From positions 1 to 57,639 of IMG/VR virus record IMGVR_UViG_3300008110_000066: a stretch of DNA of 57,639 nt; one strand, given 5' to 3'. This DNA is from a virus (taxonomy: Duplodnaviria; Caudoviricetes). The notes under the pieces are model-generated. The model was not told the origin of the DNA and did no database searches. It saw nothing but the letters and a program-made list of their open reading frames with translations. The translations under genes were made by a program, and so were the position numbers. Positions 1 through 57,639 of this stretch are shown in pieces; within the stretch, counting starts at the first letter, position 1, and each line of letters begins with the position of its first letter.

Positions 1-85
1 TTTTCAGGTAAAAATTTTAATTATTTTTATCCTGAATTTATCAAAAACTAATACTATTTATTTTTACTAAAGGAGAGAAAACTAT

Positions 86-1468
86 ATGGCGACAGGTAAA
101 AATTTTGAGTATTTGGGTAATACTTTTCAGTTACAATTATTAAATCAAATTATTGTTGATAAAGATTTTTCACACTCAATTATTGATGTGATCGAGAACA
201 ATTATTTTGAAAACAAGTATTTTAAAATCATCATTCAGATGATTAGAGAGTATTATACAAAGTATGACCATACACCGTCGTTTGAAACGCTAGAACAAAT
301 TACAAAATCGGAATTACAACAAGAACTTGCATCTAAAATTGTTATGGATACAATAAAGAAAATTAAAGATGCACCTATCGAGGGAGTGGGTTTTGTACAA
401 GAAAAGGCTTTAAAATTCTGTAAACAACAAGAACTACAAAAAGTAATGGGTAAGGCTCAGAAGATCATTGATGGTGGTGAGTTCGAGAACTATGATACAC
501 TTGAAGAAATGGTCAAAACCGCTCTTCAAGTTGGTGCAAAAGATACTTCTATGTTGGATGTATTCTCTAATCTTGATCAAGTACTTGAAGACGATTATAG
601 ACACCCAATTCCAATGGGAATACCTGGTATTGACAGATTGTTAAAAGGAGGTTTGGCAAAAGGAGAAATTGGTGTTATATTAGCTCCTACTGGAGTTGGT
701 AAATCAACAGTCTTAACTAAGATGGCAAACCATGCGTTTAACTTAGGGTTCAACGTCCTTCAGATCTTTTTTGAGGATAACCCAAAGGTAATTCAAAGAA
801 AGCACTTCACTTTATGGACTAAGATTCATCCTGACGATTTGTCAGAAAAAAAAGATGAGGTGATGAAAAAAGTTAGAGAAATTGAGGATTCTATGCCAAA
901 TAAGTTAATTATGAAAAAGTTACCATCAGATACTATGACGATGTTACAAATCAAAAATCAAATTAGAAAAATGGTTTCTGATGGAATTAAAATTGATATG
1001 ATTGTTTTAGATTACATAGATTGTATTGTACCCGACAAGAACTTAGGTGATGAATGGAAAAGTGAAGGTTCGGTGATGAGAGCATTTGAAGCTATGTGTC
1101 ACGAAATGAATCTTGTTGGTTGGACCGCAACTCAAGGTAACAGATCTTCCATATCATCGGAAGTTGTGACTACAGATCAAATGGGTGGCTCAATTAAGAA
1201 AGCACAGGTAGGACATGTTATTATTTCAGTGGCAAAAACATTACAACAAAAAGAAATGAAATTGGCTACTATTGCAATAACTAAGTCTCGAATTGGTGAT
1301 GACGGTGTTGTGTTTGAAAACTGTAAGTTTGATAACGCAATGATTGAAATAGATACAGAAAGCTCAATGACTTTTTTAGGTCTTGAAGAACAAAAAGAAG
1401 AAAGACAAAGACAACGTGTTAAAGAACTTTTAGAAAAAAGAAAACAACGAGAAACACAGTCAAATTAA
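86..1468 (+). CDS. dnaB: Replicative DnaB-like (SF4, T4 gp41-like) helicase
   Basis: Walker A APTGVGKS, Walker B IVLDYID, ATQGNR motif, KSR arginine-finger region; 460 aa with no intein-sized insertion. Confidence 0.9.
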   Translation: MATGKNFEYLGNTFQLQLLNQIIVDKDFSHSIIDVIENNYFENKYFKIIIQMIREYYTKYDHTPSFETLEQITKSELQQELASKIVMDTIKKIKDAPIEGVGFVQEKALKFCKQQELQKVMGKAQKIIDGGEFENYDTLEEMVKTALQVGAKDTSMLDVFSNLDQVLEDDYRHPIPMGIPGIDRLLKGGLAKGEIGVILAPTGVGKSTVLTKMANHAFNLGFNVLQIFFEDNPKVIQRKHFTLWTKIHPDDLSEKKDEVMKKVREIEDSMPNKLIMKKLPSDTMTMLQIKNQIRKMVSDGIKIDMIVLDYIDCIVPDKNLGDEWKSEGSVMRAFEAMCHEMNLVGWTATQGNRSSISSEVVTTDQMGGSIKKAQVGHVIISVAKTLQQKEMKLATIAITKSRIGDDGVVFENCKFDNAMIEIDTESSMTFLGLEEQKEERQRQRVKELLEKRKQRETQSN

Positions 1469-1491
1469 CAAATAAATAAATTTTATAATAA

Positions 1492-2439
1492 ATGGAAAAA
1501 ATACTAGTAGAAAATCCTGGTCGGTTCGTCATCTTCCCTATCGAACACAATGATATATGGGAATTTTACAAACAACACCAAGCGGCGTTTTGGACAGCAG
1601 AAGAGGTGGATTTAACTAATGACATTAGGGATTGGGAAAATTTAACAGACAATGAAAAATACTTCGTTAAGAACGTATTATCATTCTTTGCCGCATCAGA
1701 CGGAATTGTAAACGAAAACTTAGCGGAAAATTTTTACCGAGAGGTACAATACCCTGAGGCAAAATTCTTTTACGGGTTCCAATTAGCGATGGAAAACATT
1801 CACTCACTTATGTATTCATTATTGATTGACACTTACATCAACAACCCCAAAGAAAAAGATGAATGTTTCAACGCAATAGATAGATTACCAGCAGTTCAAA
1901 AGAAAGCAAAGTGGGCTTTAGAATGGATTGAAAAGGCTTCCTTTGCAGAAAGATTAGTTGCATTTGCGGCTGTTGAAGGTATATTTTTTTCAGGTTCGTT
2001 TTGTTCTATTTTTTGGATGAAATCAAGAGGAATTATGCAAGGATTATGTAACGCTAACTCACTTATTTTCAAAGACGAAAACTTACATTGTGATTTTGCA
2101 ATTCACTTATTAAATAATCACTTAGAGAATAAACCGTCTGAAAAAAGAATTAAAGAAATTTTATTGTCGGCTCTTGAAATTGAAAAAGAATTCATTACAG
2201 AATCACTTCCTGTTTCTTTAATCGGTATGAACTCAAACTTAATGAAACAATATCTTGAGTTTGTGGTTGATGGATTACTGATGAAAATGGGATGTAGTAA
2301 AGAATTTAATGTGGAACAACCATTCAAATTTATGGAACAAATCGCTGTTGAAACCAAGGGTAATTTCTTTGAGTCGAGAACAATGGAATATCAGAAAGCA
2401 AAACTGAATGAAACAATAACATTTACAGACGACTTTTAA
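1492..2439 (+). CDS. nrdB: Ribonucleotide reductase class Ia beta (R2) subunit
   Basis: [44 protein letters not shown] and NFFE motifs of the eukaryote-like/Bacteroidota R2 type. Confidence 0.97.
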
Positions 2440-2449
2440 ATATTAGATT

Positions 2450-4879
2450 ATGTCATTAAAAATTATTAAACGAGGTGGTGAGGTTGTCTCATTTAATCCA
2501 CAAAAGATTTACAACAGAGTAAAACGATCTGCGAAAGGTTTGAATGTAAATTCAGACGAGATCTTTATTAAAGTTATTACTTCAGTACCAACTGAAGGTG
2601 AAGTAACCACAAAAGAACTTGACAAGTTGGTTTACGAGATTGCAGCATCTTATACAGGTAGTCATCATGACTACTCAAGATTAGCGTCATCGGTTGCAAT
2701 TTCTTCATATCATAAAGAAACAAATGATAGTTTTTCACAAACTATGATGCAACTTTATGAGGATGGGATTATAAATAAGAAACTTATTGAGACCATTAAA
2801 GAATACGGAGAAGATACAATTGATGCGGTAATCAATCACGAAAATGATTATAACTTTGATTACTTTGCTTGGAGATCATTACAAGAAATGTATCTACTGA
2901 AACGACCAAATGGAAAAGTAATTGAAAGACCACAACATATGTACATGAGAGTTGCATTATGGGTCACTTCAAATATTACAGACGCATTTGAATATTATAG
3001 ATCATTATCTGAACAACTAATTTCAAAGGCAACACCAATTATGATTAACTCAGGTACTAAAGTTCCTCAATTAGCATCTTGCGTACTTCATTATAATGAC
3101 GCTGATTCAAGAAAAGGTTTGTTAGATACATTGACAGATATTTCTACGTTTTCATCCGATGCTGCAGGTATTGGATTATCTATGTCTAACATTCGTAGTA
3201 AAGAAAGTAGAATTTCTAGTTCAGGCGGATATGCTGGAGGTTTGTTAAAATATTTAAAAATTGTAAATGAATCACTCAGATTCTTCAATCAGCAAGGTCG
3301 TCGACCAGGATCGGCAGCAATATATCTTGAACCATGGCACAAAGATATATTTGATTTGTTAGACATTAAAAAGAACACAGGAGCCGAAGAGTTAAGAGCC
3401 CGTGATTTATTTACAGCTCTGTGGATTCCTGACAACTTTATGAGGGCGGTAAAAGAAAACAATAATTGGTATCTATTCTGTCCTAACGACATAAAGAAAG
3501 CAGGTTTGAAACCATTACAAGAATGTTATGGAGATGAATATGAAGAGGTTTATGACAAAGCGGTAACTATGGGACTTGGTAAAAAAGTTAAGGCTCAAGA
3601 TATTTGGAGTAAAATTGTAGAGTCCCAAGTAGAAACAGGAGTTCCATACCTTTGTTCTAAGGACAATGCAAATCGTAAAACTAATCATCAGAACATTGGT
3701 GTCATTAAACAATCCAATCTTTGTAATGAGATTTATCAATATACTGACGAAGAAACAACCGCAATTTGTACACTTTCATCTATGGTATTGAAAAACTTTA
3801 TTAAATCAGGAAAATTTGATTTTGAACTTTTATTTAGTGAAGTTCGTAAAGTTGTCCGATCTTTGAATAAAGTAGTAGATATAAATAACTATTCAACTGA
3901 TAAAGGTAAAAAAGGTGGTTTAGAGCAAAGAGCAATTGCTATTGGTACTCAAGGGTTGGCGGACGTGTTCTATTTAATGGATTATATTTTTACTTCCGAA
4001 GAGGCGAAAAAATTAAACAGGGATATCTTTGAAACTATCTACTACGCTGCGATTTACGAAAGTAATCAATTGTGTATGAACGGTAAATACAAACCATACA
4101 ATTTTTTTGAAGGGTCACCAATGTCCAAAGGAACATTTCAATTCGATATGTGGAATTTGGATGAAACAAAACTTTCAGGAATGTGGGATTGGAACAAATT
4201 GAAAGAAAATGTTAGATCTTACGGTGTTTGTAATTCATTGTTTACAGCTCAAATGCCAGTCGCTTCATCAGCAAAAATTACTGGTTCATACGAAATGACA
4301 GAACCTGCACATTCGGCAATTTTTAATAGACGAGTTGTTGGAGGTGAAATTATGATTGTTAACAAATATCTAATCAATGATTTTGAAAAAATTGGAATTT
4401 GGTCTGAAGATTTAAAAAATGAAATTATTTTTAATGAAGGATCAATTCAAAATATTAACTTTAACAATTATTTAGATTCCGAAGATAAAAATTACAATAA
4501 GAAAGTTAAACGAATTGAACACTTAATTCCTAAATATAAAACAATTTGGGAAATTTCACAAAAACAACTTATTGATATGGCGGCAGATAGAGCGCCATTT
4601 ATTGACCAATCACAATCGATGAATATCTATATGTCTAACCCTACATTATCAAAAATTACTTCGTCACATTTTCACTCTTGGGAGAGTGGATTGAAAACAC
4701 TTTGTTATTATGTCAGAACTAAGGCAATTTCAACAGGAGCAAAACACTTGGCGATGGATATATCCAAAAGAGAAAAACCAAAGTCAACACCCGAACCTCC
4801 TAAAGTGGATTATTCACATTTAAATTTACCAGCAAGACCCGATAATTCTGACTTTGAATGTTTTGGTTGTTCATCTTAA
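2450..4879 (+). CDS. nrdA: Ribonucleotide reductase class Ia alpha (R1) subunit with N-terminal ATP cone
   Basis: IIKRGG ATP cone, ERPQHMYMRVA, QLASC, SNLCNEI, MPVASS, KTLCYY, C-terminal CFGCSS redox pair. Confidence 0.97.
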   Translation: MSLKIIKRGGEVVSFNPQKIYNRVKRSAKGLNVNSDEIFIKVITSVPTEGEVTTKELDKLVYEIAASYTGSHHDYSRLASSVAISSYHKETNDSFSQTMMQLYEDGIINKKLIETIKEYGEDTIDAVINHENDYNFDYFAWRSLQEMYLLKRPNGKVIERPQHMYMRVALWVTSNITDAFEYYRSLSEQLISKATPIMINSGTKVPQLASCVLHYNDADSRKGLLDTLTDISTFSSDAAGIGLSMSNIRSKESRISSSGGYAGGLLKYLKIVNESLRFFNQQGRRPGSAAIYLEPWHKDIFDLLDIKKNTGAEELRARDLFTALWIPDNFMRAVKENNNWYLFCPNDIKKAGLKPLQECYGDEYEEVYDKAVTMGLGKKVKAQDIWSKIVESQVETGVPYLCSKDNANRKTNHQNIGVIKQSNLCNEIYQYTDEETTAICTLSSMVLKNFIKSGKFDFELLFSEVRKVVRSLNKVVDINNYSTDKGKKGGLEQRAIAIGTQGLADVFYLMDYIFTSEEAKKLNRDIFETIYYAAIYESNQLCMNGKYKPYNFFEGSPMSKGTFQFDMWNLDETKLSGMWDWNKLKENVRSYGVCNSLFTAQMPVASSAKITGSYEMTEPAHSAIFNRRVVGGEIMIVNKYLINDFEKIGIWSEDLKNEIIFNEGSIQNINFNNYLDSEDKNYNKKVKRIEHLIPKYKTIWEISQKQLIDMAADRAPFIDQSQSMNIYMSNPTLSKITSSHFHSWESGLKTLCYYVRTKAISTGAKHLAMDISKREKPKSTPEPPKVDYSHLNLPARPDNSDFECFGCSS

Positions 4880-4902
4880 AAACTTTTAAGTTTATTAAAA
4901 TT

Positions 4903-4932
4903 AAAAATCACGGATACTCGTGATTTTTTTTT
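4903..4932 (+). terminator. Rho-independent terminator after nrdA
   Basis: AAAAATCACG-gatact-CGTGATTTTT hairpin followed by a T run. Confidence 0.8.
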
Positions 4933-4953
4933 ACTTAAAAAAAACCTAACTTA

Positions 4954-4960
4954 TATTTAT
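4954..4960 (+). promoter_or_regulatory. TATTTAT putative late promoter element (representative copy; other copies listed in findings)
   Basis: Lies just after a terminator and 7 nt before the first baseplate ATG; the same heptamer precedes many structural genes. Confidence 0.7.
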
Positions 4961-4967
4961 ATGTGAT

Positions 4968-5426
4968 ATGGCAAATGGTATAACTTATGGAATTTCGTTC
5001 CCTTTTGTGGATTCGTTTACAGGTAGATATTTGGACGTTACTAATTCTACTGAAGGTGAAATTAGATCTAATCTTGTTCATTTATTATTAACTAGAAAAG
5101 GTAGTAGGTATTTTTTGCCTGATTTTGGTACAAGATTATATGAATTTATCTTCGAACCGTTGGACGGTCCAACGTTTTCCGATATTGAGTCAGAAATAAG
5201 AGACACAGTAAGGACTTACATGCCTAATTTACAGGTAACTAATATAACCGTTGAACCAGGTTCTGCCGGTTTAGAGGACAAAGGTTATACTGTAAATCAA
5301 GATGGTGAAAGAGAATTTAGAGTTACTAACATTTCTAATTTAGAACATACGGCAAGAATCAAAATTGATTACAGAATAACAGATTCGGCTTTTGAATCAC
5401 AAGATTTTGTGATATTAAATATTTAA
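4968..5426 (+). CDS. Baseplate wedge / sheath-initiator protein, gp25-like
   Basis: IRSNLVHLLLTRKGSRYFLPDFGTRLYEFIFEP is the gp25/GPW family pattern. Confidence 0.9.
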   Translation: MANGITYGISFPFVDSFTGRYLDVTNSTEGEIRSNLVHLLLTRKGSRYFLPDFGTRLYEFIFEPLDGPTFSDIESEIRDTVRTYMPNLQVTNITVEPGSAGLEDKGYTVNQDGEREFRVTNISNLEHTARIKIDYRITDSAFESQDFVILNI

Positions 5427-5432
5427 TAATAT

Positions 5433-7274
5433 ATGGCAGAGAAAAAAATATCCTATACGGTTAGGGATTTCCAAGGAGTAAGAACAGAGCTTATAAATTT
5501 TACTAGAACTTACTATCCTGATTTAGTACAAAATTTCAATGACGCTGGTATTTTTTCAGTCATGTTAGATTTGAATGCTGCAGTAACTGATAATTTAAAT
5601 TATCAAATAGACAGAAGTATTCAAGAAACCGTTTTACAGTTTGCACAACAAAAAAATTCCGTTTATAATATTGCAAGAACTTATGGTTTAAAAATACCAG
5701 GTCAAAGACCTTCCGTTGCGTTAGTGGACTTTTCAATCACAGTTCCGGCATTTGGAGATAGAGAAGATATAAGATATTGTGGTGTCTTGAGAAGAGGTTC
5801 ACAAGTAAATGGGGCTGGACAACCTTTTGAAACTGTTTATGATATTGATTTTGCATCACCAATAAACGCTGAAGGATCACCAAATAGAGTAAAAATCCCT
5901 AATTTTGACTCTAGTGGTAAGTTGATCAACTATACAATAGTTAAACGAGAAGTTGTAGTTAACGGGATCACTAAAGTTTTCAAAAGAGTAGTTACCCCAA
6001 ATGATGTAAAACCATATTTTGAATTATTTTTACCTGAAAAAAACATTTTAGGAATTTCAAGTGTGTTATTAAAATCAGGTACACAATATTCCACTATACC
6101 AAATCCACAGGATTTTCTCACATTAGGACCTGAAAGATGGTTTGAAGTTGACGCTTTAGTACAAGATAGGGTATTTGTTGAAGACCCAACTAAAGTATCT
6201 GATCAACCTGGTATTAAAGTAGGTAGATATATTACAACGTCCAACAAATTTATTTCGGAATATACACCTGAAGGATTTTGTAAAATAACATTCGGTGGGG
6301 GTAATATTTCCGCTGAAGAACAATTGAGAGAATTTGCTAGAGATGGTAAAGGATTTGATTTGAGTAGATACACCAATAATTATTCTTTGGGTGCCGCTCT
6401 AACACCAAATACTACTTTGTTCGTTCAATATAGAATTGGTGGAGGACTTGCTAGTAATGTCGGTCTAAACACTATAAATCAAATAGGTACAGTATCATTT
6501 GCGGTTAATGGACCTTCCGAGTCTGTAAACAGAAGTGTTATAAACAGCTTACAGTGTAATAACGTAACTGCCGCAATTGGAGGATCAAATATACCAACGA
6601 CTGAAGATGTTAGAAATTTGGTTTCATTTAATTTTGCAGCACAAAACAGAGCGGTTACGGTAAATGATTACAATTCTTTAATTAGAACAATGCCTTCTCA
6701 GTTTGGAGCTCCTGCAAAAGTTGCAATCACAGAAGAAAATAATAAGATAAGAATAAAAATGTTATCTTATGATACAAGTGGTAGTCTTACTAATGTTGTC
6801 TCTAACACCTTAAAACAAAATGTTGCAAATTATTTATCAAACTATAGAATGATAAATGATTATATTTCAATCGAAGCTGCAGAAACTATAGATCTTTCAG
6901 TAACTGTTGACGTTGTGTTGGATAATAGTCAAAACCAAGGTGCGATTATTTCTAAAACTATACAAATAGTTTCTGAGTTCTTTAACCCACTTGTTAGGGA
7001 GTTAGGTCAAAATGTTAATATATCTGAATTAAGAAGGTTAATACAATCCGAAAATGGAATTGTTAGTCTTTCTGACATTTCGTTCTTTAATCAAGTTGGA
7101 GGTCAGTATTCATCGGCACAAACATCAATGCCATATTCAAACCCATTAACAAGACAAATCCAACCAACTGCGGATACTATCTTTGCAACCCCAACACAAA
7201 TCTATCAAATTAGATATCCAAATAAGGATATAAATGTTAGGGTTCTCAACCTTAAATCGGTTAACTTTTCATAG
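5433..7274 (+). CDS. Baseplate wedge protein, T4 gp6 / baseplate-J-like
   Basis: RDFQGVRTELI N-terminus, YRIGGG..NV, AQNRAVTVNDY motif; follows gp25. Confidence 0.85.
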   Translation: MAEKKISYTVRDFQGVRTELINFTRTYYPDLVQNFNDAGIFSVMLDLNAAVTDNLNYQIDRSIQETVLQFAQQKNSVYNIARTYGLKIPGQRPSVALVDFSITVPAFGDREDIRYCGVLRRGSQVNGAGQPFETVYDIDFASPINAEGSPNRVKIPNFDSSGKLINYTIVKREVVVNGITKVFKRVVTPNDVKPYFELFLPEKNILGISSVLLKSGTQYSTIPNPQDFLTLGPERWFEVDALVQDRVFVEDPTKVSDQPGIKVGRYITTSNKFISEYTPEGFCKITFGGGNISAEEQLREFARDGKGFDLSRYTNNYSLGAALTPNTTLFVQYRIGGGLASNVGLNTINQIGTVSFAVNGPSESVNRSVINSLQCNNVTAAIGGSNIPTTEDVRNLVSFNFAAQNRAVTVNDYNSLIRTMPSQFGAPAKVAITEENNKIRIKMLSYDTSGSLTNVVSNTLKQNVANYLSNYRMINDYISIEAAETIDLSVTVDVVLDNSQNQGAIISKTIQIVSEFFNPLVRELGQNVNISELRRLIQSENGIVSLSDISFFNQVGGQYSSAQTSMPYSNPLTRQIQPTADTIFATPTQIYQIRYPNKDINVRVLNLKSVNFS

Positions 7275-7349
7275 CGATTTATTTTTATAAAAACAAGTTT
7301 ATCTTTTCTAAAATAGGAAATAAACTATTTATGAAAAAACGAATTTTTA

Positions 7350-10300
7350 ATGCCCAAATCATATAGAATTAGGACTGAAGTTGGTGTTGATAAATATATC
7401 AATGTGAACCTCGAACAAGATTGGGAATCTTTAGAGATACTTTCTTTGAAGATTTTAGCCGATGACTTATACACACGTTTCTGTGCCGATTACGGTGTTG
7501 TTGTTGGTAGAGTTTTTGTAAATAATGGTTTTGGTTTACCAAAGGCGAAAGTATCGGTATTTATTCCTTTGGAAGATGCGGATGAATTAGACCCTGTGAT
7601 ATCAGAACTATATCCATACAAAACAATTACAGACACTAACGAGGCTGGTTATAGATATAATTTATTACCAAAACTACCATCATACAATGGACATCAATCG
7701 ACAGGATCATTTCCTAACGTTGGTGACGTTTTAATGGATGAATCATATATTGAGGTTTATGACAAGTACTATAGATATACGGTTACCACAAATGAGAGTG
7801 GTGACTTTATGATTTTTGGAGTACCAATCGGAAATCAAACAATAGTAATGGACGTTGACCTATCGGATATTGGATGTTTTTCACTATCCCCACAAGACTT
7901 GATACAACAAGGATTGGCAACAGAAACTCAAGTTAATGGATCCACTTTTAGGACATCAACTAATTTGAGAGAACTACCTCAAATTAAAAATTTAGTTTTT
8001 GATGTTGACGTTAGACCTTTTTGGGGGGACGCCGAATTATGTCAAGTTGGAATAACAAGAGTTGATTTCGATTTAACTAAACAGGCAAATATCAATATAC
8101 AACCAACATCAATTTTTATGGGGTCGATTATATCGACAACTGATGATGATGCTCTTAAAGTAAGTTGTAAACCAAAAAACAACACAGGAAATCTTTGTGA
8201 ATTGGTTTCAGGTCCAGGTGAAATTAAATCTGTTAGACAGACTATAAACACAGATTCGAACGGACTTCCTTTACTTGAGGTTTATGATATTGAAGAAGAA
8301 GGAAAAGTTATAGATGGTGATGGGACATTTTTAATGAATGTACCAATGAATTTGGATTATGTTTTTACAAATGAATTTGGACAACAAGTTTTATCGGATG
8401 ATCCATCGAAAGGAATCCCAACAAAAGGAAAATATCGATTCAAATTTAAATGGCAAAATGACCAAGGACTACAAGGTAATTTTCAAAGGGCAGATTTTTT
8501 AGTACCTAATGTCAAAGAATATGGTTGGACTGGTAATTCAGACCCTTTTAATCAAAATCCAACTACCTTTACTTACCCTCAAATTCCAATTGGGTCAACT
8601 ACAGGAACAACATACACTTCACCCTCAAGTGTTGGATTGTCAAACCCTGTAACAATTAACGTAGAATCTTATTCTATCTATATTAACGGTGTTGTTTATA
8701 CAGGAACTTTAAATTCAATCACATTAAATCAAAATGATACTTTGTTGATTGTTGCAACACCTGTAGACCCTACTCAAGCACAAGATATTAGTTTTACTGA
8801 ATATCCATTACAATTATTTAAGTTGTTAAAATCATATGCTTTCAGCACTGATTGGGATGACTACGTTAATCCTCAAGAAGCTATAGATTGTGAAGATACT
8901 TTCTACGAATTTAAATACAACAAAGTATACACTACCGCAATGTTTTTGGATAGATATAAAAACGGCGTAGGTAGGGCAAAACATTTAGGTATTAAAGAAA
9001 TTGATAATAGAACATGTAAATCTACTGTTAACACATTTCCTGTAAATGATATTATTAGAAACTTTGATTTTATATTTTTTGTGTTCAACATACTCATTAA
9101 CATTTTAACATTCCCAATCTTAGTTTTATTATTTGTAGCGCATTTAATTGCACTACTTTGGCCAATTCTTAAATACCTATTATTATTCTTAGGTCCTTTC
9201 ATAATTGCTATGGGAGTACAGGCTGGTGTAGATTTGGCTTATTATATTGCTGAAACTTTTGCATTTACGCCACTTGGTGGACCTGTAGTTAATTTTGGTA
9301 CTTATCTACAAATTATTGCAAAAGGAATATATGCGTTGGCATTAGTCGCTGCCGGTGTCGTATTCACAATTTTTTATACAAAATTCTTTAAAGAAAGTTT
9401 AGATAATGGAAGAGTTTCTAACTTTCCAAGAATCGGTTTACCAATGATTGCATACCCTGATTGTACAAGCTGTGATTGTCAATGTGGTAATGCGACAATT
9501 GAGGATGGTTTTGATGAGAATGATATACAACAAGAAATTCAAGACGCTCAGGATGATTTAGGTGATTCATCATCAGGTTTTGGTTATGATATAACTTTTG
9601 CAGAACCAAATACGGTTTTAGCACCTTTGAGTTCACCAATAACTTATGAATTCGATCACCCAAATTTACAGGTAAATCAAGATGGTGATGATCCTTATGA
9701 TTGTGGTGGTGCTAGTCCTATATTTAAATCATTACAAACTTTAATAGGTAATGACGATATAGTTCCTGATTTAGCTGTCAGAGCAGTCCTTGATTTCAAA
9801 AGACTTGCGTCAGGTTATGATGTTCTGTCATCAACGGATCCGAACGCTTATTATACTGAGTTTTATTTATTACATGCCCCACAACCATTTTTATTTTCTG
9901 GAAAAGATAGTGCGGGTAGCGATGAAAGATTCTTTGGTTACCCAACATCAGTAACTTTACCTCAAAAATTGAACGACTTCAACACACGAGACAAATATTT
10001 CTATTCAAACACGTCAAGTGCTGCGGGTACAGGTGTGAATAGAATCAAAACTACCGTAAATCCCGGTTTAAGTTCCAATTTCTTCGAAGATCAAGTTTTG
10101 GTTGTGTTAATGAATGCAGGTACCGCATCACAAATTGGTGTCGGTGGGGTTTGTACGTTTCAGGACCCAAAATATACTGACTCACAATCTAGTAATAGAT
10201 TGATCAACTTAACAGGTGCAACTACAAATCAGTTCAATAATACCGCAATCACTGGTACTACTCTTACAGGACAAACTTCAGTAACCATAAATTACGCAAA

Positions 10301-12938
10301 CCCAAGTAACCCAAACGCCTCTATTCCTGTTACAGTACCATTTATACAACCATCTATAAGCCAACTACCTGTCGCTGGTAATCCGACCGTAGAACAATCT
10401 TATTTACAATACGCCACAGACGTAGAATATTTTCAGTTAATAACTGGTATTACAGTTTCTGATTTTGAAACTAACTCGGGTTATAATGGAGGTAATTCAG
10501 GTTATTTTCCAAGCTCATATTTATTTCACAACATAACATATAGAATATCATCATGTGGGGCTCCTTATAGTTTATCTCAACAAGGTTCTATTTCAGATGT
10601 TTTAAGATTTGCAACTAATTATCAAAATTATGAAGTTTGTATATTTGTTAGGGGGGTAGATCCATTCTCAGCACCACAAACTATTAAGTACGACTTGTCT
10701 AAAATTTTTGGTAATACAAATTATGGTACGGTTACAGTTGAAGGTAGTTATTATTTAAATCAACCAATACAAGCTCTACCAACTGGTTTGAAACCAACAA
10801 GTCATAATACAACAACAAACTCAAATACAACTTTATATTTTCCTTCATTTACGTTTACACCCGACCAAACTCAATTTACCGCATTTACCTCAAACCTACC
10901 TTATTTCTATTCAAGTATAGATGATACTATTTCCTCTTCTTACATTCCAGCTCCTATTTGGTCAACAAATAGTACACAAACCTCGGGTGGTTTAACAACA
11001 CTATCTTCTGTAAGATCTGTACCTCTGAGTCAAACTTCTTATATGGTGGGTGGATCATATTTAGCTTGGTGGGATACAACATTAAGTAATCAACCGTTTA
11101 TGACTACAGATAACAACCCCCCTTGTAATCAAGATTGTCAAAAAACACAATATTTTAATACAAATAATGGATCTTTCGTGACAGCACCAAACAATGGTAA
11201 CCTAACTGCTCTATATTCACCGGCTTACTATAGATACATTGGGTCAGGATCATTATCAGGACCTATTCAATTCAATTTGGCAAACTACAATCGAATAGTT
11301 ATGAGGAGTGATAGATTACCTACATCCACTGGCATACAAAATGGTGCTAATTTAAGAACAGGATACCTTTTACACCAAAATGATAATTTTTCAATTTATA
11401 CATTAACAGGTGTTTTGGAACCACCAACAATAAACACAGGTGGGGACTTACCTAATGGTGATGGTCTTGATAGTGACTCAATAACATCAGGATTAACAAG
11501 TTCTTTAACATGTGAGGGCATGGTTCCTTTGGAATGTTACTCAGGATCAGGTTCAAATGTTGGCATAATACCCTCAAATCAATGCTCGATTCCAACTAAC
11601 AGAATGATAAATGGTTGTTATTGTTTATTAAACAGGCGTTATGTTAAAGAGTATGGAGCGGATGTCAGACTATTTTTAGAGTGGAAAGTAAGGTTTACAA
11701 TGAACTTTGCCGCTTGTAGAGGAGTATTTGCACAAGTTTTCCAAAACAATTGGATCAATGGAGTTCTTTATATGTATAGTTTCAATAAAAGAACAACATT
11801 CGGATTAGACCCAACAAACCCTACCTACAACTACTGCGACGATGTTATTATATTCAATGATTTAACTAATAATTTCTTTTATAGATCATCACCATGGAAT
11901 GAACAACAACAAAAATTTATTGGTAAACAATCCCCCGCTCCTCCTAATATACCCGCACAATTTTTAGTATTTCCTGGTTTAGGTTATAATGTTAGACAAA
12001 TACAATTCCCAACTACAATTGTTGATATGGGACCGAGAGATAGTTTTATCAACGAAATATGTTGTTCTGGTGTTGACGGATTTGGTTCATATTTTGCTGA
12101 TCAATTAAAGGCAACTTCTTATCAAGACAATTCTGACATTATACAACTTGGATTCTTATCAAGAATATTGAATGAGGGTGTAAGACAAAGAATTATACCA
12201 ATAGGACAAGGTCAAAACAATACTGAAGGTAAAGGAATTGAACAATTTTTTAATAGCGATAGAGGTGGTTATAGAATTGACGGAGATTGGGCTCAAATGT
12301 TATCGATAAATTCCGAATGGAAAGTATTACCTTTTATTACTGAAAACGTGCCGAGTAATAGTTATATCTATTTTGGTGACAATTTGAATGGTCTATCTTC
12401 TGGTGTACCTTCGGATGAAATAAAACCTATCTTAGGTTTATTTTTTACCGCAAATACTCCCGAAATTAGATATCGAAAAATAATGTCACCTGGAATTGAA
12501 ACTTATAACTTCAATCCGTTAATTGAAGAGAAATTTGGATATGGTAAATCACAAGTTGTTCCTCACTATAAATGGTGGATAAAAACACCTACAACCTACG
12601 TTGGAACACCAAACATTTTTGGATCTGAAGATAATAATTGGTACACACAAACATATTCTTCAGGTTTCTTTCAGAAAAAATATCAAGATTTAGATTTTAC
12701 AACTTTGGGTGAGAAGTATATGACAACACAAACAAAATATGGATACATAGCTAGCTTTAATTTAACTGGAGGTACAATGCCAATTACACCATTGACTAAT
12801 ATACTACAAGGAGACCCTAGCACAAATTCAAGTAATGCTGTTGTTGTAGGTGCACCATACCACTTCTATTTTGGTTTGAATAATGGAAAAACTGCGATAG
12901 ATAGATTTTATAAACTTTATGTAGCAACTCAAGATTAA
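7350..12938 (+). CDS. Very large (1862 aa) baseplate/tail-associated protein with an N-terminal prealbumin-like beta-sandwich and an internal multi-helix hydrophobic block
   Basis: GVVVGRV...AKVSVF and TTNESGDFMIFGVPIG motifs; hydrophobic block at about aa 570-680; Cys- and Thr-rich; TATTTAT at 7326. Confidence 0.6.
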   Translation: MPKSYRIRTEVGVDKYINVNLEQDWESLEILSLKILADDLYTRFCADYGVVVGRVFVNNGFGLPKAKVSVFIPLEDADELDPVISELYPYKTITDTNEAGYRYNLLPKLPSYNGHQSTGSFPNVGDVLMDESYIEVYDKYYRYTVTTNESGDFMIFGVPIGNQTIVMDVDLSDIGCFSLSPQDLIQQGLATETQVNGSTFRTSTNLRELPQIKNLVFDVDVRPFWGDAELCQVGITRVDFDLTKQANINIQPTSIFMGSIISTTDDDALKVSCKPKNNTGNLCELVSGPGEIKSVRQTINTDSNGLPLLEVYDIEEEGKVIDGDGTFLMNVPMNLDYVFTNEFGQQVLSDDPSKGIPTKGKYRFKFKWQNDQGLQGNFQRADFLVPNVKEYGWTGNSDPFNQNPTTFTYPQIPIGSTTGTTYTSPSSVGLSNPVTINVESYSIYINGVVYTGTLNSITLNQNDTLLIVATPVDPTQAQDISFTEYPLQLFKLLKSYAFSTDWDDYVNPQEAIDCEDTFYEFKYNKVYTTAMFLDRYKNGVGRAKHLGIKEIDNRTCKSTVNTFPVNDIIRNFDFIFFVFNILINILTFPILVLLFVAHLIALLWPILKYLLLFLGPFIIAMGVQAGVDLAYYIAETFAFTPLGGPVVNFGTYLQIIAKGIYALALVAAGVVFTIFYTKFFKESLDNGRVSNFPRIGLPMIAYPDCTSCDCQCGNATIEDGFDENDIQQEIQDAQDDLGDSSSGFGYDITFAEPNTVLAPLSSPITYEFDHPNLQVNQDGDDPYDCGGASPIFKSLQTLIGNDDIVPDLAVRAVLDFKRLASGYDVLSSTDPNAYYTEFYLLHAPQPFLFSGKDSAGSDERFFGYPTSVTLPQKLNDFNTRDKYFYSNTSSAAGTGVNRIKTTVNPGLSSNFFEDQVLVVLMNAGTASQIGVGGVCTFQDPKYTDSQSSNRLINLTGATTNQFNNTAITGTTLTGQTSVTINYANPSNPNASIPVTVPFIQPSISQLPVAGNPTVEQSYLQYATDVEYFQLITGITVSDFETNSGYNGGNSGYFPSSYLFHNITYRISSCGAPYSLSQQGSISDVLRFATNYQNYEVCIFVRGVDPFSAPQTIKYDLSKIFGNTNYGTVTVEGSYYLNQPIQALPTGLKPTSHNTTTNSNTTLYFPSFTFTPDQTQFTAFTSNLPYFYSSIDDTISSSYIPAPIWSTNSTQTSGGLTTLSSVRSVPLSQTSYMVGGSYLAWWDTTLSNQPFMTTDNNPPCNQDCQKTQYFNTNNGSFVTAPNNGNLTALYSPAYYRYIGSGSLSGPIQFNLANYNRIVMRSDRLPTSTGIQNGANLRTGYLLHQNDNFSIYTLTGVLEPPTINTGGDLPNGDGLDSDSITSGLTSSLTCEGMVPLECYSGSGSNVGIIPSNQCSIPTNRMINGCYCLLNRRYVKEYGADVRLFLEWKVRFTMNFAACRGVFAQVFQNNWINGVLYMYSFNKRTTFGLDPTNPTYNYCDDVIIFNDLTNNFFYRSSPWNEQQQKFIGKQSPAPPNIPAQFLVFPGLGYNVRQIQFPTTIVDMGPRDSFINEICCSGVDGFGSYFADQLKATSYQDNSDIIQLGFLSRILNEGVRQRIIPIGQGQNNTEGKGIEQFFNSDRGGYRIDGDWAQMLSINSEWKVLPFITENVPSNSYIYFGDNLNGLSSGVPSDEIKPILGLFFTANTPEIRYRKIMSPGIETYNFNPLIEEKFGYGKSQVVPHYKWWIKTPTTYVGTPNIFGSEDNNWYTQTYSSGFFQKKYQDLDFTTLGEKYMTTQTKYGYIASFNLTGGTMPITPLTNILQGDPSTNSSNAVVVGAPYHFYFGLNNGKTAIDRFYKLYVATQD

Positions 12939-12939
12939 G

Positions 12940-14739
12940 ATGACAGTTGATCCATCATATAGAATAATACTATCCACAGAAAGATTTAAATCAGCTCCGA
13001 GAACTGATCAAGCAATCAATGTGCCGTTCGCTCAATCAATGAAAGAAATTATTGAGTTTGACCGATCTATTGATTTGAATTTAGTTGATGTATTTGATCA
13101 AGAAAGACAAACATGTACAATTTTCAGACCTGTAACTAAGTTTACAATTCTTTTTGAAAACGCCTTTACTGGATCAACAGTTTATGAACCTTTTAGGGAT
13201 AATTTGTATTACACTAACCCAATCAATAATGCGTCTTCATACTACCCTTCAGGTAATGTACCATCTGTACCACCATTACCTACAGATCAAACTATTCCTT
13301 GGGAAGGGTTTCCACAATATCCTGAATTTGATTTCATAAGAACTGATAAAGATGTTGTTGGATACACTTATCCACCAAATAACCATTTGAATTTTAAAAA
13401 CGTTAGTGCCTCAACTTATAATTGGTCTCATTATATTAGTTATGCTTATGGTAATGTTTATAACAAAACTCTTTTTACGGTTGAACCTGACAGTAATATA
13501 AATTGGACTTGGGTTGCATCAGACGGAATTCCTTTTTACATTGTTGAAGGTAGCGATAAATTACTAACTAATATAACATTCAAATGCCCCGTTGAACATG
13601 GTTTGACAGTTGGAGAATTTGTTTATATGTCAATTAACTACAATGGTAATCAGATGTTTCAGGTCTCAAGTTTAGGAGATCCTGCTTATGGATCAAATCT
13701 TTACATTTTTAACTTAAGAAATGTTGGTTATACAGGTAGTACTTTTGTTACCAACACCCAAGGAACATTTAAAAGAGTTATAAACGCTGCTAATTCTGCT
13801 GATACAATAAGTGAATATTACATTAGAAAACATAAAATAATGACTACACCTGATTGTACAGTATTATCTAACGCAGGATTTGAGAGGAACATCTATGGGG
13901 ACAAAACAAAATGTGAAATAAAATCTTTAACACCCAATCAGAAACAAAGAACATCAGTTAAAGAAGGATCAAGATCTTACACTTTAGCGTTCAATTGCGA
14001 TATTGATATTGAAGGATTGAAAGACAACCAAGGCAGACCATTGACAGAATTATTTTTTACCTCAATTTGGAGAGGATATTTTGGTTGGACAAGAAATTTG
14101 AAACAAGGTTGGTACTTCAACACCTATTTAGAAAATAAAAAACCTCAAACATGGTGGGACAACAGCAATGTTAATTCAAACGTTACAATACCACAATATT
14201 CTTACAACTCATTATTGAATAAAGGTCCTTTTTTTTATAATTCATTTTTAACCTCAGGTGATACTATTGACGGTGATTTTTGTGAATGGAATGACTACAA
14301 TCAATTTGAGAGAGTAATTTCAATTTACCAACATAAAATAAAATATAATGAAAATTGGTTTAGGTTAGACAACCCATTACCAACATCTAATCAACCTGGT
14401 TATTTTTACAGACCACATAACCCGATTCAAATAGGTGCATTTTCTGAATATATTGAAGAAGGGAGTTCAACAAACGTTGTCGGAATACCTGACTATGCTT
14501 ACTACTCAACATTATCGGCTCTATTTAGGTGGAGAGATAAATACCCTTATGGTTATGTTGATACAGACGGTGTTGGTGTTGATTTTCCATATTTAAATAA
14601 TGCTCACTATCCTTTTATAGATACTATTTTTAGAATTACACCTGAAGATTATAATATCCCAAGTGATTATGCATCATTAGGATCGGTTCCTGCGAACATA
14701 ACTACAATATCTGACCCTGTTGCCGATGAATGCGAGTAA
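12940..14739 (+). CDS. Putative virion structural (baseplate/tail) protein
   Basis: 599 aa ORF coupled to the upstream gene, aromatic/Asn/Thr-rich, within the structural cluster. Confidence 0.55.
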   Translation: MTVDPSYRIILSTERFKSAPRTDQAINVPFAQSMKEIIEFDRSIDLNLVDVFDQERQTCTIFRPVTKFTILFENAFTGSTVYEPFRDNLYYTNPINNASSYYPSGNVPSVPPLPTDQTIPWEGFPQYPEFDFIRTDKDVVGYTYPPNNHLNFKNVSASTYNWSHYISYAYGNVYNKTLFTVEPDSNINWTWVASDGIPFYIVEGSDKLLTNITFKCPVEHGLTVGEFVYMSINYNGNQMFQVSSLGDPAYGSNLYIFNLRNVGYTGSTFVTNTQGTFKRVINAANSADTISEYYIRKHKIMTTPDCTVLSNAGFERNIYGDKTKCEIKSLTPNQKQRTSVKEGSRSYTLAFNCDIDIEGLKDNQGRPLTELFFTSIWRGYFGWTRNLKQGWYFNTYLENKKPQTWWDNSNVNSNVTIPQYSYNSLLNKGPFFYNSFLTSGDTIDGDFCEWNDYNQFERVISIYQHKIKYNENWFRLDNPLPTSNQPGYFYRPHNPIQIGAFSEYIEEGSSTNVVGIPDYAYYSTLSALFRWRDKYPYGYVDTDGVGVDFPYLNNAHYPFIDTIFRITPEDYNIPSDYASLGSVPANITTISDPVADECE

Positions 14740-15535
14740 GATTAAAATATTAAAAACAGATCTTGATCAATTTGTAAATGTCCCTGTGAACATGCAGTGG
14801 GATTTTTTAGGTAGAGATGACAGTATTTCGGAATATGAAACAGATGTTCTTAGAAGAGTTATTGGTTTACCTATTGATTTTGAAATTGCAAAATTTGATC
14901 ATAACGTATTTCCAAATATGGATTCGGCAATCAACTACGAATTTTATTTTTATGATGATTTACAACCAATAACCGCAAATACAATTCCTCTAACTGCATG
15001 GACGGTTTCATATTTAAATAATGGATTTAGTGCTGAGGAAGTCTATTATTACGCAAAACCGTTTACTAAATCATTCTTCAAGCTTGACTTGTATGATACT
15101 ACCGAAGAAAGAACACAACAAATATATTTGTCCATAATATTACCTGTACAACAAGGACAAACTCAAACAGTAAGTTTATCACCAATTACTCCACCGGTTG
15201 AAATTAAAAAACCAAAAATGAACTTAGATTATATTGGTGATAAAGAAGGATTTGCAATTTATTGGTTAAGATATAGAGATTTTATCGATATAGATACTTT
15301 CTTCATGACCGCCAAATTTTTTGATGCAAGATTAGGAGTGTTCAAACAAATGACAAATACGGTACAAACCTCAATAACTCCAAATAAATTTAATTTTAAT
15401 AATGCGGATTATTTCTACTATAGAGTAGATTTAAATTATAATGACAAAACATACGAAGTGTTTTCAATACCAACAAATCAAAGAATTGGGGATACAGTAA
15501 CACCGATAAAGTTTTTTGAATATGTGAACCCATAA
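14726..15535 (+). CDS. Putative virion structural protein
   Basis: ORF overlapping both neighbours; ATG at 14726 preferred over TTG at 14720. Confidence 0.5.
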   Translation: MNASKIKILKTDLDQFVNVPVNMQWDFLGRDDSISEYETDVLRRVIGLPIDFEIAKFDHNVFPNMDSAINYEFYFYDDLQPITANTIPLTAWTVSYLNNGFSAEEVYYYAKPFTKSFFKLDLYDTTEERTQQIYLSIILPVQQGQTQTVSLSPITPPVEIKKPKMNLDYIGDKEGFAIYWLRYRDFIDIDTFFMTAKFFDARLGVFKQMTNTVQTSITPNKFNFNNADYFYYRVDLNYNDKTYEVFSIPTNQRIGDTVTPIKFFEYVNP

Positions 15536-16710
15536 TGGAATTACAGGAATATAAATTCATAGTTTCACCTGAAAATATTAAAAGTGATATTATTTTCGTA
15601 ACCTACACAGGAGATACTGATATTACGACAATTATAGATCCTTGTTGTCTTACGGCGTCTACTTTTAGTGCGACTACAACAGGAACTACTGGTGTGTATC
15701 TTCCAATGGATTATCTTTTATCAGGGAATACTGGTGGAACATCTTTTCTAACGGGTTTATCTGTCAACATTATGATTACCGAATCGGCTGTTGATATTGG
15801 TTGGTATACACCAACCGACGGTTTAATTTTACAGGCAGACGTTTTGAATAACTTCATTGTAACCGCGAATACTTTGAATCCCTACACATTTACATTTTAT
15901 AATACTTCGGATTTAGAACTAATAAAATTCTTACAACTTGTAACGTATACTTTAGATTGGGGAGATGGTTCACCACAACAACCTGTTTTAGGTATTACAC
16001 CAATAACACACATTTATCCAACAGCACCAAACAATTATACAGTCACGTTAATCGCAAATTCTCCTTGGGGAATCTCAAAAGTACAAAAAATAGTTAATGT
16101 TCCATATACAAATGCTGTTATATCTAACCCTCAAGGGTCTATAACTTTTTTTCCTGCGGGTGGGAATTGGACAGGGTCTCCTATAAGTTATGATTATATT
16201 TTTACGGGAGATTCTAACACAAATATTAACGATTACTATTCCTATAACTACACATCGGTACCTTTTGTTGTTTCTGGTTATACACAATCAACATTAAATG
16301 ATATCGCACAATTTGGACCAAAAATAAATTTAGCGGGAGGTAAATATAAATTAGGAATACAGGTTACAGGTACAACAGGTGCCATAGGGACCTATTGGGG
16401 AGTAGACCAAACAAACACATATTCTGCATATACTATAAATGGTATTAACTACTTTGATTATGAAGATTTTACAATTTATGTTACAGATTCCTATGGTCTT
16501 GTACCTGGTGAAATTGTATTGAGTGCCATTACAAAAAATGAGGCTTTATTAAATGTCATTGACCAACCAGAAATTATAACTAATGTTTATATTGAACGAG
16601 GTAAGTATACACCATTAGAAAATGTAATGAGAATAGGAGAAGTCGATAATGTCGGGGACTTAGAAAAATACGGATACAAATATTTCAATGTAGAAAAAGT
16701 ATCAACATAA
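15535..16710 (+). CDS. PKD-domain structural protein
   Basis: YTLDWGDGS...THIY...YTVTLIA is a PKD/Ig-like signature. Confidence 0.65.
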   Translation: MELQEYKFIVSPENIKSDIIFVTYTGDTDITTIIDPCCLTASTFSATTTGTTGVYLPMDYLLSGNTGGTSFLTGLSVNIMITESAVDIGWYTPTDGLILQADVLNNFIVTANTLNPYTFTFYNTSDLELIKFLQLVTYTLDWGDGSPQQPVLGITPITHIYPTAPNNYTVTLIANSPWGISKVQKIVNVPYTNAVISNPQGSITFFPAGGNWTGSPISYDYIFTGDSNTNINDYYSYNYTSVPFVVSGYTQSTLNDIAQFGPKINLAGGKYKLGIQVTGTTGAIGTYWGVDQTNTYSAYTINGINYFDYEDFTIYVTDSYGLVPGEIVLSAITKNEALLNVIDQPEIITNVYIERGKYTPLENVMRIGEVDNVGDLEKYGYKYFNVEKVST

Positions 16711-16739
16711 CTATTTATTAAAAAAAAGAAAAAAACAAA

Positions 16740-17645
16740 ATGGCAACAGGCAATTACGGAACAATAAGACCATCAGATGTTAGTCCTGAAGACGTAGAAA
16801 TCGTTATGGTTTATACCGAATCGAGGGACGACACGCAAAATTTTACACTTACAACTTTGAATGCTCAAGACGTTCTTAGACCATATTTTAATAATGATGC
16901 TACAGGTGGTGATACTGTTGAGGTTTTAGGTGGTTTGTACAATTTGAAATTACCGGCAGATCAATTTAATAAGTTAGGTATATACACTCTTATGATAAGA
17001 CCTGCTCAAATTAGAACTTTAATAACTGATTGTGGTGTTTTATCCTCTCTACCAAATGTAAAAGGTATAGTCATTGACTTGAATAATGTACCAACACAAT
17101 ATAAAAATAAATTTGTTAATCAAGGATTGGTAGGATTTAGAGTTGAGTACTTAAATCCCGACGGAACAAAAATTCCTAACTTTTTTAGAATAATAACTTC
17201 CTCATTTTACTGTGAACCAGTCATTCAAAACTTAACAAACACAATTCAAAAATCTATCAGATATAGATATGTAGAAGGAGCAACTAATTTATTGTTTTGT
17301 ACGTTGTCACCATCATCATCCCCCACTAATAAACCAAGTGCCACTCCATATATAGGACAACCAAATCAAAATATTATAATTACAAATACATTTTTTAATC
17401 CTATATCTACTGAAATTGAAATTGTTGATCAAGATATCTCAACCCTTGCAATTGCACTTTACGGTAATCAGACTAAGTCTATTGAAGATGGTATTTACAC
17501 AATCTACGATTCGGATAACAACATTTACAAACAATACAACTTGTATGAAATCAAAGATCAGTTTAATACGTTACTTTATGAAGTTAGACAAGATCGTGGT
17601 GAGAATATTGATTTCTCTAAAGCTTTTAATAATATAACTGCTTAA
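16740..17645 (+). CDS. Putative virion structural protein
   Basis: 301 aa ORF with TATTTAT at 16712; structural context. Confidence 0.5.
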   Translation: MATGNYGTIRPSDVSPEDVEIVMVYTESRDDTQNFTLTTLNAQDVLRPYFNNDATGGDTVEVLGGLYNLKLPADQFNKLGIYTLMIRPAQIRTLITDCGVLSSLPNVKGIVIDLNNVPTQYKNKFVNQGLVGFRVEYLNPDGTKIPNFFRIITSSFYCEPVIQNLTNTIQKSIRYRYVEGATNLLFCTLSPSSSPTNKPSATPYIGQPNQNIIITNTFFNPISTEIEIVDQDISTLAIALYGNQTKSIEDGIYTIYDSDNNIYKQYNLYEIKDQFNTLLYEVRQDRGENIDFSKAFNNITA

Positions 17646-20632
17646 TGGCAATAAATAAATTTACTTGTCCGCCTCAGAGTAGCGCAGCCAATCAATTCTC
17701 AAATAATTTGGTGGGTGTTCAGTTAGTAACTGGTGGTGGTTTAACGCAAGCAAATTTTAACTTCACAACAAATATTACTGAAAAACAAAACCGAACATTT
17801 ACTATCGGTACATTTTCAGACCCAATAAATCTTGAGTCAATAAATATTGAAAACAATATTGAGGCTGCGGATATATTGGCCAACAACTATAGGGTTTATC
17901 CTAATTATGATCTTTCACAAGTTACTAACTTTACACAATACGGTTCATTAACAAAAAGATTTTCAGTATCCATTACAAAAATAATAAATTATTTTCCTGC
18001 GGCATTGGAGGTGTCTCCCCAAACAGCCAGTTTTATAACACAAGAAACCGCAATAAATATTTCCTACGACCCGGTAGAAGATGATACAACTTTTGAAATT
18101 ACTCTTTCTTCAATAAGAAACCCGTTTGATATAGACTATTCAATTAACGCAGACACAAATTCTTTATTCAACGAAAATGAAGTTTCTCCATTAAGAAACT
18201 TAAAACGAGAGTTTAAGAAATATGCTTTAATTATTGGTGGTAATGAATATCCAGTAAATTATATTTATCCAACCGACAGTTTATCAACCACATTAAAACT
18301 TATCGTTGATGGTAACCCATTTAATGGTAATCAAATATCTTACGATTATTTAGTTATTAGACCAAACAATTATGAGGTTAATAGAGTTTTTAATTTGAAC
18401 TTTGATGCGGTTGAAAACTTTTTGTTGAATAGACAAATCACACCGGCCTACACCGCAACTTTAAAAGTACCAAAAGAACAAGATAATGGTACATACAAAA
18501 TTACAACAGAATTAGTAACATTCCCAAGAGCTGGTTTATGGAATTTAGATATCATAAGTGCAAGTTTTGATAATTATTTGAATCAATTAAATGATTTTGC
18601 TACAAGTTTAGATGAGTATACTACAAATATAGTATCAAGATTTTTAACTACAGGGGCTTTAAAAGAGTTTGACACCCCTGATCAAAGATTTGAAAAATTA
18701 TTACAAATTTACGGAAGAAGTTTTGACGAAACAAAAACATTCATATCTGCATTAGGTAATATGAATAGTGTTCATTATACAGTTAAAAATGACATACCTT
18801 CTCAACTTTTAAAAAATTTAGCTCAAACTTTAGGGTGGGTTACTAATTTCTCACCAATATCTAATGAAGAACTTTTACAGGCGGTATTCACAACTCAACC
18901 AAACAGATTTCCTGGTTTACAAATAGGACCAACACCTGAAGAATTAAATTACCAATTCTATCGTAACTTGATTTTGAATTCTGCGTACCTATTTAAGTCC
19001 AAAGGAACTAGAAAATCAATTGAGTGTCTTTTAAGAATGGTTGGTGCACCTGAAGCTTTGATAGATTTCAATGAACACATTTATGTTGCCGATCAAAGGA
19101 TTAACATGAGTGAGTTTACAAAACAATATTATCAAATTACTGGCGGTACATATGTTGAACAATTACCCGTTTTACAGGGGGATAATACATTTTCAATTCA
19201 GGGAATTCAATACACTGGTTTTACAACAACTTCAACTAATATCAATGTTTTAACTACTAGAGGAGACTATCCGGTTGATGATTTGGGTTGTCCAAAAATG
19301 CCAACACCAACTGAAGAGTATTTCTTCCAAATTGGTGGAGGTTGGTATGAATCAACACCTGATCACAGAATGCCTGAATTCGCAGTACCAACAAATATTG
19401 TGTTTACAGGTAATAACCCAAATTTTCAAACTCAACTTTTACCTTTTAATTATGGTGAAGAATATCTTAGTAGATATAGAAACTTCCCATACATGAATTT
19501 AGGGTTTAAATTAAGACGAATACAAGACAATAAAAAAAGTTGGGTAGACACTGACCCTACATTACGAGTTAGTTCTGATGGTGGTTTTACTGCGTACTAT
19601 GAGGTTGGTGAAGAATGTTTAACATTGAACGTAAAAAATACCGACATAATGATGAATCCTGCACAAGGATTAGTTTATGATGTTTGGTCAATGTCAAGAC
19701 AATACAATTTCCCAATACCTGAACAAGGTTTATTTTACACACCACCGTCTCCTTGTGATATACCTAACCCGTACCCAAAATTAGGTGGAGTTGATTGGAC
19801 AACTATAGTACCAAAACCCAAACAAAAAACTTTCTTTGAGTTTGCCCAAACATTTTGGAGAAATATGGTCAACACTCGTAATCGTCAATTTATTACTGAC
19901 GGTAAAACAGGAGGTTACCCAACTTTACAGTCAATATATTGGAGATATTTAGAATCTCAAAATTTGGCAGGAATACAAAATGATAATTTCACCTATCAAA
20001 CCATGATAGACTATGTTAATGGTATGGGTGATTATTGGATAAGATTAGTTGAACAAATGGTTCCTGCAACTACAATATGGAACACAGGTGTCAGATTGGA
20101 AAATTCAGTTCTTCATAGACAAAAATATGTTTGGAGAAGACAACCTGGATGTAAGTTTATTCCAGTTCCTTGTAAACCTTGTAACTTGACGACTGAACTT
20201 TATGTTTTTGATTGTCCTGTACAAGAGGTAATTTGTGGATTATATCCTTGGAACAGTGATCCACAAGCTTCATCCTTTGGTGTTGTTTTAACTCAAACTT
20301 TAGAAGGATTTTACATTGACAACGGATTAAATCCATCAACTTGTCAAATAAATACTGTAGTGGTCGATTGGTATGTAGATATTAGACTTAACAGCGTTGT
20401 TTTAACACAATACCAATTTTTAACAACCGTTGGGCCATCTCAATACCCAACAAGTACACAATGGGTCAATGCATTACAGACCGCATTAGGTAGTTTACTA
20501 ACATCAGGATATAGTTATAATATTGATGAAGATAATGAACAGGTGATCGTATTTAACAATAATTGTCAACCAAATTTTGATGACATCCAAATAAACGTAG
20601 GACTCGAGTTCGATATATATTGTAACGGATAA
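17645..20632 (+). CDS. Baseplate protein with a P2 gpI / T4 gp7-like wedge domain
   Basis: IPSQLLKNLAQTLGW...LFKSKGTRKSIECLLRMVG matches the tail_P2_I-like pattern. Confidence 0.65.
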   Translation: MAINKFTCPPQSSAANQFSNNLVGVQLVTGGGLTQANFNFTTNITEKQNRTFTIGTFSDPINLESINIENNIEAADILANNYRVYPNYDLSQVTNFTQYGSLTKRFSVSITKIINYFPAALEVSPQTASFITQETAINISYDPVEDDTTFEITLSSIRNPFDIDYSINADTNSLFNENEVSPLRNLKREFKKYALIIGGNEYPVNYIYPTDSLSTTLKLIVDGNPFNGNQISYDYLVIRPNNYEVNRVFNLNFDAVENFLLNRQITPAYTATLKVPKEQDNGTYKITTELVTFPRAGLWNLDIISASFDNYLNQLNDFATSLDEYTTNIVSRFLTTGALKEFDTPDQRFEKLLQIYGRSFDETKTFISALGNMNSVHYTVKNDIPSQLLKNLAQTLGWVTNFSPISNEELLQAVFTTQPNRFPGLQIGPTPEELNYQFYRNLILNSAYLFKSKGTRKSIECLLRMVGAPEALIDFNEHIYVADQRINMSEFTKQYYQITGGTYVEQLPVLQGDNTFSIQGIQYTGFTTTSTNINVLTTRGDYPVDDLGCPKMPTPTEEYFFQIGGGWYESTPDHRMPEFAVPTNIVFTGNNPNFQTQLLPFNYGEEYLSRYRNFPYMNLGFKLRRIQDNKKSWVDTDPTLRVSSDGGFTAYYEVGEECLTLNVKNTDIMMNPAQGLVYDVWSMSRQYNFPIPEQGLFYTPPSPCDIPNPYPKLGGVDWTTIVPKPKQKTFFEFAQTFWRNMVNTRNRQFITDGKTGGYPTLQSIYWRYLESQNLAGIQNDNFTYQTMIDYVNGMGDYWIRLVEQMVPATTIWNTGVRLENSVLHRQKYVWRRQPGCKFIPVPCKPCNLTTELYVFDCPVQEVICGLYPWNSDPQASSFGVVLTQTLEGFYIDNGLNPSTCQINTVVVDWYVDIRLNSVVLTQYQFLTTVGPSQYPTSTQWVNALQTALGSLLTSGYSYNIDEDNEQVIVFNNNCQPNFDDIQINVGLEFDIYCNG

Positions 20633-22821
20633 TGGCTATAAGTGTATATAACTTAATTGTAAGTGGTGATTGTAATAATACAGGGTCAGGAGCCGTTTCT
20701 TTTGGAGTAACGGGAGGTACTGCGCCATACGCAATTACTTGTATAAATTCTACATTACCACCAACATCAGCATTAACAGGGCCTTACGATTATACTGCGA
20801 TCTCATTGACTGCTGATACGTATTTTTTACAAATTACTGACGCAGGATCTTATTCAATTATCCAATCAATATACATTTCATCAGGAACTACAGCCACAAT
20901 AGATAGTACACCAACCTCTTGTGGTTTGAATAACGGATCCGTAACAGGTTTTACATCTGGCGCATACGGAAATGTTAAATTTTCTTTATATGATGGTTCA
21001 GATAATTTTATAATTTCGGCACAAACACCAACTTCATATTATGAATTTTTATCTTTATCGGCAGGAACATATTACATTGTTGCGGATGATGGTGGTGGAT
21101 GTACGGGAATAACGGCATCAGTTATTTTAACACCATCAACAGGTTTTACTTTTGGTGGTTATGTTGTTAATGATGGTAGTTGTCTTGGTGGTGCTAGTGG
21201 AAAAGTTTTTATAACAGGATTAACCCAACCAACTTCTGCTTACACAATAAATTGGTCAACAAATGTTGGTTCTCAAACAGGATTTACTGTAACAGGTCTA
21301 ACTGGCGGAACATATATTGCAACAATTACTGATTCTCAAGGATGTGTTGGTAGTCAATCTTTCACCGTCACAACAGTACCTCCACTTGCATCGGGAGGAT
21401 TTATCACAATAAGTCAACCAACTTGTTTTGCTAATGATGGTATTGTGGAATTTATTGTAGTTGATGGAACTGCGCCTTATTTTTTCAGTGGTTCATCAGG
21501 ACAAGTTGAAGTAACTTTTGATACTTCCGTAACGTTTACAGGATTATCCTCAGGTGCTTACAGTTTTCTTGTAACAGATGCGGGTCTTTGTACTATTTAC
21601 GATTCTGTAAGTTTACAAACACCGAATTCTTTTAGTTCGGTCATGGTAAATACCACAAATGCGACATGTTCAGCAAACGACGGAACTTTACAAGTCATAG
21701 TTGATAATGGGTTAAGTACTGAAGCGAGTTTGCAGATATCAATTTCAGGGTCAACAGGAATCAGTCAAGTTGGTAGTTTAGGTAGCTCAACTCAAACTTT
21801 TTATGGGTTGACAAATGGGACCTACATCTATACAGTTTCATCAATTGGTTGTACCTACACGGGACAAACAACTATAAATTCAAGTAGTTTATATAGTGCA
21901 ACTACCCAAGTTACAGGTACAACTTGCGGAACCAATAATGGTATCGTACAAGTAACCGCATCAACTGGAGGAACATTACCCTACACTTTTACATTAACAG
22001 GACCTAATTATAACCCATCAACTTATACAGGACCCCTAAGTACTTTTACTAACTTACCATATGGTAATTATACTTTAACAATCCAAGACTCAAGTACACC
22101 TTCGTGCACACAAACATATCCTGTTTATGTTGGATACAGCCAAGGGGTTTATTTTGATTTATACCCCCAAAACCCAATTACAGGAAATGACGGGTCTATT
22201 ACCGCTTTTATATTATCAGGGGAACCTGAATTTGATCTGACTTGGAGTAGTAATGTTGGTGGTCAAACAGGATCTACAGTAACGGGACTGACTGCGGGAA
22301 CTTACAGTCTTAGCGTAGTTGATGCAAGTGGATGTTCATTAACAAAATCGATTGTATTGACAGGAACCAAAAAATATTCAAGTTATAGATATTATACGGT
22401 ATGTGAAGAACAATTCTTTGACAGTGGATTGGTGACTAAAAGATCAATGAGGGCCATGTATTTAGAAGGGTTTGGAGATTTAACAAGTGGTGATACAGGT
22501 TGTATAATTAACTCCGCAAACTTTTCAATTTACGCACAAGTTGGTAGTCAGTCTGCTCAGACAGAATTTTACACTTCATCGGGAGCAACAGATTACCCAA
22601 GTGATGATCTTTGGGCAGATACGATAGTATCAACTTTAGATTCTTTTGTTGGAATATCTGGAGTTACTTACGACATAATAACAAATAGAATAAACATAAG
22701 TTCATCTTGTGAACAAATTACTGATAATTGTGGTACAACAACCATAAATCCATTGCAGGACAATCAGATTATTGTAAATTTACTCATTGATTACAATATA
22801 TCCTGTGTAAGTTGTACATAA
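20632..22821 (+). CDS. SprB-repeat tail fibre / adhesin-like protein
   Basis: Repeated C...G.....GGT.PY...W......TGLTAGTY...ITD..GC units typical of Bacteroidota SprB repeats. Confidence 0.75.
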   Translation: MAISVYNLIVSGDCNNTGSGAVSFGVTGGTAPYAITCINSTLPPTSALTGPYDYTAISLTADTYFLQITDAGSYSIIQSIYISSGTTATIDSTPTSCGLNNGSVTGFTSGAYGNVKFSLYDGSDNFIISAQTPTSYYEFLSLSAGTYYIVADDGGGCTGITASVILTPSTGFTFGGYVVNDGSCLGGASGKVFITGLTQPTSAYTINWSTNVGSQTGFTVTGLTGGTYIATITDSQGCVGSQSFTVTTVPPLASGGFITISQPTCFANDGIVEFIVVDGTAPYFFSGSSGQVEVTFDTSVTFTGLSSGAYSFLVTDAGLCTIYDSVSLQTPNSFSSVMVNTTNATCSANDGTLQVIVDNGLSTEASLQISISGSTGISQVGSLGSSTQTFYGLTNGTYIYTVSSIGCTYTGQTTINSSSLYSATTQVTGTTCGTNNGIVQVTASTGGTLPYTFTLTGPNYNPSTYTGPLSTFTNLPYGNYTLTIQDSSTPSCTQTYPVYVGYSQGVYFDLYPQNPITGNDGSITAFILSGEPEFDLTWSSNVGGQTGSTVTGLTAGTYSLSVVDASGCSLTKSIVLTGTKKYSSYRYYTVCEEQFFDSGLVTKRSMRAMYLEGFGDLTSGDTGCIINSANFSIYAQVGSQSAQTEFYTSSGATDYPSDDLWADTIVSTLDSFVGISGVTYDIITNRINISSSCEQITDNCGTTTINPLQDNQIIVNLLIDYNISCVSCT

Positions 22822-22822
22822 A

Positions 22823-23122
22823 ATGCCAAATCAAGTTGTTATATTATCTGCAACTGGCGTTACATCCCCATTCAGTGGTACTGCTTGTGATGTGTACGGT
22901 AACAATTGTTCCTATATTGGTAGCGGCACAACATTTCCTGTACTTTTTATTCTACCATCACAATTTGACACTGCACCAGCACTACAGTTGACCTTAACTG
23001 ATTCATTGGGTTGCTCAATTTCAGAAATAATATATTGTACTGGTGGTGGAGGACCAGACAAACAATTCCAAAATTTAGAATATTTCTTCTTTATGAGTGG
23101 AGATATCTATCAATTCCAATAA
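22823..23122 (+). CDS. Small Cys-containing structural protein, paralog of 31797..32018
   Basis: MPNQVVI...SPF...ACD.....C.YI pattern shared with the minus-strand ORF. Confidence 0.6.
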   Translation: MPNQVVILSATGVTSPFSGTACDVYGNNCSYIGSGTTFPVLFILPSQFDTAPALQLTLTDSLGCSISEIIYCTGGGGPDKQFQNLEYFFFMSGDIYQFQ

Positions 23123-23142
23123 GACGATATTTATTATTTGAT

Positions 23143-24357
23143 ATGGCATTATTAACAGACCAAATTTTAGCTACAGGTGTCACCCCAAGTGATTTAATAC
23201 ACATAGTAATAACTGGTGATACCTCACAAAATCCTGCGGGTTCATCATATAAGGCACCAATAAGCCAAGTTCTTTCTTTATTTACAGGAACTACTGGTGG
23301 GAATGAAGGATATTATGGACAGTTTTATGTTAATACAAATCTCTTTGCACCTACATCAGGGACATCTAATACCATACAATTCAGTGGTACTGAATTATCA
23401 AATCAGGTAAGTTTGAACACCATGTCGTTAACCAATGACTCAATTATTTTTAATCAGTCAGGTAAATATCAAATCTATTTTAGAGGTACTTTATATAATG
23501 GGGCGTCAACTAAAGAGAGTGTAAGTGTTACATCATACCTCGGATCAAACATTGTAAGATCGGCAATAGATAATGTTGACGTTGAGGCAAATGGTGGTTA
23601 TGAGACAATAAGTTTTGAAAGTTTGGTGGATGTTGTTTCAGGAGAATCTCTATATTTTATATGGAAAACATCCAATATATTAACGGGTTTTATAAATAGT
23701 GCAGGTCTTTCGACAGGATATAGTATAAACGTTAGTGTTTTTAGTGTTGGAGATGTTTTGAGTGGTGCTTCAGGTACTAATGGAACTTCAGGAACTAGTG
23801 GTGTTAATGGGACTAGTGGTACCAATGGAACCAGTGGAACTAATGGAACTAACGGCACAAGTGGAACTAACGGCACAAGTGGAACTAACGGTAGTTCAGG
23901 TACTAGTGGTGTTAAAGCTTGGGGATCGTTTATTTCTACAGTCGATCAAACTATTGGTGTGGCGGGAACAACTTATAAAATGAGTGCGGATACAACTACA
24001 ACTAATTCGAATGTAACATTGTCAGGTGGTAGTAGATTTGTTGTTACAAATGGTGGTACGTACAACATACAGTTTTCCGCTCAAATAAACAAATCATCAG
24101 GAACTCAAGGAAGTGTTTGGATATGGTTGAGTAGAGGAGGTACACCTATTACTGCCACAAACACTGAAGTTTACTTAGGTGGATCAAGCAATGAAAGAAC
24201 AGTGGCGGCTTGGAATTGGGTTGATGAGTGTGACGCAGGTGCATATTACGAAATAGAATGGACCGCTGAACATAATAATGTGTTTTTAGATTATACCGCA
24301 TCACCAACATATGGACCGGCAGTTCCATCTTTAATTGTTACTTTGACACAAGTTTAA
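23143..24357 (+). CDS. Collagen-like fibre protein: Gly-X-Y tract between two BclA-C/C1q-like beta domains
   Basis: ATG at 23143 follows TATTTAT at 23128 (the ORF-track start 23011 is implausible); 17 G-X-Y triplets; SGKYQIYF and GGTYNIQFSAQ motifs. Confidence 0.75.
   Translation: MALLTDQILATGVTPSDLIHIVITGDTSQNPAGSSYKAPISQVLSLFTGTTGGNEGYYGQFYVNTNLFAPTSGTSNTIQFSGTELSNQVSLNTMSLTNDSIIFNQSGKYQIYFRGTLYNGASTKESVSVTSYLGSNIVRSAIDNVDVEANGGYETISFESLVDVVSGESLYFIWKTSNILTGFINSAGLSTGYSINVSVFSVGDVLSGASGTNGTSGTSGVNGTSGTNGTSGTNGTNGTSGTNGTSGTNGSSGTSGVKAWGSFISTVDQTIGVAGTTYKMSADTTTTNSNVTLSGGSRFVVTNGGTYNIQFSAQINKSSGTQGSVWIWLSRGGTPITATNTEVYLGGSSNERTVAAWNWVDECDAGAYYEIEWTAEHNNVFLDYTASPTYGPAVPSLIVTLTQV
23764..23916 (+). 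repeat. 9/18-nt coding tandem repeat encoding (GTN/GTS)n
   Basis: Units such as GGAACTAACGGCACAAGT repeated with synonymous variation. Confidence 0.9.
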
Positions 24358-24395
24358 TCAATTCACTTTTATTTAAATTGACTTAATTTTCCTTT

Positions 24396-25376
24396 ATGGA
24401 AAAAATTCTTTTTGTCTCCGCACAGCCAGATGTCCCGTACTTTATTTGGCAAATTAAAATTTATGTAAATAATTTTATTGAAAGTGGTATTGAACCTCAG
24501 CAAATACATGTCGTGTTAGGTTTAGTTAATGGTGAAAAAACTCTGTCCAAGAATGCAGAACAATTAAAAGAATTGGGTATTAACATTCATTTTTTTGTTG
24601 ATGATAGAATTAAAAAAAATTACATACCAAGTATTAAACCATATTTAATTTCTAAATGGTTACAGTCCAATAAAAGTTTTGGAAACCTTTTTTTTCTTCA
24701 CGACGCCGATATTGTGTTTAGATCACTACCAAATTTTGATAAACTACTAAATGATAACATTTCTTATTTGTCAGATACTATTGGGTATATTGGTTATGAT
24801 TATATTATGGATTGTTGTAATAGGTATGAATTAAAACACCCTAATTCACAAAAAGGACAATTGATAAATGAAATGGCTGAGGTTATTGGTATCGATATTG
24901 AAACAATTAAAATTAACCAACAGAATTCAGGTGGAGGACAGTATCTTATAAAAAATACAACACCTGAAATTTGGGATAAGATCTATAAAGACTCAACTAA
25001 ACTTTATGATCAAATGTTGGATTATCAAAAAAGATTCCCAATCAATCCAGGCCAAATACAATTTTGGACTGCAGAGATGTGGTCATTACTTTGGAATTTA
25101 TGGATGTACGGATATAATACAAAAATAACGGATGAGTTAAGTTTTTCTTGGGCTACTGATACTATTGAGATTTATGAAAAACATAGAATATTACATATGG
25201 CAGGAGTTACCGATGATTTAAAATCTACAAAATTTTATAAAGGTGATTACATTAACGTAGACCCAATTTTGAAATTAAGACAAAACCCAAATCATTTTGA
25301 TTATGTCGATAAGAATAGTTCCACAATAAAATATATTGAGAATATGAAATCATTTATTCAAAAATACAACATTTGA
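24396..25376 (+). CDS. Putative GT-A glycosyltransferase resembling peptidyl O-glycosyltransferases (HPAT/SERGT-like)
   Basis: YFIWQ, NYIPSIKP, LHDADIVF (DxD), GGGQYLI, WTAEMWS, ILHMAG motifs. Confidence 0.65.
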   Translation: MEKILFVSAQPDVPYFIWQIKIYVNNFIESGIEPQQIHVVLGLVNGEKTLSKNAEQLKELGINIHFFVDDRIKKNYIPSIKPYLISKWLQSNKSFGNLFFLHDADIVFRSLPNFDKLLNDNISYLSDTIGYIGYDYIMDCCNRYELKHPNSQKGQLINEMAEVIGIDIETIKINQQNSGGGQYLIKNTTPEIWDKIYKDSTKLYDQMLDYQKRFPINPGQIQFWTAEMWSLLWNLWMYGYNTKITDELSFSWATDTIEIYEKHRILHMAGVTDDLKSTKFYKGDYINVDPILKLRQNPNHFDYVDKNSSTIKYIENMKSFIQKYNI

Positions 25377-25391
25377 TTATTTATATAGATA

Positions 25392-27062
25392 ATGATGAAT
25401 TCAACAACTCCAACTATTAGAAGACCAAATGAATGTGATGTTATTACGATATTTCCTATGGGAGTCGAATGCTCGGTATTACAACCTTCAACCGAAAGAT
25501 CTTTTGATGGTGCAGCAACACTAATAATTACAGGAGGTACACCACCTTATACTATTTTTTGGGAAATTGGTAGTTTTGCACCGGCTTTGGCAAATATTGG
25601 TGTTGGTGAATATAGAGCGACCGTAGTAGATTATTACGGGGATTTTACCGCAAATACAACTTGTGTATTAACAGCAACTACCGAGACTTATTCGGGGGTT
25701 TGTTTTGTTCTTTCAGGAATTTTACAAAATGAATTAGTTTATATTTCATCCGAAAGTTTAGGGTTAAAAAATGGAAAACCATATTATAAAATACAATATG
25801 GTGTTGAAACTTATGGATATGTTTTTTGGGATCCAAATAATAATCAATGGATATTCTGTAATACCTTAGATTGTCAAGGTAATTATTACAATTATTTAGA
25901 TAACGGTAATTTCTTTTATCCAACTGGGAATACAGCTCCTGATAATTGGAGATTATACTCTGACTCACCATATATAATTACAGAATCAGTTTTAGGTCTT
26001 TGCTCAATACCAAAACCCGAAGTAGAACCAACGGACTTATGTGGTACTTTAATCACAGTAAATAACAAAGGAGGAGGATATTCACTTGTTGAAAATATAC
26101 AATTTGAGCCGAGTATCGACATAAACGGAGAATCTAGTTGGACTGCGATAACAAATGATTATATTATTTATTGGAATACAGGATCAACACCATCACAATG
26201 GACTCTTTCAGGATTTAGTAACGTAAATGCAAATGTTGTAAATAACGACCCCTCAAATCCACCAATTAGTAATTGGCAAGTATTCGGGGATCCTACTATA
26301 TTAAGTTTTGATGCTAACGTAGGTTTGTGTTCATCGGCTTATACCATTTCAGTTCTTTCTACAGTCAATAACGCTGGATGTGAGGCGACAGGTAGTATTA
26401 TTGCACAAGCATCGGGAGGGCAAGCACCATATCAGTATTCAATAGACGGAGGAGTTACTTATGTAAATTCACCAATATTTAACAATCTTACACCTGCGTT
26501 CTATACGGTTTATGTTAAAGATTCAAATGGAGTTGTGGGCGTTGGTCAGACAGTACAAATAACAAGTACAATACCAACTTCTTATACATTAACATTAAGT
26601 GTCAATTATTCAAACAATACATTCACTATTACATCTCCTGTATTACCAGTTGGAGTTACAATAACAGTCAATTTAAATCATTTATCAACTTTTAGTTTTT
26701 ATCCGTCTTCATTACCAAATCAACCAACCTATAATAATGTTACCACAATTAACACTGTTGGACCTATGACATTAGTTAATACATCCAATAACAGTTATCC
26801 ATTGGCAGGACCTTGTACCGCGGACTTCCCTATAACAGTTATACAACAAACGAATCAATACACAAATACTTTAAATATAGGTAGTAATCAAACAATAACA
26901 GGATCAATTACTAATAATATTATAAATAATCCAAATGGACCTTGTGAGTATGCATCTGGATATTACACTTTGACCATTTCAAATGGGGTGTTAAATAATT
27001 GTACGTGTTGTAATTTAAATTTAGTAAATACGACACCACCATCACAAAATCCTGTACAATAA
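25392..27062 (+). CDS. SprB-repeat-containing structural/fibre protein
   Basis: ITGGTPPYTIFW and ASGGQAPYQYSIDGG...FNNL....YTVYVKDSNG repeats; TATTTAT at 25378. Confidence 0.65.
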   Translation: MMNSTTPTIRRPNECDVITIFPMGVECSVLQPSTERSFDGAATLIITGGTPPYTIFWEIGSFAPALANIGVGEYRATVVDYYGDFTANTTCVLTATTETYSGVCFVLSGILQNELVYISSESLGLKNGKPYYKIQYGVETYGYVFWDPNNNQWIFCNTLDCQGNYYNYLDNGNFFYPTGNTAPDNWRLYSDSPYIITESVLGLCSIPKPEVEPTDLCGTLITVNNKGGGYSLVENIQFEPSIDINGESSWTAITNDYIIYWNTGSTPSQWTLSGFSNVNANVVNNDPSNPPISNWQVFGDPTILSFDANVGLCSSAYTISVLSTVNNAGCEATGSIIAQASGGQAPYQYSIDGGVTYVNSPIFNNLTPAFYTVYVKDSNGVVGVGQTVQITSTIPTSYTLTLSVNYSNNTFTITSPVLPVGVTITVNLNHLSTFSFYPSSLPNQPTYNNVTTINTVGPMTLVNTSNNSYPLAGPCTADFPITVIQQTNQYTNTLNIGSNQTITGSITNNIINNPNGPCEYASGYYTLTISNGVLNNCTCCNLNLVNTTPPSQNPVQ

Positions 27063-27090
27063 ATGTAACATAAGAATATTTATCTTTTAA

Positions 27091-29589
27091 ATGGCATATA
27101 TAATTAAAAACACATCGGGTTTAGTAAACACAAGAGTTACAGATACAGGAAGACAAAGATTGTCGGAAGGTAGATTTAACATTGTTTATTTCGCAGTAGG
27201 AGATAGTGAAGTATCTTATGATGAATTACCATCAACTTACAATCAATCGAATACGGTTATATTAGAACCACAATTTAACTCACAAAATAGTTCGGGGGTT
27301 CCTGAGTCAAATAGACAATATATAAAATACCCATATTTAGTTGACGAGGGTGAAACAAATATTTATGGAATTCCTTTTATGGATTCTGGAATTGAATCTG
27401 TTTATAATAGAGCCGCAATGAGAGGTTTCTTTACAGGGAACACAACCGCATCCACTATAGATTGGAAGGCTTTAGTAAACAATAGTTACGTTGTTACGGC
27501 TAACTATGTTGTAAACATGTATACACTAAATGGTACTAACGAAATTAACGTCTACTCTTTAGGTGGTAATGTACAAAATACTAATACACCACAAGTTGGT
27601 GATTTTATTACAATATATTACGATGGTAGAGGATCTACTGACACAAGCTGTAGCAATTTCCCAACGCCCACACCAAGTGCTTCTGCAGGTCAAACACCAA
27701 CACCTACACCAACACCAAGTTCTACAAATGGAAATCCTTGTGCTTCACCAACACCAACACCTACACCAACACATACCCCTTGTCTAACACCATCCAACAC
27801 ACCACAATGTCCTGTACCACCACCACCTGATTGTGTAAAAGACGTTGTAAGTTGCTTCTCAATCCTCACATATAGAATAACCGCAGTTTGTGGTGATAAA
27901 TTAACTCTTGATAGACCAACACCTGACTTTACTAACTTATCCTCAGATTGTATTGCAAGAACAATTATTTATCCACCACAGATGGTACCTTTATATGATA
28001 GTTTTACACCTGAACCACATTGGGCTCAAAGTGTAATTGATTTTGAATCGGTTTGTGACACAGATCAGTTTGATGTTAAAATATGGAACATGAATATTCC
28101 GTGGACTGAAAGTCCTGCGGGATTATCGTCAACACAATATCAAGACTATACTAAATTTGGATCAATAAATTATATAGGTCAGAAAGAATATTTTGGATAT
28201 AATTCTTCTGATGGACAAACATCAACTGATGATGTTTACTATTACAACTCGTTCGGAGAAAAAATTGTTGTTACCCCAGAAAATCAAAAAGCAATAGCGA
28301 TCATTCACTATACAAATCAAACAATCGATTTCTTCTATGGTGAAAAATTTGCATTAGAGCCATTTGATTCTAACAATGTTGATAACACCCAAGGACAAGC
28401 CAGAAACTTCAAATTGCACATGCCAACCATAATGTGGCATAAAAACCCTGAATGTTGTTTTGGTCAAACATTTTGGGTTGATCCTGCAGGATTTGAAGGT
28501 AAAAATTTATTTGAAGTTCAATATATTAAGTCAAAAATATCAGATCAAATGAATCAACCTGGTATAAGATATTATAATCTTTGGGACACTTTTGCACAAC
28601 CTAATGGATTACCAAGTAGAGTTGGTAAAGTATTTCCCGATTCAAAGTTAATTGTTATTGATGATGAAGAGTTAGTTGCAGCATTATCTTATAAATCAAA
28701 TAGAAATTGGACTTTACCGGCACCTCAAGTTTCACTGATAACCCCTAATACATGTGGAGTATCCAACTCAACAGGAGTTTTAACAGGTGGGTCAGAAACA
28801 CTTTGGATTACATACCGATTATCGAATACAAATACATTTACAAATTCACTACATAGTAATTACTATACTAGTGTTGTTGGGACCCAAAATGTTTGTAGTC
28901 CTGACACACCTCAAAATGTGGCGGTTAGATTCGGATCTGAATTTCCATGTTTGGTACAACCTGGATTCAATCCAACAACAACTACCACAACAACATTTAA
29001 CCCAACCACAACAACAACCACAATTCCTTACACGACAACAACTACAACTAGTTGTCCTGTTTGTGTTGTACCGGCTGGATTCTACGCACAACAATTCCAA
29101 GTTTTAGCGCAGAAAACTCTTATAGGAGAAAGACCAAATCCTGAACTGTGGAAATTGATTGATTTTACAAGTCAAATTAGCCAAAATTTTATCAACGGAT
29201 ATGTAACTCAAGAATCCTTAACAGCAACTACATTTATTGTTACTGCGGAAAATTATAGTTCTGCACCTTACTACAATCTTAATGATTATATTGATTTAGT
29301 TCCCAACGGCGCAACAGGTCAGCAATTGAATTTTGGTGATGAATATTATTTTTATGGTAACTTGGAAACTGACATACAAGCAACAATTTACGAAATGAAA
29401 TATAAAATAAATTTGAGTTCTAGCGAGTTTTTAGTTTCACAAAACCCAACTTGGACATTTGGAACTCAATCTTATATCTCTGAAATTGCTTTAATGGATG
29501 AAAATAAAGATATATTAGTAATGTCAAAAATGCAATCTCCCGTATTAAGACAAGGAATTCAACAATATGTTATAAAGTTAGATTTTTGA
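27091..29589 (+). CDS. Baseplate/fibre-attachment protein with split tail-collar-like termini and Pro/Thr linkers
   Basis: N-terminal VTDTGRQRL...YFAVGDSE and C-terminal ISEIALMDENKDILVMSKMQSPV; (TP)n and poly-Thr tracts. Confidence 0.6.
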   Translation: MAYIIKNTSGLVNTRVTDTGRQRLSEGRFNIVYFAVGDSEVSYDELPSTYNQSNTVILEPQFNSQNSSGVPESNRQYIKYPYLVDEGETNIYGIPFMDSGIESVYNRAAMRGFFTGNTTASTIDWKALVNNSYVVTANYVVNMYTLNGTNEINVYSLGGNVQNTNTPQVGDFITIYYDGRGSTDTSCSNFPTPTPSASAGQTPTPTPTPSSTNGNPCASPTPTPTPTHTPCLTPSNTPQCPVPPPPDCVKDVVSCFSILTYRITAVCGDKLTLDRPTPDFTNLSSDCIARTIIYPPQMVPLYDSFTPEPHWAQSVIDFESVCDTDQFDVKIWNMNIPWTESPAGLSSTQYQDYTKFGSINYIGQKEYFGYNSSDGQTSTDDVYYYNSFGEKIVVTPENQKAIAIIHYTNQTIDFFYGEKFALEPFDSNNVDNTQGQARNFKLHMPTIMWHKNPECCFGQTFWVDPAGFEGKNLFEVQYIKSKISDQMNQPGIRYYNLWDTFAQPNGLPSRVGKVFPDSKLIVIDDEELVAALSYKSNRNWTLPAPQVSLITPNTCGVSNSTGVLTGGSETLWITYRLSNTNTFTNSLHSNYYTSVVGTQNVCSPDTPQNVAVRFGSEFPCLVQPGFNPTTTTTTTFNPTTTTTTIPYTTTTTTSCPVCVVPAGFYAQQFQVLAQKTLIGERPNPELWKLIDFTSQISQNFINGYVTQESLTATTFIVTAENYSSAPYYNLNDYIDLVPNGATGQQLNFGDEYYFYGNLETDIQATIYEMKYKINLSSSEFLVSQNPTWTFGTQSYISEIALMDENKDILVMSKMQSPVLRQGIQQYVIKLDF

Positions 29590-29643
29590 CAACTATTCAG
29601 TTTCAGATCAAATTGTATATTTTAATTTAAAAGAATCTTATTT

Positions 29644-30249
29644 ATGGCAAAAAGTCTCAAAAATTCACCAAAAGTGTTAGGTCTCGATATTTCCACTAAA
29701 ACTATTGGGTGGGCATTGTTTGATATAAAAACACAAGAACTGTTAGAATTAACACATGTTTCACCAAGACCTAAGATGGAAAAGGAAGATGATGACAAAT
29801 TGAAAGAACTTCTTCTCAAATCTGAAATTTTTGCAGAAAAGTTAAGACAATATAAAGACCTTGGAATAGTCAGAATTATAATTGAAGAACCACTACTTAA
29901 TTCAAATAATATTTATACAATCCAAACATTATTAAGATTCAATAGTTTTGTATTCAAAGAAATCTATAATATATTAGGAATAGTTCCTGAATTTATCTCA
30001 ACTTACAACTCAAGAAAGTTCGCATTTCCCGAGTTAGTTCAAGAAAATGATAAGAAGAAATTTGTTTTGTTTGGTGGATTACCGAAAGACGTTGATAAAA
30101 AAATGATTATATGGGAAAAGGTTGCAAAAAGAGAACCACAAATCAAATGGTTATATACTAAAAACAACACCTTGAAGAAAGAAAACTTTGACCAAACAGA
30201 TGCTTATACATGTGCATTGGGATTCATGAAATTTAAAAGTATTTGGTAA
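29644..30249 (+). CDS. RuvC-like Holliday junction resolvase
   Basis: VLGLDISTKTIGWA, IIIEEP and DQTDAY acidic RNase H-fold motifs. Confidence 0.75.
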   Translation: MAKSLKNSPKVLGLDISTKTIGWALFDIKTQELLELTHVSPRPKMEKEDDDKLKELLLKSEIFAEKLRQYKDLGIVRIIIEEPLLNSNNIYTIQTLLRFNSFVFKEIYNILGIVPEFISTYNSRKFAFPELVQENDKKKFVLFGGLPKDVDKKMIIWEKVAKREPQIKWLYTKNNTLKKENFDQTDAYTCALGFMKFKSIW

Positions 30250-30277
30250 TAATATCCTTTTAAATACCGATAATTGG

Positions 30278-30309
30278 AAATATCGTCTTTATAGACGATA
30301 TTTTTTTTT
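30278..30309. terminator. Terminator between convergent genes, possibly bidirectional
   Basis: AAATATCGTCT-ttat-AGACGATATTT hairpin followed by a long T run. Confidence 0.8.
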
Positions 30310-31795
30310 AAACACAAACTGTGTTTAAGAAGTCTACAACGATGTTTGAAGAAGTTGAGGTTGGAGTTGTTGTTGAACAAATTATTATTGCTGAATAAGA
30401 AGTTACAGAACTACTTTCACTACCAGTACAATTATTGTAATTAAATTTAACTATTGAAGGGCTATTATTAGTAACTCTGTATTGATATAAAACACAAGGA
30501 CTAACACTTGGAGTTGGAGTTGGTGTATTTGTTGGAGTTGGAGTTGGGGTTTGAGACAAATTAGGTATACATTGTAAACAAGCTCCATCGGTTTGAGAAC
30601 CAATTTCAGTGGTTAGTGTTACAGAATCAACACCACTTATATTTTCAAAAAGACCATCAAACAGAACACACAATCCTTGACCATTTATTACCGCATTGTA
30701 GACATAACCTTGTTTTGGTGATGTTTCTCCTGAAACCAAAACTAAATCTGAAGTGTAATAATGTACACCTGTAAAACAATCAGTAAACCTTTTACTGTTT
30801 GCACATTGTAAAATTTCAGAAATTGTACTAAATGTGACATCACCACTAAACGAACAAGGTCTTGTCACATCTGGTGATGGTGACGGTGTTGGAGTATTTG
30901 TTGGTGTTGGTGTTGGTGTATAACCACTTGCGGTGACCAACATAGAAATACCACCACAAATCGCGGAAGATGTTGGGGTTGGAGTTGGTGTGGGGGTTGG
31001 GGTATTTGTTGGCGTTAAACTTGGGGATGGTGTTACTAAACAATCAAATATCGCGGAAAAATCAAAATCAACACACGGATTTGTGGTTGTTGTCGTAGTT
31101 ACGCAGTATCCAGTATACGCAACTGTATCATCAAAATCAGGACAAGTAGACGTACTACCATATGGGCCAAATTGATCACATGGATCACCTAAATTTTGTG
31201 CCAAACACCATCTTGTTTCACCTGTTGAGTAAAACATAAAATATCCTGTTGTTTGACCTGTATAATAAAATTGACCACCGTAAACACTGGCTTGCTGATA
31301 TGTATCATCGTATGTGGAGTCATTTTCAACACAAAAAAATTGAGTACATGTACATGCTGAAATTCCAATCAGTTGACCAGTAAAATCTGTTTCATATACA
31401 TCAATACCATCTGAATAGTATGCTAAAGTTGTTGAAATAGTACATCCTGAATCTGAAAATAAAAATTCACCAATAGTTAAAGAGTCACCATAAATTGGGT
31501 TTATTAAAGGTGCTCTACACGAGGAATCTGGATCTGCTGTTGCGGAAAATAATCCCAAAAAGTTACAAGAACAACCTGATATTCCTAATTTAATGGCTCC
31601 TGTACCACCAGTTTCAAAAATATTATTACCATTACTTAAGAAATAATTATCCAAGGTGACCGTACAACCTGAGTCTTGATAAACTAAATTACCAGGGTAT
31701 AAAGAAGTACCATACAATGTGGTTGTTGTTGCTGATGTACACAACAATGGGTTATTAACACTATCTATCGCAAACGAACCTAAACTAACGCACAT
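30308..31795 (-). CDS. Cys-rich, Pro/Thr-repeat fibre or decoration protein
   Basis: Duplicated DSGCT...Y.S.G...ET..TG units, three (TP)n tracts and many Cys. Confidence 0.6.
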   Translation of the reverse strand: MCVSLGSFAIDSVNNPLLCTSATTTTLYGTSLYPGNLVYQDSGCTVTLDNYFLSNGNNIFETGGTGAIKLGISGCSCNFLGLFSATADPDSSCRAPLINPIYGDSLTIGEFLFSDSGCTISTTLAYYSDGIDVYETDFTGQLIGISACTCTQFFCVENDSTYDDTYQQASVYGGQFYYTGQTTGYFMFYSTGETRWCLAQNLGDPCDQFGPYGSTSTCPDFDDTVAYTGYCVTTTTTTNPCVDFDFSAIFDCLVTPSPSLTPTNTPTPTPTPTPTSSAICGGISMLVTASGYTPTPTPTNTPTPSPSPDVTRPCSFSGDVTFSTISEILQCANSKRFTDCFTGVHYYTSDLVLVSGETSPKQGYVYNAVINGQGLCVLFDGLFENISGVDSVTLTTEIGSQTDGACLQCIPNLSQTPTPTPTNTPTPTPSVSPCVLYQYRVTNNSPSIVKFNYNNCTGSESSSVTSYSAIIICSTTTPTSTSSNIVVDFLNTVCV

Positions 31796-31796
31796 A

Positions 31797-32018
31797 TTAT
31801 AAACTTAAATTTTCTTTTACTATACAATTATTACTATCTACAACTTTAACACCACAAGATGCCATACCTTCTAAAATAAATGGTAAATCAAAAGAATATG
31901 GAACCTCAGATGTTCCAATGGTATCAACGTAAATACAAGTTGTATATCCTGTATCACAGGCATAAACATCAAATGGGGATAATCCACTTAAACTTGAGAT
32001 TGTTATTTGTGTTGGCAT
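31797..32018 (-). CDS. Small Cys-containing structural protein, paralog of 22823..23122
   Basis: MPTQITI...SPFDVYACD...C.Y; TATTTAT on the minus strand at 32026-32032. Confidence 0.6.
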   Translation of the reverse strand: MPTQITISSLSGLSPFDVYACDTGYTTCIYVDTIGTSEVPYSFDLPFILEGMASCGVKVVDSNNCIVKENLSL

Positions 32019-32057
32019 ATCATCAATAAATATAAAAGAACTGAAAAGTTTGTGTAG

Positions 32058-32086
32058 TTGATGTATTGAAACTTTATGTTTATATT
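32058..32086 (+). promoter_or_regulatory. Sigma70-like promoter, probably giving a leaderless primase mRNA
   Basis: TTGATG-N17-TATATT ending 7 nt before the ATG. Confidence 0.5.
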
Positions 32087-32093
32087 GTAAGGG

Positions 32094-32993
32094 ATGGAAG
32101 AAAATGAGGCATTAGTTGAGTTATTAGAAGAAGTTCTTGGTGACCACGGACTTCACTACCCCAATCGTGGACAAATTTCATTTAATTGCCCCGTATGTGA
32201 TGACGGAAGAAATAAACACAATTTGGAAGTTAACTATATTGATAATGTTTATAAGTGTTGGGCTTGTGGGGATAGTGAAAATACACACGGAGCTTTAGGT
32301 AGAATATTTGACAAGTATGGAAATAAAAAACAAAAAAAACTTTATAACGTTTTAAAACCTGAAACAGTAGTAAAAAGAGAAAGAAAGAAAAAAACACTCA
32401 AACTACCCGAAAGCTTTACCCTATTCAAAGACTCAAGTTCGGTATACCCTGTTAGAAGACAAGCAATGAACTATCTTAAAAGCCGTGGAATTACAGATGA
32501 GATGATAGAAAAATTTGGTATTGGATTTTGTGATAAGGGTGACCACGCTGGTAGAATTGTTATTCCATCTTATAATAAAAAAGGCGAATTGAACTATTAT
32601 ATCGCAAGAAGTTGGAACCCAACCTCAAAGGCTAAATACAAAAATCCTGAGGCTGAAAAAGACAAAATTATATTTTGGGAAAATCTAGTTGATTGGAAGA
32701 AAGACATTTATTTGGTTGAAGGTGCATTTGATGGGTTGTTTTTGGATAACCCAATACCTATGCTTGGAAAACATATGTCCGAACTTTTGTTTGAGACAAT
32801 ATATAAAAATGCTAAAGCTAATGTAATTATTTGTTTGGACGGAGATGCTTGGCAAAATGCGGTTAAACTTTATCACGAATTAAATGGTGGTGAGTTATAT
32901 CAAAAAATAAAAATACTCAAACTTCCTATGGATCAGGATGTTTGTGATCTAAAGGGTCATATTGACTCTTATTATGTAACAATAAAGGACTAA
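32094..32993 (+). CDS. DNA primase (Zn finger plus Toprim)
   Basis: CPVC...CWAC zinc finger, YLKSRGI, KYKNP, LVEGAFD, CLDGDA. Confidence 0.9.
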   Translation: MEENEALVELLEEVLGDHGLHYPNRGQISFNCPVCDDGRNKHNLEVNYIDNVYKCWACGDSENTHGALGRIFDKYGNKKQKKLYNVLKPETVVKRERKKKTLKLPESFTLFKDSSSVYPVRRQAMNYLKSRGITDEMIEKFGIGFCDKGDHAGRIVIPSYNKKGELNYYIARSWNPTSKAKYKNPEAEKDKIIFWENLVDWKKDIYLVEGAFDGLFLDNPIPMLGKHMSELLFETIYKNAKANVIICLDGDAWQNAVKLYHELNGGELYQKIKILKLPMDQDVCDLKGHIDSYYVTIKD

Positions 32994-33856
32994 TGGATTT
33001 AAAAAAAATTGCTGAGGAGATAAGAGAAATTATCACTCAAAAACAAAAAGAATTACAACTTACCTTCGAAGAGGAAAGTCATAAATACACAATGTTGGAT
33101 AAAGATGGTAATCTACGATCAGACTTTCCTTCAGTGTCTAAAGTAATGAAGATATTTTATGATGACTTCCCAACTGAACAAGCCGCTTATAACAAAGCTG
33201 GTGGCGATCCTGATGAGGCTGAAAGGTTAATGGAAGAGTGGGCGGAAGCCGGTAAAAAATCAACAAACTTGGGATCAAGATGTCACTTCTTTTTGGAGGA
33301 ACACGTATTAAACGAGTTTGATATTGATAAAAAAGTTCGTCAACCAATCTTTGATTGTGATGCCGAACAGATCATCAAAAGTGATACGATGATTATTGCT
33401 GGTAAACGATATATTGATTTATTAAAGGAAAGAGGTTGTGTGTTGATTGATACGGAGATGGTATTAGGTCATCCTGAACTTGAATACACAGGTCAACCTG
33501 ACAAAGTTTGGTTGGTTATTGGTATTAACGGAAAGGTTGGTATTTTGATTACTGACTGGAAAACAAACAAACCAAAGAACTTTGCGACCACAAGGTATAC
33601 AAAACAAATGAAAAAACCATTTGAAGATCTACCAGATAATGCGTTGGGACACTACCAAACGCAATTACCTTTTTATGGTAAACTTTTGTTAAAAATGTTA
33701 GAAGGTAGTAAGTACCAGGACATACAGCTTTTTGGTTGTATTGTTGTTTTAATCACCGAAGAAAGAGAATATCACGAATATAGAGTATCCAAAAAAACAA
33801 TGAATACAATTCTTGAAATGGATATGAAACATTATTTGACTAAACTTAAGAAATAA
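32993..33856 (+). CDS. PD-(D/E)xK exonuclease (RecB/Cas4-like fold)
   Basis: GSRCH, TEMV, GQPD, ITDWKT and HYQTQL..Y motifs. Confidence 0.8.
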   Translation: MDLKKIAEEIREIITQKQKELQLTFEEESHKYTMLDKDGNLRSDFPSVSKVMKIFYDDFPTEQAAYNKAGGDPDEAERLMEEWAEAGKKSTNLGSRCHFFLEEHVLNEFDIDKKVRQPIFDCDAEQIIKSDTMIIAGKRYIDLLKERGCVLIDTEMVLGHPELEYTGQPDKVWLVIGINGKVGILITDWKTNKPKNFATTRYTKQMKKPFEDLPDNALGHYQTQLPFYGKLLLKMLEGSKYQDIQLFGCIVVLITEEREYHEYRVSKKTMNTILEMDMKHYLTKLKK

Positions 33857-33864
33857 ACTATTAT
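33836..33864 (+). promoter_or_regulatory. Sigma70-consensus promoter
   Basis: TTGACT-N17-TATTAT, 5 nt upstream of the ATG at 33870. Confidence 0.6.
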
Positions 33865-33869
33865 TGAGT

Positions 33870-33962
33870 ATGACATTAACAATTACCCCCACTTGGGTAA
33901 CAACGACTAGTTGGGACCAATTATTACCTATTAAAATAAACATAAATTATATAATAAAATGA
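33870..33962 (+). CDS. 30-aa peptide not in the ORF track (MTLTITPTWVTTTSWDQLLPIKININYIIK)
   Basis: Starts right after the promoter and ends in an ATGA overlap with the next gene. Confidence 0.5.
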   Translation: MTLTITPTWVTTTSWDQLLPIKININYIIK

Positions 33963-34177
33963 GTGACGATATTATAAGACCAAAAATCGACTTACGACAA
34001 CAAACAACAATCAAATGTGAAAAGTGTGAGTCTAAGTTCTTCAAAGAAGTAACTATGTTGAAGAAAGTACCAAAATTATTGACAGGAAGTGCCGAAGACA
34101 CTATTGTACCATTCCCTACATACATGTGTAATGAGTGCGGTCACGTAAATGAAGACTTTGAATTATTCATAGACTAA
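33959..34177 (+). CDS. Small zinc-ribbon protein
   Basis: CEKC...CNECGH. Confidence 0.7.
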   Translation: MSDDIIRPKIDLRQQTTIKCEKCESKFFKEVTMLKKVPKLLTGSAEDTIVPFPTYMCNECGHVNEDFELFID

Positions 34178-34323
34178 TGGAAATAGGTAAAATGACTATC
34201 AGTGAAGCAGAACCATACTTAGAAAGTATTGCAATGCTTTATGGATTAAACTTGGGTAAAGTTAAACATTTCAAATTTGCAAGAATGATTTTGGCAACCC
34301 TTTATTGTAGAGAAAACGCATGA
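34177..34323 (+). CDS. 48-aa hypothetical protein not in the ORF track (MEIGKMTISEAEPYL...)
   Basis: TAATG overlap upstream and ATGA overlap downstream. Confidence 0.6.
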   Translation: MEIGKMTISEAEPYLESIAMLYGLNLGKVKHFKFARMILATLYCRENA

Positions 34324-34559
34324 CACACAAAGAATTTTATTTTTGGTTAGAAGGATACCTTCACGCAAGGTTAGAAGATGAAAAACTTGAGATTACACCA
34401 ATCATTGAAAAAATGAATAAGGTTAAAGAAGATAGTAAAATTGGTATAGCAGAACCATTTAGAGTTCCAATACCGGTGAATCCTTTTCCAATTCAAGACG
34501 ACCCATATAAACCACCATTTGAGGTATATTGTAATGATAAACAACAATTAAATGATTAA
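34320..34559 (+). CDS. Hypothetical phage protein
   Basis: MTHKEFYFWLEGY N-terminus of a type common in phages; coupled to both neighbours. Confidence 0.65.
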   Translation: MTHKEFYFWLEGYLHARLEDEKLEITPIIEKMNKVKEDSKIGIAEPFRVPIPVNPFPIQDDPYKPPFEVYCNDKQQLND

Positions 34560-35331
34560 AAAACTAGTACATTTTTCTGACCTACACATCCGTCTTTTTA
34601 AAGATCATGATTTGTATAAATCAATTTTGGAAACTGCTATTGAACAATGGAGAGAATTAGAACCAGATCGTATTGTGTTTACGGGAGACTTAGTTCATTC
34701 TAAAAACCAAATGACACCTGAACTTATTGAGATGGTTAGATGGTTATTGACCGAATGTTCGTTTGTTGCAAAAACAATTATTATACCTGGTAACCACGAC
34801 TTTTTGGTAAATAACACCGAAAGATTAGATGCCTTAACACCAATCATTAGTTCTTTAAATAGTAAAAACATTTTTTATTACAAAGACAGAGGTGTTTATG
34901 AAGATGAAAACATCAGTTGGTGTGTATATTCACAATATCAAGGAAATATTCCACCTGACATTACAGAATCAAAAGGTAAAAGAATTGGATTATTTCATGG
35001 ACCAATACAAGGAATGAAAACAGACCTTGGTTTTGATTTTGGAGAAGAGGCATATGATGTTGAAAAGTTTGATGGACTTGAAACTGTATTATGTGGAGAT
35101 ATTCACAAAAGACAAGAATTTAAATTCAAGACCGGTAAAGGTTATATGATCGGATCACCAATCCAACAAAACATTGGTGAGAGTGTTGGAAAACATGGTT
35201 ATGGTATTTATGATGTTGAAACAAAAGAATATTCTTACGTTGATTTACCAAACCCAAAACCATTTTTGAAGTTCTCCATAAAATCATTTGAAGATATTGA
35301 AAATGGATTCGAAAAACTCCAAAATATTTAA
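34552..35331 (+). CDS. sbcD: SbcD/Mre11 (gp47-like) metallophosphoesterase nuclease
   Basis: SDLH, GDLVH, GNHD, LFHG and GDIHK motifs. Confidence 0.88.
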   Translation: MIKKLVHFSDLHIRLFKDHDLYKSILETAIEQWRELEPDRIVFTGDLVHSKNQMTPELIEMVRWLLTECSFVAKTIIIPGNHDFLVNNTERLDALTPIISSLNSKNIFYYKDRGVYEDENISWCVYSQYQGNIPPDITESKGKRIGLFHGPIQGMKTDLGFDFGEEAYDVEKFDGLETVLCGDIHKRQEFKFKTGKGYMIGSPIQQNIGESVGKHGYGIYDVETKEYSYVDLPNPKPFLKFSIKSFEDIENGFEKLQNI

Positions 35332-36031
35332 TAAGGAAATAATGCAGGCGGTGTCTGCATTTTGTGAATCACAAGAAATTAAGGATATTGATAATTTCAT
35401 ATACCTATGTTTCAAACAAGGATTCGATATTAAAAAATATGGTTTTTTGGGTAAAACGGGTGGGATTGAGGAAAAACAGGTGGAAATTGAGGTAATTCGA
35501 GAAATACAGGTGGAAGTACCGGTTGAAGTTATCAAAGAGGTTGAGGTGATAAAAGAAGTTCTGGTTGATAGAGTGGTTGAGAAAATAATCTATACCACCG
35601 ATGACAACCAAATTAACGAACTTGGCGAAAAAAACGCCAAGTTGGAAATTGAACTATTAAGAAATTCCGAACAGTTGGATGAATTGTTGTCAAAAATAGA
35701 ATACTTAAACGGAGAAATTTCGATTAAGACCACTGAAATTGACAAAGTTAGACAAGAATTTTCCACTAAAACGACAGAAATGGAAAGTTTTTTCCAAAAT
35801 GAAATGTCTAAAAAGGATAATGATATAGACGAACTTAGACAAAAGTTAGACGATCCTGTAACAAATAATAAAGTAAATATGTTACAAGAGACTTTACAAA
35901 ATCTAAGAACTGAACTACAACAAAAGAACGAACAAATAAAAGAATTAGAAAAAATAAACCGAGACCTTTTGAATGGTAACACAAACCAAGCTTATCTTCT
36001 GAGGGGATCAAATTTAAATAGAAGATTATGA
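35303..36031 (+). CDS. Coiled-coil protein with a VPV/EVIK charged repeat
   Basis: VEIEVIREIQVEVPVEVIKEVEVIKEV followed by a long heptad region; ATG at 35303 preferred. Confidence 0.6.
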   Translation: MDSKNSKIFNKEIMQAVSAFCESQEIKDIDNFIYLCFKQGFDIKKYGFLGKTGGIEEKQVEIEVIREIQVEVPVEVIKEVEVIKEVLVDRVVEKIIYTTDDNQINELGEKNAKLEIELLRNSEQLDELLSKIEYLNGEISIKTTEIDKVRQEFSTKTTEMESFFQNEMSKKDNDIDELRQKLDDPVTNNKVNMLQETLQNLRTELQQKNEQIKELEKINRDLLNGNTNQAYLLRGSNLNRRL

Positions 36032-36378
36032 TAATTTTAATTTGGATTATTGCTGCTTATGGAATGACAAACATTCTAGTTTACGGATCAATTTTTAACG
36101 GATTGAGAAATTGGATACATAAATGGGGAAACTCAGAATGGTACGCATTCCACGGGTTAGGAAAGTTTTTATCGGGATTGATATCCTGTGTATTATGTAC
36201 ATCAACATGGGTAGGTTTTTTTATGTCCTTAACATTGTTCGCTCCTTGGCATGAAACAATTGGACTTAATAAATATATTTCCATATTTTTTGATGGAATG
36301 TTGTCCGCAGGCGCTGTATGGGCAATCAATAGTATAATTGAGTGGTTTGAAGAAAATAGACCAAATAATAATAATTAA
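36028..36378 (+). CDS. Membrane protein, DUF1360-like
   Basis: About 3 hydrophobic helices; LISCVLCTSTWVG motif. Confidence 0.6.
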   Translation: MIILIWIIAAYGMTNILVYGSIFNGLRNWIHKWGNSEWYAFHGLGKFLSGLISCVLCTSTWVGFFMSLTLFAPWHETIGLNKYISIFFDGMLSAGAVWAINSIIEWFEENRPNNNN

Positions 36379-36389
36379 CAAAAAATAAA

Positions 36390-36710
36390 ATGGGTAAAAA
36401 GGCAAAAGAACACAGAAAAAAAGTTGAAAAAAGAAATGCAAGAGTACAACAACAAAAAACTGGTATGCAAAAGGCGTTCGAAAAACTTATTGAAGAACAG
36501 ATGACTAAAATGAAAGAAGAACAAGAAATAAACGCTAAGTTGGGGGCACAAGATTTAAATTTTGAAGTTGTCGACGAAAAAATAATTGATCATGCATTTA
36601 GTTTTGTGCCAAATCCTGAAGAATCCGCAAAAATTAACAAGGAGTTTGAACCTGAATATGATAGTGCGGGTTACACAATCGAAGATAGAGAGTTACCAAC
36701 AGAAGAATAA
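36390..36710 (+). CDS. Hypothetical protein with basic N-terminus and acidic C-terminus
   Basis: Clean ORF with an A-rich leader. Confidence 0.6.
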   Translation: MGKKAKEHRKKVEKRNARVQQQKTGMQKAFEKLIEEQMTKMKEEQEINAKLGAQDLNFEVVDEKIIDHAFSFVPNPEESAKINKEFEPEYDSAGYTIEDRELPTEE

Positions 36711-36712
36711 AA

Positions 36713-39085
36713 ATGGATTTATTCAATCCACCGAGATTATACAATTATAAAATTATGATAAAAGACTTGGACTTTTCACTATTTGAAAACCCAATTATAC
36801 AAGTTGTATGGGAAGATGTGCCTGAAAACTTTACACAAGACAAATTAAAAAGTGTAAAACATTACTTTTCAAAGAAGTATAATACCAGCAATGTGAATGT
36901 TCTCACCAAAGCAAAGAATATCGAAAATGAGAACACACAAAGTATTGATGTGTCAGTGAATATTTCTGATCCACAATACCAACTTGATCTTATCACTAAT
37001 CATCTTAAGTCCAAAGGACATCAAGATAAAATTGAAGACGTGTTGTTAATAAACAAAATGGTTGAAAACAAAATGTCTGGTGATGAAGAAAACCAAGCTC
37101 AATTCAAGAAATGGTATATTCGAAACATTGAGTTCTCAAACTTTTTATCGTATGGTGAAAATCAAAGATTAGACTTTGATAAGTTAAACGGAATTGTAGT
37201 TGTTGAGTCTGATCCGCCAAACTTTGGGGGGAAGACTGTTCTTACCGTTGATCTCCTAATGTTTTTATTTTTTAACGAAACAACAAAAACTAGTAAAGCT
37301 GAGGAAATTTTTAACCGATTTTCAAACAAAGACAAGGTCCATGTAAAAGGCGAAATTACTATTGATGGTGAAGACTATGTTATTGTAAGAAACATTGAAA
37401 GAAAACTATCTAAGAAAGGTGAATGGAATGTTAAAACAGAATTGGATTTTTTTAAAAAATTATCTGATGGTACTTTGTTGAACTTTACTGGTGAACAAAG
37501 AAGAGAAACTGAAGCATTTATTAAAAATTCAATTGGAACTAAAGAAGATTTTTTGATGACAATTCTCACAACAGGATCAAATCTTGAGGATTTATTGGAG
37601 TCAAAACCAACAGCCAGAGGTCAAGTATTGTCTCGATTTATGGGACTTGAGTTCCTGAAAAGAAAAGAAGAAGTTGCAAAAGAAATTTACTCTGAGTTCT
37701 CAAAACAAAAAATTTCAAACATCTATTCTTCTGAACAATTAAAAAGTGATATTGAAACACATCAAAACTCAATTATAAACCTACAAAATCAAATTAAAGA
37801 AAGTAACCAATCTTTAGTTGAAGTTGATGAGGCAATTACAAAAGGTAAAACATATCGTGATGATATGTTAAAGAAAAAACACACAAACATTGACCAAGAG
37901 TTAAGTTTGTTAAACCCAGAAAAAACAAAAGATGAAATCAAAGAAATTGAACGTGAGAAATTGGGATTTCTTACAAAAATATCCGAAATCAAAGTTGTTG
38001 AACCTTCTCAATTCTATGAAGAAGAAATCCATGACAAGGTTAAAGAAGAGATCAATGTCCTTTACAAAGAGATCGTTAAAATTGATACAGAAATTGCGTC
38101 AATCAATAAATTAAAGTCTTCGGTTGAAGGCGGAATCAAGTGTGAGCACTGTGGAATTGAGTTGATGAATGCAGCAATTACTAACGCAAAAATTGCGGAA
38201 TTAGATGGACTTATTGTGCAAAAAAACACAAAAACAACACTTATGACGGATTTATCCATCAAAGAACAAGGTTTTGTACAACTCAAAAAAGAGTTCGACG
38301 AGTATGAGAAAAACAAACTTGTTAAAGAAAAGTATGAAATATCTGTTGAAAGTTGTGATTTAAAAATTGGTTCATTAACCGATAAGATTAAAAGGTGGGA
38401 AGAAATTCAAGATAAGATCCAAGAAAACCAAAAGATTGAGTCTTTATTGATTAAGGCCGATGTTAGACTTGATGAACTTGAACTCCAAAAAAGAACTTTG
38501 ATAAACTCAACTACAACAAACGAAGGTTTGATAAAATCAATTGAGGAAAAAATAAACGAAGCCAAAAAGAAAATAGTCACAATTAAAGAAGAGGAAGAGA
38601 AAGAAAAAATATATAAGATTTTTTTAGATCTTTATGGTAAAAATGGAATATCAAAAATTATTATGAAGACTATGATGCCCTTAATCAATTCTGAATTACA
38701 AAGGTTAATGGAAGACTCGTGTTATTTCAAATTAGAAGTCAGAATTTCTGATAAAAATGAGGTAGAATTTGTAATGATTGATAACGGTACAGGAGTTGAA
38801 AAACTTATGAGTAGTGGGTCTGGATATGAAAAAACTGTTGCCTCATTAGGTTTAAGATCTGTTTTAACTAAAATATGTACCCTCCCAAAACCAAATTTAG
38901 TAGTTATGGATGAGGTTTTTGGTAAAGTTTCTCCTGAAAATTTTGAATTACTTTATGAATTTTTTACTAAAATAAAAGATTACTTTGAAAAAATATTTGT
39001 AATTTCGCATCATAGTTTAATAAATCAATGGGGTGAACACATTGTAAGAATTCGTAAAGAAAATAACGTATCAAAAGTATTATAA
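36713..39085 (+). CDS. sbcC: SbcC/Rad50 (gp46-like) ATPase with an N-terminal extension
   Basis: FSNFLSYG, NFGGKT Walker A, coiled coils, CEHCG zinc hook, VVMDEVF Walker B, VISH. Confidence 0.9.
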   Translation: MDLFNPPRLYNYKIMIKDLDFSLFENPIIQVVWEDVPENFTQDKLKSVKHYFSKKYNTSNVNVLTKAKNIENENTQSIDVSVNISDPQYQLDLITNHLKSKGHQDKIEDVLLINKMVENKMSGDEENQAQFKKWYIRNIEFSNFLSYGENQRLDFDKLNGIVVVESDPPNFGGKTVLTVDLLMFLFFNETTKTSKAEEIFNRFSNKDKVHVKGEITIDGEDYVIVRNIERKLSKKGEWNVKTELDFFKKLSDGTLLNFTGEQRRETEAFIKNSIGTKEDFLMTILTTGSNLEDLLESKPTARGQVLSRFMGLEFLKRKEEVAKEIYSEFSKQKISNIYSSEQLKSDIETHQNSIINLQNQIKESNQSLVEVDEAITKGKTYRDDMLKKKHTNIDQELSLLNPEKTKDEIKEIEREKLGFLTKISEIKVVEPSQFYEEEIHDKVKEEINVLYKEIVKIDTEIASINKLKSSVEGGIKCEHCGIELMNAAITNAKIAELDGLIVQKNTKTTLMTDLSIKEQGFVQLKKEFDEYEKNKLVKEKYEISVESCDLKIGSLTDKIKRWEEIQDKIQENQKIESLLIKADVRLDELELQKRTLINSTTTNEGLIKSIEEKINEAKKKIVTIKEEEEKEKIYKIFLDLYGKNGISKIIMKTMMPLINSELQRLMEDSCYFKLEVRISDKNEVEFVMIDNGTGVEKLMSSGSGYEKTVASLGLRSVLTKICTLPKPNLVVMDEVFGKVSPENFELLYEFFTKIKDYFEKIFVISHHSLINQWGEHIVRIRKENNVSKVL

Positions 39086-39086
39086 A

Positions 39087-39644
39087 ATGAAAAATAAGGT
39101 CAAAGAATTGAGGGATAGTATTTTTTCTTTAAACACTAGAAAATTTGGCACTGTAAATGAGATGTTAGTTGAAAGAATTGTTGAAGAGTTTGGGTTGATT
39201 GTTGAAGAACCAAAAGACACATCTTACGATAGGAAAATTGATAACTCAAAAGATGAGATTAAAGGATCACGAGTACTCAAAGAGTCTAAACTCAAGTTTT
39301 CAAAAGAAAATATTATTGATTGTATTTTAAATCATGAATCACATCGAATGATCAAATTAGAGGACGCCTCAAAAAATACATGGGACTCAAATATACAACA
39401 AATTAAAACAGACCTTTTTTCTACTTTATGGTATTCATTGTATTTTGAAGATAAAGTTGTACTATTCAAAATAAAAAACAACTTAATAAAGGAAGATAAG
39501 AAGATCAATTATTCTGACAAACAACATAGAAAAAATGTTGGTGAAGGACAATTTCACGTCTCAAACAAAAACATAAACTATCATTTGGATAATTATTTGG
39601 TTAAAATTATCACATATGATGAAGTTTATGAAAAACTTAGTTAG
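39087..39644 (+). CDS. Putative PD-(D/E)xK restriction-like endonuclease
   Basis: FGTVNE...SYDRK...DEIKGSRV...QQIK pattern. Confidence 0.55.
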   Translation: MKNKVKELRDSIFSLNTRKFGTVNEMLVERIVEEFGLIVEEPKDTSYDRKIDNSKDEIKGSRVLKESKLKFSKENIIDCILNHESHRMIKLEDASKNTWDSNIQQIKTDLFSTLWYSLYFEDKVVLFKIKNNLIKEDKKINYSDKQHRKNVGEGQFHVSNKNINYHLDNYLVKIITYDEVYEKLS

Positions 39645-39670
39645 AACACTGGTTGTTTAGAAAAAAATCT

Positions 39671-39678
39671 TATATTTG
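39671..39678 (+). promoter_or_regulatory. Bacteroidota-type -7 promoter element (TAnnTTTG)
   Basis: TATATTTG in the intergenic gap before 39700. Confidence 0.5.
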
Positions 39679-39699
39679 TAGAACAATTAAAAAAAACAA

Positions 39700-40224
39700 A
39701 TGAATTACTTACTTTTTGTATACTATAACACTGAGGTAGAAAACTCAGAAGAAAAAACACAAGAGATTGGAACAAAACTAGCTGAACATATGACAAGTGG
39801 TCAAGTAAAGTTCATGTACGGAGACCGACATGCGATATTTCATTTTGGGTGTAAAAGTGACTTTATAGATGTTTCTGACGTTGTATTTTTTATTTCTGAA
39901 GAAGTATCAGGATTTGAATATTTACTGACAAAGAAAGGAAGAGATTACTCGTCTAACTTTGATAAAGACAACCTTGAACATTTAATGACGTTAAAGAACA
40001 CTACCCCAAAGAAACATAAACCTGCGGCACCAAAATTGAGAACAAATGATCTTAAAGGTGATGAACCATTTATGGATCTTGCGGACATCATCATGAATTT
40101 CAAAAGGAAAGAAGTTTGTAATATGACTTTGGATGAATTGTTAGATAAGATTAGTATCCAAGGTATGGAATCATTATCTGAATTAGAAAAACAAAAATTA
40201 GACGAGTACTCAAAATCACTTTAA
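39700..40224 (+). CDS. Hypothetical protein with a C-terminal DUF6576-like helical motif
   Basis: LDELLDKISIQGMESLSELEKQKL resembles the C-terminal motif of Bacteroidota rhomboid proteases. Confidence 0.55.
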   Translation: MNYLLFVYYNTEVENSEEKTQEIGTKLAEHMTSGQVKFMYGDRHAIFHFGCKSDFIDVSDVVFFISEEVSGFEYLLTKKGRDYSSNFDKDNLEHLMTLKNTTPKKHKPAAPKLRTNDLKGDEPFMDLADIIMNFKRKEVCNMTLDELLDKISIQGMESLSELEKQKLDEYSKSL

Positions 40225-40233
40225 AAACAAAAT

Positions 40234-41034
40234 ATGAAAGACAAAAACACTGGAGCATCAATCAATCAAGAAGAAATTTATCATTACCTTAAAGATATTA
40301 GAAAAATTAAGGTAATGACTGCCGAAAGAGAACGACACTTGGCTACTAAAATGAAGTCAAATGAAATTTCTATTTCTGAAAAACAAAAAATAGAGCAAGA
40401 GTTGTTGACAGGTAATTTACGTTTTGTTATTACGGTCGCAAAACAATATCAAAATCAAGGATTGGATTTATCTGACTTGATAGCTGAAGGAAATTTAGGA
40501 CTTATGAAAGCTATTAAAAACTTTGATTGGAACAAAGACCTACGTTTCATTTCTTATGCGGTTTGGTGGGTTAAACAATCAATAATCCAATCCCTTAATG
40601 ATAATTCTCGTACAATTCGTCTTCCGGTTAATGTTGTACAAGATTTACAAAAAGCCAAAAAAGAAGTCGAACAAACAGGTAAAAAATTGGACGACAGGTT
40701 CCAAACATTACCCTCAATCATAGATTTAGATATGAACATCAATGAAGACGGTGACACACTTGTCGACATGATAGAAAACAAAGATGCTTTAGCTCCTGAT
40801 GCAGGTTTCAACACTAAAGATATTTTGAAAGATAAACTAATGAGTTTATTGGATGTTTTAGATGATAGAGAAAGAGTTATTGTGGGTGATTATTTTGGTT
40901 TAACGGGAACGCCACGAACTTTGGAAGACATTGGATCAGACTTTGGTCTAACAAAAGAACGAGTTCGTCAAATTAAAGAAAAGGCTCTTCGAAGACTTAG
41001 AAATGATTCTTCTGAATTATTCGATTATTTATAG
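40234..41034 (+). CDS. RNA polymerase sigma-70 factor, Bacteroidota RpoD-like
   Basis: NLRFVITVAKQYQNQGL, EGNLGL, FISYAVWW, TLEDIG..FGLTKERVRQIKEKALRRLR. Confidence 0.95.
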   Translation: MKDKNTGASINQEEIYHYLKDIRKIKVMTAERERHLATKMKSNEISISEKQKIEQELLTGNLRFVITVAKQYQNQGLDLSDLIAEGNLGLMKAIKNFDWNKDLRFISYAVWWVKQSIIQSLNDNSRTIRLPVNVVQDLQKAKKEVEQTGKKLDDRFQTLPSIIDLDMNINEDGDTLVDMIENKDALAPDAGFNTKDILKDKLMSLLDVLDDRERVIVGDYFGLTGTPRTLEDIGSDFGLTKERVRQIKEKALRRLRNDSSELFDYL

Positions 41035-41136
41035 AATGGGTTGAACCGAGATTACCCATACAACTCGGCAGAAGGTGCCTGAAGTCACCAAGGTGAAAAT
41101 CCTCAATTCTATCTATATGGTAGGATGAAACTACAC
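41035..41136 (+). ncRNA. Candidate structured small RNA (H-type pseudoknot plus hairpins)
   Basis: GC-elevated intergenic island; ATGGGT/ACCCAT and CCGAG/CTCGG crossing stems; preceded by TATTTAT at 41026 and followed by a terminator. Confidence 0.5.
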
Positions 41137-41137
41137 T

Positions 41138-41170
41138 CCCCCACTGGTACCGGTGGGGGTTTTATTATTT
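41138..41170 (+). terminator. Rho-independent terminator
   Basis: CCCCCACTG-gtac-CGGTGGGGG followed by TTTTATTATTT. Confidence 0.85.
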
Positions 41171-41230
41171 TAGGGGTTTATAATTCTTAACGATTTGATT
41201 ATTTTAATATTTATCTAATAAACAAATTAA

Positions 41231-42454
41231 ATGAACAAAAAAATTTTACCTTGGTTTTTATTGGTATGTGCTTTAGGATTGTCGGGTACTGCGGCTTACT
41301 ATAGTGTTGTAGGTTTATCAATAATTTTTTCGGCGGTGGCGATTCCTGTTATTATAATGGGATCATTTTTAGAAATATCTAAATTGGCAATTGCGACATA
41401 CCTACATGATAAGTGGAAAGAAACTTACGGAGTTTTAAAAATATATCTTACGATGGCTCTTGTTGTCCTTTCGATCCTGACATCAATCGGGATATATGGA
41501 TTACTATCAACAGGGTTTCAAAAAAATATTGCAGGTTTAGAAATAAACAATAAAGTAATTGAAAATATAGAAGTTAAAAAAACTCGATTTGAAGAAATCA
41601 AAACTGACTATCAAAAAGAAAAAGGTGTGTTAGATAAAGACATTACCAATTTGAGAACCGCACTCTCTACCAATACAACTACTCAATCAATAGATAGAAC
41701 GACAGGACAAGTCATTACAAGAGCAAATGGAGGTAATAGAAAGGCATTTGAAGCTCAGTTAAAAGTGGCTCAAGAGAATAGAGACGGAATATCAAAAAAA
41801 ATTGAATCACTTAATGATAGTATTACACGTTTAGACTTAGAAATATTAGATCTCGCTTCAACAGAAATTGAATCAGGTGAGTTAGGGGCAATCAAGTATT
41901 TGAGTGAAATTACAGGATGGGATGTTAAAAAAACTGCCAACTTTTTTATCCTAACTTTGATATTTGTATTTGATCCGTTGGCGATTGCTTTGGTTATTTC
42001 TACAAACCAAGCCTTTAAAATTTATAGAAGAAAAGAAGAAGACGAGGAAAAAATTGAAGAAGAAGAGGAAAATCCATTTTACGAAGAATGGGAAATACCT
42101 GAAAGTTATTTTCCTAATCCTACCCCACAAGTTACCCCCCAAGTCACCCCCCAAGTCGAACCTGAAATTATTGAAAAAATTGTTGAGGTTGAGAAGATTG
42201 TTGAAGTCCCTGTTGAGGTAATTAAAGAGGTCGAAAAGATAGTTGAAGTCCCTATTGATAGGATGATTGAAATCGTTAGAGAAGTACCTGTTGAAGTTAT
42301 TAAGGAAGTTGAAGTGCCTTTAGAGATACCATATAAGTATTATGTAAATGATAAAGGTCAAGTATTCGATGAAGAGGGTAATGAAATGGACACTAGGATT
42401 TTTGAAAAAAAAATTGATGAGATAGAAAAAAGAATTTTAAAATATAAAAAATAG
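41231..42454 (+). CDS. Multi-pass membrane protein with a coiled coil and EKIVEVP repeats, next to the lysis-like genes
   Basis: Three N-terminal TM helices, coiled coil, a fourth TM (FVFDPLAIAL), then PQVT and VEVP repeats; TATTTAT at 41208. Confidence 0.65.
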   Translation: MNKKILPWFLLVCALGLSGTAAYYSVVGLSIIFSAVAIPVIIMGSFLEISKLAIATYLHDKWKETYGVLKIYLTMALVVLSILTSIGIYGLLSTGFQKNIAGLEINNKVIENIEVKKTRFEEIKTDYQKEKGVLDKDITNLRTALSTNTTTQSIDRTTGQVITRANGGNRKAFEAQLKVAQENRDGISKKIESLNDSITRLDLEILDLASTEIESGELGAIKYLSEITGWDVKKTANFFILTLIFVFDPLAIALVISTNQAFKIYRRKEEDEEKIEEEEENPFYEEWEIPESYFPNPTPQVTPQVTPQVEPEIIEKIVEVEKIVEVPVEVIKEVEKIVEVPIDRMIEIVREVPVEVIKEVEVPLEIPYKYYVNDKGQVFDEEGNEMDTRIFEKKIDEIEKRILKYKK

Positions 42455-42457
42455 ATT

Positions 42458-43048
42458 ATGGAAATAATTGAAAATTTTATTGAAAGTAAATTTAAAGAAG
42501 GAGTTAGAAAAACTCAAATAGTCCTTACACATACATCAAGGACACTTTTTGATTACATGGTATCAATTAAATTTAGGTTCAATGGAAAACCAATTAAATT
42601 ACCACATTATTTAGTGGGAAGAGATGGTAAAATTATTAAACTTTTGGATGAGTCAATCAATGGTAATTTTACAAATAATGACAAGGTTAATAACAAATGT
42701 ATTGTTGTTTGTTTAGAAAATCTTGGTTGGTTAGAAAAAGAACCACTGAAACTTCATCACATAAACTGGATTGGTAATATTTATAAAGAAAAAGTTGTAG
42801 ATCGTAAGTGGAGAGATTACATTTTTTGGCATCCTTATACAGACGTACAAATGGAAAAAACCGTTGATTTATGTAAGGACTTGTCAAACAGATTTAACAT
42901 CCAACTTAAATGTATAGGACATAATACTAAAGTTAAAGGTGTTGAGTCTTTTTTAGGTATAATTACGAGATCCAATTTTGATGAGTTTGCCACTGACTTA
43001 AGTCCGGCATTTGATTTTGAAAAATTTAACAAACTACTAGAAAAATGA
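42458..43048 (+). CDS. N-acetylmuramoyl-L-alanine amidase-like protein (Amidase_2), putative endolysin
   Basis: IVLTHT, PHYLVGRDGKI, IVVCLEN, YTDVQ, IGHN, DLSPAFDF; the zinc ligands look partly atypical. Confidence 0.7.
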   Translation: MEIIENFIESKFKEGVRKTQIVLTHTSRTLFDYMVSIKFRFNGKPIKLPHYLVGRDGKIIKLLDESINGNFTNNDKVNNKCIVVCLENLGWLEKEPLKLHHINWIGNIYKEKVVDRKWRDYIFWHPYTDVQMEKTVDLCKDLSNRFNIQLKCIGHNTKVKGVESFLGIITRSNFDEFATDLSPAFDFEKFNKLLEK

Positions 43049-43638
43049 GTAATTACGATGAAATAAAAATGTTGGTTGAAGCATCAAGACGTGCTTTGTC
43101 AGGTAAAATGAATGAGTCATATAATAATGAAATCAGAAAAAAATATGGACTTTTGACTGAACAACCTGTGAAAAAAGAAATAAAAATTACTGACGAAGAA
43201 GAAACAGAATTAACTAAACAAAATAAAGACTCCGCGGAAATCGGAACCCAAAGAGACAAACAGAAAGCATATAGAGTTAATGGTAATATAATTGTTTTGC
43301 ATGGTAAAAGCAAGTCAGATACACAACTAACCACAGACGAAAAAAATGCATTTACGTCAAGTGTTGATGAATTTAGAAATGAAGTTGCTGAGATTGTAGA
43401 TTTTGGTAAATTAAATGTTTTCCATGATAATGTTGAATGGTCCGGTAGAATATTAGAACTTGATTTAGAATTTTTCTACACCGTTAATGAACCAAATGGA
43501 ATATATATAAATGGTCAGATGATCAAAATTGATCAAGATTATTTAGAAATGGTAGGAAAACTACAAACTTATTATGAAAAGTTTAAAACTAAATGGAGTA
43601 AAATTGTTGCTTCGAGACAAGAAGATGTTGAAAAATGA
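43045..43638 (+). CDS. Hypothetical protein, possibly head-internal
   Basis: N-terminal LVE/MNE/LTE motifs resembling prohead protease sites. Confidence 0.55.
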   Translation: MSNYDEIKMLVEASRRALSGKMNESYNNEIRKKYGLLTEQPVKKEIKITDEEETELTKQNKDSAEIGTQRDKQKAYRVNGNIIVLHGKSKSDTQLTTDEKNAFTSSVDEFRNEVAEIVDFGKLNVFHDNVEWSGRILELDLEFFYTVNEPNGIYINGQMIKIDQDYLEMVGKLQTYYEKFKTKWSKIVASRQEDVEK

Positions 43639-43988
43639 AAGAGTTTTTAATTAAGAATTGGAAAAATATAACTCTCACTATATTGGGGGTTATATTTGTT
43701 TATTTATTGGTCAGAGTCTTTACTCCAACACCAAACATATCCGAACTTAACAAATATAAGTTGGAGCAAATTGATAAAAAAATTAAAGAAATAAAAAATT
43801 TACAAAAAAATTTAAATGACTCAATTTATTTATACCAACATAAAATTGATAAAATTGACACTAAAATTTCACACATAAAATTTGAAAAAAAAGAAGTAAA
43901 TAATTTTTACATACAAAAAAAAGAAGAAATAAAAAACGCGGACAAGAAAAAAATTGATAGTCTGTTAAGAAGTAGATATAATTTTTAA
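43635..43988 (+). CDS. Membrane-anchored coiled-coil protein (i-spanin-like topology)
   Basis: Single N-terminal TM helix followed by a heptad region. Confidence 0.55.
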   Translation: MKEFLIKNWKNITLTILGVIFVYLLVRVFTPTPNISELNKYKLEQIDKKIKEIKNLQKNLNDSIYLYQHKIDKIDTKISHIKFEKKEVNNFYIQKKEEIKNADKKKIDSLLRSRYNF

Positions 43989-43989
43989 T

Positions 43990-44406
43990 ATGAAAAAACT
44001 AATATTTTTAATTTCATTTTTAGTTGTCAGTTTTATTTCTGTCGCTCAAGTGAAGAAATCTGTTGATACAACACAAATGTGTATTCCCTATGATGTTGTA
44101 CAAAAAATGTTGTTAGAACTTAACGATTATGATAGATTGAAAGAATTATCTAAATTGGATAAAAAAGAAATTATTGAACTTAACAATAAAATTGTTTTAT
44201 TAGAAAAAACAAACAATACTTGGATTGAGAAAGATTCTTTAAGTAATCAGATAATTTTACAATCTGAAGACAAAGTAAAAATTTATAAACAAGAGAATGA
44301 AAACTTGAATAAAGAAATGAAACGTCTTAAAACAAAAAACACTTTGTTTAATATTATTTCAGGAGCAATTATTGCACCATTAACTTATTTATTGATCTTA
44401 AAATAA
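43990..44406 (+). CDS. Exported coiled-coil protein with a C-terminal TM helix (spanin-like)
   Basis: Signal peptide MKKLIFLISFLVVSFISVA-Q, coiled coil, C-terminal hydrophobic helix. Confidence 0.55.
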   Translation: MKKLIFLISFLVVSFISVAQVKKSVDTTQMCIPYDVVQKMLLELNDYDRLKELSKLDKKEIIELNNKIVLLEKTNNTWIEKDSLSNQIILQSEDKVKIYKQENENLNKEMKRLKTKNTLFNIISGAIIAPLTYLLILK

Positions 44407-44651
44407 TGCCATTTTCAAATTCACAAACAAGAGAAATAGAAAGTATTGCTAAGAAAGAAATTAAAGATTTCCTATCTTCCAACACTTCAAAACAATTCGA
44501 AGATAAACTTATTGATAAGGTTTCTAAAGAATTAGAAAAAGGTAAACTTAGAAAAGATGTTAAAGATGTCGTGGTAAAGGCTTTTTTGGAGTACTTTACA
44601 ATAATGTATCAACAAAGAATGTATTGGGAATCAAAATTTAAAAGTTTATAA
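44406..44651 (+). CDS. Hypothetical protein
   Basis: TAATG-coupled on both sides. Confidence 0.6.
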   Translation: MPFSNSQTREIESIAKKEIKDFLSSNTSKQFEDKLIDKVSKELEKGKLRKDVKDVVVKAFLEYFTIMYQQRMYWESKFKSL

Positions 44652-45412
44652 TGGAAGACGTTTTGACAAAATTAAAAGATAATTTGGGATCAAGTTTGGC
44701 CGATGTACCAGAGGCAAAATTCCAAATGATGAAACAATTAAATAGGGCTAAAGAGATGATGGAAAACAAAAAAACACCTGAGTATTTAGAGTTTCTGAAT
44801 AATCAAGACGATATTATTGAAATTTACAAACTTATCAAAAATAAAAAATTATCTGCTAATCAAATTAGAAGTAAAATAAAAAATTATCTTAAAGATCCTG
44901 AGGAACTTAAAACTTTTCTTAAAGCCATTATAAATACAAAGTCTACAAAAAAAGAAGAAAATACCGAAGCAACTAGCTCAGGTGCTGCAGGAGGATACTC
45001 AATGCCTCTTTTTTCAACAACCAAAGGGGATATTGTAAAAACAGTAAGAGAACAACTTGAAGTTGAAGGTGGTGAAGAATCAGAAGGAAAAGTAAAAAAG
45101 ACTGAAACCAAAGAAGCAACTTCTGTTTCATCTTCAGGCCAATATAACCAACCTTCAATTTGGGCAAAATCTATGAGTAAAAAAGATTTTAGAGGTTATT
45201 CAAAAGCACAAATTCCTGGGGGTAAATTTGTACAAGTTAAGAAAAAATGTAAAAAATTTCCTTATTGTAATCAAGGCGATATGAAAGCTCTTAAAATATT
45301 TGAGAATGAATCTGTACAAAGTGCGATCGAAAGTGTCTCGAGTGTGTACGGGATTGATAAAAGTTATATTTCAGAAATTGTCTTCCAACAAATTAGAAAA
45401 AGACAACAATGA
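44651..45412 (+). CDS. Hypothetical protein with a duplicated E-ATS...G.Y..P motif
   Basis: TEATSSGAAGGYSMP and KEATSVSSSGQYNQP; KKCKKFPYCNQG motif. Confidence 0.6.
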   Translation: MEDVLTKLKDNLGSSLADVPEAKFQMMKQLNRAKEMMENKKTPEYLEFLNNQDDIIEIYKLIKNKKLSANQIRSKIKNYLKDPEELKTFLKAIINTKSTKKEENTEATSSGAAGGYSMPLFSTTKGDIVKTVREQLEVEGGEESEGKVKKTETKEATSVSSSGQYNQPSIWAKSMSKKDFRGYSKAQIPGGKFVQVKKKCKKFPYCNQGDMKALKIFENESVQSAIESVSSVYGIDKSYISEIVFQQIRKRQQ

Positions 45413-45436
45413 TGATATTTATAAAAAAACTTGAAG

Positions 45437-46909
45437 ATGAATACAAAACAATATATTGAATCTAGATTTCAAAAAATACTTATGGAAAACCTTAATGAAA
45501 AGGCTGACGCAATTCTTAATCGTTTAAATTACGATGAAGAAGCACCATTCAATCCTGCTGGAGAAGAATTTGACTATGTCCAAGAAGGTATGAAAGAAAC
45601 TTGTGAACAATGTGGTGGTATGATGATGGAAGGTGAATGTTCCGAATGCGGCTACCAAAGCGAAGGTGAAATTATGGAACTTGGAGGAATGGATGACGGA
45701 CACCCAAGATTTGGAAAAATGAAATTCAAAAGCCCAATGTCTATAGAGGATATTGAAGATCTACTTAGAAATTACGAAAGTGATGACGAAGATGAAGATG
45801 AAATTGATATTGATGACTTAGAATATGGTGATGACGAAGATGAAGAAGAAGAAGAAAATGATTTAGATACAGAGTGGGAAGAAGTTGATGAGAGCGAGTG
45901 TAATGAATGTGGGGGAATGACCGAATCAAAAAAATTATCACAAAAACAAAAATATATTGCTAAACAAGCAAAACCATATAACAAAATAGGGTCTAACGAT
46001 TTTAAAAAATTAAGATCAATGAAGGAAGAAGATAGTTTATATGAGGTTGAGTTTGAAAAAGATATTGATGAATCAGAAACTCAAGAAGGTAACGCTTTTA
46101 CAGGGGCTTTAGCAAACGCTAAGAAAAAAGGAAGAGATTCTTTTGAAGTTGAAGGTAAAAAATATAAAGTTACCGAATCAATAATTTTCACCGAAAATGA
46201 AATTTTATCAATTATTGAAGAAATGGTAAACGAGGAGAAAAAATTTAGTATGGGGGAACCTAAAGGATATAAAGAATATGAAAAGGCTCATAAGGCAGAT
46301 AAAAAAGAAAACGAAGATTATTTGAAAATGGTTGCCAAAAAAATGACGGATTATTTAAAAGGGGCATCAGACAAAGGATCGAAATATGAAATGAAAGAGA
46401 TTAAAAAATTTCCAACTGAAAATGGAGGGTTAGAAAAAGGTAATAGAAAAAAATACACACCATCAGATGCTGTTGATGAATATATTGACGCTTTTTCATA
46501 TCCTGGACAAACGAATTTAGTTTTTGATGAAATCAAACCAAATGATGATAGAATTGAAAAATATCTCAAAGGTCATTCTACCACAGGAAATGCACAAGTT
46601 GATAAAGACGGCAACCCATTAGGAAACGTAATTCCTAGTGACGTAGGTGATAAATTCTTTAAAAACTATCAGGACAATCTTTACGGTCAAGAACAACAAC
46701 AAGCGTCATATAAAAGACAAACACAACCTGTAGACCAAGCTGGAGAACACACAGAAAGTGGATCTTTGAAATCTAAAAAGAGTAAAAAAACAGCACAAAG
46801 TGTTTTAAATAAAGTTGAAGAGTCTCAAAATGAAAAAAAAGTTATCAAATTAACCGAAGAATTTGTGAGAATGCAAAACTTAATGAACTACACCAAAAAA
46901 ACTCAATAA
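45437..46909 (+). CDS. Acidic low-complexity protein, putative prohead core/scaffold-like
   Basis: Many hydrophobic-x-E sites, three CxxCG motifs, a D/E tract; TATTTAT at 45416; ATG at 45437 preferred. Confidence 0.55.
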   Translation: MNTKQYIESRFQKILMENLNEKADAILNRLNYDEEAPFNPAGEEFDYVQEGMKETCEQCGGMMMEGECSECGYQSEGEIMELGGMDDGHPRFGKMKFKSPMSIEDIEDLLRNYESDDEDEDEIDIDDLEYGDDEDEEEEENDLDTEWEEVDESECNECGGMTESKKLSQKQKYIAKQAKPYNKIGSNDFKKLRSMKEEDSLYEVEFEKDIDESETQEGNAFTGALANAKKKGRDSFEVEGKKYKVTESIIFTENEILSIIEEMVNEEKKFSMGEPKGYKEYEKAHKADKKENEDYLKMVAKKMTDYLKGASDKGSKYEMKEIKKFPTENGGLEKGNRKKYTPSDAVDEYIDAFSYPGQTNLVFDEIKPNDDRIEKYLKGHSTTGNAQVDKDGNPLGNVIPSDVGDKFFKNYQDNLYGQEQQQASYKRQTQPVDQAGEHTESGSLKSKKSKKTAQSVLNKVEESQNEKKVIKLTEEFVRMQNLMNYTKKTQ

Positions 46910-46956
46910 TTTACATTATTCTGTTCTCTCTTATAATTTTTTCATAGGTTTTTACT

Positions 46957-47424
46957 ATGGATAATTTTTTGAACTATATTACAAAAAATCTTGACCCTGA
47001 ACAAGTTGACATCTGGTTCAGGGTTAATAATATAATACCAGAAAAAATGGAATTGTATTATGATCTGTCTTATAGTTTATATTTGTTAATCAAAACAACT
47101 TATTTGGGTGATAACGATGTATCTAACGAAACAAAAGTTGAAATGAATGAAGTTGATAACAAAAAACATTTTGATTGGTGTTGGAATAAAACATTGGATA
47201 ATTTTGATAAAGAAAATATCACCTTCCAAAGAGAAGGTGACCACTACGAATATTTTTTTTCTCTATTTAACGAAATATATTATAACCAACCAAAAGAGAT
47301 ATTCAGAGAGTCAATCGACGTTTTTTTTAATGATCTATTCAATAGAGAAAAACCTTTTACACAAGTAGACTTAGATTTAATTTTCAATATATACAAGACA
47401 TTAGACAAAAATCTTACCATATAA
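46957..47424 (+). CDS. Hypothetical protein
   Basis: 155 aa ORF preceded by TTTACA-N16-TATAAT (46910-46937). Confidence 0.65.
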   Translation: MDNFLNYITKNLDPEQVDIWFRVNNIIPEKMELYYDLSYSLYLLIKTTYLGDNDVSNETKVEMNEVDNKKHFDWCWNKTLDNFDKENITFQREGDHYEYFFSLFNEIYYNQPKEIFRESIDVFFNDLFNREKPFTQVDLDLIFNIYKTLDKNLTI

Positions 47425-47488
47425 CATTTACAAAAAATGGGTAAATTACTATTTTTGACTAAATAAACACTAATTTTACACATAACAC

Positions 47489-47659
47489 ATGGAAACTTTA
47501 GAAAAAATTAAAGAACTCACTGAACAGTTGAGTGTTGATGTCAACAAATTTTATGGTGGAAACAAAAGCGCTGGTACGAGAGCAAGAAAAACATCACAAG
47601 ATCTAAAAACGTTGATTCAACAATTAAGAGGAGAGATTCTCGAAGAAAGAAAAAAATAA
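47489..47659 (+). CDS. Histone H1-like Hc1-family nucleoid protein (56 aa, not in the ORF track)
   Basis: METLEKIKELTEQLSVDVNKFYGGNKSAGTRARKTSQDLKTLIQQLRGEILEERKK; GNK.AG.RARK motif; promoter-like TTTACA-N17-TATTTTTG at 47427-47457. Confidence 0.8.
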   Translation: METLEKIKELTEQLSVDVNKFYGGNKSAGTRARKTSQDLKTLIQQLRGEILEERKK

Positions 47660-47665
47660 GAAATT

Positions 47666-47869
47666 ATGGAGAAATTGGATATTTTGTTCCTTTATATTTT
47701 TGTTTTATCCTGCATTTACATTGTAAGTCAGGTTATCAAAATAATAACTAATATATTGAGTGAACAACCAAAGTACATGGTATATAACCTTAAGGAGAAA
47801 GTATCCAATTACCTCTTCATTTCCTATTTTATAACTTATATCATTACAAATTTTATTCAAAATGTATAA
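47666..47869 (+). CDS. Small two-TM membrane protein
   Basis: Two hydrophobic segments; overlaps the next start. Confidence 0.55.
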   Translation: MEKLDILFLYIFVLSCIYIVSQVIKIITNILSEQPKYMVYNLKEKVSNYLFISYFITYIITNFIQNV

Positions 47870-48290
47870 AGAATTAAAAGACATATTTCAGTTTTTAATG
47901 TCTGTCAGAAAATTAAAAACATATCTAACGATAGATGTTGAATTTCCTGACCACTGGAAAATACCAAAAAAGTATGTCCAAGAAGATAAAGTAGTTGAAA
48001 ACGAAAGAGTAAATGAAGGTTTGAGGTTTTTCTCATTTGTTTGTGAATTCAACGAACATAGCCTTGCAACAACTGTAGACAGTATAAAAAAAATAATTTC
48101 TTTCAATAAAGAAATTGAAATGAAAGAAAAGTTGTTAAAACAAAAAATTGACGAACTGAAGAAAATATTTCAAAGCGAAAAATTAGAAAGTCTTCAGAGT
48201 TTAAAATTTGATTTAATAGAAGAAAAACTTGGAGATGGAGAAGAAATTATCAACGCAAATAGAGAAGGAGATAGATTGGTTGAAGAATGA
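47862..48290 (+). CDS. Hypothetical protein
   Basis: 142 aa ORF within an operon. Confidence 0.65.
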   Translation: MYKELKDIFQFLMSVRKLKTYLTIDVEFPDHWKIPKKYVQEDKVVENERVNEGLRFFSFVCEFNEHSLATTVDSIKKIISFNKEIEMKEKLLKQKIDELKKIFQSEKLESLQSLKFDLIEEKLGDGEEIINANREGDRLVEE

Positions 48291-48435
48291 AGTAGAAAAA
48301 GATAAATTAGAGTTAGAAAGACAAAAAAAAGATCTAATTAACTCTATTAAAAAAATAGATAAAAACGAAATTATTCCACCAAAACAAAAATTAACTTTAT
48401 GGAAGAAAATAAAAAAAGTGTTGTTGAACCAATAG
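48235..48435 (+). CDS. Small coiled-coil hypothetical protein
   Basis: Heptad pattern; overlaps both neighbours; ATG at 48235 preferred. Confidence 0.5.
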   Translation: MEKKLSTQIEKEIDWLKNEVEKDKLELERQKKDLINSIKKIDKNEIIPPKQKLTLWKKIKKVLLNQ

Positions 48436-48716
48436 AAAAAATGGCGATGATAACAGATGCATTGCAAGATCTATTTCCTGAAGGTAAAATTATTTGTGTC
48501 TTAGAGTTAAAAAAAGAAGATTTTAAAAAAATACAAGGAAATTTCAGAACAATAGATCATACTCATAATAAATTTTCTATCAATATTTCAGGTGTTGATT
48601 TTGTTTTTATTGATGAGAGTGAAAATATAAGTGTTGAAGAGCCTAAAACAGAGGTGTCAAAACAAACTAAAACTAATTTTTTTAAAAAATTATTTTCTAG
48701 TTTTAAAGGTGGTTGA
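48399..48716 (+). CDS. Hypothetical protein
   Basis: 105 aa; C-terminal amphipathic NFFKKLFSSF. Confidence 0.6.
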   Translation: MEENKKSVVEPIEKMAMITDALQDLFPEGKIICVLELKKEDFKKIQGNFRTIDHTHNKFSINISGVDFVFIDESENISVEEPKTEVSKQTKTNFFKKLFSSFKGG

Positions 48717-49331
48717 TACCCTATAAAGAGATTGTTTACTAATACCTTTTTGAGACAACAGTTCATAAAGGTATTTTTTTTGCTCTTTTGACGTTTCTGA
48801 AACAATGATACAATCGATTCTATTTTGATTCATCATAAAATCAGATAAAGTATCCAAAAACCTTTTTGATTCCATTTCATTTTTCAGTGAAAATAATTTT
48901 ATATCATCATCGTTTTGAAGTGCAATTTTATTGTTGAGTCTTGAAATAAGTTTTATGTTGTTTTTTGGTAAAAACCCTTTTATGAAAGATTCGAATGTAA
49001 TTTTATTTTTCTTATCAATTGAATAAATTTTTTCAGGTAAGTTATATTTTGTGAGTTTAATAATTTTATAATCAGGATCATCCAAATTTATTTTTACTTG
49101 TCTGCCCATTTTATCCTTAATAAATAAATTATCAAAGTCGGTATTGTCTTTCTTAAGAAGACCTAATTCATAGTCTACCACCAAAGCATTTTCAACCAAG
49201 ACTTCAAAACTAACAGAATTACTTTTTGATATTAAATCATTGTAAAATTTAACTGCTCGTTCATATGTCTTGAATTTGTTGATTATTTTTTTTCTTTCTT
49301 TATTTTTAAAAAGAACAATTAAGTAATTCAT
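48690..49331 (-). CDS. Hypothetical basic protein
   Basis: 213 aa ORF; TATTTAT on the minus strand at 49342-49348. Confidence 0.65.
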   Translation of the reverse strand: MNYLIVLFKNKERKKIINKFKTYERAVKFYNDLISKSNSVSFEVLVENALVVDYELGLLKKDNTDFDNLFIKDKMGRQVKINLDDPDYKIIKLTKYNLPEKIYSIDKKNKITFESFIKGFLPKNNIKLISRLNNKIALQNDDDIKLFSLKNEMESKRFLDTLSDFMMNQNRIDCIIVSETSKEQKKYLYELLSQKGISKQSLYRVSTTFKTRK

Positions 49332-49361
49332 AAAATAAAATATAAATAAACTAATTTATAA

Positions 49362-50282
49362 ATGAATATTGATAATTTATATGAAGTTTTGGGTGTAACT
49401 GAAAATGCATCACAAGACGATATAAAAAGGGCTTATAGAAAATTAGCGAAAGAAAATCATCCAGATACTGGTGGTAATGAAGAAACATTTAAAAAAATAT
49501 CAATTGCTTATGATACTTTGAGCGATGAGGGTAAAAGAAAAGAATATGACATTAAGAGAAAAAATCCTTTTTCAGGTGGTAATGTTGATGATATATTTGG
49601 TAGTATGTTTAGGAACTCAAATAGAACACAACAAAGAACGGTACATACCACAAACATAACCGCAAATGTTGGTGTTTTGGAATCTTATAGAGCTTCAAGA
49701 CACAACCTTTCCTACCGTAGAAATATTGCTTGTGAACCTTGTAATGGAAGTGGTGGTGAAAAAAAAGTTTGTCCTACTTGTGGTGGGACTGGAAACATAG
49801 TACAGCAGTTTGGTGCGGGAATGTTTGTGCAACTTATTCAAACCCCTTGTGGTAATTGTAATGGTAAAGGTACATTTTTAGTAAACCCATGTTTTTTATG
49901 TAATGGTTCAGGAACCAAAGTTGAAATGAAGTCTTTAGATTTATCTTTGCCGCACGGAATAGACAATGGTCAGTTTATAAGATTGAAAGGGATGGGTGAT
50001 TTCAGAAATGGTGTTTTTGGAGATTTGGTGGTAAGAGTTGATTTGAAAACTCAGGACGGATTTAGTAAAGTTGGTAATCATTTAGTTTATGACGCCTTTA
50101 TGTCTTTAGATGAGTTGAAGAATGGTGAAATAAGAATACCACATCCAGATGGAGAATTAAATTTAAAGTTACCGAAGACAATTGATACTTCTAAATCTTT
50201 AAGAGTTAAATCAAAAGGTTTTAGATTAGATACTGTTGGTGATTTAATAGTCAATCAGTTTGTAAAATACGATAGAGATTAA
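49362..50282 (+). CDS. dnaJ: DnaJ/Hsp40 co-chaperone (type I)
   Basis: J domain with HPD, four CxxCxGxG repeats, C-terminal GDL substrate-binding domain. Confidence 0.95.
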   Translation: MNIDNLYEVLGVTENASQDDIKRAYRKLAKENHPDTGGNEETFKKISIAYDTLSDEGKRKEYDIKRKNPFSGGNVDDIFGSMFRNSNRTQQRTVHTTNITANVGVLESYRASRHNLSYRRNIACEPCNGSGGEKKVCPTCGGTGNIVQQFGAGMFVQLIQTPCGNCNGKGTFLVNPCFLCNGSGTKVEMKSLDLSLPHGIDNGQFIRLKGMGDFRNGVFGDLVVRVDLKTQDGFSKVGNHLVYDAFMSLDELKNGEIRIPHPDGELNLKLPKTIDTSKSLRVKSKGFRLDTVGDLIVNQFVKYDRD

Positions 50283-50440
50283 AATAACGATATAATGTCC
50301 TTAATAAAGGATATTATTCCGTAAATACCAAAAAAGAAAAATACTCCACCACCAATTAAAACAAATCTTTGAGTGTTTTGTACTTGTTTACTATCTTCAC
50401 AAGTTCTACATTTTACTTCTGTTGCTTTTTTTTCTTCCAT
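50279..50440 (-). CDS. 53-aa membrane microprotein with CxxC (not in the ORF track)
   Basis: MEEKKATEVKCRTCEDSKQVQNTQRFVLIGGGVFFFFGIYGIISFIKDIISLF. Confidence 0.6.
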   Translation of the reverse strand: MEEKKATEVKCRTCEDSKQVQNTQRFVLIGGGVFFFFGIYGIISFIKDIISLF

Positions 50441-50448
50441 AAATTAAA

Positions 50449-50955
50449 TTATAATACAATGGTTTTAATATGAAAATAGTTTTCTAACATTACTTTTTTT
50501 TGTTGGGGTTTGTTTTTGTTGAAAAATCTTAGATAATTACCATCGAATGAATAAGTACTTGTTGGAATTACGTAAACCCTGTCAGTAGTTTTTTCAATTA
50601 TAAATTCTAAATAATCAAAAACTTCTTCATCTTCATTATCTTCATCTCTAAAAACAAACTTCAATCTATCACCCAAAGAATAATCCGAGAATGATCTAAT
50701 AATTTTCGGATATTTTAATTCTATAACTTGTGATAAAATGTCGTTAGGAACTGCAACTCTTTCGTGTGTTGAAGTATCAGAGTCAATAGAATCTAAAATT
50801 GCTTGTCTTATGAAATCAAAATCTTTGTTACCTTTTCTATGAATTGATTGATGACTTGAAGCGTAGAATGAATTACCTCTTGGGCTCACATATAATAAAT
50901 CCTCTTTATCGGATTGCTCAACTATAATTGACCTTAGAATTTGAAACATTTTCAT
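50449..50955 (-). CDS. Hypothetical protein with an N-terminal ...SIIVEQ leader
   Basis: ATG at 50955 lies 6 nt after a minus-strand TATTTAT (50962-50968); the ORF-track start at 51075 overlaps the methylase. Confidence 0.6.
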   Translation of the reverse strand: MKMFQILRSIIVEQSDKEDLLYVSPRGNSFYASSHQSIHRKGNKDFDFIRQAILDSIDSDTSTHERVAVPNDILSQVIELKYPKIIRSFSDYSLGDRLKFVFRDEDNEDEEVFDYLEFIIEKTTDRVYVIPTSTYSFDGNYLRFFNKNKPQQKKVMLENYFHIKTIVL

Positions 50956-51023
50956 ACTATCATAAATAGTTGAAAAATAAAAATACAATTGATTATTTGT
51001 TTTGTTTTTACTATCTTCATTAC

Positions 51024-51863
51024 ATGTTAAGTTATATTGGTGGAAAAAGTAAAATTGGTAAATGGATTGTTCCATTCTACGATAAAAATATGGAGGTCTA
51101 TGTAGAAACTTTCGGCGGAATGTTTTGGTGTTTTTTTAATATGGACCTAAAACAGTTCCCAAACCTTAAAAAAGTTGTTTATAATGACTTTAACCCGCTG
51201 AACTACAACCTCTTTAAATGTGTTCAAAACCCAACTGAACTATTGAAGGCGATTAACGCAATTGATTGTCAAAAGTTGGGTGAGGAACCAACTCCACCAA
51301 TCTATAAAGAACAATTTGTAAGGTTTCAGGCTGAAATTTTTAATCAAGGTTTCAGCGTAGAACCTGGTGATTATGAGGTCGCAGCTAAATACGTTTACGT
51401 TTTAACACAAGTTTTTAGTGGGTCAAAACCTGAAACATCCGGATTCATTGATCTTAAAGGTAAGTATAAATCAAAATATCTTACATTCAGAGATAAGTTA
51501 TCAAAACCTGATTGGATTGAACACTTTCTTAAGATTACAGAAGTAGAGAACATGGACTTTGCGGCTGTGATAGAAAAATATGACTCACCAACCACTTATA
51601 TCTATTTGGACCCACCTTATTGGAAAACTGAAAACTATTACTCCAACCACGACTTTGATCGACAAGATCATGAGCGTTTAGCTAATGTTCTACACGAAGT
51701 CCAAGGTAAGTTTTCTCTATCCTATTATGACTTTGAATTACTACATGAATGGTTCCCCGAAGACCAATATACTTGGGTTAAAAAAGAGTTTGCGAAAGCC
51801 GCTTCAGCCAAGAAAGGAGAAAAACAAAATATGGGTGAGGAATTATTGATTATGAATTACTAA
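51024..51863 (+). CDS. DNA adenine methyltransferase (Dam/D12 class N6), orphan
   Basis: SYIGGKS, YVETFGG, YNDFN, YLDPPY; ATG at 51024 follows TTGATT-N17-TATCTT. Confidence 0.9.
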   Translation: MLSYIGGKSKIGKWIVPFYDKNMEVYVETFGGMFWCFFNMDLKQFPNLKKVVYNDFNPLNYNLFKCVQNPTELLKAINAIDCQKLGEEPTPPIYKEQFVRFQAEIFNQGFSVEPGDYEVAAKYVYVLTQVFSGSKPETSGFIDLKGKYKSKYLTFRDKLSKPDWIEHFLKITEVENMDFAAVIEKYDSPTTYIYLDPPYWKTENYYSNHDFDRQDHERLANVLHEVQGKFSLSYYDFELLHEWFPEDQYTWVKKEFAKAASAKKGEKQNMGEELLIMNY

Positions 51864-51903
51864 TTTTTTACTGTTTACAAATATTTATTAAATAAAAAAT
51901 ATT

Positions 51904-53286
51904 ATGTCACTTAGGTTCACCAATCTATTAAGAGATCTTATTGTTGAAAGTTCAAGATTTCAAGTATTATTCGATAAGTTCGTAAAACCAAAGGAAAGAG
52001 GTCAAAGAGGTATCATGCCGTTTGAAACTCTATTCGCACTTATTGTTGCCGACCCAACTACAAAGGTACCAGAAGGAATGGATATTGATAATGTTAAACC
52101 TGAACAAATGGAGAAGGTTAAAATTGGGAAATACGCTCAATGGTTGTTAAAAAACTTTGTCGCCCCTAAATTGGAACCAAACCACCCTTTGATGGTATTA
52201 GATCCACAATCAGGTCAATATAAAGCAGCTTTAAAGGCATTCCAAGATCTTTTCATGGAAGACTTATATAAGGTTACAACAAACCTTCAAAAGTTTGAAA
52301 GATTTAAAAATAGATTACCTCAAGAATATAGAGATATCAATAAACTAACTCCTGAGACTTTATTTGATCAAGTTAAAGATTTTAGTTTAGAGAAAACTAA
52401 AGCGACTGCCGCCGAGAAAAAAGAAGCTTCAACAACATATGCTCACCCTGGTGCGGACATTGTTTATAGAGGTCAAGATTGGACAGTTGCCAAAATCTCA
52501 GACAAAGGTCCATTAGGTAAAGAAGCGGCATGTTTCTATGGTGGATCCCATAATGAAGGAAGAAGAGGAGAAACTACTTGGTGTACATCTTCACCTGGAC
52601 TTTCTTGGTTTGATCGATATATTGGTAAAGGACCATTGTATGTTGTAATTCCAAACAAACCAACATCATTCAAATCTTACGGTAAAGAAGTTGGGGATGT
52701 TTCAGGTTTACCTGCAAACAGATACCAATTCCACTTCCCCGATAATCAGTATATGGATGCGGATGACAGACCAATCAATTTGATTGAATTCTTAAACACA
52801 AATGAAGAAGGACTAAAACAATTCTTCAAACCTGAGTTCATGAAGTCATTGGCTGGTGATAAAGGAGAAAAGGTTGTTATTGATTATCCAAGTGATTCTG
52901 CATCTAAGTTTATTGCTCTTTATGGTTTTGATGAGTTCTTCGCAACTCTTCCTGAGACATTAAAAAGACTTACATTTAAAAATACATCAAGAGATAAGAT
53001 CTCACTTAATATTCCTAATGACATTGGAAGATTCAAACAACTTAATGCAATTAACTTTGTTGGATGTGTTGCGACTTTACCTGAAGCAATTTGTAGTTTA
53101 AATAACTTACAGTATCTTTCATTAGTTAATAATCCCGATCTACAAAGATTACCTGAATGTATTGGTGACATGGAAAACCTTATGGTGTTAAACCTTGGAG
53201 GATCTGATCCTAAAAAAGTTTTACCTGAATCAGTTTTCAGAAGAGCTGAAACAGACGAAGACTTTAATTTATTCACCCACTCATAA
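51904..53286 (+). CDS. Leucine-rich-repeat protein with an N-terminal domain of unknown function
   Basis: IPNDIGRFKQL, LPEAICSLNNLQYLSL, LPECIGDMENLMVLNL; AACFYG...TTWCT motif; TATTTAT at 51882. Confidence 0.75.
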   Translation: MSLRFTNLLRDLIVESSRFQVLFDKFVKPKERGQRGIMPFETLFALIVADPTTKVPEGMDIDNVKPEQMEKVKIGKYAQWLLKNFVAPKLEPNHPLMVLDPQSGQYKAALKAFQDLFMEDLYKVTTNLQKFERFKNRLPQEYRDINKLTPETLFDQVKDFSLEKTKATAAEKKEASTTYAHPGADIVYRGQDWTVAKISDKGPLGKEAACFYGGSHNEGRRGETTWCTSSPGLSWFDRYIGKGPLYVVIPNKPTSFKSYGKEVGDVSGLPANRYQFHFPDNQYMDADDRPINLIEFLNTNEEGLKQFFKPEFMKSLAGDKGEKVVIDYPSDSASKFIALYGFDEFFATLPETLKRLTFKNTSRDKISLNIPNDIGRFKQLNAINFVGCVATLPEAICSLNNLQYLSLVNNPDLQRLPECIGDMENLMVLNLGGSDPKKVLPESVFRRAETDEDFNLFTHS

Positions 53287-53305
53287 TATTTAATATAACG
53301 ACTAT

Positions 53306-53339
53306 AACCCCCTTCTTCAGGTTGGGGGTTTTTTGTTTT
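53306..53339 (+). terminator. Rho-independent terminator
   Basis: AACCCCC...GGGGGTT followed by a T run. Confidence 0.75.
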
Positions 53340-53357
53340 ACAAAGTATTTATCTTAT

Positions 53358-53732
53358 ATGAAAATCATCATAACAGAAGAACAATATAACTTGATTCAAG
53401 AAGAATATAGAAGGGATCGTTTCGATGCTGAGTATGCTGATGAATACCCAAAATATAAGAAGTTGTTTTTAAAGACCATTTCTAAAGATGTTAAAGGTTG
53501 GGGTGAATGGCCAGGTTCTATTTATTTGATGAACGAATTTGGAGAACCTTTATTTGTATATAGAATACCATCAAAAACCGTATATTACGATTATTCAATA
53601 GATAAAGAGATGGAAGAATACATTCCTTATCATATAGTTTCAAGACACTTGAAAAACGCAGTTTATGATTACTTCAAAGGACTTTTTCCTGATATTGAAA
53701 TAAAAGAGGTAAGTGGGGCTAATATTGTATAG
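53358..53732 (+). CDS. MKIIITE-leader family protein 1
   Basis: Starts MKIIITEEQYNLIQE; ATG at 53358 follows TATTTAT at 53346. Confidence 0.7.
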   Translation: MKIIITEEQYNLIQEEYRRDRFDAEYADEYPKYKKLFLKTISKDVKGWGEWPGSIYLMNEFGEPLFVYRIPSKTVYYDYSIDKEMEEYIPYHIVSRHLKNAVYDYFKGLFPDIEIKEVSGANIV

Positions 53733-53734
53733 TT

Positions 53735-54283
53735 ATGAAAATAATAATATCTGATAACCAATATAGTCTTATTAAAGAATCTTACCGAAATAAAGGTATT
53801 GATGCGGTTATTAAATATTGGAAAAAAGAGTTAGAAAAAGGTAACAAAATTAGATTTGATAGAGATGAACTTGAATTTTGGGGTATAACTAAATTCACTG
53901 ATAAGTTACATGCTCAAACAGAATTTCAAGAACTTATAGGGGATGAGGTATTTGTTAAAAAATTTATAAATACATTAAAAAACAAGAAATTCTCGACAAA
54001 AGATTTTAGTGAAAGATTAGTTGGTGGTTATGATTTTGAGTGGGTAATCACTAATATGGAATATAGAGATTATGATGTTTTTCTATATGGAAAAACTCTA
54101 CCTGGAGGTTCCGTAACTCTTATGGATGGAAGATATCTAACCTTAGATCAAGCCTTGGAGGATGAAGAAATAGGATGGGAAATCCAAGAAGAAGTTAATG
54201 ATGTTGTTCAGGACTGCATGAATGAAATAATTACACCAGTCACAGGATATGATGTGTCAGTTCCTTTGGTTACTATTTATTAG
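53735..54283 (+). CDS. MKIIITE-leader family protein 2
   Basis: Starts MKIIISDNQYSLIKE. Confidence 0.7.
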   Translation: MKIIISDNQYSLIKESYRNKGIDAVIKYWKKELEKGNKIRFDRDELEFWGITKFTDKLHAQTEFQELIGDEVFVKKFINTLKNKKFSTKDFSERLVGGYDFEWVITNMEYRDYDVFLYGKTLPGGSVTLMDGRYLTLDQALEDEEIGWEIQEEVNDVVQDCMNEIITPVTGYDVSVPLVTIY

Positions 54284-54285
54284 AA

Positions 54286-54873
54286 ATGAAAATAATAATT
54301 ACAGAAAAACAATATAACAAACTGACTGAAGACAAACTTCAGAAACTTTGCTATACAGTATGGAACCAACAAAAAAAGAGAGGTGAAGAACCTTATATTG
54401 ATGATATAATATATGACATTACAGATATTAGAAAAAACTCAAACGAAGACTTTCAAATCATTAGACCCATTTGGTATAGATACAACGGTGGATTTGATAA
54501 CTTATTTGAAAGACTTAAAAATGAAATTGACGAAAAAATATTTGATCTAACAAGTGGTTGGGGTAATCTCAATACAAGAGTAGAAGTTATTGAAGTAAGT
54601 CAATTTGGTAGATTAGGTGAAGATTTTGGAGTAGATATATTTGTAAATGTAGATCCAAATGGAACCATGGATTTCGAAATGTTTGAAGAAGGGACTGATA
54701 ACGAAATTCAAGTTAATGATACAATTGAGGCCGCTTATTTTGAAGCTCAATCCAATTATGAAGGTAGTGATCTTCTTGGTTACTTAAGAGGAGAAGTTTA
54801 TGACCTTTTTTATAAAAAATTAGAAAAATACGGAATACCAATTGATGTGGATGTTGATCTAAAAGAATTTTAA
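54286..54873 (+). CDS. MKIIITE-leader family protein 3
   Basis: Starts MKIIITEKQYNKLTE; TATTTAT at 54274. Confidence 0.7.
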   Translation: MKIIITEKQYNKLTEDKLQKLCYTVWNQQKKRGEEPYIDDIIYDITDIRKNSNEDFQIIRPIWYRYNGGFDNLFERLKNEIDEKIFDLTSGWGNLNTRVEVIEVSQFGRLGEDFGVDIFVNVDPNGTMDFEMFEEGTDNEIQVNDTIEAAYFEAQSNYEGSDLLGYLRGEVYDLFYKKLEKYGIPIDVDVDLKEF

Positions 54874-54892
54874 CGATATATTTATTATCACT

Positions 54893-55129
54893 ATGGGACC
54901 AATCGAAAAAAAAATCTTAGAATTATCTAAAACAGAAGGACTTTCTGAAGAAACTGTAATGGCTTTAACTCTAATCAAAAATCAAGTTAAAGAGGATGAA
55001 AAAAGAATTGTTAATGAGGCCTACCAAAAAGGTTACCATGATAAAGAAATGAGCCGTAGACCAACATGGAACTACTTCGAAAGTAAGTACAAATCATTTT
55101 TCACAAATTTCAAAGTTGGTCAATTGTAA
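54893..55129 (+). CDS. Hypothetical protein
   Basis: EKRIVNEAYQKGY motif; TATTTAT at 54879. Confidence 0.6.
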   Translation: MGPIEKKILELSKTEGLSEETVMALTLIKNQVKEDEKRIVNEAYQKGYHDKEMSRRPTWNYFESKYKSFFTNFKVGQL

Positions 55130-55146
55130 AATTTTTCTTATCTTTG
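55116..55146 (+). promoter_or_regulatory. Bacteroidota-type promoter
   Basis: TTG-N20-TATCTTTG, 4 nt before the ATG at 55151. Confidence 0.6.
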
Positions 55147-55150
55147 TGAT

Positions 55151-55435
55151 ATGGAAGACTTGAACAAACTTGAATTACCCGAAATAAAATCACTATGTAA
55201 AGAATACGGAATCGGGACCGTAGGGGATAAAAAAACTCTAATCAAAAAACTTAAATATTTCTTAGATCCTATTGAGGATGTATTAAATTCCCATCCTGGT
55301 AGAAAATTGCCAAAAGATAAAAAAATTGTTGGGGCTAAAGTAACCCGACAAGAAGAAATCAACAATGTGTTAAAAAAGAAAGGTCAATTTTTATATTATT
55401 CTTTGGGTTATCACTATTATATGGTGACAGAATAA
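55151..55435 (+). CDS. SAP/HeH-like nucleic-acid-binding protein
   Basis: LNKLELPEIKSLCKEYGIGTVGDKKTLIKKL matches the SAP pattern. Confidence 0.65.
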   Translation: MEDLNKLELPEIKSLCKEYGIGTVGDKKTLIKKLKYFLDPIEDVLNSHPGRKLPKDKKIVGAKVTRQEEINNVLKKKGQFLYYSLGYHYYMVTE

Positions 55436-55466
55436 AAAAACTAGATATTTATTAAATAAAATTAGT

Positions 55467-55811
55467 ATGAAAAAACAAATACTTAAAGAGCTTAATGATA
55501 TTAAGTATCTTTTTAATTACAATAGAGGTAAAATTATTTCAGAACAGGAACAATTTGACGATGAAGAAGAATTCGTAGATTATGATGATATAGATTATGG
55601 TGATATGGATGATGATATGGATGATGATGAAGAAGAATATTATCCTGAACTTAGAATACCTCATGACATGCCATCATACAAAACTAAATATAGACATAGT
55701 GATGATGATATGGAATTGGACGAAGAAATGGATTTACCTGTAATGTTACCAGGAACAAAAGAGAAACCAGATTGGTTAACCTTTGATGAACTTGGAATTG
55801 ATTTTGAATAA
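55467..55811 (+). CDS. Acidic protein with a leader ending IISEQ
   Basis: MKKQILKELNDIKYLFNY...IISEQ followed by a D/E-rich body; TATTTAT at 55446. Confidence 0.6.
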   Translation: MKKQILKELNDIKYLFNYNRGKIISEQEQFDDEEEFVDYDDIDYGDMDDDMDDDEEEYYPELRIPHDMPSYKTKYRHSDDDMELDEEMDLPVMLPGTKEKPDWLTFDELGIDFE

Positions 55812-55812
55812 C

Positions 55813-57048
55813 ATGAAAAGATTAAACAGAAGATTATATACAGAAGGTGTCACAAAGTCTCAATTTGTCAGACTCATGGAAGCACCAAATTACGAAGGAC
55901 CTGAAAGAATGGCGGGTGACATCGAGAGAAAAATTACAGGTAAGGAAACTCCTTACCACAATTTTCCCGCAATACCCGATATGGATGAAGATTTTATTGA
56001 TCTAATTTCTTCAAAAAGATTTAAAGACTCTGTTGAAAAAGTTAGAATGGCAATGGGAGACACAAGAGTTATCCAAGGGGGTAACCCACTAATGCAATTG
56101 ATGATGACGGTTGGTCAGGCAATGAGAAGTTTAGTTATGATCCAATCTCAAAACAAAAAACAACTTGAGGATTTAGCGATTGAATTGGTAAAAAGTGAGA
56201 TGGGGATTCCTGAAGGAGCAATGCAATTTAAAGCTGAACTTGTAACACAACCTATGGGAGCCGCCGAAGGTATGAAAAATGAGGGTGAAATGCCAAGTGA
56301 AGAGGAAATAGAAGAGTTTATGGGAGACGTTGAAAACTTCAACTTAGAAAGATCCAAAAGAAGATTTATCAACTCACTAATCCAAGGTGCTGCATTCAAA
56401 GGAGGTCATATGTATAATCTTGTAAGAAACGAGATTAACGAAATCAATCCACAATTGATGAACCTTTACGCAGTTACTCAAGCTTTAATGGAACACGCTT
56501 ATTGGATCTTCCCTGATATGGAAGGAATGGCCGGTAGTGGTGGTGGTCAAATGGGTCAATCTGAATATGATGATGAAACAGATCCACCCACGGTAAAGGC
56601 TAAAGCTGTTACATTCCCATTACTTGTTCATGAATTAGTTAAAGGTGTTTATGAGGTATTTGGAACGCACGGATTACCTGATGACCCAAGACAACGAGAA
56701 ATGGTATTAAACGCTGAAGATTCTCTTCCGGCCGAAATTTGGGATTCCCGTTTAGGACCTATTTTTTGGGAAAAATTTGTGGCAACTTATCCAATGGAAT
56801 TGTTTGAGGATGATATGAAACACATACAACATTATTTGTTTATGAGATTCTCATCTTTAACTGCCGAAGAGTTTATGAGAGTCGCTAAAATGATTCTTAG
56901 TGGGGACCCCAAAGGACAACAGTTTATCCAAAGAATGGTAGATGACATTGTTAGAGAACTAAAAGAACAAGAATATAAAGACGCCATGGGAGACGAAGAC
57001 GACGACGAGGACTATGGGGATGTAGATCTAAGTGATTTGGGACTTTAA
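55813..57048 (+). CDS. Hypothetical protein with an HELVKG motif and an acidic tail
   Basis: ATG at 55813 just after the upstream stop; FPLLVHELVKGVYE. Confidence 0.65.
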   Translation: MKRLNRRLYTEGVTKSQFVRLMEAPNYEGPERMAGDIERKITGKETPYHNFPAIPDMDEDFIDLISSKRFKDSVEKVRMAMGDTRVIQGGNPLMQLMMTVGQAMRSLVMIQSQNKKQLEDLAIELVKSEMGIPEGAMQFKAELVTQPMGAAEGMKNEGEMPSEEEIEEFMGDVENFNLERSKRRFINSLIQGAAFKGGHMYNLVRNEINEINPQLMNLYAVTQALMEHAYWIFPDMEGMAGSGGGQMGQSEYDDETDPPTVKAKAVTFPLLVHELVKGVYEVFGTHGLPDDPRQREMVLNAEDSLPAEIWDSRLGPIFWEKFVATYPMELFEDDMKHIQHYLFMRFSSLTAEEFMRVAKMILSGDPKGQQFIQRMVDDIVRELKEQEYKDAMGDEDDDEDYGDVDLSDLGL

Positions 57049-57068
57049 TTAGTCCCATTTCTTTTTTA
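57038..57068 (+). terminator. Probable intrinsic terminator
   Basis: TGGGACT-ttaatt-AGTCCCA followed by TTTCTTTTTT. Confidence 0.65.
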
Positions 57069-57107
57069 TAAGAAATTTCTTTATTACATTTACTAAAATT
57101 ACGAACT

Positions 57108-57404
57108 ATGAAAAATATTGATTGTGAGATATACATAAAACAACTAATTTCTTTTTTTGACAAAAATCCTGGTGATTTAATGCAGTTAATTGGTAATGTA
57201 CAAAAAGAAGATTTTTACCTTAAATTAAGAGAAAAATCAGAAAAGAATGTAGATGATGGATTAGATCATGTTTTGTCAAGACAACAAATGATTGATATCG
57301 TATTAGAGTTGAAAATTCCTGAACTATTTGAAGAACCTAACCCTAAGGCTATAGTTGAAGGATATATTCAAAAAACAAAATGGGGAAAAATTATTTTAAA
57401 TTAA
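57108..57404 (+). CDS. Hypothetical protein
   Basis: 98 aa ORF. Confidence 0.6.
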   Translation: MKNIDCEIYIKQLISFFDKNPGDLMQLIGNVQKEDFYLKLREKSEKNVDDGLDHVLSRQQMIDIVLELKIPELFEEPNPKAIVEGYIQKTKWGKIILN

Positions 57405-57406
57405 AG

Positions 57407-57436
57407 TTGGTATTTATTGAAAAATTATTATCTTTG
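57407..57436 (+). promoter_or_regulatory. Bacteroidota-type promoter
   Basis: TTG-N19-TATCTTTG. Confidence 0.6.
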
Positions 57437-57459
57437 TAGAGTGATAAACGAGAAACAAA

Positions 57460-57576
57460 ATGAAAACTATAGAAGTAACGATACAAGAAATCTGGCAGGC
57501 GACTAGACCTATCGTGCAAAAAAGTAAGAAATCATATACTCGTAAAGTCAAACACAAAAACAAAGAAAATAATTAA
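57460..57576 (+). CDS. 38-aa basic peptide with an ArfA-like motif (not in the ORF track)
   Basis: MKTIEVTIQEIWQATRPIVQKSKKSYTRKVKHKNKENN. Confidence 0.6.
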   Translation: MKTIEVTIQEIWQATRPIVQKSKKSYTRKVKHKNKENN

Positions 57577-57578
57577 CT

Positions 57579-57639
57579 ATGATATACACACCAGAACTAA
57601 TCAAATCAATTGCACCGGCAGTATTCGCCACATCACCAT
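57579..57639 (+). CDS. 5' fragment of a probable DUF932/DUF945-family protein (truncated by the window end)
   Basis: MIYTPELIKSIAPAVFATSP resembles the APSVFA N-terminus of that family. Confidence 0.45.
   Translation, partial: MIYTPELIKSIAPAVFATSP

Follow-up and report, generated by a model that had tools for sequence, protein, structure and literature searches.

The tetrapeptide motif [ST][GA]xT is strongly enriched in the structural proteins encoded by one module of a caudoviricete jumbo phage; it is specific in its residues and spacing, conserved among orthologs, and closely coupled to a hydrophobic residue directly before it. Its fuller form, hydrophobic-[ST]-[GA]-x-T, is in our judgment reasonably likely to be a structural turn or rung element that was amplified in this lineage, a role in three dimensions that we infer from the surroundings of the motif. 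The glycosyltransferase encoded within the same module more probably decorates poly-Thr tracts of virion proteins than this motif.

Enrichment and specificity of the motif

The window, i.e., the whole stretch of 57,639 nucleotides analysed, contains 12 structural ORFs between positions 7350 and 31795 (Table 1), in which [ST][GA]xT occurs 82 times. Shuffling within blocks (12, 20, and 40 aa; 1000 shuffles per block size), by which local composition is preserved, gives expectations of 25.2, 24.4, and 23.7 copies, respectively (z 12.1-13.0), corresponding to a 3.3-fold enrichment. An earlier, sequence-only reading had listed such tetrapeptides protein by protein, with ∼25 copies by manual count in the 729-aa protein. 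Every one of them is present in the protein named, the program counted 27 copies in the 729-aa protein, and the excess stands when counted against shuffles (about 24 expected, z about 12).

Table 1. Genes of the module, their positions in the window, and copies of [ST][GA]xT found and expected.
Feature	Coordinates	Strand	Motifs found	Motifs expected	Remark
1862-aa fibre/baseplate-distal protein	7350..12938	+	10	3.9	no Pfam/PHROG family
599-aa structural protein	12940..14739	+	5	0.8	
271-aa protein	14720..15535	+	2	0.2	one motif conserved, the other not
391-aa protein	15535..16710	+	11	1.6	weak PKD-like core
301-aa protein	16740..17645	+	0		no family
995-aa protein	17645..20632	+	2	1.5	
729-aa protein	20632..22821	+	27	5.9	sub-threshold SprB/Ig-like matches
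99-aa ORF	22823..23122	+	2	0.3	
Collagen-like tail fibre ORF	23011..24357	+	4	3.9	
326-aa GT-A fold glycosyltransferase (activity predicted)	24396..25376	+	0		phrog_4417, no Pfam family
556-aa SprB-repeat protein	25392..27062	+	7	1.5	
832-aa protein	27091..29589	+	3	2.2	
201-aa RuvC-like resolvase	29644..30249	+	0		
495-aa Cys-rich protein	30308..31795	-	9	2.3	

The excess was individually significant (p ≤ 0.006) in six proteins (1862, 599, 391, 729, 556, and 495 aa) and marginal in the 271-aa and 99-aa ORFs (p 0.013-0.046 over the three block sizes); the 995-aa, 832-aa, collagen-like, and 301-aa proteins were not enriched in the block shuffles. In the 729-aa protein, the motifs form overlapping arrays (e.g., TGFTVTGLTGGT). 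The collagen-like ORF probably starts at Met45 (position 23143), and its residues 252-300 form a (G-T-[N/S])n tract. An Atlas search with the 301-aa ORF gave no usable match, and no GenBank phage was matched by the module in megablast. The phage also encodes its own DnaJ.

Post-hoc picking of the motif was ruled out by scanning 21,837 gapped triplets without preselection: TG.T (38 versus 9.5 expected, z 9.3) ranked second by z, was outranked solely by an item with a count of three, and was the strongest well-populated signal; SA.T was found 15 times versus 3.4 expected. Within the structural ORFs, neither Ser at position 4 ([ST][GA]xS, 20 versus 19.0) nor a shifted spacing ([ST][GA]..T, 22 versus 24.6) was enriched, and the reversed motif T.[GA][ST] occurred 36 times versus 24.5 expected. 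The 34 ORFs of the window outside positions 5400-32000 contained no copy versus 5.2 expected, which, together with the zero counts in the glycosyltransferase and RuvC-like ORFs, agrees with the initial impression that the motif is nearly absent from the enzymes. The carrier proteins had also been described as unrelated, and at the level of sequences and profiles they do appear so: an all-versus-all BLASTP of 13 window ORFs returned a single marginal match, and hhalign between five ortholog-family profiles gave probabilities of at most 1.1%. Shared domains or internal repeats were not revealed by either method and were rejected as the source of the motif.

Other proteins served as controls. The motif was enriched 1.21-fold in seven control phage sets (pooled), and its hydrophobic version 1.60-fold (42 versus 26.2). 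In 120 bacterial SprB adhesins (238,536 aa), 1755 copies were found versus 1329.9 expected (1.32-fold; hydrophobic version, 1.88-fold), an enrichment dominated by [ST]GGT[AP]P, which is present in the SprB consensus itself. The per-protein maximum among these adhesins was 2.51-fold, and their median density was 0.67 motifs per 100 aa versus 3.7 and 2.8 in this window; bona fide SprB proteins thus showed no enrichment comparable to that expected if the motif were a grammar of the SprB fold. It is very improbable that the counts result from S/T/G-rich composition or the SprB-repeat fold alone, despite the fact that the motif-rich proteins are rich in these residues, that ∼10 of the 82 are found in SprB-type contexts (GL[ST][GA]GTY or TGGTxPY), and that SprB proteins themselves show the slight excess given above. 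Composition alone is ruled out by the local-composition shuffles, of which even those within 12-aa blocks expect only about 25 copies, and the best-conserved sites are located in proteins without an SprB match (599, 391, and 1862 aa). Shuffles, specificity tests, triplet scan, and SprB control together refute this explanation.

The motif is also enriched in a complete, 296-kb relative, G001 (266 copies versus 118.2 expected), the non-structural half of which (14-160 kb) is mildly depleted (18 versus 28.1). A 467-aa ORF with an internal duplication carries 23 copies, spaced 3-17 aa apart except for four gaps of 33-40 aa, and a 139-aa ORF carries seven; in a 435-aa ORF, each repeat contains one L-T-G-I-T (spacings 46, 46, 43, and 41 aa), and strings of the type TGDTYVTGGT are found in four different proteins. 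A Pfam search with nine motif-rich G001 proteins returned a single match (Lcl_C), and the 467-aa protein had no match among PDB sequences. Enrichment was lacking in the sheath-like protein of G001 (5 versus 2.0) and in several more of its large proteins, which speaks against the proposal that the motif serves to coat the whole tail with sugar. The predicted hosts of this jumbo-phage lineage are Flavobacteriia.

Sequence context, conservation, and the preferred structural reading

With a hydrophobic residue at position -1, the motif was found 50 times versus 7.3 expected (about 6.7-6.9-fold, z 15.7), and without it 32 times versus 17.3; position -3 was enriched in F/I/Y. Orthologs sharing 43-86% identity retain the motif class, with S/T and G/A interchanging. 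Conservation is highest at the position-4 Thr (0.80-0.97 versus 0.49-0.67 for other Thr; 0.97 versus 0.49 in the 599-aa protein), and position x is variable (0.47-0.60). All five sites of the 599-aa protein are retained in 29-35 of 35 orthologs; in the 1862-aa protein (45 orthologs), six of the ten sites are retained in 38-45, the site at position 1380 in 26, and three only poorly (0, 4, and 1). The conservation of the sites, and of the position-4 Thr above other Thr, supports the supposition of the sequence-only reading that the motif is under selection. As codon usage at the motif positions equals the background, a DNA-level cause is ruled out and selection acts on the protein level.

Simple Asx/ST-turns often swap D/N with S/T. 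Here, D/N is not accepted at position 1 ([DN][GA]xT, 9 versus 13.4 expected), and equivalence to such turns was consequently rejected. The N-x-[ST] sequon is not enriched in the structural ORFs either (ratio 0.94). The AF2 model of the 391-aa protein (31 orthologs) was poor (pLDDT 39), with only residues ∼105-190 modelled; the single motif site within this core (T110-T113) is placed at a strand end plus loop, with low confidence (pLDDT 52-59).

A structural role is favoured because of the preceding hydrophobic residue, the tandem arrays and solenoid-like repeats, and the weak baseline preference in unrelated β-rich proteins. The hydrophobic residues at -1 and -3 would mark the end of a β-strand, the hydroxyl and small residues would form a tight turn or a junction between rungs, and the β-branched Thr would open the strand that follows. 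Short strand-turn units of this kind may largely make up the fibre and baseplate-distal proteins of the lineage, which would account for amplification of the motif across many proteins; the carriers would then have a common architectural style without detectable sequence homology. However, the enrichment in the window (3.3-fold; about 6.7-fold for the hydrophobic version) lies far above the pooled control maximum of 1.6-1.9-fold, and neither the restriction of position 1 to S/T, nor the mild depletion in non-structural genes (0 versus 5.2; 18 versus 28.1), nor the many glycosyltransferases of the lineage follow readily from a structural role. Stronger enrichment in this lineage together with recurrence in families without profile-level homology would be neatly explained by a trans-acting factor. 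Recognition of the motif by such a factor other than a glycosyltransferase, be it a fibre-assembly chaperone or another modifying enzyme (kinase, methyltransferase), is decidedly improbable: it would fit the lineage-specificity and the non-homology of the carriers, DnaJ is phage-encoded, and tail-protein methylation is reported for a mycobacteriophage (PMC13445384), but no candidate factor was found, and the density and tandem arrangement of the motif fit a structural element better. If structural, the motif would be a compact sequence signature of fibre architecture in abundant, uncultured large aquatic phages and could aid the recognition and modelling of fibres for which Pfam, PHROG, and PDB offer no relatives.

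The module's glycosyltransferase and its candidate acceptors

The 326-aa ORF encodes a true glycosyltransferase of GT-A fold, its enzyme activity being predicted from the modelled structure; the AF2 fold, the Foldseek matches, and the GT-domain fusions of homologs corroborate that such a gene lies inside the module, as had been noted from the sequence. The model (pLDDT 96.9, pTM 0.94) has a Rossmann-like α/β/α nucleotide-sugar-binding fold. Nearly all of the 44 PDB matches listed by Foldseek are GT-A glycosyltransferases (E down to 6.8e-8), the sole exception being a GlcNAc-1-phosphotransferase, and the named BFVD structural matches are mostly annotated as glycosyltransferases. A DxD motif (D103/D105) follows a hydrophobic strand (...FFLHDADIVF...); in 55 GT sequences (28-96% identity), D105 is invariant and D103 at least 90% conserved. 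Of the ten longer homologs scanned, five carry further GT domains as fusions (PF11397 in three, one of them also with O-FucT; GT6 in one; Glyco_transf_7C in one). The 326-aa protein itself matched no Pfam family at E ≤ 1, no PDB sequence, and no curated GT family. An Atlas pointer to HPAT rests on 10% of one cluster only, and the HPAT model matches one of the 55 family members (E 0.09). The family (phrog_4417) is separate and mostly viral, with 844 clusters at 50% identity.

That the motif serves as an O-glycosylation sequon for this enzyme or another glycosyltransferase of the lineage, giving rise to sugar-coated β-turn sites on the fibres, appears unlikely. Such a sequon would be consistent with the lineage-specific enrichment across non-homologous virion proteins, the strictly hydroxyl position 1 with its S/T and G/A swaps among orthologs, the mild depletion in non-structural genes, and the GT-A enzyme inside the module. 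The lineage encodes many glycosyltransferases, and GT2 domains above cut-off in five further G001 ORFs, some between fibre-gene regions, also speak for it. Against it stand the tight tie to a preceding hydrophobic strand, the overlapping arrays every 3-6 residues, which also occur inside solenoid-like repeats, the lack of enrichment in the sheath-like and several large proteins, and the weak baseline preference in unrelated β-rich proteins. Moreover, the proposed link between glycosyltransferase and motif did not extend to five unrelated phages bearing a homolog of the enzyme, where none of the motif ratios (1.06, 1.19, 1.53, 0.49, and 1.29) was significant and poly-Thr tracts were found instead.

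It is these tracts that travel with the glycosyltransferase. Virion genes of all five phages encode them, in four of the five in genes beside that of the homolog. The ORF directly upstream of it in phiFL2A, phiCTP1, Staphylococcus phage DH5, and Enterococcus phage 1_EfsPF36 has a poly-Thr C-terminal tail and no motif, and the adjacent ORF of MA9V-3 has a 21-residue T/S run; no tract of this type was present at two control loci without a homolog. In G001, the gene is flanked by those of four T-run proteins. In the window, the 832-aa protein contains (PT)n linkers and three poly-Thr runs and the 495-aa protein four (TP)n linkers and one T6 run, all within 6.5 kb of the glycosyltransferase gene, which thus adjoins virion genes with S/T-rich tracts in the window, in G001, and in the five other phages. 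Because of this synteny in other phages, the likeliest acceptors of the enzyme would be virion-protein tracts of the poly-Thr or (PT)n type. In the window, these would be the tracts of the 832-aa and 495-aa proteins; the (G-T-N/S)n tract of the upstream collagen-like protein is another candidate. The virions of this lineage may plausibly be glycosylated.

This glycosyltransferase, a by-product of the analysis, may outweigh the motif, as it represents a widespread, unnamed GT-A family. Members of phrog_4417 adjoin poly-Thr-tailed tail-tube and capsid genes in Enterococcus, Staphylococcus, Clostridium, and Chryseobacterium phages and in this lineage, and O-glycosylation of virions, demonstrated to date in mycobacteriophages, is therefore predicted to be common in phages of Bacillota and Bacteroidota, which bears on the immunogenicity and stability of therapy phages. 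The literature searched contained no description of the [ST][GA]xT motif and no link between a phage glycosyltransferase and poly-Thr tails outside mycobacteriophages; the motif, if it were a sequon after all, would be the first defined phage-specific one.

Comparison with known systems

The SprB repeat (PF13573) of Bacteroidota gliding/T9SS adhesins is found above cut-off in the 556-aa protein and below threshold in the 729-aa protein; most motif sites of the window lie outside any SprB match. Bacteroidota have a general O-glycosylation sequon, D-[S/T]-[A/I/L/V/M/T], which is modified in the periplasm, a compartment in which phage proteins are not folded. Like the motif described here, it is short (three residues) and S/T-centred; the predicted host phylum uses it on its surface proteins. 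It was rejected since it occurs in the structural ORFs exactly as often as expected (27 versus 27.0, ratio 1.00). Autotransporter heptosyltransferases read a strand-loop-strand motif. Recognition of this kind would be resembled by a sequon defined by structural context, with one of at least seven glycosyltransferase ORFs of the lineage O-glycosylating Thr/Ser at strand-turn junctions of folded fibres, a scheme that we regard as rather doubtful; if true, at least 16 fibre proteins would bear a defined sugar coat, and cytoplasmic enzymes would have been selected to avoid the motif.

Capsid and tail tube subunits of mycobacteriophage virions are reported to carry glycans at their C-termini (Freeman et al. 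2023, via PMC12619734). The module resembles this system in that a phage-encoded glycosyltransferase lies inside the structural module, and the homologs in Enterococcus, Clostridium, and Staphylococcus siphophages directly follow a tail-tube-like gene with a poly-Thr-tailed product. The capsid-like proteins of these siphophages likewise end in poly-Thr. In contrast to the C-terminal sites described there for mycobacteriophages, the Thr-rich tracts of the window are linkers in the interior of fibre proteins. No Mycobacterium phage was among the 77 tblastn records obtained with the 326-aa protein, and the two glycosyltransferases therefore probably belong to different families.

The fold of the 326-aa enzyme is common to the retaining GT-A group GT8/GT24/GT6 (UGGT catalytic domain, glycogenin, LgtC, XXYLT1, blood-group GTA/GTB, WbbM; Foldseek probability 1.00, E 7e-8 to 5e-6, query-normalised TM 0.39-0.47), from which it differs in sequence (7-14% identity); a PF01501 search of the G001 genome gave no match.

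Rungs of leucine-rich repeats and other β-solenoids contain the turn element L-[S/T]-G-x-[I/L]. Unlike in solenoid repeats, most motif sites of the window lie outside detectable tandem repeats, and Pfam leucine-rich-repeat models did not match the 435-aa G001 protein. The order of residues (hydrophobic, hydroxyl, small, β-branched/hydrophobic) is nevertheless the same, and the 435-aa protein contains L-T-G-I-T once per ∼46-aa repeat, alternating with L-T-G-N-L.

Excess and conservation of the [ST][GA]xT motif

Every tetrapeptide named in the sequence-only reading was found in the structural ORFs, and [ST][GA]xT occurs in 82 copies over these 12 ORFs. That the motif goes beyond composition was borne out: shuffles keeping the composition inside blocks of 12, 20 or 40 residues gave expectations of 25.2, 24.4 and 23.7 copies, respectively (z 12.1–13.0). 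The enrichment was significant in the 1862-, 599-, 391-, 729-, 556- and 495-aa proteins taken singly, and was absent, in the same shuffles, from the 995-aa, 832-aa, collagen-like and 301-aa proteins. Replacing Thr at position 4 with Ser removed the signal (20 versus 19.0 expected), reversed or shifted motifs remained near 1.3–1.5x, and the pairwise terms each reached only ∼1.2–1.3x. The O-glycosylation motif of Bacteroidota, used as a comparison, was not enriched in the structural ORFs (27 versus 27.0). Post-hoc picking of the motif was rejected as an explanation because an unbiased ranking of 21,837 gapped triplets placed TG.T (38 versus 9.5) second by z, with only a 3-count item higher. Codon usage at motif positions was that of the background.

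When a hydrophobic residue was required ahead of the motif, the excess rose to 50 versus 7.3 (6.9x; z 15.7), with F/I/Y enriched at position −3. Asp or Asn did not substitute for the first residue (9 versus 13.4), nor did Ser for Gly/Ala (20 versus 19.2). Among 30–45 orthologs per family (43–86% identity, from 80 related loci), the motif class is kept although the letters interchange: position 330 of the 391-aa protein is SAIT, TGLT, SALT, TAIT or TGIT in 30/30 orthologs, position 1177 of the 1862-aa protein is TAFT, SGFT, SAFT or TGFT in 43/45, and the 599-aa protein retains each of its five sites in 29–35 of 35. Thr at position 4 is conserved at 0.80, 0.97 and 0.88, compared with 0.49, 0.49 and 0.67 for other Thr of the same proteins. 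Positions 965, 1700 and 1806 of the 1862-aa and position 92 of the 271-aa protein form an unconserved minority. Both the retained class and the conserved Thr agree with the proposed selection on the motif, and the proteins bearing it appear unrelated, as proposed: no homology between the families was detected by BLASTP (except one marginal match) or hhalign (probabilities ≤1.1%).

The phage, its complete relative and the control sets

The window, an entire IMG/VR virus record of 57,639 bp (completeness estimate 20%), covers about 20% of the genome of a jumbo phage of roughly 290 kb, whose genes in this stretch include ribonucleotide reductase, a DnaB-like helicase, primase, an SbcCD-like nuclease, a sigma-70 factor, DnaJ, a Dam-type methyltransferase and an amidase (see the table). 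Baseplate-J relatives abound in IMG/VR, with 597 confirmed stretches on contigs of up to 296 kb; the closest cultured relatives, at 24–27% identity, are listed as Flavobacterium phage immuto, a Microcystis phage and a 484-kb uncultured phage. The "moraphages" described in PMC12619734 are large phages of aquatic habitats that have Flavobacteriia as predicted hosts and encode DnaK/DnaJ homologs as well as four core orthogroups of putative glycosyltransferases; the window phage resembles them in its DnaJ, sigma-70 factor and predicted Flavobacteriia-type features and thus has a similar profile. The 495-aa protein, encoded by the sole minus-strand gene of the fibre module, is Cys-rich with many CxxC-like spacings, carries (TP)n linkers between modules and has no family match. 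In the collagen-like ORF as called (448 aa), the first 44 codons are Trp/Arg-rich, overlap the 99-aa ORF and appear spurious; the start is likely Met45 at 23143. Its tract is (G-T-[N/S])n, not a Pro-rich Gly-X-Y repeat.

Coordinates of features in the window, in the complete relative G001 and in loci of other phages (L numbers)
Feature	Source	Position
Baseplate and fibre module	window	4968-31795
Collagen-like ORF as called	window	23011-24357
Glycosyltransferase ORF	window	24396-25376 (+)
495-aa protein	window	30308-31795 (-)
Full sigma-70 factor (regions 1.2, 2, 4)	window	40234-41034
Complete DnaJ (zinc-finger and C-terminal domains)	window	49362-50282
460-aa protein with C-terminal leucine-rich repeats	window	51904-53286
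GT2-domain ORF cluster	G001	134034-136228
GT2-domain ORF cluster	G001	190380-200912
899-aa ORF	G001	214075-216774
Fibre module of immuto	L086	19500-41812
GT homologs beside poly-Thr or T/S-run genes	L083	6995-7741
	L084	7004-7912
	L108	5995-6879
	L109	6004-6912
	L082	13714-14619

The complete relative G001 (296,330 bp; completeness estimate 100%; baseplate J 78% identical) is circularly permuted with respect to the window, the fibre module of which maps to G001 from about 284 kb round to 13 kb. Here the motif occurs 266 times versus 118.2 expected and its hydrophobic version 171 versus 37.5, with z ≥3 in 16/330 ORFs. The 14–160 kb half is mildly depleted (18 versus 28.1); the remaining half has 248 versus 90.1. 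A coat over the whole tail, as had been envisaged, is not what G001 shows, since some virion proteins are not enriched (sheath-like ORF, 5 versus 2.0; 1697-aa ORF, 2 versus 2.7).

In controls run through the same pipeline, the ratio was 1.06 for Chryseobacterium phage MA9V-3, 1.19 for Enterococcus phage phiFL2A, 1.53 for Clostridium phage phiCTP1, 0.49 for Staphylococcus phage DH5, 1.29 for Enterococcus phage 1_EfsPF36, 0.95 for LR756508 (484-kb uncultured phage) and 1.47 for immuto (pooled, 115 versus 95.1, 1.21x; hydrophobic version, 42 versus 26.2, 1.60x). A fold-matched set of 120 bacterial SprB/T9SS adhesins (238,536 aa) gave 1.32x (highest single protein, 2.51; hydrophobic version, 1.88x), mostly from the SprB consensus [ST]GGT[AP]P. 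With shuffles that expect ∼24–25 of the 82 copies and adhesins at just 1.32x, composition or the SprB fold alone is a highly improbable explanation. As the pooled phage controls and the SprB set both lie mildly above expectation, beta-rich surface proteins have a weak general preference for the motif, which the window's lineage amplifies three- to four-fold. In the fibre module of immuto, a distant relative, [ST][GA]xS is depleted (16 versus 28.9) and [ST][GA]xT mildly enriched (34 versus 25.2), which hints that Thr over Ser at that position may be a general preference in fibre proteins.

The glycosyltransferase and its candidate acceptors

The ORF proposed as a glycosyltransferase (GT) inside the fibre module is, judging from its modelled fold, its DxD aspartates and the fusions of its homologs, indeed one. 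Its sequence matches nothing in Pfam or the PDB, and it belongs to phrog_4417, which has no assigned function (844 clusters at 50% identity). Foldseek matches to the AF2 model (55 sequences; pLDDT 96.9) were nearly all retaining enzymes of the GT-A fold (UGGT catalytic domain, WbbM, GTA/GTB, glycogenin, XXYLT1 and LgtC; E 7e-8 to 5e-6, TM 0.39–0.47 normalised by query), and in the family D105 never varies and D103 hardly does. Five of ten longer homologs scanned are fusions with other glycosyltransferase domains (PF11397 in three, one of these also with protein O-fucosyltransferase and a galactose-binding domain; GT6 in one; GT7 in one); four had no match and one a methyltransferase domain. 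G001 encodes five further ORFs with GT2 domains over the Pfam cut-off, two with double domains, and a weak GT1-like match; the second GT2 cluster sits amid fibre-gene regions.

In phiFL2A and phiCTP1, the GT homolog lies between the major tail/tube gene and the tail chaperone genes, and the tube proteins end in a poly-Thr tail and contain 0 [ST][GA]xT. The ORF upstream of the homolog in DH5 and 1_EfsPF36 is likewise poly-Thr-tailed and free of the motif. In Enterococcus, Clostridium and Staphylococcus siphophages phrog_4417 directly follows tail-tube-like genes, and capsid-like proteins also end in poly-Thr. A T/S run of 21 residues lies in the adjoining ORF of MA9V-3, and runs of 41 and 18 residues in the ORF after it. 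Both control loci without a GT homolog lack Thr-rich tracts. In the window, a (G-T-N/S)n collagen-like tract is encoded immediately upstream of the GT, the 832-aa protein combines two (PT)n linkers with three poly-T runs, and the 495-aa protein four (TP)n linkers with a T6 run; in G001, four proteins with Thr-rich tracts flank the GT homolog (69% identity). From this adjacency in other phages, window and G001, we infer that Thr-rich tracts are the probable acceptors. Glycans are reported at the C-termini of mycobacteriophage capsid and tail-tube proteins, as cited in PMC12619734. At the level of titles and abstracts, no link of this GT-A family to poly-Thr-tailed virion proteins in Bacillota/Bacteroidota phages was found; their adjacency predicts widespread virion O-glycosylation, well beyond mycobacteriophages.

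A strand-turn element or a sequon

The GT had been proposed as the enzyme reading the motif, a link that the five phages with a GT homolog do not support (ratios 0.49–1.53): the motif does not track the GT family. Recognition by another trans-acting factor is improbable. A glycosylation sequon would account for the size and lineage-specificity of an excess spread across non-homologous families, for the strict requirement of a hydroxyl at position 1 and for the mild depletion of non-structural genes, and G001 has a rich GT repertoire (GT2 domains in five further ORFs at 134–136 kb and 190–201 kb); it is nonetheless unlikely, given the following features, which favour structure. The motif is probably a strand-turn element, a role read from sequence grammar: the preceding hydrophobic strand, the conservation of Thr(+3) above all other positions, arrays in tandem or with overlap, repeats of solenoid-like type, the baseline preference in unrelated proteins and the missing relation to the GT family all point this way.

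Among the most extreme ORFs of G001, a 467-aa protein is internally duplicated and carries 23 motifs spaced 3–17 residues, with four longer gaps of 33–40; a 139-aa protein has seven, and a 435-aa protein has a ∼46-aa repeat with one L-T-G-I-T per unit, alternating with L-T-G-N-L. TGDTYVTGGT-type strings occur in four proteins and SGGTV[ST]GxT in three; the 729-aa window protein contains TGFTVTGLTGGT and TGSTVTGLTAGT. Such arrays and repeats are hallmarks of what are probably strand-turn rungs in repetitive beta fibres. In the 899-aa G001 ORF, a 21-aa tandem repeat contains TGLSGLT at least six times and, unlike everywhere else, lifts [ST][GA]xS locally (17 versus 3.1). Pfam models of leucine-rich repeats did not match the motif-rich G001 proteins. 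The turn of leucine-rich repeats, L-[S/T]-G-x-[I/L], is similar to these arrays and repeats of the window and G001 proteins.
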